A stretch of DNA of 64,000 nucleotides from Styela clava (lineage: Eukaryota): contig NC_135253.1 of assembly GCF_964204865.1 (NCBI RefSeq), positions 23,312,001-23,376,000 on the forward strand. Reading direction: 5' to 3'. The notes under the pieces are model-generated. The model did not search any database. It was given only the letters and a program-made list of their open reading frames with translations, and had not been told where the DNA came from. The translations under genes and the position numbers were made by a program. Shown here one piece after another: positions 1 to 64,000 of this stretch; within the stretch, counting starts at the first letter, position 1; each line of letters begins with the position of its first letter.

Positions 1-660
1 TGTCAACACCGCCGAGTCAGCCGCAACTCAAACAAACAAGGCAATCTTCCAGACTCAAACAGTCATCGACGATTGGAAACACCCCGTTTCATCCTACATC
101 CAAAGGCAACCCTTATGTAAAAGTGATGGTGCACAACATCCAGCCACCGGAATTAACAACATCTTCCGTCTTCTCCACTGCACCTGATGAAATATCCTCC
201 GCACCGGCTAATCTGGAATACAACAAATCAAAATCCAAAACCGAGGACTTACCTGCCAAAAATCTTGACAATTCGGATTATACTATTAAAAGAAGCCGTG
301 AAGAAACGTCATCAGACTCTTCATTTTCAACCACTTTAGAATTTAGACTTGTTGGCAAAAAGAAAAAATAGTTATAAGTTAATTCGGACCCCACAAATCA
401 AAATTCTGTAATCTGGACATTTAATTCGGCCTTTAAACATCGAGCGTAAAACAAACTGCCCAGTTGATGGCATAAAACTCAACTTGATAATACCATCCCA
501 CTTATAGCGGATGTGATGAATGGAAGACTACCTCCTCATGTGGTATATAAAATGGTGATCTCTATGGCAAAGAGAAGGGATCCATATAACTTCCGTCGGC
601 ATAGTCTGGGTATGAAGGCAATTGGGCTGGATTCCAGACTTTGTCGTTCTGATCCGTTTG

Positions 661-697
<37 letters not shown>
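1..697 (+). mobile_element. N1 ORF1-only non-autonomous non-LTR retrotransposon, 3' part (5' end outside window)
   Basis: ORF1 C-terminus and 3' UTR ending TCTGATCCGT; poly(A) 661-697 joined to the SL-gamma intron start GTAAGCTAGAGCCC at 698; matches the full copies downstream. Confidence 0.93.
3..371 (+). CDS. N1 ORF1 C-terminal fragment (partial)
   Basis: Same frame and C-terminus (...TTLEFRLVGKKKK*) as complete N1 ORF1 copies. Confidence 0.9.
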   Translation, partial: STPPSQPQLKQTRQSSRLKQSSTIGNTPFHPTSKGNPYVKVMVHNIQPPELTTSSVFSTAPDEISSAPANLEYNKSKSKTEDLPAKNLDNSDYTIKRSREETSSDSSFSTTLEFRLVGKKKK

Positions 698-701
<4 letters not shown>

Positions 702-1297
702 GCTAGAGCCCGAGCTATTGCTCGTTATTTTATACTGCACATTCCAGATCGAAGTGGTTCGCGCTAACTCCTTCGTGACTTCCTATTCTCGCTAGTACGA
801 GACTTCTCGCGAAGTGAACGAGATAACAACGCGACGTGATACATCCTTTGTTGTCGCCGACTGACTTCTGCTCCCTTAGATTGTTGTCTTACATACATAC
901 ATGTCTTGTTGGAATAGATTGTGCAACCGAATGGGCTACAAACCAGTGACTATCATTATTCGCTGTATAATTAAGGTAAGTTCTGGAGCCGCGGCTCGTT
1001 ATTTAATATCGCACTCTTCGGTTGGAAGAAAACGCGTTCATTTTGTCCACGTTAACCCTTTCGTGACTTGACCTGTCAAAAAACCTTTCCGTGGGACCAA
1101 CGAGTTAACCCGCGCAGGTGCACTTCGTTTGATGGTTGCCGACATCGCGGCGAGTCAGGTTTCTGCGTTACTCGCTGTGTATGTCCAGACTGCTCGTCCA
1201 AGAACTTCAAATCTTGTGAGCATAGACTGTGCAGCCGAATGAGTCTCAAAGCAATGGCTATCATTATTGCTGTTTTGATTAAGGTAAGCTAGAGCCC
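698..1297 (+). repeat. SL RNA gene array segment (gamma intron, alpha gene, beta promoter with gamma-type exon)
   Basis: Matches the 840-bp trimer seen at 7558-8397 and elsewhere. Confidence 0.92.
952..997 (+). ncRNA. SL RNA gene, variant alpha
   Basis: Exon ATCATTATTCGCTGTATAATTAAG, donor GTAAG at 976, AGTTCTGG resembling the tunicate Sm-like AGCUUUGG, hairpin GAGCCGCGGCTC; 3' end approximate. Confidence 0.8.
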
Positions 1298-1653
1298 TTG
1301 ATCAACAGCACGGAGCGTCTGGTGGTCTTTTCTGCCATTCCGCGGCTTTTGCCAGCCCGCTCCGAACTAGGTGTATTGGGAGTGGCCTCTCCCCCTTCGG
1401 GAATTTCTTAGAGGCCACCCCGGCGTTTCCGTAACGGTTTTTATATAATAAACCGTTACCGCTTTTGTTTGTTGCTCTGTTAGTTTATAAACTTCTGTTA
1501 GTTAATAGCCCCAATTTCTACTACTACCATAATATCTAGCTCGTTTTTATTATCCTTCAGTTAGTTTCTTTGTAGTAGGTTTCCTTAATAACTCTTAGTT
1601 GAATAACATCTGGGGTTCTACATTTCTTCTATAGTTTCTCCGTAAAGTTCTTG

Positions 1654-3066
1654 ATGTCTGCCAGGACACACCTGCCTCTCGGCAGTCAGAGTGTCTCTGG
1701 CAGACCGGCAACTGGACCATCTGACCCGCAGACCTCTTCTTCTTCGGCAGCCAAACCACTATTCTCAAGTGTCGCAGCGTCGATTCCGAAGGTCGCGAAC
1801 GTGAAGGGGATCGAAGTTCAACGTGGGGAGTCAATTGACGCCACAACATCGCAGGACATCCCCACTGTCGCCGCTTTCTACCAACTTTTTTCGTCGGTTG
1901 AGCAGCTTCGACCCTTCAGGTCACTTGTTGAAGGAGTGTTCCCAATTAGATCGGGAACTTGGAATATCACCTTCCAGGCGGCAGATGGGGGAAATCGTGA
2001 CAAGTTCCTATCTACGATAGGAAACGAGCTTGATACCCCATCTGGCCGTATTAATTTTTTTTTGCCGCGTGGTTTGGGCACGCGCATTAGTGTGCGGAGT
2101 ATCCCGACGGAGGCGACGATCGAGCAAATTACCACCATGCTCGACTCGCTGAAGTTCGGGAAGGTACGCCGCGTATACCGAATATACCTTAAAAATACAA
2201 AGGTATATAATGGCTACATTCAAGCCATTGTTGATGATTTTAACAGGAATAATTTTCCTGACTTTATCAACATAGCCGGTATGCGCTGTAAGACGTACCT
2301 CCCCGCGGAACTCTATGTAAAATCATGTTTAAACTGCTTCGCTACCGGGCATTTGGCCCGAGAGTGCATTAACCCCCCCTCTTGCCGCCTGTGCAAAAAA
2401 ACCGGGCATGTGCAGAGGGACTGCACCGACTTCCCCTCCATTCCATCTGGCAGGAAGTCTAGTGAAGCAGCACCACCGCAAATTAAATCTCCCGTACAAT
2501 CTGTTTCTAAAACCTTGATGGGGAAGGCGAAATACACCTTCGCCAAGATCTCATCAAGTGCTCCAGCAACGCCTGTACGGAAAGAAAAGGAAAATAATAA
2601 TTATAATAAGGAGAACTCTTCTAGTAAGACTGGTAATTTTCTCAGTCGGGTTACAGTTGATGTCCATCCTGTCCCGACCGAGATACACGATATTACCGAC
2701 TCTCTAGAGTCGGAAAATATGGGAGATAAAATTAATAGGGTTTTAAATAATGGTAGTGGTCCTGGAAAGGACTCGGCTAACCTGGAAGAAAACAGCGACG
2801 ATGATGAGAGCTCTCTGGAAGCTGACTTACTTAATATAGCCAAACTAACAGAGTGCTCGGAAGAAGAACACGTGTCTTTTCGCGAGAAGATACGCATCCA
2901 TCGTAAATCCAAGGAGCCGGGTCCGGACTGGGACTACTCCAAAATTGAAAAGCCTTCGATTCTCAGGGACGAGAAGAGGGGACGCGAGAGCTCGTCTTCG
3001 GACGCGTCATCAGCTCTCCCCCCCCGTAAATCCCGGGGTCTTTCAGAACCATCGGCCGGTGAATAA
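1654..3066 (+). CDS. A1 ORF1, Gag-like nucleic-acid-binding protein
   Basis: ATG at 1654 (track starts at TTG 1651); knuckles CLNCFATGHLAREC and CRLCKKTGHVQRDC; low-complexity C-terminus. Confidence 0.93.
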   Translation: MSARTHLPLGSQSVSGRPATGPSDPQTSSSSAAKPLFSSVAASIPKVANVKGIEVQRGESIDATTSQDIPTVAAFYQLFSSVEQLRPFRSLVEGVFPIRSGTWNITFQAADGGNRDKFLSTIGNELDTPSGRINFFLPRGLGTRISVRSIPTEATIEQITTMLDSLKFGKVRRVYRIYLKNTKVYNGYIQAIVDDFNRNNFPDFINIAGMRCKTYLPAELYVKSCLNCFATGHLARECINPPSCRLCKKTGHVQRDCTDFPSIPSGRKSSEAAPPQIKSPVQSVSKTLMGKAKYTFAKISSSAPATPVRKEKENNNYNKENSSSKTGNFLSRVTVDVHPVPTEIHDITDSLESENMGDKINRVLNNGSGPGKDSANLEENSDDDESSLEADLLNIAKLTECSEEEHVSFREKIRIHRKSKEPGPDWDYSKIEKPSILRDEKRGRESSSSDASSALPPRKSRGLSEPSAGE

Positions 3067-3222
3067 TAAACCATAGCTCCAAGTTTTCATAATCCCTCTT
3101 TTCTGTTTTTTCTATGCTGGTGGATTAACATCCACAATAACCATTTTGATTAATCGTACTATACCAACTGTGCGTAATTTATTGAGTGGTATAATATATA
3201 ATTATTACCCAAATCTCTTTTA

Positions 3223-6200
3223 ATGGATACTTTGAGTTTAGTTTCACTCAATGTTAACGGACTGAACTCAAATAGACACAGGTTAGGCCTCTGGATACGG
3301 AGACACCAACCTGGAATAATTTCCTTGCAACAAGTACACCGTTGCAAAAAAGACGAGATTGATTCCTGGGCAGCCGACCTGGGATACACCGCACACCTCA
3401 ATACCATCCACCATGAAGTCACCTCGATGAAATATTTCAGAGCTGGGACTGGAATTCTAGTTAAAAATAACATCCCCTGTACCATTCTATCGTACAAGGT
3501 TTTAATTCCATACAGGCTCGGCCGTCTGGACTTTTTTTTCAATAGTAGCATTACATGCTTAATGAATGCTTATGTTCCTTCGGTTCGGGGCTGTACTCAG
3601 ACTGACTTCATGGTGAGGATGTGCGGTGTGTTTCAGACCCTAGACCCCCTGGACCCACTTATAATTTTAGGGGATTTTAATGCCGTCTTGGATGAGCGTG
3701 ATGTTCTAATTAAACAGAACTTCGGGCTCACCAAGGCGGAAAAAATACTTGGATCCTCTTTAAAATCTCTTGGTATGATTGATATCTTCCGCCAAAAACA
3801 TCCGGCTGGTCAGGTATATACCTGCAAAGTAGATACACAGGCGCGTAGGATTGATCGAATTTATATCTCCGATCACTACGCGGCCTGTGTGAAAGATATC
3901 TATCATATAATAAATACAGCTTCAGATCACACCCTTGCTCCAGCCCTAGTCTTGAAATCCACCTTGAAAAAGGTGGATGGAAAGGCTAGACCGAAATCTT
4001 CAACGAAGATTAGATGGGGCAAGGGTGCCTGGAGAAATAACACCTCTTTATATAGTGATCCAGAATATCGGGAAATAATAATTAATAGTTATAAAAATCT
4101 TGTTCACCGCATGGAAGAATTTTCATATATTCAAGATTGGTGGGATTTCACTAAAAATAGTATTAAAAAGAGTAGCATTGCTTTTTCCATCTATAAAGCA
4201 GATTTACATAGAAAGAAAAAGGACCATCTGGACTTTTTAATTAGAGATGGACAACATCATGCGGAAATATTAAATTTAAGAAAGGAACTTCTTCTTCACG
4301 AGTCAAAAAAATTAGAATTTATCAAATTAAAAGCACGTATTCAAGGGATGGAAGAGGGTGAAGAGCCCACCAAAATCTTCTATCAGAAACTTAAAAAAAG
4401 AGATCAGGACACCATAATTACACAACTTAAGGATAAATTCGGACAAATTAAAGAAAAACCGGAGGAAATAATTAGTATAGTCCATGACTTTTATAAGGAT
4501 CTCTGGGGAACCACATCAGATATTGATGTGGCAACTCAGGATGAACTTATAAAAGTCATGGAAACCACTCAGTTATCGAGTGATGATAACGGCCTAATTG
4601 AAAATGGAACTACTGAGGAAGAAGTCTTTTCTATAATAAAAAATATGGACAATGGCAAGTCGCCGGGTCTCGACGGCTTGTCTAAGGAATTTTACTTAGC
4701 GTTCTGGACCCTAATCAAAAAAGAACTCATAATTATAATTAATAACGTTTTATTTTCTGGCATACTGCCAGCATCATCAAAAGTAGCAAGAGTTAAACTA
4801 ATTTATAAGAAATCCGACGCTTTAGATTTGAAAAATTGGCGTCCGATTTCAAATCTAAACGTCGATTATAAAATCATCACAAAACTTCTTTCTAGGCGCC
4901 TTTTAAATTCCTTCTCTGGCATAATTAGTCCGACCCAGAAAAGTACCATTCTGGGTCGGTCTATCTTTGATGTGCATTATAATATCACAAGTGCACTCAA
5001 TTATGCCAAATACACTAATAGTCCGTATTTCATTGTTTCCATTGATAATCTCAAGGCGTTTGACATGGTTAATCATAATTATCTTTTGAGACTTCTCGAA
5101 AGCATTAACCTATGTCCAAGCGCCTTGAGATTGATAAAATCCATTTACACCGGCATTACCAGCATCATTGAGGTAAATGGGGCCTTCACCAAAAAAATTA
5201 ACATACTGAGAGGCATCCGTCAAGGGTGTCCTCTTAGTATGTTACTCTACACCATCAATGTGGAGCCCCTCAGCCGATGTGTAATCAATAATAAATTAAT
5301 AAAAGGTATTCGTATTGGTAATTTCACCCACAAATTGGATCAGTATGCGGACGACGCAACTTTTGTTGTGTCGGACGCATACTCGATTGATGCTATTTTT
5401 AATAACTTGGAGCTCTTTCGTCTAGCCACAGGGCAGCGGATCAACAGAGAAAAAACCTCCATCCTCTGTACTAATGATAGGGCGAAGGAGATTCTATCTT
5501 TTTTCCCCTATCATAGATACATAAAGGACCATATTAAAATCCTTGGAATCTACTTCGGTGAAAACCAAATTAATATAACTTGGAGCGAGAAGGTCTCCAA
5601 GATCGAACAAATAATTAATTTTAATCGGTCTAGATCCCTATCCTGGTACGGCAAGATCTTGGTTATCAATTCCTTGATCTTGTCTCAGGTTATTTTTAGC
5701 GCGAGGTCGGTCCCCATACCACCTCCTGTCATAAAATATATTGATCGCAAGATCTTCTCTTACCTCTGGATCTCTGAGCCTATGGAAGTATTGGGCCGGC
5801 GGATCCTCCGGAACGGTAAATCTATAGGTGGAATGGGTGTTCCCTGTCTTAACACCAAGATAGTTGCTTGCCAGGCTGAACGTTTCCAACAACTGGCCTC
5901 TCTTGTTAATCCCACACAATTGTGGCATAGAGAGGCCCAGTTCAGCCTTGGCAGTAAAATAATCCAGGTTAATCCTGGTTTGTTTAGCAACTCGATACCC
6001 CATTCCATCACCGTTCCGGAATCATGGCTGAAAGCCTTCAACACATTTCGTGTTTTGGGGGCTAAAGGCCATGATTGGGATTCTGCCGGTCTAGCTTCCA
6101 TATATAGGACCCTCATGAGTGAAAGAGAAGAAACTCCTCCATCTAATATTAACTGGGAGCGTGTCCACCTTTTGGACCGCTCCCTCAGGATTCATTTTAG

Positions 6201-6726
6201 TAACCCCGAAAGGGAAATTTCTTTCAGGACCGTCCGAAACGGGTTCTTATTTGGACAACGTCGGGCGGGAACCGGTTTTAAATACCATAAATTAAATAAC
6301 CGGCTGCTTAAACTTACTTGTAAGTTTTGTCGCCATGGAGTGGATAACACTCAACATCTCTTTTTAGAATGCAAGCCCTGCCTAAGCATGGCATCCGAAT
6401 TATCCAGAATCTTAAATAAAATCTGTTCGAGTCCTGTAAGTGTTTGTATGGATGATATATTCTACAACACTTACAGTGATAACCATACTCTCGCGGTCTT
6501 GAAAATTTTTCAAATTTTCAAGGTTTTTGTGATTAAAACAAAAAAGATTCTGGATAAGGAAGACCGCTATGCGAAGGAGGGCGACGCGAATAATATAATA
6601 AAATCAGTTATTACTGATTTTAACGAACATCTTCTGGCACGTGAGTTAAAGTATGGGGACGTGACCATCTATGATCTCGTTCCTAATTGGAAAGAGATTC
6701 TTTCTGGTTACGATTCCCATACATAA
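3223..6726 (+). CDS. A1 ORF2, APE endonuclease + reverse transcriptase + C-terminal Zn finger
   Basis: SLNVNG, GDFN, RIDRIY, SDH (APE); KSPGLDG, NWRPI, GIRQGCPLS, YADD (RT); CKFC..H..C; L1/Tx1-type architecture. Confidence 0.96.
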   Translation: MDTLSLVSLNVNGLNSNRHRLGLWIRRHQPGIISLQQVHRCKKDEIDSWAADLGYTAHLNTIHHEVTSMKYFRAGTGILVKNNIPCTILSYKVLIPYRLGRLDFFFNSSITCLMNAYVPSVRGCTQTDFMVRMCGVFQTLDPLDPLIILGDFNAVLDERDVLIKQNFGLTKAEKILGSSLKSLGMIDIFRQKHPAGQVYTCKVDTQARRIDRIYISDHYAACVKDIYHIINTASDHTLAPALVLKSTLKKVDGKARPKSSTKIRWGKGAWRNNTSLYSDPEYREIIINSYKNLVHRMEEFSYIQDWWDFTKNSIKKSSIAFSIYKADLHRKKKDHLDFLIRDGQHHAEILNLRKELLLHESKKLEFIKLKARIQGMEEGEEPTKIFYQKLKKRDQDTIITQLKDKFGQIKEKPEEIISIVHDFYKDLWGTTSDIDVATQDELIKVMETTQLSSDDNGLIENGTTEEEVFSIIKNMDNGKSPGLDGLSKEFYLAFWTLIKKELIIIINNVLFSGILPASSKVARVKLIYKKSDALDLKNWRPISNLNVDYKIITKLLSRRLLNSFSGIISPTQKSTILGRSIFDVHYNITSALNYAKYTNSPYFIVSIDNLKAFDMVNHNYLLRLLESINLCPSALRLIKSIYTGITSIIEVNGAFTKKINILRGIRQGCPLSMLLYTINVEPLSRCVINNKLIKGIRIGNFTHKLDQYADDATFVVSDAYSIDAIFNNLELFRLATGQRINREKTSILCTNDRAKEILSFFPYHRYIKDHIKILGIYFGENQINITWSEKVSKIEQIINFNRSRSLSWYGKILVINSLILSQVIFSARSVPIPPPVIKYIDRKIFSYLWISEPMEVLGRRILRNGKSIGGMGVPCLNTKIVACQAERFQQLASLVNPTQLWHREAQFSLGSKIIQVNPGLFSNSIPHSITVPESWLKAFNTFRVLGAKGHDWDSAGLASIYRTLMSEREETPPSNINWERVHLLDRSLRIHFSNPEREISFRTVRNGFLFGQRRAGTGFKYHKLNNRLLKLTCKFCRHGVDNTQHLFLECKPCLSMASELSRILNKICSSPVSVCMDDIFYNTYSDNHTLAVLKIFQIFKVFVIKTKKILDKEDRYAKEGDANNIIKSVITDFNEHLLARELKYGDVTIYDLVPNWKEILSGYDSHT

Positions 6727-7495
6727 GTCTCGCGTGCCAATTATTATATTATCTAAATAATAGTATTGGGTGTCATAACAACCTGTCCTCATCTCGATTG
6801 CTACCTAGTAACTCTATTACTTTGATAATAAGATCACCAGTTGAAAATAACTAGGTGTAATATAGTTACCATTAACATTAGGCAAACAAATAGTTAATAA
6901 AACGCCACGTACACCTATCTACCTGGCAACCTTTATTATTATTTAATTTATACTCTTATTTATTTTTGTTATCTTCTTCTCTCTTTTATAGCCCTTTCCT
7001 CTCCATCATTTTCTTTCTAACTCTTTTCTTCGTCAATCTGACTCTTTTTCTTCCATTTCTTACCTGCCTGGCCAAGACGGAATACTCGCCACTAGAGGGT
7101 TCAATGAGTGTGCATCAGGGTGCATTTCTCCGAACCCTCCCATGTGGCGGGAAATGTTTCGTCGAGGCCAGGCGTTCTGTTAATCTTTACCTTTTATTTT
7201 TCAGAAAAAGAAAGACCATCTAAAAGCCTCCCCTGCAACAAGTAAGTATAAAAAAGTAAGTATCGGTGGGTTGAGGCCTACTTAAAAAAAAAAAAAAAAA
7301 AAAGTAAGCTAGCGCCCGAGCTGCGGTTCGGTATTTTTTATTGCATTTTCCATACTCCAATTCGTAGAATATTTCAATTCGTTCGTCCTAACCCTCTCTT
7401 ATCTTTTGGCTTTGCGCGAGACACACCGCGGGCGGGCCTCGTTTGTTGTCGCCGACTTCTGCTTCTCGTTTTAGTATTCATTCGTACGCTTTGGC

Positions 7496-7517
7496 ATAGA
7501 TCGTGCAACCGAATGGG
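7496..7517 (+). promoter_or_regulatory. Putative PSE-like proximal promoter element, SL-gamma (example copy)
   Basis: ATAGATCGTGCAACCGAATGGG at -38..-17 from the exon start; same motif at the same offset in all three variants despite divergent spacers. Confidence 0.65.
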
Positions 7518-7533
7518 CTTCAAAACATTGGAA

Positions 7534-7584
7534 ATCATTATTGCTGTTTTGATTAAGGTAAGCTAGAGCCCGAGCTGTTGCTCG
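7534..7584 (+). ncRNA. SL RNA gene, variant gamma
   Basis: Exon ATCATTATTGCTGTTTTGATTAAG, donor 7558, hairpin CGAGC..GCTCG, then a T-rich tract. Confidence 0.8.
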
Positions 7585-7706
7585 TAATTTTATACTGCAC
7601 ATTCCAGATCGAAGTGGTTCGCGCTAACCCCTTCGTGACTTCTTATTCTCGCTAGTACGAGACTTCTCGCGAAGTGAACGAGATAACAACGCGACGTGAT
7701 ACATCC

Positions 7707-7721
7707 TTTGTTGTCGCCGAC
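7707..7721 (+). promoter_or_regulatory. Putative distal promoter element (example copy)
   Basis: TTTGTTGTCGCCGAC upstream of alpha and gamma; TTTGATGGTTGCCGAC upstream of beta (7988-8003). Confidence 0.5.
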
Positions 7722-7773
7722 TGACTTCTGCTCCCTTAGATTGTTGTCTTACATACATACATGTCTTGTTGGA

Positions 7774-7795
7774 ATAGATTGTGCAACCGAATGGG
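7774..7795 (+). promoter_or_regulatory. Putative PSE-like element, SL-alpha (example copy)
   Basis: ATAGATTGTGCAACCGAATGGG at -38..-17. Confidence 0.65.
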
Positions 7796-7811
7796 CTACA
7801 AACCAGTGACT

Positions 7812-7857
7812 ATCATTATTCGCTGTATAATTAAGGTAAGTTCTGGAGCCGCGGCTC
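7812..7857 (+). ncRNA. SL RNA gene, variant alpha
   Basis: 24-nt exon, donor 7836, hairpin. Confidence 0.8.
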
Positions 7858-8081
7858 GTTATTTAATATCGCACTCTTCGGTTGGAAGAAAACGCGTTCA
7901 TTTTGTCCACGTTAACCCTTTCGTGACTTGACCTGTCAAAAAACCTTTCCGTGGGACCAACGAGTTAACCCGCGCAGGTGCACTTCGTTTGATGGTTGCC
8001 GACATCGCGGCGAGTCAGGTTTCTGCGTTACTCGCTGTGTATGTCCAGACTGCTCGTCCAAGAACTTCAAATCTTGTGAGC

Positions 8082-8103
8082 ATAGACTGTGCAGCCGAAT
8101 GAG
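8082..8103 (+). promoter_or_regulatory. Putative PSE-like element, SL-beta (example copy)
   Basis: ATAGACTGTGCAGCCGAATGAG at -38..-17. Confidence 0.65.
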
Positions 8104-8119
8104 TCTCAAAGCAATGGCT

Positions 8120-8171
8120 ATCATTATTCGCTATTTGATTAAGGTAAGCTAGCGCCCGAGCTGCGGTTCGG
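8120..8171 (+). ncRNA. SL RNA gene, variant beta
   Basis: Exon ATCATTATTCGCTATTTGATTAAG, whose 3' part closely resembles the Ciona leader ATTCTATTTGAATAAG; donor 8144; hairpin CCGAGC..GTTCGG. Confidence 0.82.
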
Positions 8172-8458
8172 TATTTTTTATTGCATTTTCCATACTCCAA
8201 TTCGTAGAATATTTCAATTCGTTCGTCCTAACCCTCTCTTATCTTTTGGCTTTGCGCGAGACACACCGCGGGCGGGCCTCGTTTGTTGTCGCCGACTTCT
8301 GCTTCTCGTTTTAGTATTCATTCGTACGCTTTGGCATAGATCGTGCAACCGAATGGGCTTCAAAACATTGGAAATCATTATTGCTGTTTTGATTAAGGCA
8401 ACCCCTCACCGGGTTAGGCCCTCGACAGCAACGAAGCAAGAAGAAAAGGAAGAAGAAG

Positions 8459-9937
8459 ATGAACTACGCCGAAGCCGCCTCAACAACGCCTACACCTACA
8501 AGCGAAGAAACGACTGCACCGACTACACGACCTCGCACTCTGTTCCTGACAACCACCAAAGACCTGGACTTCCCTCGACTGTTCGACATCCTGAAGACCG
8601 ACTCAGCGTCCCGCAACTATGTCGACAACATCACGGGACTGTTCGAGGGAAGGAAAGGTCAGTGGATTTGTACTTTTGCCGCCACCGACGAACCCAACTC
8701 TAGCTGTCGCGAGCAATTTATGCACGACACAAAGGGTGAAATAAGAGTTTCAGACGGTACTATTACGGTATCGCTGCCAACCGAAGCACCTGTCCGAATA
8801 TCCATTCGAGGGATACCGGGTGAAACTTCCTACAGCAAGGCCGTGTCGACAATCGAACGACTGCAGTGCGGAAAAGTCCGGAATGCCACCAGAAACTGGT
8901 ACAGAGGTACGTCCATTTATAACGGATACACTTCCTTTTTTATTGAAAATTTTAAAAAGGACAGGTTACCAGATTACTTGGTCATCGACGGGAAAAGCTG
9001 CAAAACTTACCTGCCCAGGGAATTATACGTGCCAACCTGTGGTAGGTGTTTGAAATCCGGTCACAACTTCACCGAATGCGAAAGCGAACCAGTCTGTCGC
9101 TACTGCAAACAACTGGGCCATCTTTTAAAAGAGTGTCCATCCAGAAGGAAAGAATTTCCATCAATTTCCGGATCTACATGGACCTTTCCAAGACGTCGAA
9201 AACAGCAATCAGAAAACCCACCTTTTTCGGAACAACCAAGTAACCAAAATGCTTCACAACCTGCAACAGTATCGGGTTTACAAAATGCTTCACAACCTGG
9301 ACTAATTTCGGATTTACAAATTGCTACACAACCTGGACTAATTTCGGATTTACAAAACAACCAAAATGCCGTACAACCTACAAAACCGGATATACCAAAC
9401 GATCAAATGGATTTACAACCTGAATCGACCACTCTTACTCCGCATGACAACAGGATTGATCCAACCTCGAATGTGATCGAATTTTCCTCTTCAACCGAAT
9501 CAACCGACTTGAAAGAAATCAGCAACTGGTCGGAGTGCGAGGATGTGGGAAGCGTTATAAGCCCTCTGTCAACACCGCCGAGTCAGCCGCAACTCAAACA
9601 AACAAGGCAATCTTCCAGACTCAAACAGTCATCGACGATTGGAAACACCCCGTTTCATCCTACATCCAAAGGCAACCCTTATGTAAAAGTGATGGTGCAC
9701 AACATCCAGCCACCGGACTTAACAACATCTTCCGTCTTCTCCACTGCACCAGATGAAATATCCTCCGCACCGGCTAATCTGGAATACAACAAATCAAAAT
9801 CCAAAACCGTGGACTTACCTGCCAAAAATCTTGACAATTCGGATTATACTATTAAAAGAAGCCGTGAAGAAACGTCATCAGACTCGTCATTTTCAACCAC
9901 TTTAGAATTTAGACTTGTTGGCAAAAAGAAAAAATAG
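8459..9937 (+). CDS. N1 ORF1 (492 aa), zinc-knuckle protein homologous to B1/B2 ORF1
   Basis: CGRCLKSGHNFTEC, CRYCKQLGHLLKEC; shares RPRTLFL, STIGNTPFH and NWSECED with B1. Confidence 0.93.
   Translation: MNYAEAASTTPTPTSEETTAPTTRPRTLFLTTTKDLDFPRLFDILKTDSASRNYVDNITGLFEGRKGQWICTFAATDEPNSSCREQFMHDTKGEIRVSDGTITVSLPTEAPVRISIRGIPGETSYSKAVSTIERLQCGKVRNATRNWYRGTSIYNGYTSFFIENFKKDRLPDYLVIDGKSCKTYLPRELYVPTCGRCLKSGHNFTECESEPVCRYCKQLGHLLKECPSRRKEFPSISGSTWTFPRRRKQQSENPPFSEQPSNQNASQPATVSGLQNASQPGLISDLQIATQPGLISDLQNNQNAVQPTKPDIPNDQMDLQPESTTLTPHDNRIDPTSNVIEFSSSTESTDLKEISNWSECEDVGSVISPLSTPPSQPQLKQTRQSSRLKQSSTIGNTPFHPTSKGNPYVKVMVHNIQPPDLTTSSVFSTAPDEISSAPANLEYNKSKSKTVDLPAKNLDNSDYTIKRSREETSSDSSFSTTLEFRLVGKKKK
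9245..9360 (+). repeat. 36-bp coding minisatellite (QNASQPGLISDL-like)
   Basis: Three units here; copy number differs among N1 copies. Confidence 0.85.
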
Positions 9938-10221
9938 TTATAAGTTAATTCGGACCCCACAAATCAAAATTCTGTAATCTGGACATTTAATTCGGCCTTT
10001 AAACATCGAGCGTAAAACAAACTGCCCAGTTGATGGCATAAAACTCAACTTGATAATACCATCCTACTTATAGCGGGTGTGATGAATGGAAGACTACCTC
10101 TTCATGTGGTATATAAAATGGTGATCTCTATGGCAAAGAGAAGGGATCCATATAACTTCCTTCGGCATAGTCTGGGTATGAAGGCAATTGGGCTGGATTC
10201 CAGACTTTGTCGTTCTGATCC

Positions 10222-10259
<38 letters not shown>

Positions 10260-10510
10260 AGCTAGAGCCCGAGCTATTGCTCGTAATTTTATACTGCACA
10301 TTCCAGATCGAAGTGGTTCGCGCTAACTCCTTCGTGACTTCTTATTCTCGCTAGTACGAGACTTCTCGCGAAGTGAACGAGATAACAACGCGACGTGATA
10401 CATCCTTTGTTGTCGCCGACTGACTTCTGCTCCCTTAGATTGTTGTCTTACATACATACATGTCTTGTTGGAATAGATTGTGCAACCGAATGGGCTACAA
10501 ACCAGTGACT

Positions 10511-10556
10511 ATCATTATTCGCTGTATAATTAAGGTAAGTTCTGGAGCCGCGGCTC
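10511..10556 (+). ncRNA. SL RNA gene, alpha
   Basis: Exon, donor 10535, hairpin. Confidence 0.8.
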
Positions 10557-10818
10557 GTTATTTAATATCGCACTCTTCGGTTGGAAGAAAACGCGTTCAT
10601 TTTGTCCACGTTAACCCTTTCGTGACTTGACCTGTCAAAAAACCTTTCCGTGGGACCAACGAGTTAACCCGCGCAGGTGCACTTCGTTTGATGGTTGCCG
10701 ACATCGCGGCGAGTCAGGTTTCTGCGTTACTCGCTGTGTATGTCCAGACTGCTCGTCCAAGAACTTCAAATCTTGTGAGCATAGACTGTGCAGCCGAATG
10801 AGTCTCAAAGCAATGGCT

Positions 10819-10870
10819 ATCATTATTCGCTATTTGATTAAGGTAAGCTAGCGCCCGAGCTGCGGTTCGG
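10819..10870 (+). ncRNA. SL RNA gene, beta
   Basis: Exon, donor 10843, hairpin. Confidence 0.8.
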
Positions 10871-11096
10871 TATTTTTTATTGCATTTTCCATACTCCAAT
10901 TCGTAGAATATTTCAATTCGTTCGTCCTAACCCTCTCTTATCTTTTGGCTTTGCGCGAGACACACCGCGGGCGGGCCTCGTTTGTTGTCGCCGACTTCTG
11001 CTTCTCGTTTTAGTATTCATTCGTACGCTTTGGCATAGATCGTGCAACCGAATGGGCTTCAAAATATTGGAAATCATTATTGCTGTTTTGATTAAG

Positions 11097-12884
11097 GCAA
11101 CCCCTCACCGGGTTAGGCCCTCGACAGCAACGAAGCAAGAAGAAAAGGAAGAAGAAGATGAACTACGCCGAAGCCGCCTCAACAACGCCTACACCTACAA
11201 GCGAAGAATCGACTGCACCGACTACACGACCTCGCACTCTGTTCCTGACAACCACCAAAGACCTGGACTTCCCTCGACTGTTCGACATCCTCAAGACCGA
11301 CTCAGCATCCCAAAACTACGTCGACAACATCACGGGACTGTTCGAGGGAAGAAAAGGTCAGTGGATATGTACTTTTGCCGCCACCGACGACCCCAACTCT
11401 AGCTGTCGCGAGCAATTCTTGCACGACACAAAGGGTGAAATAAGAGTTTTAGACGGTGCTATTACGGTATCCATGCCAACCGAAGCACCAGTCCGAATAT
11501 CCATTCGAGGGATACCGGGTGAAACTTCCTACAGCAAGGCCGTGTCGACAATCGAACGACTGCAGTGCGGAAAAGTCCGGAATGCCACCAGAAACTGGTA
11601 TAGAGGTACGTCCATTTATAACGGATACACTTCCTTTTTTATTGAAAATTTTAAAAAGGACAGGTTACCAGATTACTTGGTCATCGACGGGAAAAGCTGC
11701 AAAACTTACCTGCCCAGGGAATTATACGTGCCAACCTGTGGTAGGTGTTTGAAATCCGGTCACAACTTCACCGAATGCGAAAGCGAACCAGTCTGTCGCT
11801 ACTGCAAACAACTGGGCCATCTTTTAAAAGAGTGTCCATCCAGAAGGAAAGAATTTCCATCAATTTCCGGATCTACATGGACCTTTCCAAGACGTCAAAA
11901 ACAGCAATCAGAAAACCCACCTTTTTCGGAACAACCAAGTAACCAAAATGCTTCACATCCTGCAACAGTATCGGATTTACAAAATGCTACACAGCCTGGA
12001 CTAATTTCGGATTTACAAAACAACCAAAATGCCGTACAACCTACAAAACCGGATATACCAAACGATCAAATGGATTTACAACCTGAATCGACCACTCTTA
12101 CTCCGCATGACAACAGGATTGATCCAACCTCGAATGTGATCGAATTTTCCTCTTCCACCGAATCAACCGACTTAAAAGAAATCAGCAACTGGTCGGAGTG
12201 CGAGAATGTGGGAAGTGTTATAAGCCCTCTGTCAACACCGCCGAGTCAGCCGCAACTCAAACAAACAAGGCAATCTTCCAGACTCAAACAGTCATCGACG
12301 ATTGGAAACACCCCGTTTCATCCTACATCCAAAGGCAACCCTTATGTAAAAGTGATGGTGCACAACATCCAGCCACCGGACTTAACAACATCTTCCGTCT
12401 TCTCCACTGCACCTGATGAAATATCCTCCGCACCGGCTAATCTGGAATACAACAAATCAAAATCCAAAACCGTGGACTTACCTGCCGCAAATCTTGACAA
12501 TTCGGATTATGCTATTAAAAGAAGCCGTGAAGACACGTCATCGGACTCGTCATTTTCAACCACTTTAGAATTTAGACTTGTTGGCAAAAAGAAAAAATAG
12601 TTGTAAGTTAATTCGGACCCCACAAATCAAAATTCTGTAATCTGGACATTTAATTCGGCCTTTAAACATCGAGCGTAAAACAAACTGCCCAGTTGATGGC
12701 ATAAAACTCAACTTGATAATACCATCCTACTTATAGCGGGTGTGATGAATGGAAGACTACCTCTTCATGTGGTATATAAAATGGTGATCTCTATGGCAAA
12801 GAGAAGGGATCCAAATAACTTCCGTCGGCATAGTCTGGGTATGAAGGCAATTGGGCTGGATTCCAGACTTTGTCGTTCTGATCC

Positions 12885-12931
<47 letters not shown>
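11097..12931 (+). mobile_element. N1 ORF1-only element, full length
   Basis: Between gamma exon and gamma intron; poly(A) tail. Confidence 0.93.
11158..12600 (+). CDS. N1 ORF1 (480 aa)
   Basis: Intact ORF with two CCHC knuckles. Confidence 0.93.
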   Translation: MNYAEAASTTPTPTSEESTAPTTRPRTLFLTTTKDLDFPRLFDILKTDSASQNYVDNITGLFEGRKGQWICTFAATDDPNSSCREQFLHDTKGEIRVLDGAITVSMPTEAPVRISIRGIPGETSYSKAVSTIERLQCGKVRNATRNWYRGTSIYNGYTSFFIENFKKDRLPDYLVIDGKSCKTYLPRELYVPTCGRCLKSGHNFTECESEPVCRYCKQLGHLLKECPSRRKEFPSISGSTWTFPRRQKQQSENPPFSEQPSNQNASHPATVSDLQNATQPGLISDLQNNQNAVQPTKPDIPNDQMDLQPESTTLTPHDNRIDPTSNVIEFSSSTESTDLKEISNWSECENVGSVISPLSTPPSQPQLKQTRQSSRLKQSSTIGNTPFHPTSKGNPYVKVMVHNIQPPDLTTSSVFSTAPDEISSAPANLEYNKSKSKTVDLPAANLDNSDYAIKRSREDTSSDSSFSTTLEFRLVGKKKK

Positions 12932-12935
<4 letters not shown>

Positions 12936-13185
12936 GCTAGAGCCCGAGCTATTGCTCGTTATTTTATACTGCACATTCCAGATCGAAGTGGTTCGCGCTA
13001 ACTCCTTCGTGACTTCTTATTCTCGCTAGTACGAGACTTCTCGCGAAGTGAACGAGATAACAACGCGACGTGATACATCCTTTGTTGTCGCCGACTGACT
13101 TCTGCTCCCTTAGATTGTTGTCTTACATACATACATGTCTTGTTGGAATAGATTGTGCAACCGAATGGGCTACAAACCAGTGACT

Positions 13186-13231
13186 ATCATTATTCGCTGT
13201 ATAATTAAGGTAAGTTCTGGAGCCGCGGCTC
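13186..13231 (+). ncRNA. SL RNA gene, alpha
   Basis: Exon, donor 13210, hairpin. Confidence 0.8.
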
Positions 13232-13493
13232 GTTATTTAATATCGCACTCTTCGGTTGGAAGAAAACGCGTTCATTTTGTCCACGTTAACCCTTTCGTGA
13301 CTTGACCTGTCAAAAAACCTTTCCGTGGGACCAACGAGTTAACCCGCGCAGGTGCACTTCGTTTGATGGTTGCCGACATCGCGGCGAGTCAGGTTTCTGC
13401 GTTACTCGCTGTGTATGTCCAGACTGCTCGTCCAAGAACTTCAAATCTTGTGAGCATAGACTGTGCAGCCGAATGAGTCTCAAAGCAATGGCT

Positions 13494-13545
13494 ATCATTA
13501 TTCGCTATTTGATTAAGGTAAGCTAGCGCCCGAGCTGCGGTTCGG
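13494..13545 (+). ncRNA. SL RNA gene, beta
   Basis: Exon, donor 13518, hairpin. Confidence 0.8.
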
Positions 13546-13771
13546 TATTTTTTATTGCATTTTCCATACTCCAATTCGTAGAATATTTCAATTCGTTCGT
13601 CCTAACCCTCTCTTATCTTTTGGCTTTGCGCGAGACACACCGCGGGCGGGCCTCGTTTGTTGTCGCCGACTTCTGCTTCTCGTTTTAGTATTCATTCGTA
13701 CGCTTTGGCATAGATCGTGCAACCGAATGGGCTTCAAAACATTGGAAATCATTATTGCTGTTTTGATTAAG

Positions 13772-15652
13772 GCAACCCCTCACCGGGTTAGGCCCTCGAC
13801 AGCAACGAAGCAAGAAGAAAAGGAAGAAGAAGATGAACTACGCCGAAGCCGCCTCAACAACGCCCACACCTACAAGCGAAGAAACGACTGCACCGACTAC
13901 ACGACCTCGCACTCTGTTCCTGACAACCACCAAAGACCTGGACTTCCCTCGACTGTTCGACATCCTCAAGACCGACTCAGCGTCCCGAAACTACGTCGAC
14001 AACATCACGGGACTGTTCGAGGGAAGAAAAGGTCAGTGGATTTGTACTTTTGCCGCCACCGACGAACCCAACTCTAGCTGTCGCGAGCAATTTATGCACG
14101 ACACAAAGGGTGAAATAAGAGTTTCAGACGGTACTATTACGGTATCGCTGCCTACCGAAGCACCAATCCGAATATCCATTCGGGGGATACCAGGTGAAAC
14201 TTCCTACAACAAGGCCGTGTCGACAATCGAACGACTGCAGTGCGGAAAAGTCCGGAATGCCACCAGAAACTGGTACAGAGGTACGTCCATTTATAACGGA
14301 TACACTTCCTTTTTTATTGAAAATTTTAAAAAGGACAGGTTACCAGATTACTTGGTCATTGACGGGAAAAGCTGCAAAACTTACCTGCCCAGGGAATTAT
14401 ATGTGCCAACCTGTGGTAGGTGTTTGAAATCCGGTCACAACTTTACCGAATGCGAAAGCGAACCAGTCTGTCGCTACTGCAAACAACCGGGCCATCTTTT
14501 AAAAGAGTGTCCATCCAGAAGGAAAGAATTTCCATCAATTTCCGGCTCTACATGGACCCTTCCACGACGTCGAAAACAGCTATCAGAAAACCCACCTCAT
14601 TTGGAACAACCAAGTAATCAAAATGCTTCACAACCTGCAACAGTATCGGATTTACAAAATGCCTCACAACCTGGACTAATTTCGGATTTACAAAGCGCTT
14701 CACAACCTGGACTAAATTCGGATTTACAAAATGCTACACAACCTGGACAAGTTTCGGAATTACAAGTCAACCAAAATGCCGTACAACCTACACTACAAAC
14801 TACAAAACCGGATATACCAGTCGATCAAATGGATTTACAACCTGAATCGACCATTCTTGGACATACTCCGCATGACAACAGGATTGATCCAACCTCGGAT
14901 GTAATCGAATTTTCTTCCTCCACCGATTCAACCGACTTAAAAGAAGTTAGTAATTGGTCGGAGTGCGAGGATGTGGGAAGCGTTATAAGCCCTCTGTTAA
15001 CACCGCCGAGTCAGCCGCAACTCAAACAAACAAGGCAATCGTCAAGACTAAAACAATCATCGACGATTGGAAACACCCCCTTTCATCCTCCATCGAAAGG
15101 CAACCCTTATGTAAGAGTGATGGTGCACAACATCCAGCCACCGGACTTAACAACATCTTCCGTTTTTTCTACTACACCTGATGAAATATCTTCCGCACCG
15201 GCTAATCTAGAATACAACCAACCAAAATCCAAAACCGTGGACTTACCTGAACCAAATCTCGACAATTCGGATTATGCTAATAAAAGAAGCCGTGAAGAAA
15301 CGTCATCAGACTCGTCATTTTCGACCACTTTGGAATTTAGACTTGTTGGCAAAAAGAAAAAATAGTGGTAAGTTAATTCGGACCCCACAAATCAAAATTC
15401 TGTAACCTGGACATTTAATTCGGCCTTTAAACATCGAGCGTAAAACAAACTGCCCAGTTGATGGCATAAAACTCAACTTGATAATACCATCCCACTTATA
15501 GCGGATGTGATGAATGGAAGACTACCTCTTCATGTGGTATATAAAATGGTGATCTCTATGGCAAAGAGAAGGGATCCATATAACTTCCGTCGGCATAGTC
15601 TGGGTATGAGGGCAATTGGGCTGGATTCCAGACTTTGTCGTTCTAATCCGTA

Positions 15653-15688
<36 letters not shown>
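13772..15688 (+). mobile_element. N1 ORF1-only element, full length (long allele)
   Basis: Between gamma exon and gamma intron; poly(A) tail. Confidence 0.93.
13833..15365 (+). CDS. N1 ORF1 (510 aa)
   Basis: Intact ORF with two CCHC knuckles and an expanded repeat. Confidence 0.93.
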   Translation: MNYAEAASTTPTPTSEETTAPTTRPRTLFLTTTKDLDFPRLFDILKTDSASRNYVDNITGLFEGRKGQWICTFAATDEPNSSCREQFMHDTKGEIRVSDGTITVSLPTEAPIRISIRGIPGETSYNKAVSTIERLQCGKVRNATRNWYRGTSIYNGYTSFFIENFKKDRLPDYLVIDGKSCKTYLPRELYVPTCGRCLKSGHNFTECESEPVCRYCKQPGHLLKECPSRRKEFPSISGSTWTLPRRRKQLSENPPHLEQPSNQNASQPATVSDLQNASQPGLISDLQSASQPGLNSDLQNATQPGQVSELQVNQNAVQPTLQTTKPDIPVDQMDLQPESTILGHTPHDNRIDPTSDVIEFSSSTDSTDLKEVSNWSECEDVGSVISPLLTPPSQPQLKQTRQSSRLKQSSTIGNTPFHPPSKGNPYVRVMVHNIQPPDLTTSSVFSTTPDEISSAPANLEYNQPKSKTVDLPEPNLDNSDYANKRSREETSSDSSFSTTLEFRLVGKKKK

Positions 15689-15692
<4 letters not shown>

Positions 15693-15942
15693 GCTAGAGC
15701 CCGAGCTATTGCTCGTTATTTTATACTGCACATTCCAGATCGAAGTGGTTCGCGCTAACCCCTTCGTGACTTCTTATTCTCGCTAGTACGAGACTTCTCG
15801 CGAAGTGAACGAGATAACAACGCGACGTGATACATCCTTTGTTGTCGCCGACTGACTTCTGCTCCCTTAGATTGTTGTCTTACATACATACATGTCTTGT
15901 TGGAATAGATTGTGCAACCGAATGGGCTACAAACCAGTGACT

Positions 15943-15988
15943 ATCATTATTCGCTGTATAATTAAGGTAAGTTCTGGAGCCGCGGCTC
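15943..15988 (+). ncRNA. SL RNA gene, alpha
   Basis: Exon, donor 15967, hairpin. Confidence 0.8.
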
Positions 15989-16250
15989 GTTATTTAATAT
16001 CGCACTCTTCGGTTGGAAGAAAACGCGTTCATTTTGTCCACGTTAACCCTTTCGTGACTTGACCTGTCAAAAAACCTTTCCGTGGGACCAACGAGTTAAC
16101 CCGCGCAGGTGCACTTCGTTTGATGGTTGCCGACATCGCGGCGAGTCAGGTTTCTGCGTTACTCGCTGTGTATGTCCAGACTGCTCGTCCAAGAACTTCA
16201 AATCTTGTGAGCATAGACTGTGCAGCCGAATGAGTCTCAAAGCAATGGCT

Positions 16251-16302
16251 ATCATTATTCGCTATTTGATTAAGGTAAGCTAGCGCCCGAGCTGCGGTTC
16301 GG
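16251..16302 (+). ncRNA. SL RNA gene, beta
   Basis: Exon, donor 16275, hairpin. Confidence 0.8.
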
Positions 16303-16504
16303 TATTTTTTATTGCATTTTCCATACTCCAATTCGTAGAATATTTCAATTCGTTCGTCCTAACCCTCTCTTATCTTTTGGCTTTGCGCGAGACACACCGC
16401 GGGCGGGCCTCGTTTGTTGTCGCCGACTTCTGCTTCTCGTTTTAGTATTCATTCGTACGCTTTGGCATAGATCGTGCAACCGAATGGGCTTCAAAACATT
16501 GGAA

Positions 16505-16555
16505 ATCATTATTGCTGTTTTGATTAAGGTAAGCTAGAGCCCGAGCTATTGCTCG
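16505..16555 (+). ncRNA. SL RNA gene, gamma
   Basis: Exon, donor 16529, hairpin. Confidence 0.8.
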
Positions 16556-16782
16556 TTATTTTATACTGCACATTCCAGATCGAAGTGGTTCGCGCTAACC
16601 CCTTCGTGACTTCTTATTCTCGCTAGTACGAGACTTCTCGCGAAGTGAACGAGATAACAACGCGACGTGATACATCCTTTGTTGTCGCCGACTGACTTCT
16701 GCTCCCTTAGATTGTTGTCTTACATACATACATGTCTTGTTGGAATAGATTGTGCAACCGAATGGGCTACAAACCAGTGACT

Positions 16783-16828
16783 ATCATTATTCGCTGTATA
16801 ATTAAGGTAAGTTCTGGAGCCGCGGCTC
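16783..16828 (+). ncRNA. SL RNA gene, alpha
   Basis: Exon, donor 16807, hairpin. Confidence 0.8.
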
Positions 16829-17081
16829 GTTATTTAATATCGCACTCTTCGGTTGGAAGAAAACGCGTTCATTTTGTCCACGTTAACCCTTTCGTGACTT
16901 GACCTGTCAAAAAACCTTTCCGTGGGACCAACGAGTTAACCCGCGCAGGTGCACTTCGTTTGATGGTTGCCGACATCGCGGCGAGTCAGGTTTCTGCTGT
17001 GTATGTCCAGACTGCTCGTCCAAGAACTTCAAATCTTGTGAGCATAGACTGTGCAGCCGAATGAGTCTCAAAGCAATGGCT

Positions 17082-17133
17082 ATCATTATTCGCTATTTGA
17101 TTAAGGTAAGCTAGCGCCCGAGCTGCGGTTCGG
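17082..17133 (+). ncRNA. SL RNA gene, beta
   Basis: Exon, donor 17106, hairpin. Confidence 0.8.
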
Positions 17134-17298
17134 TATTTTTTATTGCATTTTCCATACTCCAATTCGTAGAATATTTCAATTCGTTCGTCCTAACCCTCTC
17201 TTATCTTTTGGCTTTGCGCGAGACACACCGCGGGCGGGCCTCGTTTGTTGTCGCCGACTTCTGCTTCTCGTTTTAGTATTCATTCGTACGCTTTGGCA

Positions 17299-19739
17299 CT
17301 TTGTGTTGTATTGTTTGACTTCTATAGTCTTGGGATTTTATTGCTTCTGAACTACCATAAATGGTAGTTTAAACAGGTAGTTCTTTTGGTATAATAACCT
17401 CCTCTTGTAACAGCAAATAGTTTTTTTCAAAGCCTCTCGTCACTGACTCGCGTCAGAGTTGTTTTCATCGGCAGACAGTTTCCTGTTGTAACATCCGCCA
17501 TGACTACGACACAGCCTTCAACATCAAGGCCTCTTTTTTCAAGCGTCGCTGCCTCAGTTCCTAAGGTAGCCGATGTGAGATGTGTGGACGTCAGCAGAGG
17601 CGAGTCGATCGATGTCGAAACAACTAAAGACATCTCGACCGTTTTGGAATTTTTTAATTTATTTAACACCGTGAATAAACTACGTCCTTTTAGAACCCTA
17701 GTCGGAGGAATTTTTCATATCCGCCAGGGTACTTGGAACTTGACTTTCCAACCCACCGACGGACAACCAACACGGGATAAGTTTCTTTCAAGTGTTGGTG
17801 ATAAACTTGACACCCCACTAGGTGTAATTAAATTTTCCTTGCCTCGTGGTCCAGGGACTCGCATTAGCGTGCGTGGTATTCCCACTGAAGCCACAGTCGA
17901 GCAAATAACAACACTGCTCAACTCTTTTGACTGTGGCAAGGTGCGTCGTGTTTTTAAAATATACCTGCGTAACACCAAGGTGTATAACGGCTACGTACAA
18001 GCCATCATTGATGACTTCGAGAAGTCTAAATTTCCCGATTTCGTCAATGTTGGTGGACTGCGTTGCAAAACATACCTACCTCCGGAACTCTATACCAAAA
18101 CCTGCTTGAATTGCTTTCAAGCAGGTCATCTGGCCAGAGAATGTGTGATGCCCCCGTCCTGCCGTCTTTGCAAGAAATCCGGCCATGTGCAGCGAGGGTG
18201 CACTGACTTCCCTGTAATAACACCTGCAGTGGAACAAAGTAGCAAGCCTCAACTCCAGGTCAACTCTCCTGCCAAGGTTGCTGCAAAGACGACAGGTAGA
18301 TACAGCTTCACCAATATACCATCTGTAGCTGTATCTTCACAGGATCAGCTGAAAAGGCAAAATATTTATAATAAAATGAAGGAAAAACCTGCTGCGGCTG
18401 ATAACTCCAAGTCTCCCAGTCGGGTTAAGGTGGATATACACCCTATTCCGGCTGAAGATCATGATATCTCAGATTCTTTAGAATCTGAAAAATCGAACCT
18501 GGAAAATGAATCAGATGCAGTTGTAGGGTGTAGTAAAATAAATAATCTAGGTAGGAACCCGGAAGATCTTGATGAAGACTGTGAAAAAATTGTAGAACTG
18601 GATAGCCCTCTGGGAGAAGACTATCACAACATAGTCAGACTCTCAGAGGGGTCGGATGAAGAACTTGCGATGTTTCGAAAGAAACTTCGCAGTCACACGA
18701 AGATCAAGGAACCGGGTCCAGAATGGCAGTGTTCCGAAATCGAATGCAGTCCTGTCAAGAGAGACGAAAAAAGAGGTCGGGGGAGCTCTTCATCGGACGC
18801 CTCAATTGTTCTCCCACCTAATAAATCCCGGATTTTTTCCAAATTGCGAGTTGCTAAAAAACTTTAAAAATAATTATTTGATTGGCTTCAATTTCTTTTC
18901 CTACAGTGGATTGGATAATATATATGACAGGCACTTATTTGTGGCAGTATTTTGTGCCCGAAATGTATAGGACCATTTATATTATCATTTGCAATAATTG
19001 AACATCAACTGCGGAGTACTTTCCCATTTTCCGAACTAGTATTTTTTTTTCTCTTTCTCTCTCTATCATCTCGTAACTATGGATCAATATTAAAGATGCC
19101 AAGGCAGCAGCAAGTGACAATAAAATAAAAAATGGTGGAAAGAAGAACTGGGATCATTTAGCGCCCATTTACATCCTAAATCTAAAACAACTACATTGCT
19201 GTAGTATATAACAACTGAATACCTTCATAACGATCTATACCCTGCTCCAGTGAACTATTTGATTCTCAATCATGGGCACTAAATCTGCCTATAATAAATA
19301 TAACAACTTATATTTGTAGAAATATACTAGAACAAATAGCTAAAAAACGCCATATACACCAGATTACTGGCTCTCTTATATTTTTGGTGAAGGTTTCTTC
19401 GTTTATCTCTTATTAATAATTTATTCTTTTTATGTTTTTTTAACTTCTTTGTCCTTCCGTATACTGATTTTCTACTCTTTTTCTGTTATATCTCCTAAAT
19501 TTCTTTTCTATTAGAGGAGACGGACATCACGTGACAGGGAGAGTTGATATGAGTGTGCACCAAGGTGCATTTCTCCCAACTCTCTTCTGTCACGGAAGTG
19601 TTCGTCGAATCTACCCTCTGTTTTCTCCTGGTGTTATTATTTTGCCTTTTTACAGGTATTTACAGGTAACAACATCTACAAGCCTCCCCTGCAATACGTA
19701 AGTATAAAAACAAGGTGAGTATCGGTGGGTCGAGGCCTA

Positions 19740-19786
<47 letters not shown>
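17299..19786 (+). mobile_element. N2 ORF1-only non-autonomous element of lineage A (probably 5'-truncated)
   Basis: A-like ORF1, no ORF2, A-like 3' terminus (TATCGGTGGGTCGAGGCCTACT), poly(A) then GTAAGCT. Confidence 0.88.
17500..18867 (+). CDS. N2 ORF1 (455 aa), homologue of A1/A2 ORF1
   Basis: PLFSSVAASVPKVA, CLNCFQAGHLAREC, CRLCKKSGHVQRGC, KEPGP, RDEKRGR. Confidence 0.92.
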   Translation: MTTTQPSTSRPLFSSVAASVPKVADVRCVDVSRGESIDVETTKDISTVLEFFNLFNTVNKLRPFRTLVGGIFHIRQGTWNLTFQPTDGQPTRDKFLSSVGDKLDTPLGVIKFSLPRGPGTRISVRGIPTEATVEQITTLLNSFDCGKVRRVFKIYLRNTKVYNGYVQAIIDDFEKSKFPDFVNVGGLRCKTYLPPELYTKTCLNCFQAGHLARECVMPPSCRLCKKSGHVQRGCTDFPVITPAVEQSSKPQLQVNSPAKVAAKTTGRYSFTNIPSVAVSSQDQLKRQNIYNKMKEKPAAADNSKSPSRVKVDIHPIPAEDHDISDSLESEKSNLENESDAVVGCSKINNLGRNPEDLDEDCEKIVELDSPLGEDYHNIVRLSEGSDEELAMFRKKLRSHTKIKEPGPEWQCSEIECSPVKRDEKRGRGSSSSDASIVLPPNKSRIFSKLRVAKKL

Positions 19787-19790
<4 letters not shown>

Positions 19791-20015
19791 GCTTGTCTCG
19801 GCGCACTTACCTTCAACAGCAGACAGCTGGAGTCGTTTGGGCCTCAAAACCCCGCTCCAGTCAGTCTAGTTTGGGGGAGGCCCTCCCGCCGCGTTATCGC
19901 ATAGGGCCTCTTCGTCAGCTTATAACAGATATTTGAGAGTCATTTTGAGTGTTTTCGGACTATAAATCAGGAAAGGAAAGCTTCTTTATTAGCACATTTC
20001 GGACTATATAGAAGC

Positions 20016-21476
20016 ATGGCATACTCTGCAGCTGCGTCCACAATACCTCGGAGTACAATCAATACACCAACCACTACAAGACCAAGGACCTTATTTCTAA
20101 AATCAGAGCAAGAATTGGATTTTCCCAGACTGATGGACATATTAAAGAAGAACACTACCACTCAGAAATATTGCGAGCATATCAGGGCATTATACGAAGA
20201 AAGGAAAGGGATGTGGATCTTATCTTTTGCAGCTTTGGAAGACCCGGAGTCAAGTGTGCGAGGTGATTTCCTGCATGAAACAGGCGGAATCATTCGTGCG
20301 GAGAACATCACGATAGAGGTCTCGCTGCCAACCAAAGCACCGATCCGAATTTCGATCAGAAGCATACCGCCCGAGACGAGTTTTGCAAAAGCCTCAGCCA
20401 TAATACACAATCTGGGCTGCGGAAAGATAAAGAGTGCCAGCAGGAACTATCATCGAGGCACGGATGTATATAACGGCTACACTTCCTTTCTCATGGAAGA
20501 ATTTAAGAAGGATCGGTTGCCCGACTTTGTCATCATGGAGGGCATTCGATGCAAAACATTTTTACCGAGAGAATTATATATCCCTACTTGTGGCCGATGC
20601 CTGCAGACCGGTCACGTTTTCACCAATTGTGAGAATGAGCCGGTGTGTAGGCACTGTAAGAAACCTGGACACATTCGAAAGCACTGCGATAAAATAGAAA
20701 AGGACTTCCCGAACCTACAAGGTGCGGCAACATGGGCGATCCCAAAACATATGAGAAGAGCTCAACAAGAACGAGCGTTTCAGCATCTCGTTTCGGACGC
20801 AACCCAAAGCGAGACAAACACGCCAACAAGCAACAACATGGCAGAAAAATCGGCCAATACACCAAAAGACACAATACAAAACGCAAACAAATCAGATACT
20901 GAAAATTTGGAAGACTCTCTTAACACAATAACACAAAAAGAAACAACCATACAACTCGCTGACGACCGAAACAGGACAAATGTGGACACACAGGGATTTT
21001 CATCCTCGGGCACTGACTCAATTGAAATTAATAATTGGTCGGAATGTGAAGACACGGGCAACCCAATCAGTCCGATAATAACTCCACCACAAATTCCGAA
21101 ATCAAAGCCGAAAACATCCACGCGTCTAAAGCCCACATCAACAATTGGAAACACGCCCTTTCATGCGCCCCCTAGGGGAAATGAGTACGTGAAGGTCCTT
21201 GTCCAAAATTTTGAATCTAGAGAGACAACACTCTCCTCAGTGTTCAGCGACTCGCCACTGGAGACTACATCAGCGCCGGCAGATCTGGGAAACAACATGC
21301 CCCTGCCAAGTAGGCTAAATTTGGACATATCTAGAAGCGACATGGAAAATGATGACCATAACAATAAGAGAAATAGAGAAGACACATCGTCATCAGGTTC
21401 ATCGTTATCAGCTACTCGCACCATAAAAGAGAAATCTACCGGGAAAAAGAAAAAGGGATCGACAACAAAACTGTGA
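20016..21476 (+). CDS. B1 ORF1, zinc-knuckle Gag-like protein
   Basis: CGRCLQTGHVFTNC, CRHCKKPGHIRKHC. Confidence 0.93.
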   Translation: MAYSAAASTIPRSTINTPTTTRPRTLFLKSEQELDFPRLMDILKKNTTTQKYCEHIRALYEERKGMWILSFAALEDPESSVRGDFLHETGGIIRAENITIEVSLPTKAPIRISIRSIPPETSFAKASAIIHNLGCGKIKSASRNYHRGTDVYNGYTSFLMEEFKKDRLPDFVIMEGIRCKTFLPRELYIPTCGRCLQTGHVFTNCENEPVCRHCKKPGHIRKHCDKIEKDFPNLQGAATWAIPKHMRRAQQERAFQHLVSDATQSETNTPTSNNMAEKSANTPKDTIQNANKSDTENLEDSLNTITQKETTIQLADDRNRTNVDTQGFSSSGTDSIEINNWSECEDTGNPISPIITPPQIPKSKPKTSTRLKPTSTIGNTPFHAPPRGNEYVKVLVQNFESRETTLSSVFSDSPLETTSAPADLGNNMPLPSRLNLDISRSDMENDDHNNKRNREDTSSSGSSLSATRTIKEKSTGKKKKGSTTKL

Positions 21477-21739
21477 GTTATAAAAATCAGTTATAACAAA
21501 AAGTAAGAAACATCTGGAAAAAATACTCTGATAAAATCTATAAATAGTGTTCTATATTTATTTACCACAAAGCTTAGGCTACAGCATACTGTACACCTCT
21601 CCCAAAACACGTGCCATGTTTGAACCGAAGCTGGTATGGTGCTATGCCAATCATTCAGGGCATGCCTGTCCGTTGGTATTAAACGTTGGTATCAACGTAC
21701 CATATAACTACATACTCCTTCTTACTTACCTGATCCTAT

Positions 21740-24700
21740 ATGCATGAAATGGCGGGAATGAAGATAATATCCTTGAATTCAAACGGTGTCCAACACCGAT
21801 TGAATGATCTAAGAAATTATATCGGTCACGAGAGGCCAAATGTCCTGTGCGTGCAAGAGGTGCACAAGATAGACAAATTATTGGTCACACAATGGGCGGA
21901 AGCACTAGGATATAACATATTTATGAATACGCTGGATAAATTGGACAAATACCATACGACTTTCAAGCAAGGAACTCTGATTATGATTAAATCTGAAAAC
22001 ACTAATTTGCCAACCACCTACGCCATACATATCCAACACCGCTTGGATAGCGTAGAAATTAATATCGACCGCCAAACAATAAAAATTTTCAACGTATATG
22101 CCCCAGCCCAAAACGGACCTGAAAAAACGAAATTTTGTGAAAAACTGGTAGTAACGTTAAAGAATTACATAGACACATATGACATAATAATGGTAGGCGA
22201 TTTTAACTTTGTGCTTGAGCCAATTGATGTTCTAATTCCCAGAAATTTTAAACTTCGGCCGCCGGAAAAAATTCTAAAAAAATTCATCCAGGAAAACAAC
22301 ATTGTCGACACATATAGAAGAAAATACCCCCAAAAACAAATTTTTACGCACCTTACCGGATCGCAGGGAAGACGTATTGACAACATCTATAACTCGAAAA
22401 ACTTGGATCATATGGTCTCAGAAATATCCCATACAATAAACACAGTGTCAGATCACCTGTTGTGCCCCCAGATAGTACTCAAACAAGCTCAAAAAATTCG
22501 ATGGGGAAAAAGCGTGTGGCGAAATAACGTTCTGTTATATGACGATCCAACCTACGTTAGAGTGATTAAAAACACCTATGCATCCGCTCTAAACGAAATA
22601 CAAAACTTTGAATCGCTACAATTATGGTGGGATTATGTAAAGAACAGAATCAAAAAAGTGACAATGGCTTACTCAAAAAACGTTGCAAATAATAAACGAA
22701 ACAATTTGGCTCAATTACGGAAAAACCTGGATAAATTGATAAATGAAGGGAAAAGGGAGAATACTTTAAAAATAGAAAACCTAAAATCGCAACTAAAAAC
22801 ACTGTCTGAAGAACGAAACAAATTGGATATCTTGATGGCAAATATTCAAACCCTTGAGGAGAACGAGAAGCCAACAAAAACTTTTTTCGCCCGAATAAAA
22901 AAAAGAGCCAAACAAACTACCATAACTGAACTGAGGGCACCAAACAATAGGGCAACCACCAAAGAGGAAGAAATCATAAAGCTGGTAGAAAACTTCTACG
23001 CAAACTTATGGGGTGAGGAACATCAAACATCCGAGTACTACCAACAATATTATCTCTCACTCATGGGAACAACTCAAATTTCAAAACAAGATAACGACGG
23101 CCTAGAACAATACGTGACTAGCGCTGAGATTCTGCATACAATCAAGCAGATGTTCAACAACCGATCGCCGGGGATGGACGGACTAGGAAAAGAGTTTTAC
23201 GTTACTTTCTGGGACACCATACAAATTCAATTTACGCAACTTATAAACAATATTTTCTCTTTCGGCCCCCTACCCAAATCTGCCTCAATTGCCAAAGTAA
23301 AACTGTTGTATAAAAAGAACGACCAATTAAACCTCAAAAACTGGCGCCCAATCACAACTTTGAATACAGACTATAAGATTATATCAAAAATTATCGTAAA
23401 TCGTCTGGAACCCATTATGGACCCAATTATAAGCCCCTCTCAAAAATGTTCAATCAAATCAAGAAATATGGTCGACATTCATTATAACATAGATGCTATC
23501 TTCCGACACTGTCAGAATAATAACATCCCTGGCTCTCTGGTAATGATCGATAACTTAAAAGCCTTCGATAATGTAAGTCACAGCTTCGTATTTAATGTCT
23601 TGCAACACATAGGTTTGGGATGCAAGACATTAAACATCATAAAAAGCATGTATACGGACATATATAGCCGTATAGATGTGAATGGTCGTCTAACCAACCC
23701 AATAACTATACGGCGCGGCATACGACAGGGATGCCCGTTAAGTATGATGTTATATTGCTTAACGGTCGAACCACTCGCAAGATCAATCCAGACAAACTCG
23801 CAAATAAAAGGAATAAAACTCGGCGCATATGAGCATAAAATAGACCAATATGCTGACGACATTACTTTTGCGGTTAGGGATCAAATATCCATATCAAAAA
23901 TCTTTGAAGAACTAGAAAATTTTAAACAAGCAGCCGGACAACAAATCAATAAAGAAAAAACGGAAATATTATGTATCACCAAAATAGCGCTCAACTCGAT
24001 ATCAAAATCTCCATACCACCAATATATAAAACCGGACTGCAAAATACTTGGCATCCATTTTGGCTTTAAAACATTGGAAAAAATGTGGGACGAGATAATT
24101 GGATTACTAACCCGGACCCTAAATTCATTGAAACCAAGAAACCTGACTTGGTATGGTAAACTAACTGCAATCAACTCCTTAATAATGTCGATCATCACAT
24201 TCCATGCGCGGGTCAAGACCATCTCCTCAAGCAATATCAAAACAATCGAGAGCGTACTCCATAAATTCATATGGTACCCCGCAAAAATAGAGGCAATAAA
24301 GAGAAAACATCTCCAACTCTCAGTGGCGAGTGGGGGTATCGGAATGATTGATGTTAAGTCAAAAGTGGAAGCCTGTAAGATCGAACGAATAAAAGCCTTT
24401 GTGAGAGGTGAAAACCTCAATCAATTTTGGCATATTGAAGGCCTATACTCACTTGGGTCAAAAATTAAAGAAATAAATCCAAGCCTTTACAGCAACTTGA
24501 TGCCGCACAGAAACACAACCCCCACAACATGGAGAGAAATGCTGGACCTCTACCGTAAAATAGATCTCACACGGGATGTCTGGGAAACAGCAAGACACAA
24601 ACACCTCTATCAGGAGCTTAAGAGCAAGGCACCTGAACAATACCAACAGATACCAACCATAAACTGGGAAGAAGTCCAGCTCTTTAGTAATACCTTGAGA

Positions 24701-25228
24701 AACAAGTTCACAAATGCGGAACGATTACTATCCTACCGCATAGTCCGTGAAGGATACATCTTCGGCGACCGCATGCGGGGAATGTCCCTAAGATTCGACC
24801 AAACCGGAGTGCTAAAGATATTGAACTGTAAATTCTGCAAAACCCCTTCCGACAACACGAAGCATCTTATCCAACACTGCAATAAAACTGACTATTATAT
24901 TGGAAAAACTGTAAACTTTATTAGCGACATATTACGTACCCCCATAAAAATCAACAGAGAGCAAATATTTTACAACAGTTATGGTGGCCCACACCAGATA
25001 GCAGTAACTAAATGCTTCGTCCTTTTAAAGAAGAATATAATTGGAACAAAAATCAAACTAGACATACAAAACAAATACCTGGCCCCAACCGATGATAAAA
25101 TAATTCAAAAAACAATAGACAAATTTGCAGAATTTCTAATTACAATGGAATACAAACATACGGACATACAGTTTCTTGGCTTTCCAGCAAATTGGAAAGC
25201 AATCTTAAGTGGGTATTTAAATATGTGA
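21740..25228 (+). CDS. B1 ORF2, APE + RT + Zn finger
   Basis: CVQE, GDFN, RRID, SDH, NWRPI, GIRQGCPLS, YADD, CKFC..H..C; true start may be the ATG at 21749. Confidence 0.96.
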   Translation: MHEMAGMKIISLNSNGVQHRLNDLRNYIGHERPNVLCVQEVHKIDKLLVTQWAEALGYNIFMNTLDKLDKYHTTFKQGTLIMIKSENTNLPTTYAIHIQHRLDSVEINIDRQTIKIFNVYAPAQNGPEKTKFCEKLVVTLKNYIDTYDIIMVGDFNFVLEPIDVLIPRNFKLRPPEKILKKFIQENNIVDTYRRKYPQKQIFTHLTGSQGRRIDNIYNSKNLDHMVSEISHTINTVSDHLLCPQIVLKQAQKIRWGKSVWRNNVLLYDDPTYVRVIKNTYASALNEIQNFESLQLWWDYVKNRIKKVTMAYSKNVANNKRNNLAQLRKNLDKLINEGKRENTLKIENLKSQLKTLSEERNKLDILMANIQTLEENEKPTKTFFARIKKRAKQTTITELRAPNNRATTKEEEIIKLVENFYANLWGEEHQTSEYYQQYYLSLMGTTQISKQDNDGLEQYVTSAEILHTIKQMFNNRSPGMDGLGKEFYVTFWDTIQIQFTQLINNIFSFGPLPKSASIAKVKLLYKKNDQLNLKNWRPITTLNTDYKIISKIIVNRLEPIMDPIISPSQKCSIKSRNMVDIHYNIDAIFRHCQNNNIPGSLVMIDNLKAFDNVSHSFVFNVLQHIGLGCKTLNIIKSMYTDIYSRIDVNGRLTNPITIRRGIRQGCPLSMMLYCLTVEPLARSIQTNSQIKGIKLGAYEHKIDQYADDITFAVRDQISISKIFEELENFKQAAGQQINKEKTEILCITKIALNSISKSPYHQYIKPDCKILGIHFGFKTLEKMWDEIIGLLTRTLNSLKPRNLTWYGKLTAINSLIMSIITFHARVKTISSSNIKTIESVLHKFIWYPAKIEAIKRKHLQLSVASGGIGMIDVKSKVEACKIERIKAFVRGENLNQFWHIEGLYSLGSKIKEINPSLYSNLMPHRNTTPTTWREMLDLYRKIDLTRDVWETARHKHLYQELKSKAPEQYQQIPTINWEEVQLFSNTLRNKFTNAERLLSYRIVREGYIFGDRMRGMSLRFDQTGVLKILNCKFCKTPSDNTKHLIQHCNKTDYYIGKTVNFISDILRTPIKINREQIFYNSYGGPHQIAVTKCFVLLKKNIIGTKIKLDIQNKYLAPTDDKIIQKTIDKFAEFLITMEYKHTDIQFLGFPANWKAILSGYLNM

Positions 25229-25327
25229 CACGATGCTTGAAAAGAACTTTACCACCCAAAGAGGTCGCCCTACCTACATTCACCATAAAAGGGAGCTTAA
25301 ACCTGGTAATACCATCCTCAAATTTTC

Positions 25328-25665
25328 GCGGAAATGATGAATCGGAAGCTTCACGGTGGATGTCATGCTGGATACGTGTTACACGCCTCGCAGTATGTAC
25401 GGAAGCCGGGGGTGGCGGAAGTTGAGCTGTGTTAAACACGGCATTGACGGAAGCCCTGGGCAGACGTCCTGCTATTTGGCACATAGCATGTTACTGATGC
25501 TCGGGGCAGAAGTCTTTGCCTTGCAATACATAGCCGATACGGAAGCCGCCTTAATGTATGACCGCTGCTTACGCAGTGGCATGCTTATGTAGCGTAATAC
25601 CGATATGACTCGGATATGACGTGTCTTTGAGACACTGATCCGAGATTGGAAAAACTCTGATCCGT
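25328..25665 (+). other. Box C/D (kink-turn)-closed structured 3' UTR domain of B1
   Basis: GCGGA-A-ATGATGA (25328-25340) ... CTGA-TCCGT (25657-25665); internal K-turn hairpin 25609-25644. Confidence 0.7.
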
Positions 25666-25666
25666 A

Positions 25667-25711
<45 letters not shown>

Positions 25712-25958
25712 AGAGCCCGAGCTATTGCTCGTTATTTTATACTGCACATTCCAGATCGAAGTGGTTCGCGCTAACTCCTTCGTGACTTCTTATTCTCGCT
25801 AGTACGAGACTTCTCGCGAAGTGAACGAGATAACAACGCGACGTGATACATCCTTTGTTGTCGCCGACTGACTTCTGCTCCCTTAGATTGTTGTCTTACA
25901 TACATACATGTCTTGTTGGAATAGATTGTGCAACCGAATGGGCTACAAACCAGTGACT

Positions 25959-26004
25959 ATCATTATTCGCTGTATAATTAAGGTAAGTTCTGGAGCCGCG
26001 GCTC
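25959..26004 (+). ncRNA. SL RNA gene, alpha
   Basis: Exon, donor 25983, hairpin. Confidence 0.8.
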
Positions 26005-26267
26005 GTTATTTAATATCGCACTCTTCGGTTGGAAGAAAACGCGTTCATTTTGTCCACGTTAACCCTTTCGTGACTTGACCTGTCAAAAAACCTTTCCGTG
26101 GGACCAACGAGTTAACCCGCGCAGGGTGCACTTCGTTTGATGGTTGCCGACATCGCGGCGAGTCAGGTTTCTGCGTTACTCGCTGTGTATGTCCAGACTG
26201 CTCGTCCAAGAACTTCAAATCTTGTGAGCATAGACTGTGCAGCCGAATGAGTCTCAAAGCAATGGCT

Positions 26268-26319
26268 ATCATTATTCGCTATTTGATTAAGGTAAGCTAG
26301 CGCCCGAGCTGCGGTTCGG
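26268..26319 (+). ncRNA. SL RNA gene, beta
   Basis: Exon, donor 26292, hairpin. Confidence 0.8.
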
Positions 26320-26545
26320 TATTTTTTATTGCATTTTCCATACTCCAATTCGTAGAATATTTCAATTCGTTCGTCCTAACCCTCTCTTATCTTTTGGCTT
26401 TGCGCGAGACACACCGCGGGCGGGCCTCGTTTGTTGTCGCCGACTTCTGCTTCTCGTTTTAGTATTCATTCGTACGCTTTGGCATAGATCGTGCAACCGA
26501 ATGGGCTTCAAAATATTGGAAATCATTATTGCTGTTTTGATTAAG

Positions 26546-28423
26546 GTAACCCCTCACCGGGTTAGGCCCTCGACAGCAACGAAGCAAGAAGAAAAGGAGG
26601 AAGAAGATGAACTACGCCGAAGCCGCCTCAACAACGCCTACACCTACAAGCGAAGAAACGACTGCACCGACTACACGACCTCGCACTCTGTTCCTGACAA
26701 CCACCAAAGACCTGGACTTCCCTCGACTGTTCGACATCCTGAAGACCGACTCAGCGTCCCGCAACTATGTCGACAACATCACGGGACTGTTCGAGGGAAG
26801 AAAAGGTCAGTGGATTTGTACTTTTGCCGCCACCGACGAACCCAACTCTAGCTGTCGCGAGCAATTTATGCACGACACAAAGGGTGAAATAAGAGTTTCA
26901 GACGGTACTATTACGGTTTCGCTGCCTACCGAAGCACCAATCCGAATATCCATTCGGGGGATACCGGGTGAAACTTCCTACAACAAGGCCGTGTCGACAA
27001 TCGAACGACTGCAGTGCGGAAAAGTCCGGAATGCCACCAGAAACTGGTACAGAGGTACGTCCATTTATAACGGATACACTTCCTTTTTTATTGAAAATTT
27101 TAAAAAGGACAGGTTACCAGATTACTTGGTCATTGACGGGAAAAGCTGCAAAACTTACCTGCCCAGGGAATTATATGTGCCAACCTGTGGTAGGTGTTTG
27201 AAATCCGGTCACAACTTCACCGAATGCGAAAGCGAACCAGTCTGTCGCTACTGCAAACAACCGGGCCATCTTTTAAAAGAGTGTCCATCCAGAAGGAAAG
27301 AATTTCCATCAATTTCCGGCTCTACATGGACCCTTCCACGACGTAGAAAACAGCTATCAGAAAACCCACCTCATTTGGAACAACCAAGTAATCAAAATGC
27401 TTCACAACCTGCAACAGTATCGGATTTACAAAATGCCTCACAACCTGGACTAATTTCGGATTTACAAAGCGCTTCACAACCTGGACTAAATTCGGATTTA
27501 CAAAATGCTACACAACCTGGACAGGTTTCGGAATTACAAGTCAACCAAAATGCCGTACAACCTACACTACAAACTACAAAACCGGATATACCAGTCGATC
27601 AAATGGATTTACAACCTGAATCGACCATTCTTGGACATACTCCGCATGACAACAGGATTGATCCAACCTCGGATGTAATCGAATTTTCTTCCTCCACCGA
27701 TTCAACCGACTTAAAAGAAATTAGTAATTGGTCGGAGTGCGAGGATGTGGGAAGCGTTATAAGCCCTCTGTTAACACCGCCGAGTCAGCCGCAACTCAAA
27801 CAAACAAGGCAATCGTCAAGACTAAAACAATCATCGACGATTGGAAACACCCCTTTTCATCCTCCATCGAAAGGCAACCCTTATGTAAGAGTGATGGTGC
27901 ACAACATCCAGCCACCGGACTTAACAACATCTTCCGTTTTTTCTACTACACCTGATGAAATATCTTCCGCACCGGCTAATCTAGAATACAACCAATCAAA
28001 ATCCAAAACCGTGGACTTACCTGAACCAAATCTCGACAATTCGGATTATGCTAATAAAAGAAGCCGTGAAGAAACGTCATCAGACTCGTCATTTTCGACC
28101 ACTTTGGAATTTAGACTTGTTGGCAAAAAGAAAAAATAGTGGTAAGTTAATTCGGACCCCACAAATCAAAATTCTGTAACCTGGACATTTAATTCGGCCT
28201 TTAAACATCGACCGTAAAACAAACTGCCCAGTTGATGGCATAAAACTCAACTTGATAATACCATCCCACTTATAGCGGATGTGATGAATGGAAGACTACC
28301 CCTTCATGTGGTATATAAAATGGTGATCTCTATGGCAAAGAGAAGGGATCCATATAACTTCCGTCGGCATAGTCTGGGTATGAAGGCAATTGGGCTGGAT
28401 TCCAGACTTTGTCGTTCTGATCC

Positions 28424-28495
<72 letters not shown>
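26546..28495 (+). mobile_element. N1 ORF1-only element, full length (long allele)
   Basis: Between gamma exon and gamma intron; poly(A) of about 70 nt. Confidence 0.93.
26607..28139 (+). CDS. N1 ORF1 (510 aa)
   Basis: Intact; nearly identical to the 13833 copy. Confidence 0.93.
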   Translation: MNYAEAASTTPTPTSEETTAPTTRPRTLFLTTTKDLDFPRLFDILKTDSASRNYVDNITGLFEGRKGQWICTFAATDEPNSSCREQFMHDTKGEIRVSDGTITVSLPTEAPIRISIRGIPGETSYNKAVSTIERLQCGKVRNATRNWYRGTSIYNGYTSFFIENFKKDRLPDYLVIDGKSCKTYLPRELYVPTCGRCLKSGHNFTECESEPVCRYCKQPGHLLKECPSRRKEFPSISGSTWTLPRRRKQLSENPPHLEQPSNQNASQPATVSDLQNASQPGLISDLQSASQPGLNSDLQNATQPGQVSELQVNQNAVQPTLQTTKPDIPVDQMDLQPESTILGHTPHDNRIDPTSDVIEFSSSTDSTDLKEISNWSECEDVGSVISPLLTPPSQPQLKQTRQSSRLKQSSTIGNTPFHPPSKGNPYVRVMVHNIQPPDLTTSSVFSTTPDEISSAPANLEYNQSKSKTVDLPEPNLDNSDYANKRSREETSSDSSFSTTLEFRLVGKKKK

Positions 28496-28499
<4 letters not shown>

Positions 28500-28789
28500 G
28501 CTAGAGCCCGAGCTATTGCTCGTTATTTTATACTGCACATTCCAGATCGAAGTGGTTCGCGCTAACTCCTTCGTGACTTCTTATTCTCGCTAGTACGAGA
28601 CTTCTCGCGAAGTGAACGAGATAACAACGCGACGTGATACATCCTTTGTTGTCGCCGACTGACTTCTGCTCCCTTAGATTGTTGTCTTACATACATACAT
28701 GTCTTGTTGGAATAGATTGTGCAACCGAATGGGCTACAAACCAGTGACTATCATTATTCGCTGTATATTTAAGGTAAGTTCTGGAGCCG
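28496..28789 (+). repeat. SL array segment (gamma intron; alpha gene interrupted by B2)
   Basis: Alpha exon 28750-28773 (one substitution), then GTAAGTTCTGGAGCCG and B2. Confidence 0.9.
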
Positions 28790-28852
28790 TCCTCGGTTCT
28801 CGGAGCTTTACCTAAACAGCCGGAGAAAATCAACACAAATAAGCAAAGAAAT

Positions 28853-30319
28853 ATGGATTATTCAGCAGCCGTCACTTCAACTCCTGCTAGTGAAGACTCA
28901 ACCACGGAAACAAGAAATGCCAGACCGAGATCTTTATTTATGAAAACCAACCTGGATCTGGATTTTACCAAACTAATGGATATACTACGAGAAAGCGATA
29001 GTACACAGGAATATGTTAAACATATCAAAGGACTATATGAAAGCCGAAAAGGATTATGGATTATTACATTTGCTGCCACTGAAAATCAAAATACTAGCTG
29101 CAGAGAGGAATTTCTAAATGCAACCAATGGAGAAATGAGAGTTGATGACTCTCTAATCTCCATAACTTTGCCCAGTGGAGCCCCAGTACGGATCTCAATA
29201 AAAGAAATTCCTGAAGAAGCATCGTACGCTAAAGTTGCCACAATAATCAATCAACTGGGCTGTGGCAAAGTTCGAAATGCAATTAGAAACTGGCACAGAG
29301 GTACCGCTGTCTACAATGGTTTTACATCTTTCTTGATAGAAGACTTTAAGAAAGACAAATTACCAGACTTTCTTATGATAAACGGGATAAGATGTAAGAC
29401 CTATCTCCCCCGAGAGATGTATATTCCAACATGTGGGCGGTGCTTAGAAAGTGGACACACTTTCATAAACTGCGAAAAAGAGGCAGTATGCCGTTATTGC
29501 AAGGAGTCGGGGCACATAAGAAAAAACTGTAAACAAAGGGCGATGGACTACCCAACGCCCTCAAACCCGATTCAAGCATGGGCCATGCCTAGACAAAGAA
29601 GACCGCAATTAAACAAAGTGACGCATACACCTCGTAAAACTATAGAACAAAGTAATAAAACACCCAGGAAAACAAACAACATGGAAGACAAAACAGTCGA
29701 CAACACAGGAAAAGTAATTAATTATAATGAAGACCAATCAACCGAAAAACAAACATCGGAAGACCCTATAATTGAGGTAGCCCAAAATGACACGGTATGC
29801 GAGTTTTCCTCGTCTGCCTCTGATTTGCACAATACAAAAGAGCTAAGCGATTGGTCTGTGTGTGAGGATGTCTTAAGTCCACTAAATTCTCCTCAGGAAA
29901 ACCTACAACCTGAAACACCACCAAAAGACGACGTACAACCTGAACCCCCATCGAATAGAGTCCAGCAAAAGAAACAAAATAAACCAGTTGGTCTAAGATC
30001 CACCTCTACAATTGGAAATACACCGTACCACCCTAAATCAAAAGGACTCCCTCATGTCAAAGTTATGGTTCACAATATCGAATACCCGGACTCATTAAAT
30101 TCATCGGTATTTTCAGATACCCCAAGAGAAGTTTTATCGGCCCCAGCTGGTTTGGAATCTAAAGAAAACTCTGATCTATCCGAAATAGCATTTGATAATT
30201 TAGAATATACAAATAAAAGAAACAGAGAGGATACCTCCTCATCTGAAACCTCCGAAACAACCAGAAAAGAAAAAAACAACAGAGCACCAGGCAAGAAAAA
30301 GAACACAATGGGCACGTGA
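28853..30319 (+). CDS. B2 ORF1, zinc-knuckle Gag-like protein
   Basis: CGRCLESGHTFINC, CRYCKESGHIRKNC. Confidence 0.93.
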   Translation: MDYSAAVTSTPASEDSTTETRNARPRSLFMKTNLDLDFTKLMDILRESDSTQEYVKHIKGLYESRKGLWIITFAATENQNTSCREEFLNATNGEMRVDDSLISITLPSGAPVRISIKEIPEEASYAKVATIINQLGCGKVRNAIRNWHRGTAVYNGFTSFLIEDFKKDKLPDFLMINGIRCKTYLPREMYIPTCGRCLESGHTFINCEKEAVCRYCKESGHIRKNCKQRAMDYPTPSNPIQAWAMPRQRRPQLNKVTHTPRKTIEQSNKTPRKTNNMEDKTVDNTGKVINYNEDQSTEKQTSEDPIIEVAQNDTVCEFSSSASDLHNTKELSDWSVCEDVLSPLNSPQENLQPETPPKDDVQPEPPSNRVQQKKQNKPVGLRSTSTIGNTPYHPKSKGLPHVKVMVHNIEYPDSLNSSVFSDTPREVLSAPAGLESKENSDLSEIAFDNLEYTNKRNREDTSSSETSETTRKEKNNRAPGKKKNTMGT

Positions 30320-30528
30320 CCTGGGATCAGAGACGTCAACACTTGCAATTCTGGTAGGAAGAAAGGAAAGATATGTGAGTAGAAATTGATTTTTCACTCG
30401 ATAAATCTAAACCAACACGTTCTAGTGTTGTATTTTCTAAAATTATATAATAATGGATAGATCACGAGTCATAAATAATTTTACCACAACCAGGAGCTTA
30501 CATCTTTCGGCCCCCTATATAAATCAAT

Positions 30529-33500
30529 ATGGCTAAGTATAAGATTGTCTCCCTGAACGCAAATGGTGTTCAACATCACCTGAATAATATTGATAGATTT
30601 CTTAAACGAGAAAAGCCGGAAGTTATATGTGTTCAGGAAGCACATAGGGTCGACAAGGATGTTATATCGCAATGGGCAAGTGATCTAGGATACGATGCCT
30701 ACTTTAACACATTAGACAAAATGGAGAAACATTATACTAATTTCAGACACGGAACCCTAATCTTGGCCAAACATACTAATTCGACTCAGCAGACGGCATA
30801 CACCGTGCACATCAAACATCGATGTGACAGCCTAGAAATTGAAATAGATCAAAGAACAGTGAAGATTATTAATATTTATGCCCCTGCTCAAAACGGTCCA
30901 CTTAAAACTGATTTTTACAAACTTTTGACGAGTATTATAGGATTCTATTGTGACTCTACTCAACTACTTCTGGTTGGGGACTTTAACAATGCTCTGGAAT
31001 CGGTAGACGTCTCGAACACTAATAACTTTAAGTTGCGCCCCCCAGAGAAAATTTTTAAAAATTTCATCCAGTGTAACAATCTCATAGATACCTTTAGAAA
31101 TAAATACCCTAAAAAGCAGATCTTCACTTTCTATTTTCATTCCAATGGCAGAAGGATAGACCGAATATATAATTCAACCGATTTGGACAGCATTATTTCG
31201 ACAATAGCACACGTACCCAATACCGTATCGGATCACCTATTATGTCCGGTAGTAACCCTGACACAAATGAAAAAAGTTAGATGGGGCAGGGGATCGTGGC
31301 GAAATAATGTCAAGCTATATCGTGATCCGACCTTTAATGACGTCATAAAAAACACCTACCAAGCCGCGACCTTTGGCCTATATAATTTTGATACCCTACA
31401 AGAATGGTGGGATGATGTAAAATCCAAAATTAAAAAACAGTCCATAGCATATTCAATAAATTTGGCCCGAAATAAAAGAAATGAAACCACATTAGTTCGA
31501 AAAACGCTCCTAGAACTAATAAACGAAGGAAAACAAGAAAATGCCGTGAAAATCGTTGAATTGAAAATGCGACTTAGGGCCGTTGAAGAAGAACAAAATG
31601 CGCGGGACACACTAATAGCAAAAATGAAAGATCTAGAAGACGGCGAAAAACCAACATCAACCTTCTATGAAAGAATAAGAAAAAGAGCAAAAAAGACTAC
31701 CATTGACAAATTAGAGACCGACAACCAAACTGTGGCAACCGATCAGGACGAGATTCTAACAACAGTCGAGAGCTTCTACACAAACTTATGGGGGAAGAAG
31801 AGTGACATACAAGAATCAAGCCAAGATTATTACATATCGATAATGAGCCGAACAAAAATAGCAGATGAGGAAAACACCACTTTGGAGAGTCCTATAACAG
31901 AAGATGAGATTTACAATGCAATCAAATACATGCCCGACAATAAATCACCAGGTCTCGATGGCTTGACTAAGGAGTTCTACATTACATTTTGGAACATGAT
32001 CAAAAAGAACTTCACCCTATTAATTAACAACATCTTTCATTTCGGCCAACTTCCAAATTCTGCAAAAACAGCCAAAGTTAAACTAATCTATAAAAAAGGC
32101 AAAGAAACTTTACTCAAAAATTGGCGACCGATAACTACATTAAACACCGACTACAAAATAATATCTAGAATTCTGGTGAAACGGCTTGAATCGATATTAA
32201 ATAACGTTATCAGCAAAACGCAAAAATGCTCACTCCCCCTAAGGAGCATGGAAGATGTCCATTACAATACCGACGCAATTGCCAGGTATTGTAAAATGAA
32301 CAATATACCCGGAACATTAATTTTAATAGATAACTTAAAAGCTTTTGACAGGGTCAATCATGGTTTTTTGTTTAAAATATTGCACCAAATTGGAATAAGC
32401 AATAAGGCATTCAAAGTAATAAAAAGCATGTATACCGGAGTAAAAAGTAAGGTAGACGTAAATGGTAGGTTATCCAAAGCAATAGAAATCCGACGGGGAA
32501 TTAGGCAAGGATGCCCGCTCAGCATGATGCTATACGCTTTAAGTACGGAACCATTCGCCAGATCGATAATTTTTAACAGTAACATACACGGGATAAAATT
32601 AGGAACTTTCGAACATAAACTTGACCAATATGCAGACGACACTACCTTTGCAGTTCGGGATAATACATCAATTAATGAAATCTTTAAGGAATTACATCGA
32701 TTCGAAACGGCGACTGGACAGAAAACCAATATAGAAAAGACGCAAATACTCTGCCTGACAAGATCTTCTTACAAATCAACCTACAATTCGCCATACCAAA
32801 CATATATAAAACATAACACCAAAATACTAGGAATACACTTCGGAAACAAAGGAATGGATAAAATCTGGCAGGAACTGGAGAACAAAATAATTCGAACACT
32901 GAACTATGTAAAACTACGCAATCTTACTTGGCATGGCAAACAAATTATTATAAACTCTCTAATAATGTCCATAGTAATATTTCATGCAAGAGTTAAGCCA
33001 ATACCCCCCAAAACAGTAAATAAAATTCAAGGTGCCTGTTTTAAATTTTTATGGAGTCCCGCAAAGGTCGAGGCGATTGGTAGGAAAACATTGCAAAGAA
33101 TGCGTAGCGAAGGGGGTTTCAACATGATAGACCTGAATGCAAAAATCAAAGCATGCCTAGTAGAGAAAATGCGTGTACTTGCACTGGGCGGACCCCTAAC
33201 CCAATTCTGGCATCTAGAGGCGCTATATGCCTTGGGCTCCAGGATCAGATTGGTAAATAGGGATCTATATACAAATTCGATGCCCCATAGCCCCACAGTC
33301 CCAAAACAATGGAAACACATCCTCGATACCTTTAAAAAATTGGACTTTACGAAAAATGATTGGGACTTAGCGAGACATAAAAATATCTACCATAAACTCA
33401 AGGCAATAGACTCAAATCAACAACAACTGGATCTGAATTGGGAAGAAATTCACTTACTCACGAAAACATATCGGACTAAATTCACCAACACAGAAAGGGT

Positions 33501-33996
33501 TCTCTCGTACCGGATAGCCATAGATGGTTACATATTCGGAGACAGAATGCGGAATATGGGGCTTCGCTACAAAACATCGGGCTACCTTAGAATAATGAAC
33601 TGCAAATTCTGCCAAAAATCAATGGACAATACAAAACATATCTTTCTATCATGTGATAAAGTAGCCAATTATATTTCGGGAATCACCGGAGTACTGAACC
33701 AAATTTGCAATAACGATATTAAAATAACTCGAGAAGAAATAATGTATAATGGATACCAAGGACCCCAGCAACTACTTGTAACAAAATGTTCAGTAATAAT
33801 GAAGGACACCATAATAAAAGAAAAAATAAAGTTGGATATACAAGATAAATACTTCGACCCCAAGGAAGACACAATTCTGGCCAAAACAATTAAAAACCTC
33901 ACGGACTTCATTACTCTCATGGACCATAAATTCGGCAACACTCACTTTCTGGGAATAACTGAAAATTGGAAAATAATTTTAAACGGGTATCTATGA
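30529..33996 (+). CDS. B2 ORF2, APE + RT + Zn finger
   Basis: CVQE, GDFN, RIDRIY, SDH, GIRQGCPLS, YADD, CKFC..H..C. Confidence 0.96.
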   Translation: MAKYKIVSLNANGVQHHLNNIDRFLKREKPEVICVQEAHRVDKDVISQWASDLGYDAYFNTLDKMEKHYTNFRHGTLILAKHTNSTQQTAYTVHIKHRCDSLEIEIDQRTVKIINIYAPAQNGPLKTDFYKLLTSIIGFYCDSTQLLLVGDFNNALESVDVSNTNNFKLRPPEKIFKNFIQCNNLIDTFRNKYPKKQIFTFYFHSNGRRIDRIYNSTDLDSIISTIAHVPNTVSDHLLCPVVTLTQMKKVRWGRGSWRNNVKLYRDPTFNDVIKNTYQAATFGLYNFDTLQEWWDDVKSKIKKQSIAYSINLARNKRNETTLVRKTLLELINEGKQENAVKIVELKMRLRAVEEEQNARDTLIAKMKDLEDGEKPTSTFYERIRKRAKKTTIDKLETDNQTVATDQDEILTTVESFYTNLWGKKSDIQESSQDYYISIMSRTKIADEENTTLESPITEDEIYNAIKYMPDNKSPGLDGLTKEFYITFWNMIKKNFTLLINNIFHFGQLPNSAKTAKVKLIYKKGKETLLKNWRPITTLNTDYKIISRILVKRLESILNNVISKTQKCSLPLRSMEDVHYNTDAIARYCKMNNIPGTLILIDNLKAFDRVNHGFLFKILHQIGISNKAFKVIKSMYTGVKSKVDVNGRLSKAIEIRRGIRQGCPLSMMLYALSTEPFARSIIFNSNIHGIKLGTFEHKLDQYADDTTFAVRDNTSINEIFKELHRFETATGQKTNIEKTQILCLTRSSYKSTYNSPYQTYIKHNTKILGIHFGNKGMDKIWQELENKIIRTLNYVKLRNLTWHGKQIIINSLIMSIVIFHARVKPIPPKTVNKIQGACFKFLWSPAKVEAIGRKTLQRMRSEGGFNMIDLNAKIKACLVEKMRVLALGGPLTQFWHLEALYALGSRIRLVNRDLYTNSMPHSPTVPKQWKHILDTFKKLDFTKNDWDLARHKNIYHKLKAIDSNQQQLDLNWEEIHLLTKTYRTKFTNTERVLSYRIAIDGYIFGDRMRNMGLRYKTSGYLRIMNCKFCQKSMDNTKHIFLSCDKVANYISGITGVLNQICNNDIKITREEIMYNGYQGPQQLLVTKCSVIMKDTIIKEKIKLDIQDKYFDPKEDTILAKTIKNLTDFITLMDHKFGNTHFLGITENWKIILNGYL

Positions 33997-34131
33997 AACT
34001 GATAACTTTCTTCGTTTTAACAAAGTAAAATTACGAACAAACTCAACAACCATAAATGGTAGCCCAATAATAACGACAAAACCCGCAGAAAAACACGATT
34101 TTAACCTCGATAATACCATCCACAACTTTCC

Positions 34132-34470
34132 ACGGAAATGATGAATCGGAAGCTTCACGGTGGATGTCAGTCTGTGTGCGTGTTACACGTCCACACAGGT
34201 TGTACGGAAGCCGGGGGTGGCGGAAGTTGAGCTGTGCTAAGCATGGCATTGACAGAAGCCCTGGGCAGACGTGCTGCTATTTGGCACATAGCATGTACTG
34301 ATGCCCGGGGCCGAAGTCTTTGCCTCGCAATGCATAGTGAATACCAAAGCCGCCTTATCGATATGACCGCTGCTTACGCAGTGGCATGCTTATGGAGCGT
34401 AATACCGATATGACTCGGATATGACGTGTCTTTATGACACTGATCCGAGACTGGAAAAACTCTGATCCGT
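34132..34470 (+). other. Box C/D (kink-turn)-closed structured 3' UTR domain of B2
   Basis: ACGGA-A-ATGATGA (34132-34144) ... CTGA-TCCGT (34462-34470). Confidence 0.7.
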
Positions 34471-34473
34471 AAG

Positions 34474-34514
<41 letters not shown>

Positions 34515-34790
34515 CTGGAGCCGCGGCTCGTTATTTAATATCGCACTCTTCGGTTGGAAGAAAACGCGTTCATTTGTCCACGTTAACCCTTTCGTGACTT
34601 GACCTGTCAAAAAACCTTTCCGTGGGACCAACGAGTTAACCCGCGCAGGTGCACTTCGTTTGATGGTTGCCGACATCGCGGCGAGTCAGGTTTCTGCGTT
34701 ACTCGCTGTGTATGTCCAGACTGCTCGTCCAAGAACTTCAAATCTTGTGAGCATAGACTGTGCAGCCGAATGAGTCTCAAAGCAATGGCT

Positions 34791-34842
34791 ATCATTATTC
34801 GCTATTTGATTAAGGTAAGCTAGCGCCCGAGCTGCGGTTCGG
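34791..34842 (+). ncRNA. SL RNA gene, beta
   Basis: Exon, donor 34815, hairpin. Confidence 0.8.
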
Positions 34843-35044
34843 TATTTTTTATTGCATTTTCCATACTCCAATTCGTAGAATATTTCAATTCGTTCGTCCT
34901 AACCCTCTCTTATCTTTTGGCTTTGCGCGAGACACACCGCGGGCGGGCCTCGTTTGTTGTCGCCGACTTCTGCTTCTCGTTTTAGTATTCATTCGTACGC
35001 TTTGGCATAGATCGTGCAACCGAATGGGCTTCAAAATATTGGAA

Positions 35045-35095
35045 ATCATTATTGCTGTTTTGATTAAGGTAAGCTAGAGCCCGAGCTATTGCTCG
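35045..35095 (+). ncRNA. SL RNA gene, gamma
   Basis: Exon, donor 35069, hairpin. Confidence 0.8.
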
Positions 35096-35718
35096 TTATT
35101 TTATACTGCACATTCCAGATCGAAGTGGTTCGCGCTAACTCCTTCGTGACTTCTTATTCTCGCTAGTACGAGACTTCTCGCGAAGTGAACGAGATAACAA
35201 CGCGACGTGATACATCCTTTGTTGTCGCCGACTGACTTCTGCTCCCTTAGATTGTTGTCTTACATACATACATGTCTTGTTGGAATAGATTGTGCAACCG
35301 AATGGGCTACAAACCAGTGACTATCATTATTCGCTGTATAATTAAGGTAAGCTAGAGCCTTATTGATCAACAGCACGGAGCGTCTGGTAGTTTTTTCTGC
35401 CATTCCGCGGCTTTTGCCAGCCCGCTCCGAACTAGGTGTATTGGGAGTGGCCTCTCCCCCTTCGGGAATTTCTTAGAGGCCACCCCGGCGTTTCCGTAAC
35501 GGTTTTTATATATTAAACCGTTACCGCTTTTGTTTGTTGCTCTGTTAGTTTATAAACTTCTGTTAGTTAATAGCCCTAATTTCTACTACTACCATAATAT
35601 CTAGCTCGTTTTTATTATCCTTCAGTTAGTTTATTTGTAGTAGGTTTCCTGAACAACTCTTAGTTGAATAACATCTGGGGTTCCACATTTCTTCTATAGT
35701 TTCTCCGTAAAGTTCTTG

Positions 35719-37131
35719 ATGTCTGCCAGGACACACCTGCCTCTCGGCAGTCAGAGTGTCTCTGGCAGACCGGCAACTGGACCATCTGACCCGCAGACCT
35801 CTTCTTCTTCGGCAGCCAAACCACTGTTCTCAAGTGTCGCAGCGTCGATTCCGAAGGTCGCGAACGTGAAGGGGATCGAAGTCCAACGTGGGGAGTCAAT
35901 TGACGCCACAACATCGCAGGACATCCCCACTGTCGCCGCTTTCTACCAACTTTTTTCGTCGGTTGAGCAGCTTCGACCCTTCAGGTCACTTGTTGAAGGA
36001 GTGTTCCCAATTAGATCGGGAACTTGGAATATCACCTTCCAGGCGGCAGATGGGGGAAATCGTGACAAGTTCCTATCTATGATAGGAAACGAGCTTGATA
36101 CCCCATCTGGCCGTATTAATTTTTCTTTGCCGCGTGGTTTGGGCACGCGCATTAGTGTGCGGAGTATCCCGACGGAGGCGACGATCGAGCAAATTACCAC
36201 CATGCTCGACTCGCTGAAGTTCGGGAAGGTACGCCGCGTATACCGAATATACCTTAAAAATACAAAGGTATATAATGGCTACATTCAAGCCATTGTTGAT
36301 GATTTCAACAGGAATAATTTTCCTGACTTTATCAACATAGCCGGTATGCGCTGTAAGACGTACCTCCCCGCGGAACTCTATGTAAAATCATGTTTAAACT
36401 GCTTCGCTACCGGGCATTTGGCCCGAGAGTGCATTAACCCCCCCTCTTGCCGCCTGTGCAAAAAAGCCGGGCATGTGCAGAGGGACTGCACCGACTTCCC
36501 CTCCATTCCATCTGGCAGGAGGTCTAGTGAAGCAGCACCACCGCAAATTAAATCTCTCGTACAATCTGTTTCTAAAACCTTGATGGGGAAGGCGAAATAC
36601 ACCTTCGCCAAGATCTCATCAAGTGCTCCAGCAACGCCTGTACGGAAAGAAAAGGAAAATAATAATTATAATAAGGAGAACTCTTCTAGTAAGACTGGTA
36701 ATTTTCTCAGTCGGGTTACAGTTGATGTCCATCCTGTCCCGACCGAGATACACAATATTACCGACTCTCTAGAGTCGGAAAATATGGGAGATAAAATTAA
36801 TAGGTTTTTAAATAATGGTAGTGGTCCTGGAAAGGACTCGGCTAACCTGGAAGAAAACAGCGACGATGATGAGAGCTCTCTGGAAGCTGACTTACTTAAT
36901 ATAGCCAAACTTACAAAGTGCTCGGAAGAAGAACACGTGTCTTTTCGCGAGAAGATACGCATTCATCGTAAATCCAAGGAGCCGGGTCCGGACTGGGACT
37001 ACTCCAAAATTGAAAAGCCTTCGATTCTCAGGGACGAGAAGAGGGGACGCGAGAGCTCGTCTTCGGACGCGTCATCAGCTCTCCCCCCCCGTAAATCCCG
37101 GGGTCTTTCAGAACCATCGGCTGGTGAATAA
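35719..37131 (+). CDS. A1 ORF1
   Basis: A few substitutions relative to the 1654 copy. Confidence 0.93.
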   Translation: MSARTHLPLGSQSVSGRPATGPSDPQTSSSSAAKPLFSSVAASIPKVANVKGIEVQRGESIDATTSQDIPTVAAFYQLFSSVEQLRPFRSLVEGVFPIRSGTWNITFQAADGGNRDKFLSMIGNELDTPSGRINFSLPRGLGTRISVRSIPTEATIEQITTMLDSLKFGKVRRVYRIYLKNTKVYNGYIQAIVDDFNRNNFPDFINIAGMRCKTYLPAELYVKSCLNCFATGHLARECINPPSCRLCKKAGHVQRDCTDFPSIPSGRRSSEAAPPQIKSLVQSVSKTLMGKAKYTFAKISSSAPATPVRKEKENNNYNKENSSSKTGNFLSRVTVDVHPVPTEIHNITDSLESENMGDKINRFLNNGSGPGKDSANLEENSDDDESSLEADLLNIAKLTKCSEEEHVSFREKIRIHRKSKEPGPDWDYSKIEKPSILRDEKRGRESSSSDASSALPPRKSRGLSEPSAGE

Positions 37132-37287
37132 TAAACCATAGCTCCAAGTTTTCATAATCCCTCCTTTCTGTTTTTTCTATGCGGGTGGATTAACATCCAC
37201 AATCACCATTTTGATTAATCGTACTATACCAACTGTGCGTAATTTATTGAGTGGTATACTATATAATTATTACCCAAATCTCTTTTA

Positions 37288-40200
37288 ATGGATACTTTGA
37301 GTTTAGTTTCACTCAATGTTAACGGACTGAACTCAAATAGACACAGGTTGGGCCTCTGGATACGGAGACACCAACCTGGAATAATTTCCTTGCAACAAGT
37401 ACACCGTTGCAAAAAAGACGAGATTGATTCCTGGGCAGCCGACCTGGGATACACCGCGCACCTCAATACCATCCACCATGAAGTCACCTCGATGAAATAT
37501 TTCAGAGCTGGGACTGGAATTCTAGTTAAAAATAACATCCCCTGTACCATTCTATCGTACAAGGTTTTAATTCCATACAGGCTCGGCCGTCTGGACTTTT
37601 TTTTCAATAGTAGCATTACATGCTTAATGAATGCTTATGTCCCTTCGGTTCGGGGCTGTACCCAGACTGACTTCATGGTGAGGATGTGCGATGTGTTTCA
37701 GACCCTAGACCCCCTGGACCCACTGATAATTTTAGGGGATTTCAATGCCGTCTTGGATGAGCGTGATGTTCTAATTAAACAGAACTTCGGGCTCACCAAG
37801 GCGGAAAAAATACTTGGATCCTCTTTAAAATCTCTTAGTATGATTGATATCTTCCGCCAAAAACATCCGGCTGGTCAGGTATATACCTGCAAAGTAGATA
37901 CACAGGCGCGTAGGATTGATCGAATTTATATCTCCGATCACTACGCGGCCTGTGTGAAAGATATCTATCATATAATAAATACAGCTTCAGATCACACCCT
38001 TGCTCCAGCCCTAGTCTTGAAATCCACCTTGAAAAAGGTGGATGGAAAGGCTAGACCGAAATCTTCAACGAAGATTAGATGGGGCAAGGGTGCCTGGAGA
38101 AATAACACCTCTTTGTATAGTGATCCAGAATATCGGGAAATAATAATTAATAGTTATAAAAATCTTGTTCACCGCATGGAAGAATTTTCATATATTCAAG
38201 ATTGGTGGGATTTCACTAAAAATAGTATTAAAAAGAGTAGCATTGCTTTTTCCATCTATAAAGCAGATTTACATAGAAAGAAAAAGGACCATCTGGACTT
38301 TTTAATTAGAGATGGACAACATCATGCGGAAATATTAAATTTAAGAAAGGAACTTCTTCTTCACGAGACAAAAAAATTAGAATTTATCAAATTAAAAGCA
38401 CGTATTCAAGGGATGGAAGAGGGTGAAGAGCCCACCAAAATCTTCTATCAGAAACTTAAAAAAAGAGATCAGGACACCATAATTACACAACTCAAGGATA
38501 AATTCGGACAAACTAAAGAAAAACCGGAGGAAATAATTAGTATAGTCCATGACTTTTATAAGGATCTCTGGGGAACCACATCAGATATTGATGTGGCAAC
38601 TCAGGATGAACTTATAAAAGTCATGGAAACCACTCAGTTATCGAGTGATGATAACGGCCAAATTGAAAATGGAACTACTGAGGAAGAAGTCTTTTCTATA
38701 ATAAAAAATATGGACAATGGCAAGTCGCCGGGTCTCGACGGCTTGTCTAAGGAATTTTACTTAGCGTTCTGGACCCTAATCAAAAAAGAACTCATAATTA
38801 TAATTAATAACGTTTTATTTTCTGGCATACTGCCAGCATCATCAAAAGTAGCAAGAGTTAAATTAATTTATAAGAAATCCGACGCTCTAGATTTGAAAAA
38901 TTGGCGTCCGATTTCAAATCTAAACGTCGATTATAAAATCATCACAAAACTTCTTTCTAGGCGCCTTTTAAATTCCTTCTCTGGCATAATTAGTCCGACC
39001 CAGAAAAGTACCATTCTGGGTCGGTCTATCTTTGATGTGCATTATAATATCACAAGTGCACTCAATTATGCCAAATACACTAATAGTCCGTATTTCATTG
39101 TTTCCATTGATAATCTCAAGGCGTTTGACATGGTTAATCATAATTATCTTTTGAGACTTCTCGAAAGCATTAACCTATGTCCAAGCGCCTTGAGATTGAT
39201 AAAATCCATTTACACCGGCATTACCAGCATCATTGAGGTAAATGGGGCCTTCACCCAAAAAATTAACATACTGAGAGGCATCCGTCAAGGGTGTCCTCTT
39301 AGTATGTTACTCTACACCATCAATGTTGAGCCCCTCAGCCGATGTGTAATCAATAATAAATTAATAAAAGGTATTCGTATTGGTAATTTCACCCACAAAT
39401 TGGATCAGTATGCGGACGACGCAACTTTTGTTGTGTCGGACGCATACTCGATTGATGCTATTTTCAATAACTTGGAGCTATTTCGTCTAGCCACAGGGCA
39501 GCGGATCAACAGAGAAAAAACCTCCATCCTCTGCACTAATGATAGGGCGAAGGAGATTCTATCTTTTTTCCCCTATCATAGGTACATAAAGGACCATATT
39601 AAAATCCTTGGAATCTACTTCGGTGAAAACCAAATTAATATAACTTGGAGCGAGAAGGTCTCCAAGATCGAACAAATAATTAATTTTAATCGGTCTAGAT
39701 CCCTATCCTGGTACGGCAAGATCTTGGTTATCAATTCCTTGATCTTGTCGCAGGTTATTTTTAGCGCGAGGTCGGTCCCCATACCACCTCCTGTCATAAA
39801 ATATATTGATCGCAAGATCTTCTCTTACCTCTGGATCTCTGAGCCTATGGAAGTATTGGGCCGGCGGATCCTCCGGAACGGTAAATCTATAGGTGGAATG
39901 GGTGTTCCCTGTCTTAACACCAAGATAGTTGCTTGCCAGGCTGAACGTTTCCAACAACTGGCCTCTCTTGTTAATCCCACACAATTGTGGCATAGAGAGG
40001 CCCAGTTCAGCCTTGGCAGTAAAATAATCCAGGTTAATCCTGGTTTGTTTAGCAACTCGATACCCCATTCCATCACCGTTCCGGAATCATGGCTGAAAGC
40101 CTTCAACACATTTCGTGTTTTGGGGGCTAAAGGCCATGATTGGGATTCTGCCGGTCTAGCTTCCATATATAGGACCCTCATGAGTGAAAGAGAAGAAACT

Positions 40201-40764
40201 CCTCCATCTAATATTAACTGGGAGCGTGTCCACCTTTTGGACCGCTCCCTCAGGATTCATTTTAGTAACCCCGAAAGGGAAATTTCTTTCAGGACCGTCC
40301 GAAACGGGTTCTTATTTGGACAACGTCGGGCGGGAACCGGTTTTAAATACCATAAATTAAATAACCGGTTGCTTAAACTTACTTGTAAGTTTTGTCGCCA
40401 TGGAGTGGATAACACTCAACATCTCTTTTTAGAATGCAAGCCCTGCCTAAGTATGGCATCCGAATTATCCAGAATCTTAAATAAAATCTGTTCGAGTCCT
40501 GTAAGTGTGTGTATGGATGATATATTCTACAACACTTACAGTGATAACCATACTCTCAAGGTCTTTGTGATTAAAACAAAAAAGATTCTGGATAAGGAAG
40601 ACCGCTATGCGAAGGAGGGCGACGCGAATAATATAATAAAATCAGTGATTACTGATTTTAACGAACATCTTCTGGCACGTGAGTTAAAGTATGGGGACGT
40701 GACCATTTATGATCTCGTTCCTAATTGGAAAGAGATTCTTTCTGGTTACGATTCCCATACATAA
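37288..40764 (+). CDS. A1 ORF2 with a 9-aa in-frame deletion near the C-terminus
   Basis: APE and RT motifs intact; AVLKIFQIF missing near 40557. Confidence 0.95.
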   Translation: MDTLSLVSLNVNGLNSNRHRLGLWIRRHQPGIISLQQVHRCKKDEIDSWAADLGYTAHLNTIHHEVTSMKYFRAGTGILVKNNIPCTILSYKVLIPYRLGRLDFFFNSSITCLMNAYVPSVRGCTQTDFMVRMCDVFQTLDPLDPLIILGDFNAVLDERDVLIKQNFGLTKAEKILGSSLKSLSMIDIFRQKHPAGQVYTCKVDTQARRIDRIYISDHYAACVKDIYHIINTASDHTLAPALVLKSTLKKVDGKARPKSSTKIRWGKGAWRNNTSLYSDPEYREIIINSYKNLVHRMEEFSYIQDWWDFTKNSIKKSSIAFSIYKADLHRKKKDHLDFLIRDGQHHAEILNLRKELLLHETKKLEFIKLKARIQGMEEGEEPTKIFYQKLKKRDQDTIITQLKDKFGQTKEKPEEIISIVHDFYKDLWGTTSDIDVATQDELIKVMETTQLSSDDNGQIENGTTEEEVFSIIKNMDNGKSPGLDGLSKEFYLAFWTLIKKELIIIINNVLFSGILPASSKVARVKLIYKKSDALDLKNWRPISNLNVDYKIITKLLSRRLLNSFSGIISPTQKSTILGRSIFDVHYNITSALNYAKYTNSPYFIVSIDNLKAFDMVNHNYLLRLLESINLCPSALRLIKSIYTGITSIIEVNGAFTQKINILRGIRQGCPLSMLLYTINVEPLSRCVINNKLIKGIRIGNFTHKLDQYADDATFVVSDAYSIDAIFNNLELFRLATGQRINREKTSILCTNDRAKEILSFFPYHRYIKDHIKILGIYFGENQINITWSEKVSKIEQIINFNRSRSLSWYGKILVINSLILSQVIFSARSVPIPPPVIKYIDRKIFSYLWISEPMEVLGRRILRNGKSIGGMGVPCLNTKIVACQAERFQQLASLVNPTQLWHREAQFSLGSKIIQVNPGLFSNSIPHSITVPESWLKAFNTFRVLGAKGHDWDSAGLASIYRTLMSEREETPPSNINWERVHLLDRSLRIHFSNPEREISFRTVRNGFLFGQRRAGTGFKYHKLNNRLLKLTCKFCRHGVDNTQHLFLECKPCLSMASELSRILNKICSSPVSVCMDDIFYNTYSDNHTLKVFVIKTKKILDKEDRYAKEGDANNIIKSVITDFNEHLLARELKYGDVTIYDLVPNWKEILSGYDSHT

Positions 40765-41329
40765 GTCTCGCGTGCCAATTATTATATTATCTAAATAATA
40801 GTATTGGGTGTCATAACAACCTGTCCTCATCTCGATTGCTACCTAGTAACTATATTACTTTGATAATAAGATCACCAGTTGAATAAAACTAGGTGTAATA
40901 TAGTTATCATTAACATTAGGCAAACAAATAGTTAATAAAACGCCACATACACCTACCTACCTGGCAACCTTTATTATTATTATTATTATTATTTAATTTA
41001 TACTCTTGATTATTTTTGTTATCTTCTTCTCTCTTTTATAGCCCTTTCCTCTCTATCATTTTCTTTCTAACTCTTTTCTTCGTCAATCTGACTCTTTTTC
41101 TTCCATATCTTACCTGCCTGGCCAAGACGGAATACTCGCCACTAGAGGGTTCAATGAGTGTGCATCAGGGTGCATTTCTCCGAACCCTCCCATGTGGCGG
41201 GAAATGTTTCGTCGAGGCCAGGCGTTCTGTTAATCTTTACCTTTTATTTTTCAGAAAAAGAAAGACCATCTAAAAGCCTCCCCTGCAACAAGTAAGTATA
41301 AAAAAGTAAGTATCGGTGGGTTGAGGCCT

Positions 41330-41362
<33 letters not shown>

Positions 41363-41364
41363 TG

Positions 41365-41404
<40 letters not shown>

Positions 41405-41713
41405 GCTAGAGCCCTTGATCAACAGCACGGAGCGTCTGGTAGTCTTTTTCTGCCATTCAGCGGCTTTGCCAGCCCGCTCCGGTTTAGGTGTATTGGGAGT
41501 GGCCTCTCCCCCTTGGGAATTTCTTAGAGGCCACCCCTGGCGTTTCCGTAACGATTTTTTTCTTTGTTAATCGTTACCGCTTTGTTTTGTTATAACCCTC
41601 AGTTAGTTTATAGTCCTAAGTTCAACTACCTTCGTGAGCAGAATAGTTTTAATTAACATATAGTTGCTTCTTGTAGTTACTCTCTCTAATACTCGGTGTC
41701 AAAATATTTCTTC

Positions 41714-43168
41714 ATGTCTGCCAGGACTCATCTGCCGTTAGGCACTGATGTCTCTGGCAGGCCGTCGACTACTACTGTTTCGCCAACCGTTCGGACTTCT
41801 TCAACGGCGCATGTGCCTCTTTTTTCAAAGATGGTCGCGTCTGTACCGAAGGTTGCTGGCGTGAAGGGACTAGAAGTGGAACGCAGCGATTCAGTGGACG
41901 CAGCTACATCACAAGACATCCCCACTGTTGCCGCGTTCTACGATCTATTTACATCAGTCGCCCAACTCCGCCCCTTCAAATCACTGGTGGAAGGCGTTTT
42001 TCCTATCAGACAGGGAATCTGGAATGTTACATTCAAGTCCGAAGGAGGTAAGATACGCGACAGGTTTTTATCAAGCCAAGCAAACCTGGTCGAGACTCCT
42101 TGTGGCAATATTAGGTTTTCCCTCCCACGTGGTCCTGGAACTCGAATTAGCATTCGCGGTATCCCGACTGAAGCGAAAGTGGAGCAATTAAAATCCATGC
42201 TCAACTCGTTGAAGTTCGGGGAAGTCCGCCGAGTTTTTAAAATAAACCTGAAGAACACCCAGGTCTACAACGGCTACATCCAAGCCATTGTTGACGACTT
42301 GGATGTTAATAAATTTCCTGATTTTATAATGGTAGGCGGCTTACGTTGCAAAACGTATCTCCCCGCCGAATTATATGTCAAATCCTGCCTCAATTGCTTT
42401 AAAACCGGGCACCTTGCTCGCGAGTGCACTGATCCACCATCGTGCCGACTTTGTAAAAAGTCTGGCCACTTGCAGAAAGATTGCCCGGAATATCCTTCCA
42501 TACCATCTGGAAAGCAGCAAAGCGAGGCTGTGATACGCGAATCTTCTGTCAAACCGCGCGATAATACACCTGAATTAACACCATCCAGACCCTTGGTGAG
42601 GACCTCCAGATACAGCTTCTCTAAGGTCCCATCAAGTGTTCCAGTTGCACATGTTCAGGTAGATAAGCAAGCCGGTTCAAGGAAATCTCCTGCTAAAAGT
42701 AATAGTAATAAATATTCCAGTCGGGTTACAGTCGATATACATCCTGTCCCGACTGGTGTTGTAGAAATATCGGATTCCCTAGAATCTGAACAAACAGGAA
42801 ACAATAATAATAGATCTGAAAATAATAGCGTTCCAGTATCGGAGCCGGAAAAATCGGAGGATAACATAGAGGATGAAATTGATACATCTAGCGAGAAGGC
42901 GAGTACTCTGGAAGTTGGTATCCTTGATACCGCTGAATTTTCAGAGAGCTCTGATGATAACCACGAATACTTTCGTAAAAAACTTCGTGGTCATCAGAAA
43001 CCGAAAGAGCCGGGCCCGGACTGGAACTTCTCTAACATCGAGGAACCATCTGGCTTTAGGGATGAGAAGAGGGGACGGGAGAGCACGGCGTCAGACGTCT
43101 CTTCAGCTCTCCCCCCCAGAAAATCCCGGATTTTTTCAGAATCACCTACCGGTGATAATAATAAATAG
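41714..43168 (+). CDS. A2 ORF1
   Basis: ATG at 41714 (MSARTHLPLG, as in A1); CLNCFKTGHLAREC, CRLCKKSGHLQKDC. Confidence 0.92.
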   Translation: MSARTHLPLGTDVSGRPSTTTVSPTVRTSSTAHVPLFSKMVASVPKVAGVKGLEVERSDSVDAATSQDIPTVAAFYDLFTSVAQLRPFKSLVEGVFPIRQGIWNVTFKSEGGKIRDRFLSSQANLVETPCGNIRFSLPRGPGTRISIRGIPTEAKVEQLKSMLNSLKFGEVRRVFKINLKNTQVYNGYIQAIVDDLDVNKFPDFIMVGGLRCKTYLPAELYVKSCLNCFKTGHLARECTDPPSCRLCKKSGHLQKDCPEYPSIPSGKQQSEAVIRESSVKPRDNTPELTPSRPLVRTSRYSFSKVPSSVPVAHVQVDKQAGSRKSPAKSNSNKYSSRVTVDIHPVPTGVVEISDSLESEQTGNNNNRSENNSVPVSEPEKSEDNIEDEIDTSSEKASTLEVGILDTAEFSESSDDNHEYFRKKLRGHQKPKEPGPDWNFSNIEEPSGFRDEKRGRESTASDVSSALPPRKSRIFSESPTGDNNK

Positions 43169-43354
43169 TATAGTTCCTTAGATCCTTCCATTTCTCCATC
43201 ACTCCTCTATATTGGTGGATTACCATCCATCTTAACTTTTTCTATAATATATGTACGATGGTACTTTTTTTAATTTTTTTATCATCTCCAGTACATATTG
43301 TTATAGTAATTCTCATAATATTGATGATAGGACCCTTTTATCCACCTTCCTCCG

Positions 43355-46300
43355 ATGGCTACCCTGAGTATTGCTTCAATTAATGTTAATGGGCTCAGCT
43401 CAGGCAGACCCAGGCTGAATCTCTGGTTACAGAGACATCAGCCTGGGATTCTAGCCATTCAACAAGTACATCGTTGCAAGAAGGACGATATTGGATCCTG
43501 GGCCATGAGGATGGGATACACAGCCTACCTTAATACGATCCCCCATGAAGTCACCTCTATGAAATATTTTAGAGCTGGGACGGGAATTCTTGTAAAAAAT
43601 AACATCCCTTGTACTGTTGTTGCGTACAAGGTTTTGATTCCCCACAGACTCGACCGACTGGACTTTTTATATAATAATAGCATAATCTCTTTGTTTAATG
43701 CGTACGTCCCGTCGGTTCGAGGCTGTACCCAGACTGACTTCATGGTGAGGATGTGCGGTGTGTTCCAGACTCTGGACCCCATGGATCCAATAATAATCTT
43801 AGGTGATTTTAATGCTGTCCTGGATGAGCGTGATGTTCTTATTAAACAGAACTTCAGGCTCACCAGGGCAGAAAAAATATTGGGTACTTCCTTAAAGGCT
43901 ACAGGGATGGTGGATATCTTCCGCCGGAAACATCCGACTGGCCAGGTCTATACATGTAAAGTAGACACACAGGCGCGTAGGATCGATCGAATATATATTT
44001 CTGATCACTACGCGTCCTGTGTGAAAGATATCCACCATCTGATGAACACTGTCTCCGATCACACCCTTGTCCCTGTCTTAGTTTTAGTATCTTCTTCGAA
44101 GATATATAGGGGCAAGGGTGTGCCAAAATCTTCCACAAAGATAAGGTGGGGCAGAGGTGCCTGGAGGAATAACACCTCCCTCTATCAGGACCCTGTCTAC
44201 ATCAATATTATTAAAAACTGTTATAAAAGATTAGTTCACCATTTAGAGGATTTCTCACTGATACAGCAATGGTGGGATCATGTAAAAAATAGCATAAGAA
44301 AAACAACCACTGCATATTCCATCTTTAAAGTAGCGGAAAATAAAAAGAAAAGTGATATGTTGCAATATTTAATAAGAGATGGTCAAGACCTTAATGAAAT
44401 AATTAAAATTAGAGCTGAACTTCTTCTTCTACAAGAACAGAGATTAGATTATATTAAGTTAAAAGCCCGTATCTTTGATACTGAAGAGGGCGAGGCACCA
44501 TCTAAAATTTTCTATCAAAAATTGAAACAGCGGGACCAGGATTCAACTATCATTCAATTAAAGGATAAATTTGGTAATATAAAAGATAATCGCGACGACG
44601 TAATTCAAATAGTCCATGACTTCTATGGGGATTTGTGGGGAACCACCTCAAATATTGACGTGGCAACTCAAAATATTCTTATAAAAACCATGGAATCTAC
44701 CCAAATTACTATGGAAGAAAACATTCAGATTGAATCCTGGACAAATGAAGAGGAAGTTTTAGATATAATAACCGGTATGGAGAACAGCAAGTCGCCGGGT
44801 CTCGACGGCTTGGCGAAGGAGTTTTATGTTACGTTCTGGGCCCTAATTAAAAATGAATTCCTCATTCTACTCAACAATATTTTGTTTTCTGGTATTCTGC
44901 CAGAATCGTCCAAAAAGGCTCGTGTAAAGTTAATTTATAAAAAAGCCGACGCTTTAAGTTTGAAAAATTGGCGCCCCATTTCAAACTTAAACGTCGACTA
45001 TAAGGTCATCACCAAACTTTTAACCCAGCGTTTAATAACTCCGTTTTCTCGAATAATAAGCACGACCCAGAAGAGTACTCTTCAAGGTCGCTCCATATTT
45101 GATGTGCACTACAACATCAACAGTGCCTTCAATTATGCAAATAATACCAATAGCCCTCATTTTCTTATTTCCATAGATAATCTCAAGGCATTTGACATGG
45201 TTCATCATAATTATCTCTTGAGACTCCTCGAGACAATCAACCTAGGGTCAAATGCCTTGAGACTTATTAAATCACTGTATAATAATATAACAAGCGTTAT
45301 AGAGGTCAATGGGGCGTTTACCCGCGAAATCAGCATACTCAGGGGTATCCGTCAAGGATGTCCTCTGAGTATGCTGCTTTATACCATCAACGTGGAGCCC
45401 CTTAGCCGACTTATAACGAGTAACACCACAATAAAAGGAATCAGAATCGGTAATTTCACCCACAAGCTCGATCAGTATGCGGACGACACAAACTTTATTG
45501 TGTCGGACGTATACTCTATCGAGGCTATTTTTCAGGAACTTGAATTTTTTCGTATGGCCACCGGTCAGATGATTAATAAATCTAAAACCACCATCCTTTG
45601 TATGAACGATAGGGCAAAGGAAATAATTTCTTTCTTTCCCTATAGTGAGTTTATCAAAGATCAAGTTAAAATCTTGGGCATTCACTTTGGGAAAAACCGT
45701 GTCAATCTCACTTGGAGTGAAAAGATCTCCAAGATAGAAAAGATCATCAATTTTAATAGATCCCGTTCTTTATCTTGGTACGGCAAGATCTTGGTGATTA
45801 ATTCCCTAATCTTGTCGCAAGTTCTTTTTAGTGCAAGGTCGGTCTCTGTACCGCGTCACATTATAAAATATATAGATAGGAAAATTTTTTCCTTTCTCTG
45901 GACCTCTGAGCCAATGGAAGTTTTAGGCAGGCGAATCCTCCGGAACGAGAAATCAATCGGTGGGATGGGTGTTCCTTGTACGAACACCAAAGTAGTTGCT
46001 TGCCAGGCTGAACGATTCCATCAACTGGCCTCCCTTATTAATCCCACACAATTGTGGCACAGGGAGGCCCAGTACAGCCTTGGCAGCAAAATAATCCAGG
46101 TTAACCCTGGATTATTTAGCAACTCCATCCCTAACTCCATTCTCGTTCCAGAATCTTGGCTGGGAGCTTTCAACACATTTTGTGTTCTGAAGGCTTCCGG
46201 CCTTGATTGGGATTCTGCTAGCCTAGCTTCCATTTATAGAACGCTCATGAGGGACAGGAAAGCACTTCCTCCAACTAATATAGATTGGCTACGTGTCCAT

Positions 46301-46858
46301 CTTCTCGATCACTCCCTCCGGAGCCACTTTAGTAATAACGAGAGAGAAATCTCTTACAGGACCGCCCTGAACGGTTTCCTTTTTGGAAAGCGCAGGGCTG
46401 GTACAGGATTTAGATTTAATAAAACCAATAATAGGCTACTTAAACTTAACTGCAAATTTTGTAGACATGGAATAGACACTACTCAGCACATCTTTTTAGA
46501 GTGTAAGTTCTGCCTGAGCATGGCATCTGAATTATCCAAGATCTTGAATGATATCAGCTCGAGCCCTGTAAGTGTTTGCATGGATGACATTTTCTATAAC
46601 ACTTATAGTGGCAACAGCTCCCTTACGGTCCTTAAACTCTTCCAGATCTTTAAGGTCATTGTAATTAAAACTAAGAAGATCTTGGATAAGGAAGATTGCT
46701 ATGCGAAGGCAGATCACTCTAGTAACATCATTAAATCAGTTATTTCTGATTTAAAACAACATTTGCTGGCACGCGAAATGAAATACGAGAATATCATAAT
46801 ATACAACCTAGTTCCAAATTGGAAAGAAATCCTCTCAGGATATGATTTCCAAACATAA
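43355..46858 (+). CDS. A2 ORF2, APE + RT + Zn finger
   Basis: Colinear with A1 ORF2 (1167 aa); GDFN, SDH, YADD. Confidence 0.96.
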   Translation: MATLSIASINVNGLSSGRPRLNLWLQRHQPGILAIQQVHRCKKDDIGSWAMRMGYTAYLNTIPHEVTSMKYFRAGTGILVKNNIPCTVVAYKVLIPHRLDRLDFLYNNSIISLFNAYVPSVRGCTQTDFMVRMCGVFQTLDPMDPIIILGDFNAVLDERDVLIKQNFRLTRAEKILGTSLKATGMVDIFRRKHPTGQVYTCKVDTQARRIDRIYISDHYASCVKDIHHLMNTVSDHTLVPVLVLVSSSKIYRGKGVPKSSTKIRWGRGAWRNNTSLYQDPVYINIIKNCYKRLVHHLEDFSLIQQWWDHVKNSIRKTTTAYSIFKVAENKKKSDMLQYLIRDGQDLNEIIKIRAELLLLQEQRLDYIKLKARIFDTEEGEAPSKIFYQKLKQRDQDSTIIQLKDKFGNIKDNRDDVIQIVHDFYGDLWGTTSNIDVATQNILIKTMESTQITMEENIQIESWTNEEEVLDIITGMENSKSPGLDGLAKEFYVTFWALIKNEFLILLNNILFSGILPESSKKARVKLIYKKADALSLKNWRPISNLNVDYKVITKLLTQRLITPFSRIISTTQKSTLQGRSIFDVHYNINSAFNYANNTNSPHFLISIDNLKAFDMVHHNYLLRLLETINLGSNALRLIKSLYNNITSVIEVNGAFTREISILRGIRQGCPLSMLLYTINVEPLSRLITSNTTIKGIRIGNFTHKLDQYADDTNFIVSDVYSIEAIFQELEFFRMATGQMINKSKTTILCMNDRAKEIISFFPYSEFIKDQVKILGIHFGKNRVNLTWSEKISKIEKIINFNRSRSLSWYGKILVINSLILSQVLFSARSVSVPRHIIKYIDRKIFSFLWTSEPMEVLGRRILRNEKSIGGMGVPCTNTKVVACQAERFHQLASLINPTQLWHREAQYSLGSKIIQVNPGLFSNSIPNSILVPESWLGAFNTFCVLKASGLDWDSASLASIYRTLMRDRKALPPTNIDWLRVHLLDHSLRSHFSNNEREISYRTALNGFLFGKRRAGTGFRFNKTNNRLLKLNCKFCRHGIDTTQHIFLECKFCLSMASELSKILNDISSSPVSVCMDDIFYNTYSGNSSLTVLKLFQIFKVIVIKTKKILDKEDCYAKADHSSNIIKSVISDLKQHLLAREMKYENIIIYNLVPNWKEILSGYDFQT

Positions 46859-47447
46859 ATCATCTCGCGTGCCTGATAACTGCTGAGGTATAATGAACCA
46901 ACATCTATAACCTACCTCCATTGCTACATAATGCTGTAGTACTCCTCCAATACTTATCCCAACCTAAATATTGTTAGTATAATAAAATCTGGGGTAACAC
47001 AGGAACATGATAATTAATAAAGCGAATTATAACGCCACGCACCTAACTGGCTACTTTATTATCATTTAATTTATGATCTCACTTCTTTTTTATTATTAAT
47101 TTCTTCACCCTTCTTTTATAACCCTTTCTCTCCATCATTTTCTTTCTAATCCCTTTACTTCGTCATTCTGACTCTTTCTCTTCTATTTCCTTTTTGCCTG
47201 GCCAAAACGAAATACTCGCCACTAGAGGGTTCAATGAGTGTGCATCAGGGTGCATTTCTCCGAACCCTCACATGTGGCGGGAAATATTTTGTGGCGGTCA
47301 GGCGTTCTGTTAACTGTCTCCTATATTTTTCAGAAAAAGAAAGACCATCTACAAGCCTCCCCTGCAACAAGTAAGTATTAAAAGGTAAGTACCGGTGGGT
47401 TGAGGCCTACCATAAAAAAAAAAAAAAAAAAAAAAATAAAAATAAAA

Positions 47448-47482
<35 letters not shown>

Positions 47483-47732
47483 GCTAGAGCCCGAGCTATT
47501 GCTCGTTATTTTATACTGCACATTCCAGATCGAAGTGGTTCGCGCTAACTCCTTCGTGACTTCTTATTCTCGCTAGTACGAGACTTCTCGCGAAGTGAAC
47601 GAGATAACAACGCGACGTGATACATCCTTTGTTGTCGCCGACTGACTTCTGCTCCCTTAGATTGTTGTCTTACATACATACATGTCTTGTTGGAATAGAT
47701 TGTGCAACCGAATGGGCTACAAACCAGTGACT

Positions 47733-47778
47733 ATCATTATTCGCTGTATAATTAAGGTAAGTTCTGGAGCCGCGGCTC
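47733..47778 (+). ncRNA. SL RNA gene, alpha
   Basis: Exon, donor 47757, hairpin. Confidence 0.8.
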
Positions 47779-48040
47779 GTTATTTAATATCGCACTCTTC
47801 GGTTGGAAGAAAACGCGTTCATTTTGTCCACGTTAACCCTTTCGTGACTTGACCTGTCAAAAAACCTTTCCGTGGGACCAACGATTTAACCCGCGCAGGT
47901 GCACTTCGTTTGATGGTTGCCGACATCGCGGCGAGTCAGGTTTCTGCGTTACTCGCTGTGTATGTCCAGACTGCTCGTCCAAGAACTTCAAATCTTGTGA
48001 GCATAGACTGTGCAGCCGAATGAGTCTCAAAGCAATGGCT

Positions 48041-48092
48041 ATCATTATTCGCTATTTGATTAAGGTAAGCTAGCGCCCGAGCTGCGGTTCGG
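48041..48092 (+). ncRNA. SL RNA gene, beta
   Basis: Exon, donor 48065, hairpin. Confidence 0.8.
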
Positions 48093-48318
48093 TATTTTTT
48101 ATTGCATTTTCCATACTCCAATTCGTAGAATATTTCAATTCGTTCGTCCTAACCCTCTCTTATCTTTTGGCTTTGCGCGAGACACACCGCGGGCGGGCCT
48201 CGTTTGTTGTCGCCGACTTCTGCTTCTCGTTTTAGTATTCATTCGTACGCTTTGGCATAGATCGTGCAACCGAATGGGCTTCAAAATATTGGAAATCATT
48301 ATTGCTGTTTTGATTAAG

Positions 48319-50131
48319 GCAACCCCTCACCGGGTTAGGCCCTCGACAGCAACGAAGCAAGAAGAAAAAGAAGAAGAAGATGAACTACGCCGAAGCCGCC
48401 TCAACAACGCCTACACCTACAAGCGAAGAAACGACTGCACCGACTACACGACCTCGCACTCTGTTCCTGACAACCACCAAAGACCTGGACTTCCCTCGAC
48501 TGTTCGACATCCTGAAGACCGACTCAGCGTCCCGCAACTATGTCGACAACATCACGGGACTGTTCGAGGGAAGGAAAGGTCAGTGGATTTGTACTTTTGC
48601 CGCCACCGACGAACCCAACTCTAGCTGTCGCGAGCAATTTATGCACGACACAAAGGGTGAAATAAGAGTTTCAGACGGTACTATCACGGTATCGCTGCCT
48701 ACCGAAGCACCTGTCCGAATATCCATTCGAGGGATACCGGGTGAAACTTCCTACAGCAAGGCCGTGTCGACAATCGAACGACTGCAGTGCGGAAAAGTCC
48801 GGAATGCCACCAGAAACTGGTACAGAGGTACGTCCATTTATAACGGATACACTTCCTTTTTTATTGAAAATTTTAAAAAGGACAGGTTACCAGATTACTT
48901 GGTCATTGACGGGAAAAGCTGCAAAACTTACCTGCCCAGGGAATTATATGTGCCAACCTGTGGTAGGTGTTTGAAATCCGGTCACAACTTCACCGAATGC
49001 GAAAGCGAACCAGTCTGTCGCTACTGCAAACAACCGGGCCATCTTTTAAAAGAGTGTCCATCCAGAAGGAAAGAATTTCCATCAATTTCTGGCTCTACAT
49101 GGACCCTTCCACGACGTCGAAAACAGCTATCAGAAAACCCACCTCATTTGGAACAACCAAGTAATCAAAATGCTTCACAACCTGCAACAGTATCGGATTT
49201 ACAAAATGCTACACAGCCTGGACTAATTTCGGATTTACAAAACAACCAAAATGCCGTACAACCTACAAAACCGGATATACCAAACGATCAAATGGATTTA
49301 CAACCTGAATCGACCACTCTTACTCCGCATGACAACAGGATTGATCCAACCTCGAATGTAATCGAATTTTCCTCTTCCACCGAATCAACCGACTTGAAAG
49401 AAATCAGCAACTGGTCGGAGTGCGAGGATGTGGGAAACGTTATAAGCCCTCTGTCAACACCGCCGAGTCAGCCGCAACTCAAACAAACAAGGCAATCTTC
49501 CAGACTCAAACAGTCATCGACGATTGGAAACACCCCGTTTCATCCTACATCCAAAGGCAACCCTTATGTAAAAGTGATGGTGCACAACATCCAGCCACCG
49601 GACTTAACAACATCTTCCGTCTTCTCCACTGCACCTGATGAAATATCCTCCGCACCGGCTAATCTAGAATACAACAAATCAAAAGCCAAAACCATGGACT
49701 TACCTGCCACAAATCTTGACAATTCGGATTATGCTATCAAAAGAAGCCGTGAAGAAACGTCATCAGACTCGTCATTTTCAACCACTTTAGAATTTAGACT
49801 TGTTGGCAAAAAGAAAAAATAGTAAGTTAATTCGGACCCCACAAATCAAAATTCTGTAATCTGGACATTTAATTCGGCCTTTAAAACATCGAGCGTAAAA
49901 CAAACTGCCCAGTTGATGGCATAAAACTCAACTTGATAATACCATCCTACTTATAGCGGGTGTGATGAATGGAAGACTACCTCTTCATGTGGTATATAAA
50001 ATGGTGATCTCTGTGGCAAAGAGAAGGGATCCATATAACTTCCGTCGGCATAGTCTGGGTATGAAGGCAATTGGGCTGGATTCCAGACTTTGTCGTTCTG
50101 ATCCGTGACAAGATAAAAAAAAAAAAAAAAA
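48319..50131 (+). mobile_element. N1 ORF1-only element, full length
   Basis: After the gamma exon; tail followed by GTAAGCTAGAGCCC and an A1 copy. Confidence 0.93.
48380..49822 (+). CDS. N1 ORF1 (480 aa)
   Basis: Intact ORF with two CCHC knuckles. Confidence 0.93.
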   Translation: MNYAEAASTTPTPTSEETTAPTTRPRTLFLTTTKDLDFPRLFDILKTDSASRNYVDNITGLFEGRKGQWICTFAATDEPNSSCREQFMHDTKGEIRVSDGTITVSLPTEAPVRISIRGIPGETSYSKAVSTIERLQCGKVRNATRNWYRGTSIYNGYTSFFIENFKKDRLPDYLVIDGKSCKTYLPRELYVPTCGRCLKSGHNFTECESEPVCRYCKQPGHLLKECPSRRKEFPSISGSTWTLPRRRKQLSENPPHLEQPSNQNASQPATVSDLQNATQPGLISDLQNNQNAVQPTKPDIPNDQMDLQPESTTLTPHDNRIDPTSNVIEFSSSTESTDLKEISNWSECEDVGNVISPLSTPPSQPQLKQTRQSSRLKQSSTIGNTPFHPTSKGNPYVKVMVHNIQPPDLTTSSVFSTAPDEISSAPANLEYNKSKAKTMDLPATNLDNSDYAIKRSREETSSDSSFSTTLEFRLVGKKKK

Positions 50132-50501
50132 GTAAGCTAGAGCCCTTGATCAACAGCACGGAGCGTCTGGTGGTCTTTTCTGCCATTCCGCGGCTTTTGC
50201 CAGCCCGCTCCGAACTAGGTGTATTGGGAGTGGCCTCTCCCCCTTCGGGAATTTCTTAGAGGCCACCCCGGCGTTTCCGTAACGGTTTTTATATAATAAA
50301 CCGTTACCGCTTTTGTTTGTTGCTCTGTTAGTTTATAAACTTCTGTTAGTTAATAGCCCCAATTTCTACTACTACCATAATATCTAGCTCGTTTTTATTA
50401 TCCTTCAGTTAGTTTCTTTGTAGTAGGTTTCCTTAATAACTCTTAGTTGAATAACATCTGGGGTTCTACATTTCTTCTATAGTTTCTCCGTAAAGTTCTT
50501 G

Positions 50502-51914
50502 ATGTCTGCCAGGACACACCTGCCTCTCGGCAGTCAGAGTGTCTCTGGCAGACCGGCAACTGGACCATCTGACCCGCAGACCTCTTCTTCTTCGGCAGCC
50601 AAACCACTATTCTCAAGTGTCGCAGCGTCGATTCCGAAGGTCGCGAACGTGAAGGGGATCGAAGTTCAACGTGGGGAGTCAATTGACGCCACAACATCGC
50701 AGGACATCCCCACTGTCGCCGCTTTCTACCAACTTTTTTCGTCGGTTGAGCAGCTTCGACCCTTCAGGTCACTTGTTGAAGGAGTGTTCCCAATTAGATC
50801 GGGAACTTGGAATATCACCTTCCAGGCGGCAGATGGGGGAAATCGTGACAAGTTCCTATCTACGATAGGAAACGAGCTTGATACCCCATCTGGCCGTATT
50901 AATTTTTTTTTGCCGCGTGGTTTGGGCACGCGCATTAGTGTGCGGAGTATCCCGACGGAGGCGACGATCGAGCAAATTACCACCATGCTCGACTCGCTGA
51001 AGTTCGGGAAGGTACGCCGCGTATACCGAATATACCTTAAAAATACAAAGGTATATAATGGCTACATTCAAGCCATTGTTGATGATTTTAACAGGAATAA
51101 TTTTCCTGACTTTATCAACATAGCCGGTATGCGCTGTAAGACGTACCTCCCCGCGGAACTCTATGTAAAATCATGTTTAAACTGCTTCGCTACCGGGCAT
51201 TTGGCCCGAGAGTGCATTAACCCCCCCTCTTGCCGCCTGTGCAAAAAAACCGGGCATGTGCAGAGGGACTGCACCGACTTCCCCTCCATTCCATCTGGCA
51301 GGAAGTCTAGTGAAGCAGCACCACCGCAAATTAAATCTCCCGTACAATCTGTTTCTAAAACCTTGATGGGGAAGGCGAAATACACCTTCGCCAAGATCTC
51401 ATCAAGTGCTCCAGCAACGCCTGTACGGAAAGAAAAGGAAAATAATAATTATAATAAGGAGAACTCTTCTAGTAAGACTGGTAATTTTCTCAGTCGGGTT
51501 ACAGTTGATGTCCATCCTGTCCCGACCGAGATACACGATATTACCGACTCTCTAGAGTCGGAAAATATGGGAGATAAAATTAATAGGGTTTTAAATAATG
51601 GTAGTGGTCCTGGAAAGGACTCGGCTAACCTGGAAGAAAACAGCGACGATGATGAGAGCTCTCTGGAAGCTGACTTACTTAATATAGCCAAACTAACAGA
51701 GTGCTCGGAAGAAGAACACGTGTCTTTTCGCGAGAAGATACGCATCCATCGTAAATCCAAGGAGCCGGGTCCGGACTGGGACTACTCCAAAATTGAAAAG
51801 CCTTCGATTCTCAGGGACGAGAAGAGGGGACGCGAGAGCTCGTCTTCGGACGCGTCATCAGCTCTCCCCCCCCGTAAATCCCGGGGTCTTTCAGAACCAT
51901 CGGCCGGTGAATAA
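50502..51914 (+). CDS. A1 ORF1
   Basis: Translation matches the 1654 copy. Confidence 0.93.
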   Translation: MSARTHLPLGSQSVSGRPATGPSDPQTSSSSAAKPLFSSVAASIPKVANVKGIEVQRGESIDATTSQDIPTVAAFYQLFSSVEQLRPFRSLVEGVFPIRSGTWNITFQAADGGNRDKFLSTIGNELDTPSGRINFFLPRGLGTRISVRSIPTEATIEQITTMLDSLKFGKVRRVYRIYLKNTKVYNGYIQAIVDDFNRNNFPDFINIAGMRCKTYLPAELYVKSCLNCFATGHLARECINPPSCRLCKKTGHVQRDCTDFPSIPSGRKSSEAAPPQIKSPVQSVSKTLMGKAKYTFAKISSSAPATPVRKEKENNNYNKENSSSKTGNFLSRVTVDVHPVPTEIHDITDSLESENMGDKINRVLNNGSGPGKDSANLEENSDDDESSLEADLLNIAKLTECSEEEHVSFREKIRIHRKSKEPGPDWDYSKIEKPSILRDEKRGRESSSSDASSALPPRKSRGLSEPSAGE

Positions 51915-52070
51915 TAAACCATAGCTCCAAGTTTTCATAATCCCTCTTTTCTGTTTTTTCTATGCTGGTGGATTAACATCCACAATAACCATTTTGATTA
52001 ATCGTACTATACCAACTGTGCGTAATTTATTGAGTGGTATAATATATAATTATTACCCAAATCTCTTTTA

Positions 52071-55000
52071 ATGGATACTTTGAGTTTAGTTTCACTCAAT
52101 GTTAACGGACTGAACTCAAATAGACACAGGTTAGGCCTCTGGATACGGAGACACCAACCTGGAATAATTTCCTTGCAACAAGTACACCGTTGCAAAAAAG
52201 ACGAGATTGATTCCTGGGCAGCCGACCTGGGATACACCGCACACCTCAATACCATCCACCATGAAGTCACCTCGATGAAATATTTCAGAGCTGGGACTGG
52301 AATTCTAGTTAAAAATAACATCCCCTGTACCATTCTATCGTACAAGGTTTTAATTCCATACAGGCTCGGCCGTCTGGACTTTTTTTTCAATAGTAGCATT
52401 ACATGCTTAATGAATGCTTATGTTCCTTCGGTTCGGGGCTGTACTCAGACTGACTTCATGGTGAGGATGTGCGGTGTGTTTCAGACCCTAGACCCCCTGG
52501 ACCCACTTATAATTTTAGGGGATTTTAATGCCGTCTTGGATGAGCGTGATGTTCTAATTAAACAGAACTTCGGGCTCACCAAGGCGGAAAAAATACTTGG
52601 ATCCTCTTTAAAATCTCTTGGTATGATTGATATCTTCCGCCAAAAACATCCGGCTGGTCAGGTATATACCTGCAAAGTAGATACACAGGCGCGTAGGATT
52701 GATCGAATTTATATCTCCGATCACTACGCGGCCTGTGTGAAAGATATCTATCATATAATAAATACAGCTTCAGATCACACCCTTGCTCCAGCCCTAGTCT
52801 TGAAATCCACCTTGAAAAAGGTGGATGGAAAGGCTAGACCGAAATCTTCAACGAAGATTAGATGGGGCAAGGGTGCCTGGAGAAATAACACCTCTTTATA
52901 TAGTGATCCAGAATATCGGGAAATAATAATTAATAGTTATAAAAATCTTGTTCACCGCATGGAAGAATTTTCATATATTCAAGATTGGTGGGATTTCACT
53001 AAAAATAGTATTAAAAAGAGTAGCATTGCTTTTTCCATCTATAAAGCAGATTTACATAGAAAGAAAAAGGACCATCTGGACTTTTTAATTAGAGATGGAC
53101 AACATCATGCGGAAATATTAAATTTAAGAAAGGAACTTCTTCTTCACGAGTCAAAAAAATTAGAATTTATCAAATTAAAAGCACGTATTCAAGGGATGGA
53201 AGAGGGTGAAGAGCCCACCAAAATCTTCTATCAGAAACTTAAAAAAAGAGATCAGGACACCATAATTACACAACTTAAGGATAAATTCGGACAAATTAAA
53301 GAAAAACCGGAGGAAATAATTAGTATAGTCCATGACTTTTATAAGGATCTCTGGGGAACCACATCAGATATTGATGTGGCAACTCAGGATGAACTTATAA
53401 AAGTCATGGAAACCACTCAGTTATCGAGTGATGATAACGGCCTAATTGAAAATGGAACTACTGAGGAAGAAGTCTTTTCTATAATAAAAAATATGGACAA
53501 TGGCAAGTCGCCGGGTCTCGACGGCTTGTCTAAGGAATTTTACTTAGCGTTCTGGACCCTAATCAAAAAAGAACTCATAATTATAATTAATAACGTTTTA
53601 TTTTCTGGCATACTGCCAGCATCATCAAAAGTAGCAAGAGTTAAACTAATTTATAAGAAATCCGACGCTTTAGATTTGAAAAATTGGCGTCCGATTTCAA
53701 ATCTAAACGTCGATTATAAAATCATCACAAAACTTCTTTCTAGGCGCCTTTTAAATTCCTTCTCTGGCATAATTAGTCCGACCCAGAAAAGTACCATTCT
53801 GGGTCGGTCTATCTTTGATGTGCATTATAATATCACAAGTGCACTCAATTATGCCAAATACACTAATAGTCCGTATTTCATTGTTTCCATTGATAATCTC
53901 AAGGCGTTTGACATGGTTAATCATAATTATCTTTTGAGACTTCTCGAAAGCATTAACCTATGTCCAAGCGCCTTGAGATTGATAAAATCCATTTACACCG
54001 GCATTACCAGCATCATTGAGGTAAATGGGGCCTTCACCAAAAAAATTAACATACTGAGAGGCATCCGTCAAGGGTGTCCTCTTAGTATGTTACTCTACAC
54101 CATCAATGTGGAGCCCCTCAGCCGATGTGTAATCAATAATAAATTAATAAAAGGTATTCGTATTGGTAATTTCACCCACAAATTGGATCAGTATGCGGAC
54201 GACGCAACTTTTGTTGTGTCGGACGCATACTCGATTGATGCTATTTTTAATAACTTGGAGCTCTTTCGTCTAGCCACAGGGCAGCGGATCAACAGAGAAA
54301 AAACCTCCATCCTCTGTACTAATGATAGGGCGAAGGAGATTCTATCTTTTTTCCCCTATCATAGATACATAAAGGACCATATTAAAATCCTTGGAATCTA
54401 CTTCGGTGAAAACCAAATTAATATAACTTGGAGCGAGAAGGTCTCCAAAATCGAACAAATAATTAATTTTAATCGGTCTAGATCCCTATCCTGGTACGGC
54501 AAGATCTTGGTTATCAATTCCTTGATCTTGTCTCAGGTTATTTTTAGCGCGAGGTCGGTCCCCATACCACCTCCTGTCATAAAATATATTGATCGCAAGA
54601 TCTTCTCTTACCTCTGGATCTCTGAGCCTATGGAAGTATTGGGCCGGCGGATCCTCCGGAACGGTAAATCTATAGGTGGAATGGGTGTTCCCTGTCTTAA
54701 CACCAAGATAGTTGCTTGCCAGGCTGAACGTTTCCAACAACTGGCCTCTCTTGTTAATCCCACACAATTGTGGCATAGAGAGGCCCAGTTCAGCCTTGGC
54801 AGTAAAATAATCCAGGTTAATCCTGGTTTGTTTAGCAACTCGATACCCCATTCCATCACCGTTCCGGAATCATGGCTGAAAGCCTTCAACACATTTCGTG
54901 TTTTGGGGGCTAAAGGCCATGATTGGGATTCTGCCGGTCTAGCTTCCATATATAGGACCCTCATGAGTGAAAGAGAAGAAACTCCTCCATCTAATATTAA

Positions 55001-55574
55001 CTGGGAGCGTGTCCACCTTTTGGACCGCTCCCTCAGGATTCATTTTAGTAACCCCGAAAGGGAAATTTCTTTCAGGACCGTCCGAAACGGGTTCTTATTT
55101 GGACAACGTCGGGCGGGAACCGGTTTTAAATACCATAAATTAAATAACCGGCTGCTTAAACTTACTTGTAAGTTTTGTCGCCATGGAGTGGATAACACTC
55201 AACATCTCTTTTTAGAATGCAAGCCCTGCCTAAGCATGGCATCCGAATTATCCAGAATCTTAAATAAAATCTGTTCGAGTCCTGTAAGTGTTTGTATGGA
55301 TGATATATTCTACAACACTTACAGTGATAACCATACTCTCGCGGTCTTGAAAATTTTTCAAATTTTCAAGGTTTTTGTGATTAAAACAAAAAAGATTCTG
55401 GATAAGGAAGACCGCTATGCGAAGGAGGGCGACGCGAATAATATAATAAAATCAGTTATTACTGATTTTAACGAACATCTTCTGGCACGTGAGTTAAAGT
55501 ATGGGGACGTGACCATCTATGATCTCGTTCCTAATTGGAAAGAGATTCTTTCTGGTTACGATTCCCATACATAA
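52071..55574 (+). CDS. A1 ORF2, APE + RT
   Basis: Translation matches the 3223 copy. Confidence 0.96.
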   Translation: MDTLSLVSLNVNGLNSNRHRLGLWIRRHQPGIISLQQVHRCKKDEIDSWAADLGYTAHLNTIHHEVTSMKYFRAGTGILVKNNIPCTILSYKVLIPYRLGRLDFFFNSSITCLMNAYVPSVRGCTQTDFMVRMCGVFQTLDPLDPLIILGDFNAVLDERDVLIKQNFGLTKAEKILGSSLKSLGMIDIFRQKHPAGQVYTCKVDTQARRIDRIYISDHYAACVKDIYHIINTASDHTLAPALVLKSTLKKVDGKARPKSSTKIRWGKGAWRNNTSLYSDPEYREIIINSYKNLVHRMEEFSYIQDWWDFTKNSIKKSSIAFSIYKADLHRKKKDHLDFLIRDGQHHAEILNLRKELLLHESKKLEFIKLKARIQGMEEGEEPTKIFYQKLKKRDQDTIITQLKDKFGQIKEKPEEIISIVHDFYKDLWGTTSDIDVATQDELIKVMETTQLSSDDNGLIENGTTEEEVFSIIKNMDNGKSPGLDGLSKEFYLAFWTLIKKELIIIINNVLFSGILPASSKVARVKLIYKKSDALDLKNWRPISNLNVDYKIITKLLSRRLLNSFSGIISPTQKSTILGRSIFDVHYNITSALNYAKYTNSPYFIVSIDNLKAFDMVNHNYLLRLLESINLCPSALRLIKSIYTGITSIIEVNGAFTKKINILRGIRQGCPLSMLLYTINVEPLSRCVINNKLIKGIRIGNFTHKLDQYADDATFVVSDAYSIDAIFNNLELFRLATGQRINREKTSILCTNDRAKEILSFFPYHRYIKDHIKILGIYFGENQINITWSEKVSKIEQIINFNRSRSLSWYGKILVINSLILSQVIFSARSVPIPPPVIKYIDRKIFSYLWISEPMEVLGRRILRNGKSIGGMGVPCLNTKIVACQAERFQQLASLVNPTQLWHREAQFSLGSKIIQVNPGLFSNSIPHSITVPESWLKAFNTFRVLGAKGHDWDSAGLASIYRTLMSEREETPPSNINWERVHLLDRSLRIHFSNPEREISFRTVRNGFLFGQRRAGTGFKYHKLNNRLLKLTCKFCRHGVDNTQHLFLECKPCLSMASELSRILNKICSSPVSVCMDDIFYNTYSDNHTLAVLKIFQIFKVFVIKTKKILDKEDRYAKEGDANNIIKSVITDFNEHLLARELKYGDVTIYDLVPNWKEILSGYDSHT

Positions 55575-56128
55575 GTCTCGCGTGCCAATTATTATATTAT
55601 CTAAATAATAGTATTGGGTGTCATAACAACCTGTCCTCATCTCGATTGCTACCTAGTAACTCTATTACTTTGATAATAAGATCACCAGTTGAAAATAACT
55701 AGGTGTAATATAGTTACCATTAACATTAGGCAAACAAATAGTTAATAAAACGCCACATACACCTATCTACCTGGCAACCTTTATTATTATTTAATTTATA
55801 CTCTTATTTATTTTTGTTATCTTCTTCTCTCTTTTATAGCCCTTTCCTCTCCATCATTTTCTTTCTAACTCTTTTCTTCGTCAATCTGACTCTTTTTCTT
55901 CCATTTCTTACCTGCCTGGCCAAGACGGAATACTCGCCACTAGAGGGTTCAATGAGTGTGCATCAGGGTGCATTTCTCCGAACCCTCCCATGTGGCGGGA
56001 AATGTTTCGTCGAGGCCAGGCGTTCTGTTAATCTTTACCTTTTATTTTTCAGAAAAAGAAAGACCATCTAAAAGCCTCCCCTGCAACAAGTAAGTATAAA
56101 AAAGTAAGTATCGGTGGGTTGAGGCCTA

Positions 56129-56165
<37 letters not shown>

Positions 56166-56415
56166 GCTAGAGCCCGAGCTATTGCTCGTTATTTTATACT
56201 GCACATTCCAGATCAAAGTGGTTCGCGCTAACTCCTTCGTGACTTCTTATTCTCGCTAGTACGAGACTTCTCGCGAAGTGAACGAGATAACAACGCGACG
56301 TGATACATCCTTTGTTGTCGCCGACTGACTTCTGCTCCCTTAGATTGTTGTCTTACATACATACATGTCTTGTTGGAATAGATTGTGCAACCGAATGGGC
56401 TACAAACCAGTGACT

Positions 56416-56461
56416 ATCATTATTCGCTGTATAATTAAGGTAAGTTCTGGAGCCGCGGCTC
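56416..56461 (+). ncRNA. SL RNA gene, alpha
   Basis: Exon, donor 56440, hairpin. Confidence 0.8.
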
Positions 56462-56723
56462 GTTATTTAATATCGCACTCTTCGGTTGGAAGAAAACGCG
56501 TTCATTTTGTCCACGTTAACCCTTTCGTGACTTGACCTGTCAAAAAACCTTTCCGTGGGACCAACGAGTTAACCCGCGCAGGTGCACTTCGTTTGATGGT
56601 TGCCGACATCGCGGCGAGTCAGGTTTCTGCGTTACTCGCTGTGTATGTCCAGACTGCTCGTCCAAGAACTTCAAATCTTGTGAGCATAGACTGTGCAGCC
56701 GAATAAGTCTCAAAGCAATGGCT

Positions 56724-56775
56724 ATCATTATTCGCTATTTGATTAAGGTAAGCTAGCGCCCGAGCTGCGGTTCGG
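56724..56775 (+). ncRNA. SL RNA gene, beta
   Basis: Exon, donor 56748, hairpin. Confidence 0.8.
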
Positions 56776-57001
56776 TATTTTTTATTGCATTTTCCATACT
56801 CCAATTCGTAGAATATTTCAATTCGTTCGTCCTAACCCTCTCTTATCTTTTGGCTTTGCGCGAGACACACCGCGGGCGGGCCTCGTTTGTTGTCGCCGAC
56901 TTCTGCTTCTCGTTTTAGTATTCATTCGTACGCTTTGGCATAGATCGTGCAACCGAATGGGCTTCAAAATATTGGAAATCATTATTGCTGTTTTGATTAA
57001 G

Positions 57002-58601
57002 GTAACCCCTCACCGGGTTAGGCCCTCGACAGCAACGAAGCAAGAAGAAAAGGAAGAAGAAGAATATGAACTACGCCGAAGCCGCCTCGACAACGCCTAC
57101 ACCTACAAGCGAAGAAACGACTGCACCGACTACACGACCTCGCACTCTGTTCCTGACAACCACCAAAGACCTGGACTTCCCTCGACTGTTCGACATCCTC
57201 AAGACCGATTCAGCGTCCCGAAACTACGTCGACAACATCACGGGACTGTTCGAGGGAAGAAAAGGTCAGTGGATATGTACTTTTGCCGCCACCGACGACC
57301 CCAACTCTAGCTGTCGCGAGAAATTCTTGCACGACACAAAGGGTGAAATAAGAGTTTCAGACGGTGCTATTACGGTATCGCTGCCAACCGAAGCACCAGT
57401 CCGAATATCCATTCGAGGGATACCGGGTGAAACTTCCTACAGCAAGGCCGTGTCGACAATCGAACGACTGCAGTGCGGAAAAGTCCGGAATGCCACCAGA
57501 AACTGGTACAGAGGTACGTCCATTTATAACGGATACACTTCCTTTTTTATTGAAAATTTTAAAAAGGACAGGTTACCAGATTACTTGGTCATCGACGGGA
57601 AAAGCTGCAAAACTTACCTGCCCAGGGAATTATACGTGCCAACCTGTGGTAGGTGTTTGAAATCCGGTCACAACTTCACCGAATGCGAAAGCGAACCAGT
57701 CTGTCGCTACTGCAAACAACTGGGCCATCTTTTAAAAGAGTGTCCATCCAGAAGGAAAGAATTTCCATCAATTTCCGGATCTACATGGACCTTACCAAGA
57801 CGTCAAAAACAGCAATCAGAAAACCCACCTTTTTCGGAACAACCAAGTAACCAAAATGCTTCACAACCTGCAACAGTATCGGATTTACAAAATGCTACAC
57901 AGCCTGGACTAATTTCGGATTTACAAAACAACCAAAATGCCGTACAACCTACAAAACCGGATATACCAAACGATCAAATGGATTTACAACCTGAATCGAC
58001 CACTCTTACTCCGCATGACAACAGGATTGATCCAACCTCGAATGTAATCGAATTTTCCTCTTCCACCGAATCAACCGACCTAAAAGAAATCAGCAACTGG
58101 TCGGAGTGCGAGGATGTGGGAAGCGTTATAAGCCCTCTGTCAACACCGCCGAGTCAGCCGCAACTCAAACAAACAAGGCAATCTTCCAGACTCAAACAGT
58201 CATCGACGATTGGAAACACCCCGTTTCATCCTACATCCAAAGGCAACCCTTATGTAAAAGTGATGGTGCACAACATCCAGCCACCGGAATTAACAACATC
58301 TTCCGTCTTCTCCACTGCACCTGATGAAATATCCTCCGCACCGGCTAATCTGGAATACAACAAATCAAAATCCAAAACCGAGGACTTACCTGCCAAAAAT
58401 CTTGACAATTCGGATTATACTATTAAAAGAAGCCGTGAAGAAACGTCATCAGACTCTTCATTTTCAACCACTTTAGAATTTAGACTTGTTGGCAAAAAGA
58501 AAAAATAGTTATAAGTTAATTCGGACCCCACAAATCAAAATTCTGTAATCTGGACATTTAATTCGGCCTTTAAACATCGAGCGTAAGACAAACTGCCCAG
58601 T
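57002..58601 (+). mobile_element. N1 element lacking its distal 3' UTR and poly(A)
   Basis: 3' UTR breaks at ...CTGCCCAGT and joins TTGATTAAG-GTAAGCTAGAGCCC + A1. Confidence 0.9.
57066..58508 (+). CDS. N1 ORF1 (480 aa)
   Basis: Intact ORF. Confidence 0.93.
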   Translation: MNYAEAASTTPTPTSEETTAPTTRPRTLFLTTTKDLDFPRLFDILKTDSASRNYVDNITGLFEGRKGQWICTFAATDDPNSSCREKFLHDTKGEIRVSDGAITVSLPTEAPVRISIRGIPGETSYSKAVSTIERLQCGKVRNATRNWYRGTSIYNGYTSFFIENFKKDRLPDYLVIDGKSCKTYLPRELYVPTCGRCLKSGHNFTECESEPVCRYCKQLGHLLKECPSRRKEFPSISGSTWTLPRRQKQQSENPPFSEQPSNQNASQPATVSDLQNATQPGLISDLQNNQNAVQPTKPDIPNDQMDLQPESTTLTPHDNRIDPTSNVIEFSSSTESTDLKEISNWSECEDVGSVISPLSTPPSQPQLKQTRQSSRLKQSSTIGNTPFHPTSKGNPYVKVMVHNIQPPELTTSSVFSTAPDEISSAPANLEYNKSKSKTEDLPAKNLDNSDYTIKRSREETSSDSSFSTTLEFRLVGKKKK

Positions 58602-58980
58602 TTGATTAAGGTAAGCTAGAGCCCTTGATCAACAGCACGGAGCGTCTGGTGGTCTTTTCTGCCATTCCGTGGCTTTTGCCAGCCCGCTCCGAACTAGGTG
58701 TATTGGGAGTGGCCTCTCCCCCTTCGGGAATTTCTTAGAGGCCACCCCGGCGTTTCCGTAACGGTTTTTATATAATAAACCGTTACCGCTTTTGTTTGTT
58801 GCTCTGTTAGTTTATAAACTTCTGTTAGTTAATAGCCCCAATTTCTACTACTACCATAATATCTAGCTCGTTTTTATTATCCTTCAGTTAGTTTCTTTGT
58901 AGTAGGTTTCCTTAATAACTCTTAGTTGAATAACATCTGGGGTTCTACATTTCTTCTATAGTTTCTCCGTAAAGTTCTTG

Positions 58981-60393
58981 ATGTCTGCCAGGACACACCT
59001 GCCTCTCGGCAGTCAGAGTGTCTCTGGCAGACCGGCAACTGGACCATCTGACCCGCAGACCTCTTCTTCTTCGGCAGCCAAACCACTATTCTCAAGTGTC
59101 GCAGCGTCGATTCCGAAGGTCGCGAACGTGAAGGGGATCGAAGTTCAACGTGGGGAGTCAATTGACGCCACAACATCGCAGGACATCCCCACTGTCGCCG
59201 CTTTCTACCAACTTTTTTCGTCGGTTGAGCAGCTTCGACCCTTCAGGTCACTTGTTGAAGGAGTGTTCCCAATTAGATCGGGAACTTGGAATATCACCTT
59301 CCAGGCGGCAGATGGGGGAAATCGTGACAAGTTCCTATCTACGATAGGAAACGAGCTTGATACCCCATCTGGCCGTATTAATTTTTTTTTGCCGCGTGGT
59401 TTGGGCACGCGCATTAGTGTGCGGAGTATCCCGACGGAGGCGACGATCGAGCAAATTACCACCATGCTCGACTCGCTGAAGTTCGGGAAGGTACGCCGCG
59501 TATACCGAATATACCTTAAAAATACAAAGGTATATAATGGCTACATTCAAGCCATTGTTGATGATTTTAACAGGAATAATTTTCCTGACTTTATCAACAT
59601 AGCCGGTATGCGCTGTAAGACGTACCTCCCCGCGGAACTCTATGTAAAATCATGTTTAAACTGCTTCGCTACCGGGCATTTGGCCCGAGAGTGCATTAAC
59701 CCCCCCTCTTGCCGCCTGTGCAAAAAAACCGGGCATGTGCAGAGGGACTGCACCGACTTCCCCTCCATTCCATCTGGCAGGAAGTCTAGTGAAGCAGCAC
59801 CACCGCAAATTAAATCTCCCGTACAATCTGTTTCTAAAACCTTGATGGGGAAGGCGAAATACACCTTCGCCAAGATCTCATCAAGTGCTCCAGCAACGCC
59901 TGTACGGAAAGAAAAGGAAAATAATAATTATAATAAGGAGAACTCTTCTAGTAAGACTGGTAATTTTCTCAGTCGGGTTACAGTTGATGTCCATCCTGTC
60001 CCGACCGAGATACACGATATTACCGACTCTCTAGAGTCGGAAAATATGGGAGATAAAATTAATAGGGTTTTAAATAATGGTAGTGGTCCTGGAAAGGACT
60101 CGGCTAACCTGGAAGAAAACAGCGACGATGATGAGAGCTCTCTGGAAGCTGACTTACTTAATATAGCCAAACTAACAGAGTGCTCGGAAGAAGAACACGT
60201 GTCTTTTCGCGAGAAGATACGCATCCATCGTAAATCCAAGGAGCCGGGTCCGGACTGGGACTACTCCAAAATTGAAAAGCCTTCGATTCTCAGGGACGAG
60301 AAGAGGGGACGCGAGAGCTCGTCTTCGGACGCGTCATCAGCTCTCCCCCCCCGTAAATCCCGGGGTCTTTCAGAACCATCGGCCGGTGAATAA
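58981..60393 (+). CDS. A1 ORF1
   Basis: Translation matches the 1654 copy. Confidence 0.93.
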   Translation: MSARTHLPLGSQSVSGRPATGPSDPQTSSSSAAKPLFSSVAASIPKVANVKGIEVQRGESIDATTSQDIPTVAAFYQLFSSVEQLRPFRSLVEGVFPIRSGTWNITFQAADGGNRDKFLSTIGNELDTPSGRINFFLPRGLGTRISVRSIPTEATIEQITTMLDSLKFGKVRRVYRIYLKNTKVYNGYIQAIVDDFNRNNFPDFINIAGMRCKTYLPAELYVKSCLNCFATGHLARECINPPSCRLCKKTGHVQRDCTDFPSIPSGRKSSEAAPPQIKSPVQSVSKTLMGKAKYTFAKISSSAPATPVRKEKENNNYNKENSSSKTGNFLSRVTVDVHPVPTEIHDITDSLESENMGDKINRVLNNGSGPGKDSANLEENSDDDESSLEADLLNIAKLTECSEEEHVSFREKIRIHRKSKEPGPDWDYSKIEKPSILRDEKRGRESSSSDASSALPPRKSRGLSEPSAGE

Positions 60394-60549
60394 TAAACCA
60401 TAGCTCCAAGTTTTCATAATCCCTCTTTTCTGTTTTTTCTATGCTGGTGGATTAACATCCACAATAACCATTTTGATTAATCGTACTATACCAACTGTGC
60501 GTAATTTATTGAGTGGTATAATATATAATTATTACCCAAATCTCTTTTA

Positions 60550-63500
60550 ATGGATACTTTGAGTTTAGTTTCACTCAATGTTAACGGACTGAACTCAAAT
60601 AGACACAGGTTAGGCCTCTGGATACGGAGACACCAACCTGGAATAATTTCCTTGCAACAAGTACACCGTTGCAAAAAAGACGAGATTGATTCCTGGGCAG
60701 CCGACCTGGGATACACCGCACACCTCAATACCATCCACCATGAGGTCACCTCGATGAAATATTTCAGAGCTGGGACTGGAATTCTAGTTAAAAATAACAT
60801 CCCCTGTACCATTCTATCGTACAAGGTTTTAATTCCATACAGGCTCGGCCGTCTGGACTTTTTTTTCAATAGTAGCATTACATGCTTAATGAATGCTTAT
60901 GTCCCTTCGGTTCGGGGCTGTACTCAGACTGACTTCATGGTGAGGATGTGCGGTGTGTTTCAGACCCTAGACCCCCTGGACCCACTTATAATTTTAGGGG
61001 ATTTTAATGCCGTCTTGGATGAGCGTGATGTTCTAATTAAACAGAACTTCGGGCTCACCAAGGCGGAAAAAATACTTGGATCCTCTTTAAAATCTCTTGG
61101 TATGATTGATATCTTCCGCCAAAAACATCCGGCTGGTCAGGTATATACCTGCAAAGTAGATACACAGGCGCGTAGGATTGATCGAATTTATATCTCCGAT
61201 CACTACGCGGCCTGTGTGAAAGATATCTATCATATAATAAATACAGCTTCAGATCACACCCTTGCTCCAGCCCTAGTCTTGAAATCCACCTTGAAAAAGG
61301 TGGATGGAAAGGCTAGACCGAAATCTTCAACGAAGATTAGATGGGGCAAGGGTGCCTGGAGAAATAACACCTCTTTATATAGTGATCCAGAATATCGGGA
61401 AATAATAATTAATAGTTATAAAAATCTTGTTCACCGCATGGAAGAATTTTCATATATTCAAGATTGGTGGGATTTCACTAAAAATAGTATTAAAAAGAGT
61501 AGCATTGCTTTTTCCATCTATAAAGCAGATTTACATAGAAAGAAAAAGGACCATCTGGACTTTTTAATTAGAGATGGACAACATCATGCGGAAATATTAA
61601 ATTTAAGAAAGGAACTTCTTCTTCACGAGTCAAAAAAATTAGAATTTATCAAATTAAAAGCACGTATTCAAGGGATGGAAGAGGGTGAAGAGCCCACCAA
61701 AATCTTCTATCAGAAACTTAAAAAAAGAGATCAGGACACCATAATTACACAACTTAAGGATAAATTCGGACAAATTAAAGAAAAACCGGAGGAAATAATT
61801 AGTATAGTCCATGACTTTTATAAGGATCTCTGGGGAACCACATCAGATATTGATGTGGCAACTCAGGATGAACTTATAAAAGTCATGGAAACCACTCAGT
61901 TATCGAGTGATGATAACGGCCTAATTGAAAATGGAACTACTGAGGAAGAAGTCTTTTCTATAATAAAAAATATGGACAATGGCAAGTCGCCGGGTCTCGA
62001 CGGCTTGTCTAAGGAATTTTACTTAGCGTTCTGGACCCTAATCAAAAAAGAACTCATAATTATAATTAATAACGTTTTATTTTCTGGCATACTGCCAGCA
62101 TCATCAAAAGTAGCAAGAGTTAAACTAATTTATAAGAAATCCGACGCTTTAGATTTGAAAAATTGGCGTCCGATTTCAAATCTAAACGTCGATTATAAAA
62201 TCATCACAAAACTTCTTTCTAGGCGCCTTTTAAATTCCTTCTCTGGCATAATTAGTCCGACCCAGAAAAGTACCATTCTGGGTCGGTCTATCTTTGATGT
62301 GCATTATAATATCACAAGTGCACTCAATTATGCCAAATACACTAATAGTCCGTATTTCATTGTTTCCATTGATAATCTCAAGGCGTTTGACATGGTTAAT
62401 CATAATTATCTTTTGAGACTTCTCGAAAGCATTAACCTATGTCCAAGCGCCTTGAGATTGATAAAATCCATTTACACCGGCATTACCAGCATCATTGAGG
62501 TAAATGGGGCCTTCACCAAAAAAATTAACATACTGAGAGGCATCCGTCAAGGGTGTCCTCTTAGTATGTTACTCTACACCATCAATGTGGAGCCCCTCAG
62601 CCGATGTGTAATCAATAATAAATTAATAAAAGGTATTCGTATTGGTAATTTCACCCACAAATTGGATCAGTATGCGGACGACGCAACTTTTGTTGTGTCG
62701 GACGCATACTCGATTGATGCTATTTTTAATAACTTGGAGCTCTTTCGTCTAGCCACAGGGCAGCGGATCAACAGAGAAAAAACCTCCATCCTCTGTACTA
62801 ATGATAGGGCGAAGGAGATTCTATCTTTTTTCCCCTATCATAGATACATAAAGGACCATATTAAAATCCTTGGAATCTACTTCGGTGAAAACCAAATTAA
62901 TATAACTTGGAGCGAGAAGGTCTCCAAGATCGAACAAATAATTAATTTTAATCGGTCTAGATCCCTATCCTGGTACGGCAAGATCTTGGTTATCAATTCC
63001 TTGATCTTGTCTCAGGTTATTTTTAGCGCGAGGTCGGTCCCCATACCACCTCCTGTCATAAAATATATTGATCGCAAGATCTTCTCTTACCTCTGGATCT
63101 CTGAGCCTATGGAAGTATTGGGCCGGCGGATCCTCCGGAACGGTAAATCTATAGGTGGAATGGGTGTTCCCTGTCTTAACACCAAGATAGTTGCTTGCCA
63201 GGCTGAACGTTTCCAACAACTGGCCTCTCTTGTTAATCCCACACAATTGTGGCATAGAGAGGCCCAGTTCAGCCTTGGCAGTAAAATAATCCAGGTTAAT
63301 CCTGGTTTGTTTAGCAACTCGATACCCCATTCCATCACCGTTCCGGAATCATGGCTGAAAGCCTTCAACACATTTCGTGTTTTGGGGGCTAAAGGCCATG
63401 ATTGGGATTCTGCCGGTCTAGCTTCCATATATAGGACCCTCATGAGTGAAAGAGAAGAAACTCCTCCATCTAATATTAACTGGGAGCGTGTCCACCTTTT

Positions 63501-64000
63501 GGACCGCTCCCTCAGGATTCATTTTAGTAACCCCGAAAGGGAAATTTCTTTCAGGACCGTCCGAAACGGGTTCTTATTTGGACAACGTCGGGCGGGAACC
63601 GGTTTTAAATACCATAAATTAAATAACCGGCTGCTTAAACTTACTTGTAAGTTTTGTCGCCATGGAGTGGATAACACTCAACATCTCTTTTTAGAATGCA
63701 AGCCCTGCCTAAGCATGGCATCCGAATTATCCAGAATCTTAAATAAAATCTGTTCGAGTCCTGTAAGTGTTTGTATGGATGATATATTCTACAACACTTA
63801 CAGTGATAACCATACTCTCGCGGTCTTGAAAATTTTTCAAATTTTCAAGGTTTTTGTGATTAAAACAAAAAAGATTCTGGATAAGGAAGACCGCTATGCG
63901 AAGGAGGGCGACGCGAATAATATAATAAAATCAGTTATTACTGATTTTAACGAACATCTTCTGGCACGTGAGTTAAAGTATGGGGACGTGACCATCTATG
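60550..64000 (+). CDS. A1 ORF2 (3'-partial; stop outside window)
   Basis: ATGGATACTTTGAG at 60550; colinear with 3223-6673; missing from the ORF track only because it has no stop in the window. Confidence 0.93.
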   Translation, partial: MDTLSLVSLNVNGLNSNRHRLGLWIRRHQPGIISLQQVHRCKKDEIDSWAADLGYTAHLNTIHHEVTSMKYFRAGTGILVKNNIPCTILSYKVLIPYRLGRLDFFFNSSITCLMNAYVPSVRGCTQTDFMVRMCGVFQTLDPLDPLIILGDFNAVLDERDVLIKQNFGLTKAEKILGSSLKSLGMIDIFRQKHPAGQVYTCKVDTQARRIDRIYISDHYAACVKDIYHIINTASDHTLAPALVLKSTLKKVDGKARPKSSTKIRWGKGAWRNNTSLYSDPEYREIIINSYKNLVHRMEEFSYIQDWWDFTKNSIKKSSIAFSIYKADLHRKKKDHLDFLIRDGQHHAEILNLRKELLLHESKKLEFIKLKARIQGMEEGEEPTKIFYQKLKKRDQDTIITQLKDKFGQIKEKPEEIISIVHDFYKDLWGTTSDIDVATQDELIKVMETTQLSSDDNGLIENGTTEEEVFSIIKNMDNGKSPGLDGLSKEFYLAFWTLIKKELIIIINNVLFSGILPASSKVARVKLIYKKSDALDLKNWRPISNLNVDYKIITKLLSRRLLNSFSGIISPTQKSTILGRSIFDVHYNITSALNYAKYTNSPYFIVSIDNLKAFDMVNHNYLLRLLESINLCPSALRLIKSIYTGITSIIEVNGAFTKKINILRGIRQGCPLSMLLYTINVEPLSRCVINNKLIKGIRIGNFTHKLDQYADDATFVVSDAYSIDAIFNNLELFRLATGQRINREKTSILCTNDRAKEILSFFPYHRYIKDHIKILGIYFGENQINITWSEKVSKIEQIINFNRSRSLSWYGKILVINSLILSQVIFSARSVPIPPPVIKYIDRKIFSYLWISEPMEVLGRRILRNGKSIGGMGVPCLNTKIVACQAERFQQLASLVNPTQLWHREAQFSLGSKIIQVNPGLFSNSIPHSITVPESWLKAFNTFRVLGAKGHDWDSAGLASIYRTLMSEREETPPSNINWERVHLLDRSLRIHFSNPEREISFRTVRNGFLFGQRRAGTGFKYHKLNNRLLKLTCKFCRHGVDNTQHLFLECKPCLSMASELSRILNKICSSPVSVCMDDIFYNTYSDNHTLAVLKIFQIFKVFVIKTKKILDKEDRYAKEGDANNIIKSVITDFNEHLLARELKYGDVTIY

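Follow-up and report, generated by a model that had tools for sequence, protein, structure and literature searches.

Retrotransposons of the L1 group, encoding an APE and a reverse transcriptase (RT), are concentrated at the donor site of spliced leader (SL) RNA genes in Styela clava, where they probably insert by endonuclease nicking and target-primed reverse transcription and probably rely on the SL promoter and capped leader rather than on promoters within the elements. The 64,000-nt stretch analyzed here (the window; contig NC_135253.1, positions 23,312,001 to 23,376,000) holds 15 elements, all on the + strand: seven N1, four A1 and one each of A2, N2, B1 and B2.

The SL RNA gene array and its exons

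The whole window lies within a ~190-kb SL RNA gene array, made up of three genes, whose repeat unit in the window measures 831-840 bp. An exon search of the window returned thirty 24-nt exons of three types (a, b and c), all of them on the + strand. Twenty-one of the 30 are intact, each followed by a GT donor, then a short hairpin and then a T-rich Sm-like stretch, and in nine an element replaces the SL body 3' of the exon. An intact three-gene unit with exons, donors, hairpins and Sm-like sites lies at 16251..17081 on the + strand, where the SL-a, SL-b and SL-c exons occupy 16251-16274, 16505-16528 and 16783-16806. Genome-wide, exact exon matches number 1109 for the a/c types and 75 for the b type, and the element lineage occupies four SL gene arrays, in which six or more types of SL gene occur.

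Strong support at the DNA level suggests that these exons are the spliced leaders of SL RNA genes. In an unrelated CR1-like family, 14 of 15 copies start from one of four kinds of array exon or from a degenerate or novel relative of these, and the exon is joined at one nucleotide even though its type differs between copies. Altogether, 33 distinct exon-tagged 5' ends were found on other elements, among them CR1-like, Gypsy-like and copia-like ones, in agreement with the initial annotation of the locus as an SL RNA gene array. A reading of the 24-nt units as some other small-RNA gene or an element-derived repeat could appeal to the searches of Rfam, in which neither the window (12 sub-threshold matches) nor 12 loci from other SL arrays gave a match to an SL RNA or an HDV-like ribozyme. 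The exon strings also lacked a published match, with no SL paper by title among the literature matches listed, no RNA dataset on record was found to contain the array unit, and no element transcript was seen. At a locus that we took from its motif to be chordate-type troponin I, three of four RNA runs gave exon-joining contigs, and no SL end on this cellular mRNA appeared among the loose ends listed, which exclude a further 492 and stop before the gene's 5' end. Against this reading, the exon's last base is the point at which unrelated element families are joined in the retrocopies, with exon type swapped within a family; donor, hairpin and Sm-like site are present, and the exact matches lie mostly in tandem arrays. 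We regard it as extremely improbable. None of the 53 exon-tagged sites, several of them ORF-less and of untraced origin, was recognized as a retrocopy of a cellular gene, and a troponin I retrocopy (L139) had no SL exon. The chordate-type troponin I, taken with SL trans-splicing, agrees with the tunicate host proposed at the outset. A ribozyme would be unnecessary, since element copies retain the exon nearly to its first base. A tRNA scan of the window found none.

The elements and their enzymes

The first element is the 3' part of an N1 (1..697), with poly(A) at 661-697 and a junction at offset 0 of an SL-b donor. An autonomous A1 (1260..7303; ORF1 1654-3063, ORF2 3223-6723) sits in an SL-a gene, although the exon preceding it (1260-1283) is type b. 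The ORF1-only N1 at 8398..10257 stands behind an exon b whose donor is mutated to GC and has its junction at +1; two more N1 copies (11097..12931 and 13772..15688) have junctions at 0. N2 (17301..19786, 5' boundary approximate; ORF 17500-18864) is ORF1-only with an A-type ORF1 and tail and occurs mainly in the SL-f array (C8); here its tail adjoins the 5' start of the autonomous B1 (19787..25709; ORF1 20016-21473, ORF2 21740-25225), which has its junction at +5 in SL-b. Downstream lie another N1 (26546..28495, junction 0) and the autonomous B2 (28774..34512; ORF1 28853-30316, ORF2 30529-33993; junction +5 in SL-c). A variant A1 copy, A1' (35347..41400), is in tandem with the autonomous A2 (41401..47478; ORF1 41714-43165, ORF2 43355-46855; junction 0 in SL-b), and this block is copied again 33 kb downstream. 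The tail of an N1 at 48319..50131 adjoins the 5' start of an A1 at 50132..56161 (junction 0 in SL-b), and the N1 at 57002..58600 has lost its 3' end, in whose place stand an incomplete SL exon and the A1 that follows. That A1 (58611..64000) continues past the window, with its tail ~600 nt beyond the edge and its junction at 0 in SL-b.

ORF1 identity is 92-100% inside families and 22-60% across them, so the six co-oriented families of the initial annotation hold. ORF2, with APE and RT, is found in 7 of the 15 elements, N1 and N2 having only ORF1; its identity is 75% between A1 and A2, 54% between B1 and B2 and 39-40% between A and B. All four ORF2 proteins scanned matched PF03372 and PF00078, with the APE N-terminal to the RT. 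The closest solved structure was human L1 ORF2p (E 5e-60, residues 8-881), compared with E 2e-25 over the RT part only for R2, which bears out the earlier assignment to APE-type rather than restriction-like (RLE) enzymes. For the C-terminal Cys/His motif, two of the four ORF2 proteins had weak, below-cut-off matches to zf-RVT, and five of six ORF1 proteins scanned matched zf-CCHC, some below cut-off. The N-terminal APE, the greater closeness to L1 than to the R2 group and the poly(A) tails together identify these sequences as L1-group non-LTR retrotransposons.

Ten of the 15 families compared have the APE Glu as well as the Asp/His motifs at the C-terminal side. All five A-lineage families have Gln where the metal-binding Glu of L1 (QE motif) aligns, and A1's other sites are intact; because of this substitution, nicking activity of the A-lineage endonuclease is uncertain. 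A1 copies differ by 2-6 substitutions while lying in different contexts, and dN/dS between A1 and A2 is 0.09-0.13, which argues that A1 has probably been active recently. Two A1' copies, which belong to the duplicated A1'+A2 block, are identical, so array copies are not all independent insertions, and counts from the SL arrays are raised by block duplication.

In a quick tree whose outgroups were all unnamed, with no named Tx1 reference among the protein matches, the 14 autonomous families from the four SL arrays formed one group (SH-aLRT 94, below the tool's star), in line with the single radiation proposed at the outset. The accompanying claim that this radiation took place within one niche did not survive, given four SL arrays, six or more types of SL gene and, at histone H2A and H3 starts, sister families of the SL lineage. 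The best database protein relatives had 30-45% identity, relatives at 80 metagenome loci only 25-38%, and the ESM Atlas returned generic APE+RT clusters.

Site preference, exon carry-over and a possible mechanism

The poly(A) junctions fall within a few nucleotides of the donor, as the initial annotation had described (AAG|GTAAG or at most 5 nt downstream). Counted by hand, the 13 junctions in the window lie at offset 0 (10), +1 (1) and +5 (2, B1 and B2), and in 3 of the 13 the sequence that follows is not an SL body but the 5' start of another element, which resembles a donor. Across the whole array, also by hand count, all 33 element tails with at least 12 A lie either 0 to +5 nt from a donor or where two elements abut in this way; the only other long A-run listed is outside the array, and control searches with reversed patterns gave 0 matches. 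Offset is characteristic of family (0 in A, N1 and Bf, +5 in B1-B4, and ~23 nt downstream of the donor in one C5 family), and orientation is always that of the SL gene.

By position, SL arrays hold 56 of 93 A-type 3' ends, 16 of 29 N1 3' ends and 17 of 57 B1/B2-type 3' ends. The earlier expectation that most copies would lie inside the array is thus borne out for A (37/93 outside) and N1 (13/29 outside) and fails for the B1/B2 type (40/57 outside). Under the Kojima criterion, as given in PMC4494074, a family is target-specific when more than 20% of its flanks are one repeat, and all three groups exceed this threshold. SL targeting is a strong preference that is leaky and not exclusive.

A weaker account would invoke only a local preference for an A-run followed by GT, with build-up in SL arrays through tolerance, transcription and unequal crossing-over, and with precision coming from annealing of read-through target RNA rather than from the endonuclease. 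Off-target A copies are indeed common, with GT next in 11 of 36 scored, identical duplicated blocks occur, the A-lineage endonuclease carries the Glu-to-Gln change at its catalytic site, and R1/R2 targeting is described as helped by co-transcribed target RNA (PMC4494074). We consider this account unlikely, because the offsets of 0, +5 and ~+23 recur per family across different SL genes and chromosomes, near-identical A1 copies occupy different gene contexts and the A endonuclease is under purifying selection.

Elements also appear to carry their exon with them. The site at 1260 is a mosaic of promoter a, exon b and body a, and its type b exon was likely brought in by the A1 element RNA. N1 with exon b was found in three SL-d genes whose native exon is a-type, and in two SL-d genes A1 has added an exon-b fragment and intron start behind the native exon. 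Outside the C4 and C6 arrays, exon b is present on 5 of 5 N1 copies, two with clear target-site duplications, and dispersed B copies retain the exon with an unspliced intron start. Ordinary trans-splicing of the leader onto element RNA, as in the CR1-like families, is widespread onto retroelement RNA in this genome and would fit N1, which has no intron start behind the exon. A and B copies, however, hold the exon together with an intron start that splicing would take out, and N1 has exon b at every 5' end read, whereas trans-spliced families carry mixed exons, making this route very improbable as an alternative to co-transcription. We also considered the intron-start bases at the 5' end of A1 as a target-site duplication and rejected this, as the b-type start recurs in SL-a, SL-c and SL-d contexts.

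Since copies bring the unspliced SL exon to other genes and sites, the element template likely begins at the SL promoter. Co-transcription from that promoter would proceed as follows. The RNA would start at SL +1 and keep its exon unspliced, as the import of each element's own exon type into foreign SL genes and off-target sites suggests. The element's 5'-most ~60 nt are predicted to fold back onto the exon and donor, or alternatively the donor is mutated (N1 and SL-f families); either would stop the leader from being spliced off. The full-length cDNA would then finish in SL exon sequence, which could either pair with the exon lying upstream of the nick or take its place, and the ORF1-only N1 and N2 would be moved in trans by partners with common tails.

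Predicted duplexes give modest support for a tendency of element 5' UTRs to pair with the exon and donor. Mean duplex z was -1.84 for 13 element 5' ends; six native SL bodies averaged +0.90, and 33 trans-spliced controls, each allowed the best of three exons, averaged -0.79 (p 0.004, with rows not independent). The z value fell below -1.64 in 7 of 13 element 5' ends, likewise in 7 of 33 controls. The B1 5' UTR is complementary to exon b plus donor, the A1 5' end pairs equally well with exons a, d and b, and the best partner for SL-f families is the f exon.

Relation to known systems and significance

The CRE clade of trypanosomatids (CRE1/2, SLACS, CZAR) and NeSL of nematodes are described as non-LTR elements that insert in SL genes (PMC3636483, PMC4640811), as the Styela elements do; for them, co-transcription with the target had been proposed, an idea still awaiting experimental data when PMC3636483 appeared. 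CRE and NeSL belong to the R2 group and carry a restriction-like endonuclease at the C-terminus. The Styela elements have two ORFs, with the APE at the N-terminal side, and they differ further in comprising at least 14 autonomous and several ORF1-only families common to four arrays. They thus appear to work like CRE and NeSL without being members.

The Tx1-like label given in the initial annotation is a candidate placement. The zinc-knuckle (CCHC) Gag-like ORF1 is a trait of the Tx1 clade, and the Styela elements resemble that clade in being APE-type animal elements that prefer multicopy sequences. Tx1 clade families (Tx1L, Keno at U2, Kibi, Koshi, Tx1-Mar and targeters of U5 and 5S) are described in PMC4494074 and PMC4640811, and the targets named for the clade in the passages cited include neither SL genes nor histone genes. 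The endonuclease hairpin loop of A1 aligns without gaps to a graft of the 7-residue R1Bm loop and with four gaps to a Tx1L graft, having the R1Bm length and being four residues shorter than that of Tx1L; the 11-residue loop is given as a trait of Tx1L itself and not of the whole clade (PMC1950540).

Other parallels concern the passengers. HAL1, or 'half-L1', elements are ORF1-only; N1 and N2 likewise have ORF1 alone, followed by a poly(A)-ending tail of the kind found in their autonomous relatives, but unlike HAL1 they accompany those partners to the SL donor and bear an SL exon. SL-tagged retrocopies in flatworms, reported as LTR and LINE loci with partial leaders (PMC12582326), resemble the dispersed CR1-, Gypsy- and copia-like copies here that start with an SL exon. 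Such copies are trans-spliced passengers without a target, whereas the array elements retain the junction unspliced and home in on SL genes.

Our literature searches turned up no APE-type SL targeter. A broader proposal, which we hold only tentatively and at somewhat less than even odds, is that these elements form an undescribed L1-group lineage that captures promoter and cap behind multicopy Pol II starts (six SL gene types, H2A and H3), with an unspliced SL-capped RNA, a 5' UTR that co-evolved antisense to the leader and hides the donor, and one branch with a Glu-to-Gln endonuclease. SL targeting would then have arisen a third time, with an APE as its basis, and the histone-gene families would be the first LINEs to target such genes.

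SL targeting has so far been described only for RLE elements, of an unrelated kind, in trypanosomatids and nematodes. An APE lineage targeting SL genes in a chordate would be convergence by a different enzyme, comparable to Keno (Tx1 clade) and Utopia (RLE lineage), which chose the same U2 site in parallel (PMC4494074, PMC4640811). As a side result, the exon-tagged retrocopies expose six or more types of SL exon in this animal with no recourse to RNA data. The 14 families, with their varied offsets and SL genes, and their histone sisters provide a natural series for target change in APE endonucleases and for asking how much RNA-target pairing contributes to targeting. The elements also invite tests at the RNA level of how a transcript beginning as an SL RNA would avoid losing its leader and of whether it receives a TMG cap.

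Spliced leader exons and their arrays

The window (G000:C4:23,312,001-23,376,000) holds 30 exons of 24 nt, all on the + strand and of three types (a, b and c), in three-gene spliced leader (SL) units of 831-840 bp. Of these exons, 21 lead into a GT donor, then a hairpin and T-rich Sm-like site, and the other nine directly into an element. SL-unit DNA makes up 13% of the window and only 19% of the whole array on contig C4, which is ~188 kb long and has 26 of its 122 exons interrupted. The SL array with co-oriented elements proposed in the initial annotation is real, better supported and wider in extent than first described.

Rfam returned no match for the SL exon loci of the window and other arrays, and a text search for the exon strings found no relevant paper containing them. 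Exon b has 75 exact matches in the genome, 36 of them not in the C4 array, and exons a and c have 1109. Outside the C4 and C6 arrays we read 53 exon-tagged sites, comprising all 33 b sites and 20 listed a/c sites drawn from the first 100 of the 1109 matches. With the SL-targeting lineage and near-duplicates taken out, 33 distinct 5' ends were joined to the last base of the exon. The exon-tagged elements scanned were CR1-like (PHD and APE domains, Baculo_FP-type ORF1), Gypsy-like and copia-like, and different exons occurred at the identical nucleotide within one element family. Among all 15 copies of one CR1-like family with an intact 5' end, four carried exon c, four exact and two degenerate exon a, one exon b, two the exon of the C8 array, one a new related exon, and one an unrelated-looking leader that may represent a further SL type. 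A fixed junction with swapped exons is the pattern expected of trans-splicing followed by retroposition, and from this genomic record we judge the 24-nt exons to be SL exons. The host is likely an ascidian, given its chordate-type troponin I and the presence of SL trans-splicing, which within the chordates is known from tunicates (PMC3074122, PMC3691228).

SL exons stand at the start of numerous families of CR1-like elements and of some Gypsy- and copia-like ones (loci L021-L056, L119-L138, L165-L179), where the end of the retrocopied exon may serve as acceptor for the next round of trans-splicing. Two leaders without located genes occur at L166 and L175. An intronless troponin I retrocopy at L139 (G000:C16:1,770,469-1,773,867) has an intron-bearing relative at C8:15.36 Mb, and no SL exon was found in front of it.

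Three further arrays contain SL genes of other types, with element insertions at the same donor. The C6 array (G000:C6:19.28-19.7 Mb; L018-L020, L035-L037, L076-L078, L150-L153) has a 0.49-kb unit and is large and lightly occupied; it is probably the main SL array, and most of the 1109 a/c matches are likely to fall within its inferred extent. The divergent C8 gene (G000:C8:4.17-4.57 Mb; L059-L068, L154-L164) has a ~27-nt exon, a TATA-like promoter and a 1.6-kb unit, and likely gives a working leader, since its exon was found on CR1-like copies. The C5 gene (G000:C5:7.90-7.96 Mb; L069-L075) has a 21-nt exon, and one B family there inserts ~23 nt past the donor. Among the genes sampled, those interrupted numbered 25 of 37 in C8, and 9 of 156 in C6 and 6 of 19 in C5, where the samples were picked partly because elements were present.

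Insertion sites and target preference

As initially annotated, the window contains 15 elements of six families (A1, A2, N2, B1, B2, N1) in one shared orientation. Seven encode ORF1 and an APE-RT ORF2, and N1 (seven copies) and N2 (one copy) encode ORF1 only. By hand count, all 13 poly(A) junctions lie at 0, +1 or +5 from the donor, confirming the placement at most 5 nt downstream, and 3 of the 13 run into the donor-like 5' start of the next element. A-family tails (window 47370-47413 and other A-type 3' UTRs) carry one or two donor-like motifs shortly before the terminus. Copies of N1 differ in the number of units, 2 to 4, of a 36-bp tandem repeat that lies in frame in ORF1 (window 9245-9357, 14619-14765, 27393-27539). 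A long imperfect hairpin in A1 ORF2 (window 4485-4558, and three other A1 copies) has a weak miRNA-precursor score, far under threshold.

Genome-wide, 93 A-type tails divide into 15 in the C4 array, 4 in C6, 37 in C8 (4.17-4.57 Mb) and 37 dispersed, a roughly 500-fold enrichment in ~1 Mb of arrays by a hand estimate from match spans that duplication raises. The 37 dispersed sites, each of them read, are mostly A/T-rich, and four adjoin the SL-tagged 5' end of another element. The 57 B1/B2-type tails, placed by position with a minority read as sequence, fall in SL arrays (17), the histone cluster region (12) and elsewhere (28). Target exclusivity therefore gives way to preference: 56 of 93 A-type and 16 of 29 N1 tails lie in SL arrays, but 40 of 57 B1/B2-type tails lie outside. 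The elements are target-specific by the over-20% criterion of PMC4494074, but not exclusive.

Exon carry-over and predicted donor pairing

The element template likely starts at the SL start, with the exon kept unspliced. At window 1260, exon b and A1 lie between the promoter and body of an SL-a gene. C6 genes have an a-type exon of their own; three N1 copies there have brought exon b, and two A1 copies put an exon-b fragment and intron start behind the native exon. All five N1 copies that lie in neither the C4 nor the C6 array have exon b, and dispersed B copies retain exon and intron start.

Element 5' ends show a tendency, over their first 60 nt, to base-pair with the exon and donor. In the predicted folds of B1, B2 and the further families B3, B4 and Bf, a stem covers the donor; in A1 and the A families of SL-f (the C8 type) it covers the exon. 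Several of the pairs involved are G-U. In a duplex test whose rows are not independent, the families being partly related, mean z was -1.84 for 13 element ends, +0.90 for 6 native bodies and -0.79 for 33 trans-spliced controls; six of the 13 ends missed z -1.64, and seven controls reached it. Cognate-exon specificity was clear only in the SL-f and Bd families, and N1 and the SL-f families have altered donors instead. Given these mixed results from related families, masking of the splice donor by 5' UTR pairing stays a prediction. The N1 tail is closer to the tails of Bf and B5 than to those of B1/B2, and Bf likewise inserts at 0, so that Bf and B5 are the likely partners of N1. The N2 tail is A type.

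Enzymes, relatives and histone genes

The ORF2 match to human L1 ORF2p (E 5e-60) spans EN and RT, and that to R2 proteins (E 2e-25) is limited to RT. At 88% identity, the 37 ORF2 copies found intact in the sequence read cluster into 15 families. In a quick, midpoint-rooted RT tree with 60 database relatives chosen from 259 returned, and no named Tx1 element among the references, the 14 SL-array families form one group (SH-aLRT 94) with four branches: A (five families), B (seven), Bf and B5. This grouping agrees with the proposed radiation, but several SL arrays are occupied and relatives occur at histone genes, so a single niche does not describe it. The EN hairpin loop has the length of R1Bm, not of Tx1L (PMC1950540). 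All five A families (window 3223-3972 and 43355-44100; also the C8 A families) have Gln at the position of the conserved metal-binding Glu in the QE motif of L1. EN dN/dS between A1 and A2 is 0.13, and A-lineage endonucleases are under purifying selection despite this Gln. Another organism has five related ORF2 families (P0005, P0008-P0011) that turn up together on shared long contigs, a possible further targeted array.

The SL targeters that passages of PMC3636483 and PMC4640811 name are RLE elements, whereas those described here combine APE and RT. As Tx1 targets, passages of PMC4494074 name U2, U5, 5S, microsatellites, satellites and transposons. Full-text searches of articles largely from outside subscription journals yielded no paper on an APE-type SL targeter or a histone-targeting LINE; target lists in the supplements of PMC4494074 and PMC4640811 may bear on novelty.

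The histone cluster (G000:C8:7.58-7.93 Mb; L039) has 12 B-type tails, three of them read, and its B-tailed relatives sit in the 5' UTR or at the start of H2A and H3. In 20 kb (L180-L181, G000:C8:7,821,001-7,841,000), B-tailed elements end just upstream of the H2A and H3 start codons, surrounded by H1, H4 and H2B genes, and one starts behind an H3 promoter and first H3 codons. The sole intact ORF2 of this site falls narrowly outside the SL group in the quick RT tree. The array elements are a further variety of target-specific non-LTR retrotransposon, and their histone-gene relatives suggest a general strategy of insertion behind strong multicopy Pol II promoters.

Follow-up and report, generated by a model that had tools for sequence, protein, structure and literature searches.

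The window analysed here, a stretch of 64,000 nt running from 23,312,001 to 23,376,000 on contig C4 of a 377-Mb genome, is an array of SL-RNA-like genes of 280–310 bp each, packed with non-LTR retrotransposons lying head to tail (Table 1). We infer that the array genes are SL RNA genes; their exon is one which we liken to ascidian leaders, and they gave no match in Rfam. SL-like genes occur in four or more arrays, which differ in type (contigs C4, C5, C6 and C8), and large tandem arrays of U3, U2 and U6 genes lie at C2:9.60–9.67 Mb, C6:17.5–17.8 Mb and C1:19.46–19.60 Mb.

The resident elements comprise A elements, B1, B2 and the ORF1-only N1. ORF2 specifies an APE endonuclease followed by a reverse transcriptase (RT), and its nearest PDB relative is L1 ORF2p (E 5e-60); this best structural relative, the APE-RT organization and the poly(A) tail place the elements in the L1 clade. 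A CCHC ORF1 combined with target specificity agrees with the Tx1 group, and in the RT tree, which holds no named Tx1 reference, the named matches lie outside on long branches. The closest proteins outside this genome are 36% identical and came without DNA context. The ORF1 of N1 has a weak CCHC knuckle and 43–45% identity to those of B1 and B2; it also carries a 36-bp in-frame repeat in 2–4 copies (9245–9357 and other N1 copies). A second ORF1-only family, A2 (17106–19786), has a 3' end of the A type.

Table 1. Positions of the target array, the N1, B1 and B2 modules and their parts within the 64,000-nt window
Feature	Position	Strand	Remarks
N1 copy, 3' part (ORF1-only, non-autonomous non-LTR element)	1..697	+	ORF1 stop 369-371
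Conserved leader motif TAATACCATCC	488..498	+	in most families 12-19 nt upstream of C-stem
N1 C-stem 5' strand, bulge and box C	507..519	+	C-stem 5' strand 507-511, 3-nt bulge 512-514, box C 513-519
N1 internal kink-turn-like motif, D'/C' order	554..583	+	GGT GA TCTC ... GAGA AGG GA TCC
Second kink-turn in N1 hairpin	603..640	+	bulge TAT 611-613, GA 614-615, partner GA 630-631, third pair A.G
N1 box D and C-stem 3' strand	649..657	+	box D 649-652, C-stem 3' strand 653-657
Poly(A) tail of N1 insertion	661..697	+	
SL-RNA-like gene target array	698..1283	+	exon end TTAAG, donor GTAAG, hairpin, Sm-like site
Module, second N1 copy	10073..10223	+	GCGGG (G.U first stem pair)
Module, third N1 copy	12736..12886	+	GCGGG
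Module, N1 copy with changed box D	15501..15651	+	box D -> CTAA
snRNA-type PSE in B1 3' UTR	25280..25298	+	46 nt upstream of C-stem; 21.1 bits, window's best score
B1 module	25328..25665	+	box C 25334-25340, long paired interior, hairpin kink-turn 25609-25644, box D 25657-25660
Module, N1 copy	28275..28425	+	intact twin of CTAA copy
PSE in B2 3' UTR	34047..34065	+	83 nt upstream of C-stem; 19.0 bits
B2 module	34132..34470	+	box C 34138-34144, box D 34462-34465
Module, N1 copy	49956..50106	+	GCGGG

The initial annotation proposed that the 3' end of N1 is closed by a snoRNA-like box C/D kink-turn. The letters it cited are present, GCGGA-T-GTGATGA on the box C side and CTGA-TCCGT, ahead of the A tail, on the box D side, and they give the canonical geometry that had been claimed: a 5-bp C-stem, a 3-nt bulge (UGU), tandem G.A/A.G pairs, and then U.U, G–C and A–U. 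The kink-turn of N1 is thus confirmed; the annotation had not recorded the two further kink-turns, the snRNA promoter element or the wide distribution in the genome that are described below. The stretch from one strand of the C-stem to the other, here called the module, is present in six N1 copies of the window; three begin with GCGGA (507, 15501 and 28275) and three with GCGGG (10073, 12736 and 49956), the latter keeping the first stem pair as G.U, as had been noted. The copy reported to have lost its box D does read CTAA (15643), its near-twin retaining CTGA (28417), and a seventh copy (56748–58602) ends before reaching the module. The only well-aligned parts which N1 shares with the B1 and B2 3' UTRs are TAATACCATCC, box C with its stem, and CTGATCCGT, much as the annotation had it. 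By chance, 21 of 20,000 resampled 450-nt regions contained a box C forming a stem of 4 bp or longer with the box D flank of N1. The folding free energy of N1 alone is not significant (z -0.11 and -0.93; ViennaRNA, whose model does not include kink-turns). That the motif is under selection and pairs end to end, as had been suggested, finds support in its conservation across families, in covariation, and in module-only copies which begin at the stem.

Module anatomy was compared in 35 representatives, the counts coming from a motif picker which preset the pattern at several box positions and preferred stems that pair. The interiors are 118–323 nt long and of unrelated types, N1 and B1 modules being 32% identical. 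The representatives show a C-stem, a 3-nt bulge, tandem G.A/A.G pairs and an NC-stem, with a stem of 4–8 bp in 34 of the 35 and of 2 bp in one; a single representative has a changed box D. The third pair of the terminal motif is U.U in 33/35, and stem II has its G–C pair in all 35, although this pair was partly fixed by the picker. With box C RUGAUGA and box D CUGA, these pairs identify the terminal motif as a box C/D kink-turn. The last A of box C is retained in 33 representatives, in five of which it is unable to pair. The outer pair is A–U in 12, G.U in 10, G–C in seven, U–A in two and unpaired in four, and wherever the 3' side is C the opposite base is G. This covariation amounts to a few events, since the seven G–C cases fall in one sub-clade and the picker favoured pairing. 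Changes on both sides were seen in 19 of 85 pairs of the B-type interior (0/500 shuffles as good; slid controls 3–8) and in 4 of 25 pairs of the N-type interior (16/500 shuffles); the folding free energy of B1 has a z of -5.23. The B-type interior (e.g. 25345–25560) also contains repeated internal loops, GGAA facing GGAA or GAA, with CGGAAG occurring about six times; these are possible tandem G.A motifs or protein sites.

The terminal motif is accompanied by further kink-turns. A hairpin kink-turn stands within 24 nt upstream of box D in 30 of the 35 representatives, differing in sequence and NC-stem between the B, N and U4-targeting types, and a kink-turn in D'/C' order was found in N1, four N-type relatives and the F10 family; the last base of its bulge is U in the relatives and G in N1. 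According to PMC4382518, ions by themselves leave the archaeal box C/D k-turn unfolded and L7Ae brings about its folding, from which one would predict that the terminal U.U motif needs protein. By the rule given there, the internal kink-turns, having third pairs C.U, C.C or A.G, are predicted to fold in magnesium without it.

A genome-wide search with box D plus tail gave 113 forward-strand matches against one for the control, and box C plus stem gave 115, again against one. Among 41 sites picked by box D and tail alone, a strict box C closing a 4–5 bp stem was found in 20, a strict box C with a decayed stem in two and a variant or decayed box C in 10; nine had no box C, four of them being truncated within the module. 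Picked by box C and stem alone, 15 of 22 sites had an intact box D and tail, and over all loci examined the figure for box C plus stem contexts was 129 of 144. ORF2 C-termini from the loci examined, which are the best-scoring part of the genome's copies and not a census, were clustered at 85% identity into 34 families. Both ends of the module occur in 26 of the 34, all L1/Tx1-like elements, so that the boxes prove to be conserved in related families; the families being related, these counts are not independent. Seven families have neither end and together form a single clade (A). This leaves 26 of 27 non-A families with both ends, the remaining one (F30) being cut before box D. In quick trees, for which SH-aLRT is the only support, the A clade is nested among kink-turn families, and the module is therefore apparently ancestral and was replaced once. 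None of 80 metagenome loci (22–40% identical, most of them without a 3' end) had both the box C word and the tail.

The 3' ends of the A clade (7095–7283, 19540–19745 and 47225–47413; also loci L213, L218, L222 and L284) have a conserved block of their own, in which a hairpin and a pyrimidine tract with CAG at its end are accompanied by CCTCCCCTG and two copies of GTAAGTAT. Both copies of GTAAGTAT are perfect complements of the 5' end of host U1. Possibly the block binds U1 and stands in for the C/D module. Beyond these splice-donor words, no antisense pairing between host U1 and the A-clade end was supported.

A word upstream of many modules, and in most of the autonomous families, corresponds to the host snRNA proximal sequence element (PSE). 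A matrix was built from the host U1, U2, U3 and U4 promoters, where the element lies 55–57 nt before the start; it scored 23.3 bits at 57 nt on the host U8 promoter, which had not been used in training, and gave no match reaching 17 bits when the window was shuffled three times. Among the 35 representatives the distance from PSE to stem is 45–47 nt in 16, 72–83 nt in nine (two of them weak) and 178–237 nt in three; the PSE is missing or weak in seven, including N1, whose best score is 0.3 bits. The 72–83 nt class would produce an RNA with a short leader followed by the whole C/D module, in the manner of U3 or U8. For the 45–47 nt class the predicted start falls on the final bases of box C, so that the short RNA of these 16 families would lack box C. 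One contig end falls exactly at the end of box C (run X10, depth 5, its RNA status being a guess) and is marked by what we take to be the SMART template-switch adapter; as evidence for the start site it is a single weak hint. Modules are covered by contigs of runs guessed to be RNA, such contigs carrying no level, start or strand. Strong PSE matches were also seen in the A2 5' UTR and just upstream of ORF2 in B2 and F21 (17352–17370, 30481–30499, 1524–1542; L107:45), and snRNA promoters may drive ORF transcripts too. The leader motif was considered as a partner for the PSE sequence, a pairing which is not conserved.

B1 and B2 modules are 91% identical while their ORF2 C-termini are 51% identical; for F22 and F32 the figures are 93% and 34%, the common sequence running from the PSE onwards. 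Conversely, F09 and F06 have proteins 71% identical and modules 32% identical. Placing the B-type label on the ORF2 tree needs five changes, four of which are forced. As judged from sequence comparison, modules have been swapped between ORF2 lineages.

Copies consisting of the module only were found as well. Four of these, spread over three loci, start 4, 2, 3 and 3 nt upstream of CGGA and sit straight behind the tail of a different family; microhomology with the A tails makes two of the four start points uncertain by 1–2 bases. Their parents, F08 and F13, both belong to the 72–83 nt PSE class. A discrete processed RNA was looked for here, and all four retrocopies keep a poly(A) tail. Five other short tail-joined copies start at -98, +10, +35, +55 and +74. 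The cluster of starts at the outer edge of the stem may reflect trimming of the RNA to a protein-protected stem, followed by template jumping. At about 3560–3600 on the minus strand of L325, what comes after a module-only copy is a U2 5' fragment and then an ORF1-like frame, an arrangement which suggests a U2-targeting element.

Our preferred reading, to which we assign a probability of roughly 55%, is that these elements end in a conserved, structured, C/D-bounded RNA which binds the host protein 15.5K/Snu13, and that a snoRNP-like coat protects the RNA and holds or routes it in the nucleus. The module would fold into the terminal kink-turn and one or two internal ones, and such folding in vivo is very probable. 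It would recruit host 15.5K/Snu13, and this binding too we regard as probable, if less assured. A full C/D core perhaps assembles at the terminal motif; loading of NOP58, NOP56 and fibrillarin, with trimming to the stem, seems to us an even chance. The coat would protect the element RNA and retain or route it in the nucleus, the protective role, one of three put forward in the initial annotation beside Cajal-body trafficking and recognition by ORF2p, having indirect support. In the PSE families the cassette resembles a U3/U8-type gene and would also yield a short module RNA. N1 keeps the module without a PSE, which indicates a need in cis at the level of RNA. In capped U3 precursors the C/D boxes are described as redirecting the RNA from export to Cajal bodies (PMC5519232). 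Against a snoRNP-like coat, translation requires export of the full-length RNA, which a snoRNP would be expected to oppose.

Insertions occur in SL genes, U4 genes, tRNA genes, at histone start codons and at dispersed sites. The histone sites (L056, L061, L064–L066, L232, L303, and L020 on contig C8, 7.3–8.0 Mb) lie before or at start codons of genes which, from translation, we take to be H3-, H2A- and H1-like. At other loci (L101–L103 and L225–L229), F04 inserts at the 5' stem-loop of U4 genes; its hairpin kink-turn and the U4 kink-turn both contain AATGA(C)GGTTTATCC, an agreement equalled by 3 of 200 shuffles, uncorrected. The available target list of PMC8869645 is without histone genes. Clusters of snRNA and histone genes associate with Cajal bodies in human cells, according to PMC2196410. 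Passage through this body might help the elements reach SL, U4 and histone gene clusters, a suggestion which we make tentatively and which is somewhat doubtful. Trafficking of this kind is plausible and is weakened by the A clade, whose seven families lack the C/D motif yet occupy the same SL genes; the module is thus not needed for SL targeting. That tRNA genes and dispersed sites are invaded too also speaks against a role in targeting.

A reading of wider reach makes the whole radiation a mimic of snoRNA genes, in which an snRNA promoter and a multi-kink-turn C/D RNA engage the host snoRNP, yield a discrete RNA and are traded as a unit, the template being delivered through Cajal bodies to SL, snRNA and histone clusters as telomerase RNA is to telomeres. 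We think this possible and on the whole unlikely.

The main rival to our preferred reading, though less likely again, is that ORF2p (or ORF1p) reads the kink-turns as a stringent 3' signal belonging to the element itself, with host snoRNP proteins unneeded. The CGGA/UCCG stem hardly varies and recurs in the second kink-turn of B-type modules, which exceeds what an L7Ae-type protein would be expected to need and suggests a sequence-specific reader; the non-autonomous N families keep the module, stringent LINEs are known to use structured 3' tails (PMC3747384), and the internal kink-turns should fold protein-free. Against such a reader, modules 91–94% identical are found on ORF2 C-termini only 32–36% identical, whereas the close relatives F09 and F06 carry unrelated ones. 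Furthermore, the conserved letters are those of the snoRNA box consensus, down to an A that is kept where it is unpaired, and neither the PSE nor the stem-trimmed copies would be accounted for.

One might also regard PSE, leader and C/D module as a partly independent small-RNA gene, built in as a SINE-like passenger or a regulator and spreading by joining the 3' ends of other families, any benefit to the carrier being secondary. The host-type PSE at two preferred spacings, the module-only copies on foreign tails, the four or more forced changes of label and the common sequence of F22 and F32 that starts at the PSE would all follow. We nevertheless consider it improbable: the module is present in every non-A family examined, relatives devoid of it being confined to the A clade; in N1 and other ORF1-only families the module is retained without the PSE; and no free-standing tail-less gene copy that might be the progenitor was seen among the loci fetched, which were the best matches only.

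Very improbable, in our opinion, is the proposal that box C is conserved as DNA, being the start site of the PSE-driven transcript, and that the match to box D is incidental. The 16 representatives in which the PSE spacing would put the start at the very end of box C, and the contig end there, agree with it, but conservation of box C is no lower in families whose PSE is 72–237 nt off or missing, the outer pair covaries across 130–330 nt with a downstream base, and host start sites have no such motif.

We can scarcely credit a captured 2'-O-methylation guide snoRNA or scaRNA that is still guiding, for although boxes C and D and, in N types, D'/C'-like boxes stand in snoRNA order, the longest complementary stretch between host 18S, 5.8S and 28S rRNA and the 21 nt that precede box D averages 9.4 nt against 8.9 nt in shuffles, that to SL and to the major snRNAs of U1–U6 other than U5 does not exceed 10 nt, the would-be guide regions vary between families or are self-paired, no Rfam family is matched, and similarity to host U3 or U8 goes no further than short words. 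The rRNA complements fall at scattered sites, the longest in N1 being 8 nt. In Rfam nothing reached gathering score for the window or either module (best E 5.4, N1). The leader motif matches 28S 2064–2078 over 8–13 nt with one G.U in several families, which is within the range of shuffles (mean 9.5 against 9.1), and no pre-rRNA pairing leader of the U3/U8 type was found. An origin from host U3, U8 or U4 was rejected on finding short word matches only. A hammerhead ribozyme (CUGANGA core with GAAA), suggested by UGAUGA, was set aside, a purine preceding UGAUGA in the box C matches and no Rfam ribozyme being matched. On its sequence, the module is best described as an snoRNP-type end module and not as a member of a guide snoRNA family.

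The target choice of non-LTR elements is usually ascribed to their endonuclease. What shields their RNA, what retains it in the nucleus or brings it back there, and what takes it to the target are open questions, for which a C/D module that is compact and swappable offers a direct test through two-base changes and a commercial-grade protein assay. It is also a candidate stabilising 3' part for retrotransposon-based gene insertion tools, and the embedded PSE provides a case of a LINE with an internal snRNA promoter. Among the top-ranked titles from searches of the open-access literature, none reported a LINE whose 3' UTR carries a C/D kink-turn or a PSE; a retrotransposon 3' end of the box C/D kink-turn type would seem to have no precedent in the literature searched.

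The nearest known elements are Keno, Kibi, Koshi and Tx1-Mar of the Tx1 group (PMC4494074), which share a CCHC ORF1, an APE and RT ORF2, poly(A) and multicopy small-RNA gene targets with those described here. Unlike the present elements, they are not credited in the available text of that paper with a 3' UTR C/D box, kink-turn or PSE, and relative to what it describes, a single radiation here spans SL, U4, tRNA and histone start codon sites. Trypanosomatid Pr77 links a non-LTR element to SNAPc through SNAP50 (PMC8190864), which may be compared with the PSE; it lies at the 5' end, binds weakly and, as far as that account goes, has neither a copy of the PSE nor a C/D module. Among host genes, U3 and U8 resemble the module in having an upstream PSE, a short leader, a terminal C/D kink-turn and a second, internal one, and the PSE sequences of the elements match the host's own U3 and U8 promoters. 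The homology is, however, limited to the boxes; the module has no demonstrated rRNA arm, ends in poly(A) and lies inside a retrotransposon transcript.

snoRNA-type sequence moved by LINE machinery has been described in the platypus snoRTE (PMC4233971) and other snoRNA retroposons (PMC1687206). Those, as presented there, are host snoRNAs (H/ACA head and RTE tail) which are passively copied, whereas the C/D module belongs to the 3' UTR of autonomous elements. In sno-lncRNAs and SPA lncRNAs (PMC8162545), a longer or polyadenylated RNA has its end shielded by an snoRNP structure, as is proposed for the module; they are described as having whole host snoRNAs at their ends, while here one C/D motif encloses the last 120–330 nt before the tail. 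A further parallel is the telomerase RNA of Trypanosoma brucei, likewise an RT template RNA with a 3' C/D domain, which co-purifies with NOP58, NOP56 and fibrillarin according to PMC10061497; protein binding by the module is only predicted, and the telomerase RNA is a host gene where the elements are mobile. If our preferred reading is correct, these retrotransposons would be a mobile-element parallel to an snoRNP-chaperoned telomerase RNA.

Follow-up and report, generated by a model that had tools for sequence, protein, structure and literature searches.

A predicted leader-sequestering hairpin in retrotransposons that live inside the spliced-leader RNA genes of a sea squirt

Retrotransposons inserted in the spliced-leader (SL) RNA genes of Styela clava begin with a short segment that is antisense to the leader lying directly in front of them, which raises the question of whether this pairing is genuine, whether the element RNA contains the leader, and what purpose such a hairpin could serve. 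The analysed stretch of DNA (contig NC_135253.1, 64,000 nucleotides; hereafter, the window) is an array of three SL RNA gene variants, designated alpha, beta, and gamma, which differ in the middle of the leader and in the first intron bases. The array is invaded by poly(A) retrotransposons. Pfam domains Exo_endo_phos and RVT_1 were found in ORF2 of lineages A and B, and zf-CCHC was found in ORF1; the best solved relative of ORF2 is human LINE-1 ORF2p (E 4e-64 over residues 4-876). The elements are L1/Tx1-like LINEs with an apurinic-type (APE) endonuclease, a reverse transcriptase, and a CCHC knuckle. A reading of the sequence alone had proposed that the first bases of lineage A elements pair with the 3' half of the leader and the donor G, and that in a read-through transcript this hairpin hides the donor, so that the capped leader is not trans-spliced off, or helps 5' integration. 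The parts of the element in which the pairing was first seen, A1, are as follows.

1263-1283, plus strand: spliced-leader exon carried at the 5' end of A1; its 3' half is gamma-type although the gene is beta, and the block conserved among SL genes starts at 1260.
1268-1284, plus strand: 5' arm of the hairpin, consisting of the leader 3' half and the first intron base (donor G).
1284-1296, plus strand: 13-nt gamma-type intron remnant, which is the upstream copy of the target-site duplication and forms the hairpin loop.
1296-1310, plus strand: 3' arm, the anti-leader segment; 1297 is the first base of A1.
1297-7303, plus strand: lineage A element A1, with the 5' UTR at 1297-1653 (no ATG), ORF1 at 1654-3066 (CCHC), ORF2 at 3223-6726 (APE and RT), and poly(A) at 7284-7303.
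7304-7316, plus strand: downstream copy of the target-site duplication; it is beta-type, which shows that A1 sits in a beta SL gene.

The pairing was confirmed. Positions 1268-1272 pair with 1306-1310, and positions 1275-1284 pair with 1296-1305, giving 15 bp with one G-U pair (1280/1300) and a 2-nt bulge (1273-1274). RNAfold placed this hairpin in the minimum-energy fold of a 56-nt piece (-18.1 kcal/mol, z -3.8, with 1/200 shuffles as good), as well as in the folds of 225-nt and 171-nt co-transcripts. The energy of the leader/anti-leader duplex was -19.4, compared with -10.4 +/- 2.3 for 1000 dinucleotide shuffles, none of which reached it. The fit was best to the gamma leader (-19.4, against -15.3 for beta and -13.9 for alpha). 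However, C1296 belongs to the intron remnant, so the element proper starts at 1297, and only donor positions -3 to +1 are paired in lineage A, whereas +2 to +4 lie in the loop. The same 15-mer was present at 41413-41427, 50144-50158, and 58623-58637, and a variant with one mismatch was found at 35362-35375, in the following copies.

35347-35375, plus strand: lineage A copy in an alpha gene, with a gamma-type spacer, a TT insertion, and a variant anti-leader; the hairpin with the resident alpha exon is weaker (-13.1).
41401-41427, plus strand: A2 spacer and an identical anti-leader, directly after the poly(A) of the upstream element; no leader is present in this copy.
50132-50158, plus strand: another A copy, with spacer and anti-leader after a poly(A).
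58601-58637, plus strand: A copy whose carried leader remnant (last about 10 nt), spacer, and anti-leader are joined to a truncated N1 at a TTGAT microhomology.

A2 and the copy at 50144 have no leader upstream, so those copies cannot form the hairpin. The junction in the region 58560-58640, where the N1 is 3'-truncated, is either a recombination or an aberrant 5' joining.

Every lineage A copy is preceded by the gamma-type 13-mer, and the same 13 bases of the target follow the poly(A); this is a 13-bp target-site duplication, with the first nick at the exon/intron boundary and the second at intron +13. The other lineages differ: B1 sits at about +5/+7, B2 at +5/+16, and N1 is flush with the exon. 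Junctions lie at intron +0 to +16 of alpha, beta, and gamma genes throughout the window and in other arrays. In addition, the A 3' UTR ends with two GTAAGTA motifs resembling 5' splice sites just before the poly(A) (7240-7283, 41290-41335, and 47370-47413), as the sequence-only reading had noted separately.

Whether the element RNA contains the leader was addressed from genomic copies, without usable RNA data; the assembled contigs of presumed RNA runs covered SL genes and their spacers at depth 25-40 and the elements at 2-3, looked like DNA, and included no record bridging the junction. A1 lies in a beta gene, with beta upstream sequence and a beta intron after its poly(A), yet it has a gamma leader 3' half and a gamma spacer; the cDNA therefore carried those bases. 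On another contig (C6; C and L numbers are our labels for the contigs and loci compared), a complete exon of another SL gene is followed by a partial gamma leader, the spacer, and the element. At non-SL loci, copies of A, B1, B2, and N1 carry the leader; most begin at ATTATTGCTG or a few bases further in, and never further upstream than the block conserved among SL genes. Two off-target lineage A insertions (L009 on contig C2 and L013 on contig C1) abut tRNA-like sequence in the opposite orientation, immediately upstream of their carried partial leader. We also found 29 dispersed exact copies of the gamma leader fused to unrelated sequence (the reversed-pattern control gave 0), which begin at the same place, give or take three bases. 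We take this as the 5' end of the mature leader, 21-24 nt from the donor. These 29 copies (L069-L072 and L092-L111) are followed by A, T, or C, many continue with an acceptor-like TTTGCAG or ATTCACAG before unrelated sequence, and several form small repeat families. They may be retrocopies of trans-spliced RNAs spliced at upstream alternative acceptors, or an unknown leader-carrying repeat. Template switching onto SL RNA as the source of the carried leader was rejected, because the breakpoint is fixed within each lineage and the spacers diverge with the lineages.

In addition, no ATG was found in the 5' UTRs of A1, A2, B1, B2, or N1 (1263-1653, 41401-41714, 19787-20015, 28753-28852, and 8377-8458), against 5.8, 4.6, 3.7, 1.7, and 1.3 expected, respectively. 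This fits scanning from a cap upstream of the whole UTR and suggests cap-dependent scanning through long, highly structured leaders. Thus, the elements appear to have no promoter of their own in front of the leader, and their RNA appears to start at or within a few bases of the start site of the SL gene and to begin with the capped leader, an intact 5' splice site, and 0-17 intron bases. This is an inference, but a strong one.

The hairpin is not restricted to lineage A. All four leader-carrying LINE lineages in the window (A, B1, B2, and N1) have an element-encoded anti-leader segment, located within the first ~15-50 nt after the junction, as seen in the following features.

19787-19822, plus strand: B1 5' end, with the spacer at 19787-19803 followed by 19804-19822, which is antisense to the donor (CTTACCTT) and then to leader GCTGTT (AACAGCAG).
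28753-28823, plus strand: B2, with an alpha-type leader, donor (28773|28774), 16-nt spacer, inner arm at 28795-28813 pairing with donor and spacer, and base arm at 28814-28823 (AAACAGCC) pairing with the leader.
8377-8433, plus strand: N1, with a gamma leader fused flush to the element (AAG|GC), an inner hairpin over the junction (8397-8420), and the anti-leader at 8423-8433, in which ACAGCAA pairs with leader TTGCTGT; the same is seen at 11122, 13797, 26571, 48344, and 57027.

The predicted unpaired probability was about zero at -3..+1 in A, at -2..+5 in B1, at -1..+6 in B2, and at -1 to +2 and +4 to +6 of the junction in N1 (0.32 at +3). The natural alpha, beta, and gamma SL RNAs, by contrast, were predicted to be largely open at the donor and showed no comparable leader/donor stem, so no natural SL stem of this kind was found that could be mimicked. 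The B1 anti-donor CTTACCT(T/G) at 19806-19813 seems to have the same sequence as the 5' end of U1 snRNA, and some B1 relatives (L035, L045) read CTTACCTGG, which extends the resemblance. The lineages are old: ORF2 identity is 40% between A and B, 55% between B1 and B2, and 75% between A1 and A2.

The next question was whether the stem is maintained by selection or is a neutral relic of an old fold-back or rearrangement at the 5' junction, or a chance match. All lineages could have inherited one ancestral event, and the individual shuffle tests for old copies are weak. However, A1 and A2 share 91% identity over 5' UTR nt 1-170, including an identical anti-leader, against 69% for ORF1 and 77% for ORF2 at the nucleotide level. 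These first ~170 nt of the A-type 5' UTR form a conserved multi-hairpin module (1311-1470 and loci L010-L020; 225-nt fold z -4.6), in which the stem around 1433-1460 shows compensatory changes in L019 and has a U-rich loop resembling the U-rich site of the natural SL RNAs; B1 has the same order of motifs. In nine A-type sublineages, 95% of cells of the consensus stem are paired, and this falls to 25-50% when the partners are slid by 1-3 columns. Two pairs changed on both sides, and 0/500 shuffles reached the covariation score. The double changes sit in sublineages that carry a beta-like leader (L014, L019) or a further leader variant (L017, L021).

The clearest case of covariation was observed in N1. 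Copies with the gamma leader have ACAGCAA, whereas a ~72%-identical sublineage at five unrelated loci carries the beta leader and has ATAGCGAA, the perfect complement of TTCGCTAT. The energy preference is reciprocal: the gamma anti-leader gives -10.2 with gamma and -3.2 with beta, and the beta anti-leader gives -11.2 with beta and -8.2 with gamma. Beta-leader relatives of A changed in the same direction. A generic all-against-all matrix of duplex energies was too noisy to show covariation except in a few lineages, and the clean signal came from explicit alignments. Furthermore, an A-related lineage present in many copies on contig C8 (L022-L030, 4.1-4.6 Mb) has an A-type 5' UTR but no SL leader and no anti-leader, and starts behind a different, shared upstream region with a TATA-like motif (TATATAA). 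Its GTATTAAG|GTATAAC resembles the SL target and has been hit by other elements, with poly(A) directly in front of GTATAAC. Taken together, retention of the stem across lineages with 40% ORF2 identity, the compensatory changes in two families, the slower evolution of the segment than of the coding sequence, and its absence from the lineage without a leader make a neutral relic very unlikely. We have high confidence that the structure and the selection on it are real.

The common architecture is a base stem with leader nt ~5-12 that encloses the rest of the leader and the exon/intron junction, and the junction itself is paired in an inner stem or in a continuation of the base stem. We infer that, because each insertion regenerates leader and donor from the target, the element cannot mutate the donor away and instead neutralises it with an antisense arm inside its own body. 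The hairpin would keep the splicing machinery (U1 for cis-splicing, or the SL pathway) off the leader and donor, so that the cap and the target-homologous 5' end stay on the full-length RNA, which serves both as a scanned mRNA and as the reverse-transcription template. The retained leader on the cDNA would then anneal to the target and give uniform 5' junctions, as was proposed for R2 RNAs that keep upstream 28S sequence (PMC3774820).

Donor hiding fits B1 and B2 well, as the donor is fully paired there, but it fits A only in part, and in the L017/L021 sublineage the stem is shifted and the donor lies in a 12-nt loop. It cannot be the whole function, because N1 has AAG|GC (two copies have GT followed by AACC) and still keeps a co-varying leader pairing; something other than a canonical donor is therefore also selected. 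The trans-splicing part of the sequence-only interpretation is the weaker one: the co-transcript is cut at intron +13, upstream of the stem-loop and U-rich site of the SL RNA, so loss of the leader by trans-splicing may be unlikely even without a hairpin, and cis-splicing is the more realistic risk. A hairpin of about -18 kcal/mol a few bases from the cap should also hinder scanning. No spliced A or B retrocopies, which would prove that the donor is usable, were found among the 24 of the 29 dispersed gamma-leader copies that were compared with the window; this is compatible with masking but proves nothing. In the absence of RNA evidence, we have only moderate confidence that sequestration of the junction and donor is the main function.

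A role other than splicing is possible, although we consider it less likely. The hairpin could be a stable 5'-terminal fold that protects the leader end of the template from decay, or it could mark the element's own RNA for its proteins among the many leader-bearing mRNAs; either way, full-length cDNA with a target-homologous end would be made, and 5' junctions would be precise. This view is supported by the fact that the universal, co-varying part is the base stem with leader nt ~5-12 and not the donor, and by the conserved multi-hairpin module of the A 5' UTR. In R2-based insertion, stable 5' folds raise insertion efficiency, which has been attributed to protection from 5' degradation (PMC11331408), and upstream target sequence on the RNA gives uniform junctions in R2 (PMC3774820). 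However, B1 and B2 devote a separate arm specifically to the donor and skip part of the exon, which a generic stabilising hairpin would not need, and the RNA is presumably capped already.

The anti-leader might instead act in trans, pairing with the leader strand of the target SL gene, with nascent SL RNA, or with free SL RNA, either to guide or tether integration or to interfere with the host SL RNA. Copies that follow a poly(A) (A2, 50144, and B1 at 19787) have a free anti-leader, and in the window each lineage mostly sits in the SL gene variant that its anti-leader matches (N1-gamma in gamma genes, B2 in an alpha gene). Nevertheless, the intramolecular stem should outcompete any trans pairing in leader-bearing RNAs, matching is not required, since A1 sits in a beta gene and another A copy in an alpha gene, and variant preference can come from the endonuclease or from homology-dependent 5' joining. 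We regard this explanation as improbable. The same doubt applies to a more speculative version, in which the hairpin is a guide module: as its stem has the same sequence as the DNA duplex of the target, it could exchange strands with the SL gene or pair with nascent SL RNA, and each sublineage would be directed to the SL variant it matches, which would add an RNA-guided step to the target choice and 5' joining of an APE-type LINE.

[quoted passage not shown] The formal analogy is close, and a long hairpin follows the anti-leader where a P4 would sit. However, no ribozyme family matched in Rfam, either at the gathering score on the whole window or at E<=10 on the A and B1 5' UTRs. Only 11 nt separate the two arms, which leaves no room for P2 and P3, and dispersed copies mostly start at ATTATT..., 5 nt upstream of the stem and at the leader's own 5' end, rather than at the base of the stem. 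This reading is thus very unlikely. The elements studied here resemble R2 in that a site-specific LINE is co-transcribed with its target gene, element-encoded bases pair with upstream target sequence, and target sequence retained on the RNA and cDNA explains uniform 5' junctions and the propagation of junction variants. They differ in that the fold is a plain hairpin, the RNA keeps the target sequence up to the transcription start, the promoter is that of an SL gene, the sequestered sequence includes a splice donor, and the endonuclease is APE-type rather than restriction-like.

In the literature that could be searched, SL-gene-targeting LINEs of the L1/Tx1 type in a chordate relative were not found, an exact-string search for the leader sequences gave nothing, and no description of a leader-locking, co-evolving hairpin was found for any SL-associated or APE-type element. 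The elements behave like other L1/Tx1-type LINEs specific to small-RNA genes, such as Keno in U2 snRNA genes (PMC4494074), which are likewise APE-type L1-group LINEs with a zinc-knuckle ORF1 that insert at one site of multicopy genes; here, the target is the SL RNA gene, and an antisense-to-target 5' module has not, as far as we could find, been reported for Keno-like elements. With CRE/SLACS/CZAR of trypanosomatids and NeSL-1 of nematodes they share insertion in spliced-leader gene arrays (PMC4640811), but those elements encode a restriction-like endonuclease and probably use a different site, and to our knowledge no leader-locking hairpin has been described for them. A 5' hairpin that probably pairs the donor with leader bases may also occur as stem-loop I of natural SL RNAs in nematodes and trypanosomes; here, however, the partner strand is supplied by the transposon and not by the SL RNA.

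The masking of a 5' splice site by a local hairpin is established for retroviral leaders (HIV-1 SD hairpin, PMC4974535; MLV, PMC2794156). As in those systems, a reverse-transcribing element must keep full-length RNA unspliced, and here the 5' splice site in the 5' leader also appears to be masked by a local stem supported by base-pair covariation. In retroviruses, both arms belong to the virus, and splicing is tuned rather than avoided, whereas here one arm is host SL-gene sequence renewed at each insertion, and no spliced product is known. The elements show an unusual answer to the problem of borrowing a host small-RNA promoter and cap when the borrowed piece ends in a strong splice donor: the answer appears to be an element-encoded antisense arm that co-evolves with the host leader variant, which gives a natural, phylogenetically supported case of host-parasite RNA pairing. 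It also offers a simple system for asking how 5' structures control splicing, translation, and 5'-junction formation in non-LTR retrotransposition, and the matched leader and anti-leader provide a marker for tracing which SL variant each subfamily uses as its home.

Follow-up and report, generated by a model that had tools for sequence, protein, structure and literature searches.

N1, an ORF1-only element with seven copies in the window (the whole 64,000-nt stretch of Styela clava DNA that was analysed), is probably a non-autonomous LINE of the L1/Tx1 group that is still active or was so until recently. It appears to derive from lineage B through a single loss of ORF2 that left ORF1 and the 3´ tail in place, and to be mobilised by a cycle of the following kind. 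The host SL promoter would transcribe the SL exon together with N1. Because the splice donor is gone from the sequence, the RNA would be unable to donate its leader and would resemble a mature trans-spliced mRNA, presumably open to translation. ORF1p would coat its own RNA, so that copies with a good ORF1, which is seen to be under selection, would leave more descendants. ORF2p of an autonomous neighbour (B by the tail, A by the nick site) would bind the 3´ tail, nick the type-c SL gene at the exon/intron border where the copies are found, and prime on the poly(A). The exon at the RNA 5´ end would anneal to the target exon, giving a precise full-length 5´ junction, and array recombination, which is detected, would afterwards mix the copies.

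By sequence, the window is a tandem array of three SL-like RNA gene types, filled with the L1-group LINEs A1, A2, B1 and B2. The unit repeated between the long ORFs is 840 bp long and holds three related small-RNA genes (types a, b and c). In each gene type, a common upstream element precedes a 24-nt exon that ends in TTAAG and is followed by a GTAAG donor; a T-rich Sm-like stretch is also present. The short exon, the GT donor, the T-rich Sm-like site, the tandem arrangement and the likeness to a known SL are the features expected of SL RNA genes. In a by-eye comparison with Table 1 of PMC1488885, 15 of the 16 letters of the Ciona SL recur in the 3´ part of the type-b exon, interrupted by a 2-nt insert; Ciona itself carries ~670 clustered SL genes, according to the available part of PMC6836712. 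We call the exons SL-like, that is, putative trans-spliced leaders by likeness. An Rfam scan of 7000–36000 returned six chance-level matches and no SL or snoRNA family, and a literature search with the three exon motifs (a, b and c) found no paper. All nine type-b genes are intact; of ten type-c exons counted, N1 sits on six, A1 on one, and three are intact. Seven flanking units, compared over their 840 bp, vary in only 11 columns. The LINE copies that matter here are the following.

1..697, + strand: N1 copy, cut by the window edge
1284..7303, + strand: A1 (one of five copies), autonomous; candidate helper by its common 3´ insertion point
8398..10257, + strand: N1 copy, the reference, ORF1 of 492 aa
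11097..12931, + strand: N1 copy, ORF1 of 480 aa
13772..15688, + strand: N1 copy, ORF1 of 510 aa, box D altered to CTAA
17299..19786, + strand: N2, a second ORF1-only element with an ORF1 of 455 aa; lineage A, single copy
19787..25709, + strand: B1, ORF1 and ORF2 (APE endonuclease, RT), autonomous; candidate helper by its common tail
26546..28495, + strand: N1 copy, ORF1 of 510 aa
28774..34512, + strand: B2, ORF1 and ORF2, autonomous; candidate helper by its common tail
48319..50131, + strand: N1 copy, ORF1 of 480 aa, directly upstream of an A1
57002..58602, + strand: N1 copy, ORF1 of 480 aa, 3´ end lost; joined to the last 10–12 nt of an SL exon and an A1

The original prediction spoke of seven N1 copies of about 1.8–1.9 kb. 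Seven are present, but only five are whole (1788–1880 bp without the tail): the window edge clips the first, and the last, of 1601 bp, lacks both its 3´ end and its tail. N1 was also said to be the most abundant element, which is correct by count (seven N1, five A1 with one of these clipped by the window edge, and one each of A2, B1, B2 and N2) but not by bases (11.7 kb of N1, 29.6 kb of A). The claims that all complete ORF1s are open and change length in frame agree with the sequence: the six complete ORF1s encode 492, 480, 510, 510, 480 and 480 aa, and the gaps measure 36, 72, 12 and 6 nt. The 36- and 72-nt gaps are units of a 36-bp repeat and hence in frame by construction. A 1-nt indel among the copies is confined to the 3´ UTR. 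The layout of the reference copy and its target gene is as follows.

8343..8354, + strand: promoter-like element that each of the three SL gene types carries, ~30 nt ahead of the exon
8374..8397, + strand: type-c SL-like exon of 24 nt, with which the N1 transcript probably starts
8398..8458, + strand: N1 5´ UTR, with no AUG ahead of ORF1
8459..9937, + strand: N1 ORF1, 492 aa
9245..9357, + strand: 36-bp in-frame tandem repeat, two to four units by copy
10052..10064, + strand: 3´ UTR block common to N1, B1 and B2, part of a 45–65 nt match running through the C box
10074..10085, + strand: 5´ arm of the terminal stem and box C-like RTGATGA
10215..10223, + strand: box D-like CTGA and 3´ arm of the terminal stem, the last templated bases of the element
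10224..10257, + strand: poly(A) tail of 34 nt, with no AATAAA/ATTAAA in the preceding 120 nt
10258..10300, + strand: rest of the interrupted type-c SL gene, intron part; the first G is absent at this copy

N1 contains a single ORF above 150 aa, which is homologous to the ORF1 of autonomous LINEs. The encoded protein has two RRM-fold domains (~aa 27–105 and 111–188), two CX2CX4HX4C knuckles (aa 194–226) and a long, low-complexity C-terminal half. A structure model of the first 239 residues (mean pLDDT 74.6, from an alignment of six sequences) likewise predicts two RRM-type domains followed by two CCHC knuckles. The best structural match to this model is TDP-43 RRM1 (Z 9.8, rmsd 2.6 over 75 residues), and the tandem-RRM protein UP1 is matched at E 9e-7. 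The closest named relatives are Styela clava proteins with 37–46% identity. One N1-like protein, P0002, has a shifted start, with foreign sequence ahead of the last 12 nt of the exon; it may reflect an insertion elsewhere, a faulty gene model or an error of sequencing.

The autonomous neighbours belong to the L1 group. PF03372 (APE) and PF00078 (RT) are found in ORF2 of A1 and B1, with APE at the ORF2 N-terminus, and the solved structure nearest to B1 ORF2 is human L1 ORF2p (E 5e-60, against 2e-25 for R2, in a comparison that held no Tx1 reference). In a FastTree phylogeny of ORF2, A and B form one group (SH 100) among 34 other matches. The Tx1 clade is their likely place. The ORF1s of A1, A2, B1 and B2 are all open.

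N1 shows no remnant of ORF2, as had been claimed. In two N1 copies and N2, the best tblastn match has E 0.12 and the best HMM match E > 1; the search used four ORF2 proteins and their profile, and a control of 42 codons was found by both (tblastn 3e-24 to 3e-4; HMM 4e-16). The remaining N1 copies are collinear with the two searched. The further claim, that N1 ORF1 is well diverged from B1 and B2, is borne out by 48–49% identity over aligned columns with saturated dS (B1 and B2 share 47% with each other). This distance rules out N1 as a recent deletion of B1 or B2. Identity to the A ORF1ps is 25–26%, and the tree places N1 ORF1 within the B clade (support 100/100) as sister to P0004 (97/94). 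Since ORF1 lies in the B clade and the tail shares a block with B1 and B2 and not with A, N1 is assigned to lineage B. The 3´ UTR of N1 has no likeness to ORF1–ORF2 spacers or A-type 3´ UTRs (p 0.45–0.84); lacking a likeness to the spacers, the deletion point cannot be mapped. The original prediction made N1 a long-lived family; the ORF1 distance would date the ORF2 loss only with a known parent, and the N1 copies differ mutually by only 0.2–5.8%, so that a long life without ORF2 is conjectural. N2 stands beside N1 as a product of the other lineage: its ORF1 is 51–55% identical to A ORF1s and lies in the A clade, its 3´ UTR is of the A type, no ORF2 trace is present, and its 5´ junction is atypical. 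N2 thus suggests that ORF2 was lost in both lineages A and B.

N1 ORF1 is under purifying selection, in line with the original prediction. Pairwise dN/dS of ORF1, which had been proposed as a check, lies between 0.06 and 0.44 among the six copies. Across these copies, with gapped codons excluded, 59 synonymous and 46 non-synonymous variants were counted (346 and 1094 sites), which gives a pN/pS of 0.25 (p 2e-12). It falls to 0.17 over the N-terminal 233 codons, which encode the folded part, and is 0.28 in the disordered part and 0.24 for singletons; a transition bias of up to kappa 16 raises the overall value to 0.39 (p 1e-6). Because the N1 copies are mosaics, with 311 of 2211 site pairs failing the four-gamete test, their variants cannot be treated as independent and these p-values are optimistic. 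The variants listed from other runs include 29 in ORF1, split 18 to 11, with 26 also found in the window, and add little to the case for selection. We conclude from the codon pattern that selection acts on the ORF1 protein; the same pN/pS would be expected from action in cis, as originally predicted, from a trans-helper role such as that of HeT-A, or from selection by the host.

A role mainly in trans would follow the division of labour between HeT-A and TART: N1 ORF1p would help or steer the A and B ribonucleoproteins on which N1 depends, with selection acting on the local element community. We regard this as distinctly unlikely. It predicts the same pN/pS, and it has precedents in HeT-A ORF1p, which relocalises TART ORF1p (available part of PMC4700185), and in the multimerisation with helper proteins that Kojima proposes for ORF1-present elements (available part of PMC5786205). 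It also fits the relative depth of N1, which exceeds A1 2.5–3.3 fold in two runs and 91 fold in a third, X1, guessed to be RNA. However, A1, A2, B1 and B2 all have open ORF1s of their own, N1 ORF1p is only 25–26% (A) or 48–49% (B) identical to these, and if the benefit were purely in trans, N1 copies with a broken ORF1 could spread as well, whereas none of the six is broken.

Variation outside the codons is harder to place. Per-site variation is 0.044–0.049 in the N1 UTRs, 0.042 at non-synonymous sites and 0.17 at synonymous sites. The low UTR value may reflect strong UTR constraint, homogenisation, or import of ORF1 diversity from an unseen autonomous family. The last of these belongs to a reading in which a near-identical autonomous parent ("B3") sits elsewhere, and N1 is a young deletion product that receives its ORF1 haplotypes and selection signature by recombination. 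UTR diversity at about a quarter of the synonymous level and the mosaic copies speak for it, as do further B-lineage ORF1s among named Styela clava proteins (P0004, P0005, P0006 and P0101).

Read data bear on this parent. Reads of four of 19 runs were placed on N1 and A1; X15 (35 reads) was not used. N1 depth is 2.5x that of A1 in X16 and 3.3x in X9, and 0.04–0.11x that of the SL unit; in X1 it reaches 91x A1 and 1.5x the SL unit, which would mean strong N1 expression if our guess that X1 is RNA holds. In X9, one continuous contig covers 48642 to 49934, including the ORF1 stop, and accounts for the full local depth of 17.5, and a contig of X1 spans 49790–50066 at a depth of 40.6 (31–45 in ORF1). 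X16 shows a dip at the end of ORF1, where the bin with the stop lies a third below ORF1 (13.9 vs 20.8), as the hidden parent would predict. The contigs listed are the basis of this evidence, and contigs drop rare variants; a common near-identical ORF2-bearing parent is unlikely, and a rare one is compatible with the reads. Against a hidden parent, no sequence with an ORF1 identity to N1 of 49% to 92% was found among the protein relatives searched, and no N1-like ORF1 is fused to a longer protein, although the latter test is weak. All N1 copies moreover have one common 3´ UTR. Metagenome scans in a collection poor in animal DNA gave 124 pattern matches with the ORF1 alignment, none confirmed, and no match with the N1 tail motif. 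We consider a B3 parent very improbable; the preferred derivation of N1 is a single ORF2 loss in lineage B.

N1 is site-specific, as the original prediction held. All six visible 5´ ends follow the type-c promoter and exon without a gap, and all six tails are followed by the type-c intron. The target of N1 is, on its junctions, the SL splice donor, which the insertion destroys: the 5´ UTR has GCAAC in place of the donor GTAAG (GTAAC in two of six copies). The original prediction named neither this target nor any signals of a candidate helper. The first AUG lies 85–88 nt from the exon start. We take the 8343..8354 element to be an snRNA-type proximal element. A, B1 and B2 retain a donor and are able to fold back on it, and 8424–8431 of the N1 5´ UTR is able to pair with the SL exon. 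ACAGC, the complement of the exon core, occurs in the first 50 nt of all four lineages and in none of three native introns, with shuffle frequencies of 0.11, 0.07, 0.25 and 0.01 across the four lineages for a motif picked post hoc. Taken singly, exon pairing is significant only for A (p about 0.01) and B2 (p 0.002), depending on the test; for the N1 5´ end alone it is not (p 0.09–0.16). By eye, no GG follows the exon-pairing strand of the N1 5´ end, and an HDV-like ribozyme was rejected there for that reason.

Irregular junctions indicate where the template RNA begins. The A1 at 1284 combines a type-b promoter, a type-c exon and a type-b intron. The A1 at 58611 begins with an exon fragment inside a truncated N1. 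In X1, a contig end carries poly(A) and 10 nt of intron directly ahead of exon position 4, where the N1 5´ contig starts (as read from contig ends), and this poly(A)/intron/exon junction is absent from the window. Together, these three cases suggest a template RNA that starts in the SL exon, and the junctions suggest transcription of N1 from the SL promoter.

The tails indicate how the copies spread. They differ between copies, as claimed: all six are distinct in junction letters or length (A17–A70), and they are long, nearly pure poly(A). Distinct near-pure tails, together with an N1 divergence that contrasts with the uniform flanks, make separate insertions more likely than duplication by itself, though homogenised flanks could give a similar picture. 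In the opposing account, N1 is immobile or rarely mobile, unequal crossing-over in the SL array has spread it, and host selection keeps ORF1, domesticated as L1TD1 is or serving as a repressor of A and B. Recombination among the N1 copies is indeed detected as mosaics, two copies differ at only 1 of 465 sites, and high expression is possible from X1. Array turnover leaves unexplained the six different poly(A) tails, the X1 junction missing from the window, flanks far more uniform than N1 and the conserved helper-type tail. We give it little credence, and favour retrotransposition of N1 into the donor, with recombination afterwards.

The 3´ end points to two different helpers. The N1 3´ UTR shares the 45–65 nt block with B1 and B2 (p 0.003, the floor of 300 shuffles) and the terminal CTGATCCGT, and shares nothing with A. 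The 3´ junction of N1 is A-like, being at the border in five of six copies and one base on in the sixth, whereas both B1 and B2 insert 5 nt downstream of the border. With a B-like tail and an A-like nick site, no element of the window fits as N1 helper on both counts; the candidates are A ORF2p or an unseen member of lineage B. This mismatch stands against the preferred explanation, as do the X16 dip, the low UTR variation, the non-independent variants and the non-significant N1 exon pairing.

The tail also carries a terminal stem that encloses a box C and a box D in snoRNA geometry, ~150 nt apart in N1 and 335 nt apart in B. This bracket is found in five of six N1 ends (one has CTAA) and in B1 and B2, and is absent from A1, A2 and N2. 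It arises in 4 and 5 of 20000 shuffles for a motif defined after being seen. Rfam gave a sub-threshold C/D match on the N1 tail (E 1.4, 15.7 bits vs 54) and no C/D family match on the B1 tail. Shuffled sequences fold as well as the N1 3´ region does (z -0.01), and the B1/B2 consensus fold has 3 double changes of 103 from only two sequences. No guide pairing of the C/D-like tail was found to the SL unit, the only target compared (p 0.24–0.75), and no poly(A) signal occurs in the last 120 nt of any N1 or B copy. We hypothesise a snoRNP-like 3´ end for N1 and B. In its widest form, the hypothesis would have N1 draw on host RNA signals at both ends: the SL promoter would supply a ready-made "trans-spliced" mRNA without a donor, a box C/D kink-turn RNP would define and protect the 3´ end of N1 and lineage B in place of a poly(A) signal, and N1 would have switched helper (B tail, A nick site). 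We offer this full scheme as a speculation, and a rather unlikely one. A literature search found no LINE with a 3´ end made by snoRNP proteins. The likeness to box C/D snoRNAs lies in the terminal stem and in C and D boxes of canonical geometry; unlike these RNAs, the N1 and B ends reach no Rfam family, are part of a polyadenylated retroelement and have no guide target found in the SL unit.

Mammalian L1 ORF1p consists of a coiled coil, an RRM and a CTD. ORF1-present non-autonomous LINEs are a named class, comprising HeT-A, HAL1 and Ag-Sponge in the available part of PMC5786205, and the two precedents invoked at the outset, HAL1 and HeT-A, are confirmed as such in the parts seen of PMC5786205, PMC5753468 and PMC4700185. 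Judged on its sequence features, namely coding for ORF1p only, no RT or endonuclease and a lineage-common tail that ends in poly(A), N1 belongs to this class, and we treat it as an independent origin and not as HAL1 or HeT-A by descent. HAL1, like N1, is an ORF1p-only non-autonomous derivative in the L1 group; HAL1 has more than one origin (PMC5753468 and PMC5786205, in part), and N1 and N2 come from two lineages. N1 differs from HAL1 in being sequence-specific and apparently young and intact, in its RRM-RRM-CCHC ORF1p and in its seemingly host, snRNA-type promoter.

HeT-A resembles N1 in being ORF1-only, in occupying one kind of site and in outnumbering its autonomous partners, on whose RT it depends (PMC4700185, in part). 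Unlike N1, it belongs to the Jockey clade, is added to chromosome ends without an endonuclease, has its promoter in its own 3´ UTR and serves the host; N1 would instead rely on APE to nick an RNA gene internally, and it is not known to benefit its host. We know of no target specificity for Ag-Sponge, which differs from N1 in belonging to the CR1 clade. It is otherwise, like N1, an ORF1-present bipartite non-autonomous LINE, from Anopheles (PMC5786205, in part).

For A and B, the nearest parallels are Tx1-clade LINEs (Keno in U2 genes, Kibi, Koshi and Tx1L), which share APE and RT, two ORFs and a multicopy RNA gene target (PMC4494074 and PMC4640811, in part). SL genes are not among the Tx1 targets named in the available parts of these two papers, which mention no ORF1-only derivative. 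NeSL of nematodes, like A, B and N1, is a non-LTR element in spliced-leader genes (PMC4640811, in part). Elements of the NeSL/CRE type have a restriction-like endonuclease and belong to early-branching clades, whereas A and B have APE at the ORF2 N-terminus, which rules them out as elements of that type. SLACS, CZAR and CRE of trypanosomatids are likewise non-LTR elements in spliced-leader genes. Because A and B carry an APE domain, SL targeting here has an origin separate from that of NeSL/CRE-type elements.

R2 is made as a Pol I co-transcript and released by a ribozyme. The proposed co-transcription of N1 with its target gene is R2-like, except that its upstream part would be a 24-nt capped leader that needs no removal. 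For R2 in 28S rDNA, co-transcription with the target gene is said to strengthen target-specific integration (PMC4494074, in part). A literature search found no SL-targeted ORF1-only LINE or SL-targeted APE element in tunicates; Repbase, Dfam and subscription journals lay outside its scope and may hold an earlier entry. The kind of element is known; its novelty here lies in a target at the SL donor, a likely co-transcript from the SL promoter, a C/D-like tail and intact helpers close by.

ORF1-only LINEs may retain their protein for a need in cis, for help in trans or for use by the host; the available part of PMC5786205 offers only multimerisation with the helper as a suggestion. A young, intact N1 beside four intact candidate helpers at one defined target makes the choice between cis and trans, and the choice of helper, directly testable. 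The array further shows that SL-gene targeting has arisen among APE-type elements, and that two lineages at a single locus have each given rise to an ORF1-only derivative. A functional C/D bracket would represent a new route of 3´-end formation for a retroelement made from an snRNA-type promoter.

The fixed a-b-c trimer of the spliced-leader (SL)-like RNA genes holds three SL exon variants (7534–8397 and repeats). For Ciona, the published account gives one main SL. Some of the LINEs inserted in this array, which are either ORF1-only (N1 and N2) or autonomous (A1 and A2; B1 and B2), form head-to-tail stacks; the donor sequence retained at the 5´ ends of the A and B elements recreates the target.

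Stacked elements
19787: head-to-tail stack N2-B1
41401: head-to-tail stack A1-A2
50132: head-to-tail stack N1-A1

The A1-A2 stack (35069–35346, 47479) is preceded by a type-a promoter and exon and followed by a type-c intron; therefore, part of the SL unit is either missing or exchanged at this position. In the A1 copy with flanks at 1225–1297 and 7304–7330, a type-c exon is located between a type-b promoter and a type-b intron, apparently through copying of the exon from the RNA of the element. At 58590–58625, an N1 copy whose 3´ end is deleted is fused via a few common bases to an SL exon fragment, which is the start of an A1 copy. In P0002, an N1-like protein record, the start is shifted and only the exon's final 12 nt follow a stretch of foreign sequence; this record is perhaps an N1-like copy outside the array.

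17299–19786: N2, second ORF1-only element, lineage A

N2 starts 193 nt inside a type-b intron/spacer, and approximately 60 bp of the target is absent at its insertion. Its 3´ region comprises 878 nt, and approximately 520 nt of it can be aligned with the 3´ UTR of lineage A. The final 100 nt of the A-lineage 3´ UTRs contain several motifs that resemble 5´ splice sites (GTAAGT, GTGAGT) and are possible U1 sites; these were observed by eye, without a control.

5´ splice-site-like motifs at A-lineage 3´ UTR ends (by eye)
7230–7283
19650–19745
47350–47413

One A1 ORF2 (37288–40764) is nine codons shorter near the C-terminus and is still open.

The 3´ UTRs of B1 (25297–25667) and B2 (34100–34472) exhibit 89.6% identity over 374 nt, whereas their ORF2 proteins share only 55% identity and dS is saturated. 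This likeness despite ORF2 divergence points either to strong constraint on the RNA or to tails that were exchanged recently.

Follow-up and report, generated by a model that had tools for sequence, protein, structure and literature searches.

The window analyzed is a 64,000-nt stretch of the genome of the sea squirt Styela clava (contig NC_135253.1, positions 23,312,001 to 23,376,000; G000:C4:23312001-23376000, where G000 stands for this 377-Mb genome and C numbers for its contigs). All long ORFs of the window lie on the plus strand, and the window is a head-to-tail stack of poly(A)-ended non-LTR elements. The ORF2 of these elements carries an APE endonuclease (Exo_endo_phos) and a reverse transcriptase (RVT_1), while related ORF1s carry CCHC knuckles (zf-CCHC). 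The nearest database relatives of ORF2 are only 29% identical and are L1-like with zf-RVT; the 3′ ends of these foreign relatives were not read. Between the elements lie spliced-leader (SL) RNA genes, with three gene variants in a row at 7534-8397 (exon ...GAUUAAG, intron GUAAGC..., with an Sm-like AAUUUUA downstream), and every element in the window sits exactly at this exon-intron junction, in the sense orientation. After the B1 and B2 poly(A) tails (from 25710 and 34513, respectively), the SL intron resumes without its first five bases (GUAAG), while GUAA(U/G) precedes the tail; the ORF1-only elements, on the other hand, are followed by an intact GUAAGC. The nick position or the end-joining differs between families. 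By domain content and by insertion at one fixed site in multicopy genes, the carriers correspond to L1/Tx1-like target-specific LINEs, although their clade placement was not examined with a tree.

The ORF2 of element B1 ends at 25228 and its poly(A) starts at 25669; the ORF2 of element B2 ends at 33996 and its poly(A) starts at 34474. Between these points the two elements share a 3′-terminal domain of 338 nt (25328-25665 in B1, 34132-34470 in B2), whose parts, together with related features of the window, are as follows.

25307-25317, plus strand: upstream box UAAUACCAUCC, 10 nt 5′ of the terminal stem, where B1/B2 similarity begins; a second copy (UAAUACC) lies at 25595-25601, ahead of the internal hairpin.
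25328-25332, plus strand: 5′ strand of the terminal stem (GCGGA; ACGGA in B2), pairing with 25661-25665.
25333-25340, plus strand: 3-nt bulge AAU (25333-25335) plus GAUGA (25336-25340), together forming box C (AUGAUGA at 25334-25340).
25341-25608, plus strand: structured core, with helix GCUUCA (25348)/UGUAGC (25588), nested hairpins, five CGGAAG motifs (25343, 25400, 25416, 25448 and 25540) and one CAGAAG (25507).
25609-25644, plus strand: internal kink-turn-type hairpin, with C stem CUCGGA/UCCGAG, bulge UAU, G.A and A.G, C.U, NC stem GUGUC/GACAC and a pentaloop.
25657-25665, plus strand: box D CUGA (25657-25660) plus the 3′ strand of the terminal stem, UCCGU (25661-25665).
25666-25709, plus strand: variable junction nucleotides (AAU, 25666-25668) and a 41-nt poly(A), with no AAUAAA or AUUAAA upstream.
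34111-34473, plus strand: B2 copy of the same module, with stem ACGGA at 34132-34136, GAUGA at 34140-34144, CUGA at 34462-34465 and UCCGU at 34466-34470; junction nucleotides lie at 34471-34473 and poly(A) runs from 34474 to 34512.
10073-10223, plus strand: ORF1-only (N1/“H”) element with the same ends (GCGGG-UGU-GAUGA ... CUGA-UCCGU) around a different, shorter core of about 150 nt; further copies end at 657, 12886, 28425 and 50106, and the copy ending just before 15658 has a CUAA D box.

An earlier note, made from the sequence alone, described the terminal C/D pair and the internal kink-turn of this domain and claimed that the block is more conserved between B1 and B2 than their ORFs. Each of these observations was confirmed. 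All the motifs it described are present, and the internal hairpin of B2 differs from that of B1 only in the loop. From the sharp boundary at 25307 to the end, B1 and B2 are 89.8% identical, compared with 62.0% for ORF2 nucleotides (55% for amino acids), 56.5% for ORF1 nucleotides, 46.5% for the stop-proximal UTR just upstream and 41.6% for the 5′ UTR. The 351-nt RNA folds to -131 kcal/mol, with a z-score of -5.5 against dinucleotide shuffles, and the GCGGA/UCCGU pairing closes the fold. The ORF1-only domain, in contrast, is not unusually stable (z-score of -0.5). An Sm-like site, AAAUUUUCG, which precedes the B1 stem, is not conserved.

To determine whether the C/D arrangement could have arisen by chance, we scanned both strands of the whole window for a stem of at least 4 bp, a 3-nt bulge whose last two bases start RUGAUGA, and CUGA 40-450 nt downstream followed by the complementary stem strand. 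Nine hits were obtained, all of them on the plus strand and all located at the 3′ ends of B1, B2 and the ORF1-only elements, directly before poly(A). Shuffled windows gave on average 0.25 hits for a stem of 5 bp or more. Lineage A elements of the same window (ORF2 40% identical to B1) end in a different tail with twin AAGUAAGUA motifs and GGUGGGUUGAGGCCUACUU (7185-7303, 19700-19786, 41300-41400, 47390-47478 and 56100-56161) and have no C/D motif.

We next searched the genome with TCTGATCCGT followed by A10, allowing up to 2 mismatches. The search retrieved 184 matches on many chromosomes, against 10 for the reversed control. Eighty loci were read (L numbers below denote such loci and the families they represent), which yielded 60 unique domain copies in 16 clusters at 88% identity, with lengths of 140-477 nt; one of these copies (L076) is a chance match. 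In the true copies the stem core CGGA/UCCG never changes, while the outer pair is A-U (23), G-C (10) or G.U (about 21) and never A.C. The bulge fits N-R-U (AAU, UGU, AGU, CGU, UAU), which is exactly the RU of RUGAUGA, with one AAC found in a decayed copy. The box reads GAUGA in 56 of 59 true unique copies, where box C is AUGAUGA or GUGAUGA, and the variants GAAGA and GACGA change only the U.U position and keep both GA dinucleotides. Box D is CUGA, except for one CUAA. The upstream box AAUACCAUC lies 8-14 nt before the stem in nearly all families, and the ORF1-only elements of the window also keep the upstream box, the stem, box C, box D and UCCGU. The modules sit behind ORF2 C-termini that are 31-55% identical to B1, which is as far from B1 as lineage A, or further. 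One copy of 195 nt (L068, G000:C6:20054900-20055380) starts 2 nt before its terminal stem, directly behind another copy's poly(A); it could be a retroposed processed C/D-only RNA or a chance truncation. A search of metagenomes for the D'...D pattern gave 120 matches, none of which had a poly(A) or the 5′ strand of the hairpin, and all are therefore attributed to chance.

On 24 close copies, covariation in the secondary structure is sparse. On 25 copies spanning more families, RNAalifold predicts 81 pairs, 19 of which show compensatory double changes, and 96.5% of cells are paired; sliding the 3′ partners by 1-3 columns gives 3-6 such pairs and 30-44% of cells paired. The terminal stem closes both the minimum free energy and the consensus folds. 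An alternative helix in which RNAalifold paired UCGGA with UCUGA was rejected, since it is not kept in the ORF1-only, L040 or L080 families. The internal hairpin, tested on 31 sequences, is 95% paired, against 24-47% when slid; three pairs have changes on both sides (for example, U-A to A-U and G-C to A-U), the GA/GA core is invariant, and the bulge varies as N-R-Y. Both motifs thus have, at the sequence level, the Watson-Crick C stem, 3-nt bulge, tandem G.A/A.G pairs and NC stem of a kink-turn, the kinked geometry itself not having been measured. The CGGAAG motif occurs five times in 340 nt, where about 0.08 is expected. The copies at 25400-25540 and the CAGAAG sit in or opposite GGAA/GAAG purine-purine internal loops, while the one at 25343 lies at the start of the GCUUCA helix. 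In the consensus fold, most of these motifs face each other across internal loops (GGAA/GGAA, CGGAA/xGAAG, GGAU/GGAA) between covarying helices, which means runs of purine-purine pairs whose partner protein or tertiary role is not known. The last 70 nt repeat the plan of the whole domain in miniature (UAAUACC, spacer, CGGA, NRU, GA ... UGA, UCCG), which suggests growth by nested duplication.

The earlier note had itself named a recent 3′ UTR swap without covariation as an outcome that would overturn its reading, and domain and ORF2 identities were compared among families. Module swapping does occur. Domain identity to B1 stays at 82-93% while ORF2 identity runs from 33% to 96%, and it is near 90% across ORF2 identities of 39-96%. 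Locus L009 (L009:1519-1856; G000:C5:8676369-8676727) has an ORF2 96% identical to B1, yet its domain is a mosaic, B1-like in the 5′ part and B2-like in the 3′ part, which points to recombination within the module. It follows that 3′ modules move between families, probably by template switching, and that the high identity of the core partly reflects this exchange rather than constraint. However, since the exchange coexists with covariation and with conserved boxes on unalignable cores, it explains the spread of the module and does not refute the finding.

No AAUAAA or AUUAAA is present in the last 45 nt of any of 60 copies. Poly(A) (9-94 nt in genomic copies) begins 0-10 nt after the stem whatever the insertion site. 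Copies that are 99-100% identical in sequence differ in the few A/U-rich nucleotides between UCCG(U) and the pure A run (AAU, AAAAAU, none, AUU, AACU). These nucleotides lie on the element side of the tail, so they were in the RNA template, and their variation suggests heterogeneous tailing of the RNA. We infer that this fits an RNA end set at a protected stem and then tailed anew in each event and does not fit signal-directed cleavage. The insertion sites found for the different subfamilies are SL-RNA genes of several types and a site just upstream of the histone H3 start codon. The latter is used by a subfamily (L046:1511-1680, also L047, L049 and L029; G000:C8:7.3-7.9 Mb) inserted in the H3 5′ UTR a few bases before the start codon, where the flank translates to MARTKQTARKSTGGKAPRK...; its ORF2 is 39% identical to B1, but its 3′ domain is 82-89% identical. 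A suspected tRNA gene target beside L012 was not confirmed. Genes of the snRNA and histone type use 3′ processing that is not polyadenylation. Contigs (Logan) from three runs whose RNA status is a guess cover 25391-25659, which is compatible with expression but shows neither the ends nor the level of an RNA.

The earlier note interpreted the domain as a captured or mimicked C/D sno/scaRNA forming the 3′ end of the retrotransposon, an interpretation that our analysis supports only in part: the 3′ end is a conserved, structured RNA under selection, with a canonical terminal C/D motif and an internal kink-turn-type hairpin, but capture is not supported and “mimicked” fits better. Comparison with Rfam, one of the checks proposed in advance, gave no match for the whole window at gathering score or for 25200-25720 at E<=10. 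A search for a host donor likewise revealed about 45 true U3 genes scoring 130 bits, about 40 of them in a tandem array with a spacing of roughly 1.3 kb (G000:C2:9.60-9.67 Mb, L081-L084), with no similarity to the module beyond the box motifs. The sequences upstream of the D boxes, which the note had also proposed to test for complementarity, were examined over the 18 nt before D and D'; they differ between families and show no complementarity to 18S and 28S rRNA, U3 or three SL RNAs above that of shuffled guides (best run of 7 nt against a mean of 7.4 for the B-type); a single 12-nt run in family L032 is within multiple-testing noise, and U1, U2, U4, U5 and U6 were not included. Finally, the box order is C ... 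C'-like (25616), D' (25635) ... D, the internal pair forming its own hairpin, and not the C-D'-C'-D order of snoRNAs.

Our best reading, held with moderate confidence, is that this is the 3′-terminal RNA module of a clade of target-specific L1/Tx1-like LINEs and of their ORF1-only derivatives, a snoRNP-mimicking or convergent handle that also serves as the reverse transcriptase recognition site and is not a working methylation guide. What the analysis demonstrates is a folded RNA supported by covariation, whose ends are joined by a 5-bp stem flanked by consensus boxes C and D that satisfy all sequence rules of a box C/D kink-turn, which lies 0-10 nt before the poly(A), has a second kink-turn hairpin just upstream of box D and repeated GGAA/GAAG loops in the core, and is shared by autonomous and non-autonomous elements. 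The remainder is inference. In this view, the kink-turns would recruit the host protein Snu13/15.5K, possibly with Nop56/58 and fibrillarin, giving a snoRNP-like cap that would fix and protect the 3′ end and keep the RNA nuclear; since the elements lack a poly(A) signal and appear to be transcribed from SL-RNA, snRNA or histone type promoters, which do not use normal polyadenylation, an A-rich tail would then be added by a non-canonical route. The same closed end would be recognized by the reverse transcriptase of the element to start target-primed reverse transcription, which would explain why ORF1-only elements and very divergent autonomous families keep these ends while the core varies. Protein binding, RNA processing, accumulation of a discrete non-polyadenylated RNA and a requirement of the tail in cis for reverse transcription were not assayed. 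Moreover, four of the five terminal stem pairs never vary and therefore say nothing about pairing, and mature snoRNAs do not carry long A tails such as those of the genomic copies.

The main rival, possible but less favored, is that the module is purely the binding site of the LINE's own ORF2 (or ORF1) protein, with a convergent resemblance to box C/D and no involvement of host snoRNP proteins. The invariance of CGGA/UCCG and of the upstream box AAUACCAUC in sequence, not just in pairing, fits such sequence-specific recognition, as do the sharing of the ends with non-autonomous partners, the polyadenylation of the copies and the absence of a detected guide function. However, the full snoRNA consensus is kept, and not only the minimal G.A/A.G pairs (R and U in the bulge, the U.U position and the G-C closing pair of GAUGA/CUGA), and it is kept twice in the domain; in addition, the lack of any poly(A) signal needs another mechanism of 3′ end formation. 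A captured host snoRNA or scaRNA still released as a guide for rRNA, snRNA or SL RNA is unlikely: the canonical boxes with a terminal stem, the contigs from probable RNA runs and the truncated copy L068 speak for it, but the results described above speak against it, the size of 140-477 nt is atypical, and a single boundary-truncated copy is within chance.

It is also unlikely that the module acts at the DNA level, with the CGGAAG motifs serving as ETS-type sites that make the 3′ end a promoter or enhancer for the next unit of the head-to-tail arrays. CGGAAGT does match the ETS core, and Drosophila HeT-A has a 3′ promoter. Yet most of the motifs lie opposite each other, or opposite xGAAG strands that lack the GGAA core, in internal loops flanked by covarying helices, which only an RNA-level constraint explains, and short families (L080, L032, ORF1-only) lack them but keep the C/D ends. 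Least likely is a swap or gene conversion between B1 and B2 with no functional meaning, for which the near-constant domain identity and the L009 mosaic could be cited. It is already contradicted by the compensatory changes and by the retention of the same ends on unalignable cores in families with ORF2 31-33% identical (L032, L056), in further short-core families (L080, L077) and in ORF1-only elements; swapping does not explain why the boxes are kept.

A more far-reaching possibility, not excluded by the evidence but tentative, is that a whole clade of site-specific LINEs has adopted a box C/D snoRNP domain as the biogenesis and trafficking handle of its RNA, as telomerase RNAs have done with H/ACA or C/D domains. 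The handle would replace polyadenylation signals for elements transcribed from snRNA-type or histone promoters and would carry the RNP to Cajal or histone-locus bodies, where its target genes (SL RNA, snRNA, histone) are clustered. If host snoRNP proteins do bind the module, this would be the first autonomous retrotransposon known to use snoRNP assembly for 3′ end formation, stability or nuclear routing, and a natural parallel to telomerase RNAs, which attach a snoRNP domain to a reverse-transcriptase template. It would also offer a concrete answer to the question of how LINEs that ride on SL-RNA, snRNA or histone promoters, and hence use transcription systems uncoupled from cleavage and polyadenylation, make a stable RNA with a defined 3′ end. 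The many young, nearly identical copies and the natural series of cores between conserved ends make the system easy to test, and the module is a compact candidate RNA handle with two kink-turns.

The statement of the earlier note that no precedent exists is only partly right. Word searches of open-access text found no paper describing a LINE with a C/D-type 3′ end, but related systems exist. As in box C/D snoRNAs, scaRNAs and U3-type snoRNAs, boxes C (RUGAUGA) and D (CUGA) are brought together by a terminal stem of 4-5 bp and, as in U3, there is a second internal kink-turn on a hairpin (B/C-like topology); the module, however, is part of a 6-kb polyadenylated LINE RNA, and its core differs between families. 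The nearest functional parallel is the C/D snoRNA-like domain of kinetoplastid telomerase RNA (Gupta et al. 2013; PMC10061497), where the RNA template of a reverse transcriptase carries a C/D domain in place of other biogenesis domains. In Trypanosoma brucei that domain has been shown experimentally to bind NOP58, NOP56 and fibrillarin, whereas binding is only inferred here, and the RNA is a cellular telomerase RNA and not a mobile element. In stringent-type LINE 3′ tails shared with partner SINEs (Kajikawa and Okada 2002, as cited in PMC4494074), a conserved terminal structure directly before the tail is likewise shared by autonomous elements and by non-autonomous ones that borrow their reverse transcriptase, but the known tails are simple stem-loops, while this one is a large closed domain built on snoRNA-type kink-turns. 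Mammalian snoRTs (PMC1687206) and platypus snoRTEs (Schmitz et al. 2008, as cited in PMC2832892) also combine a box C/D RNA with LINE-mediated retroposition; there, a host snoRNA is the passenger, a SINE-like element mobilized by a LINE, whereas here the C/D module belongs to the autonomous LINE itself and shows no guide function. In sno-lncRNAs and SPA lncRNAs, a snoRNP at an RNA end blocks exonucleases and defines that end without normal processing; those are host lncRNAs flanked by real snoRNAs, while here the cap would sit at the 3′ end of a retrotransposon RNA and be followed by an A tail.
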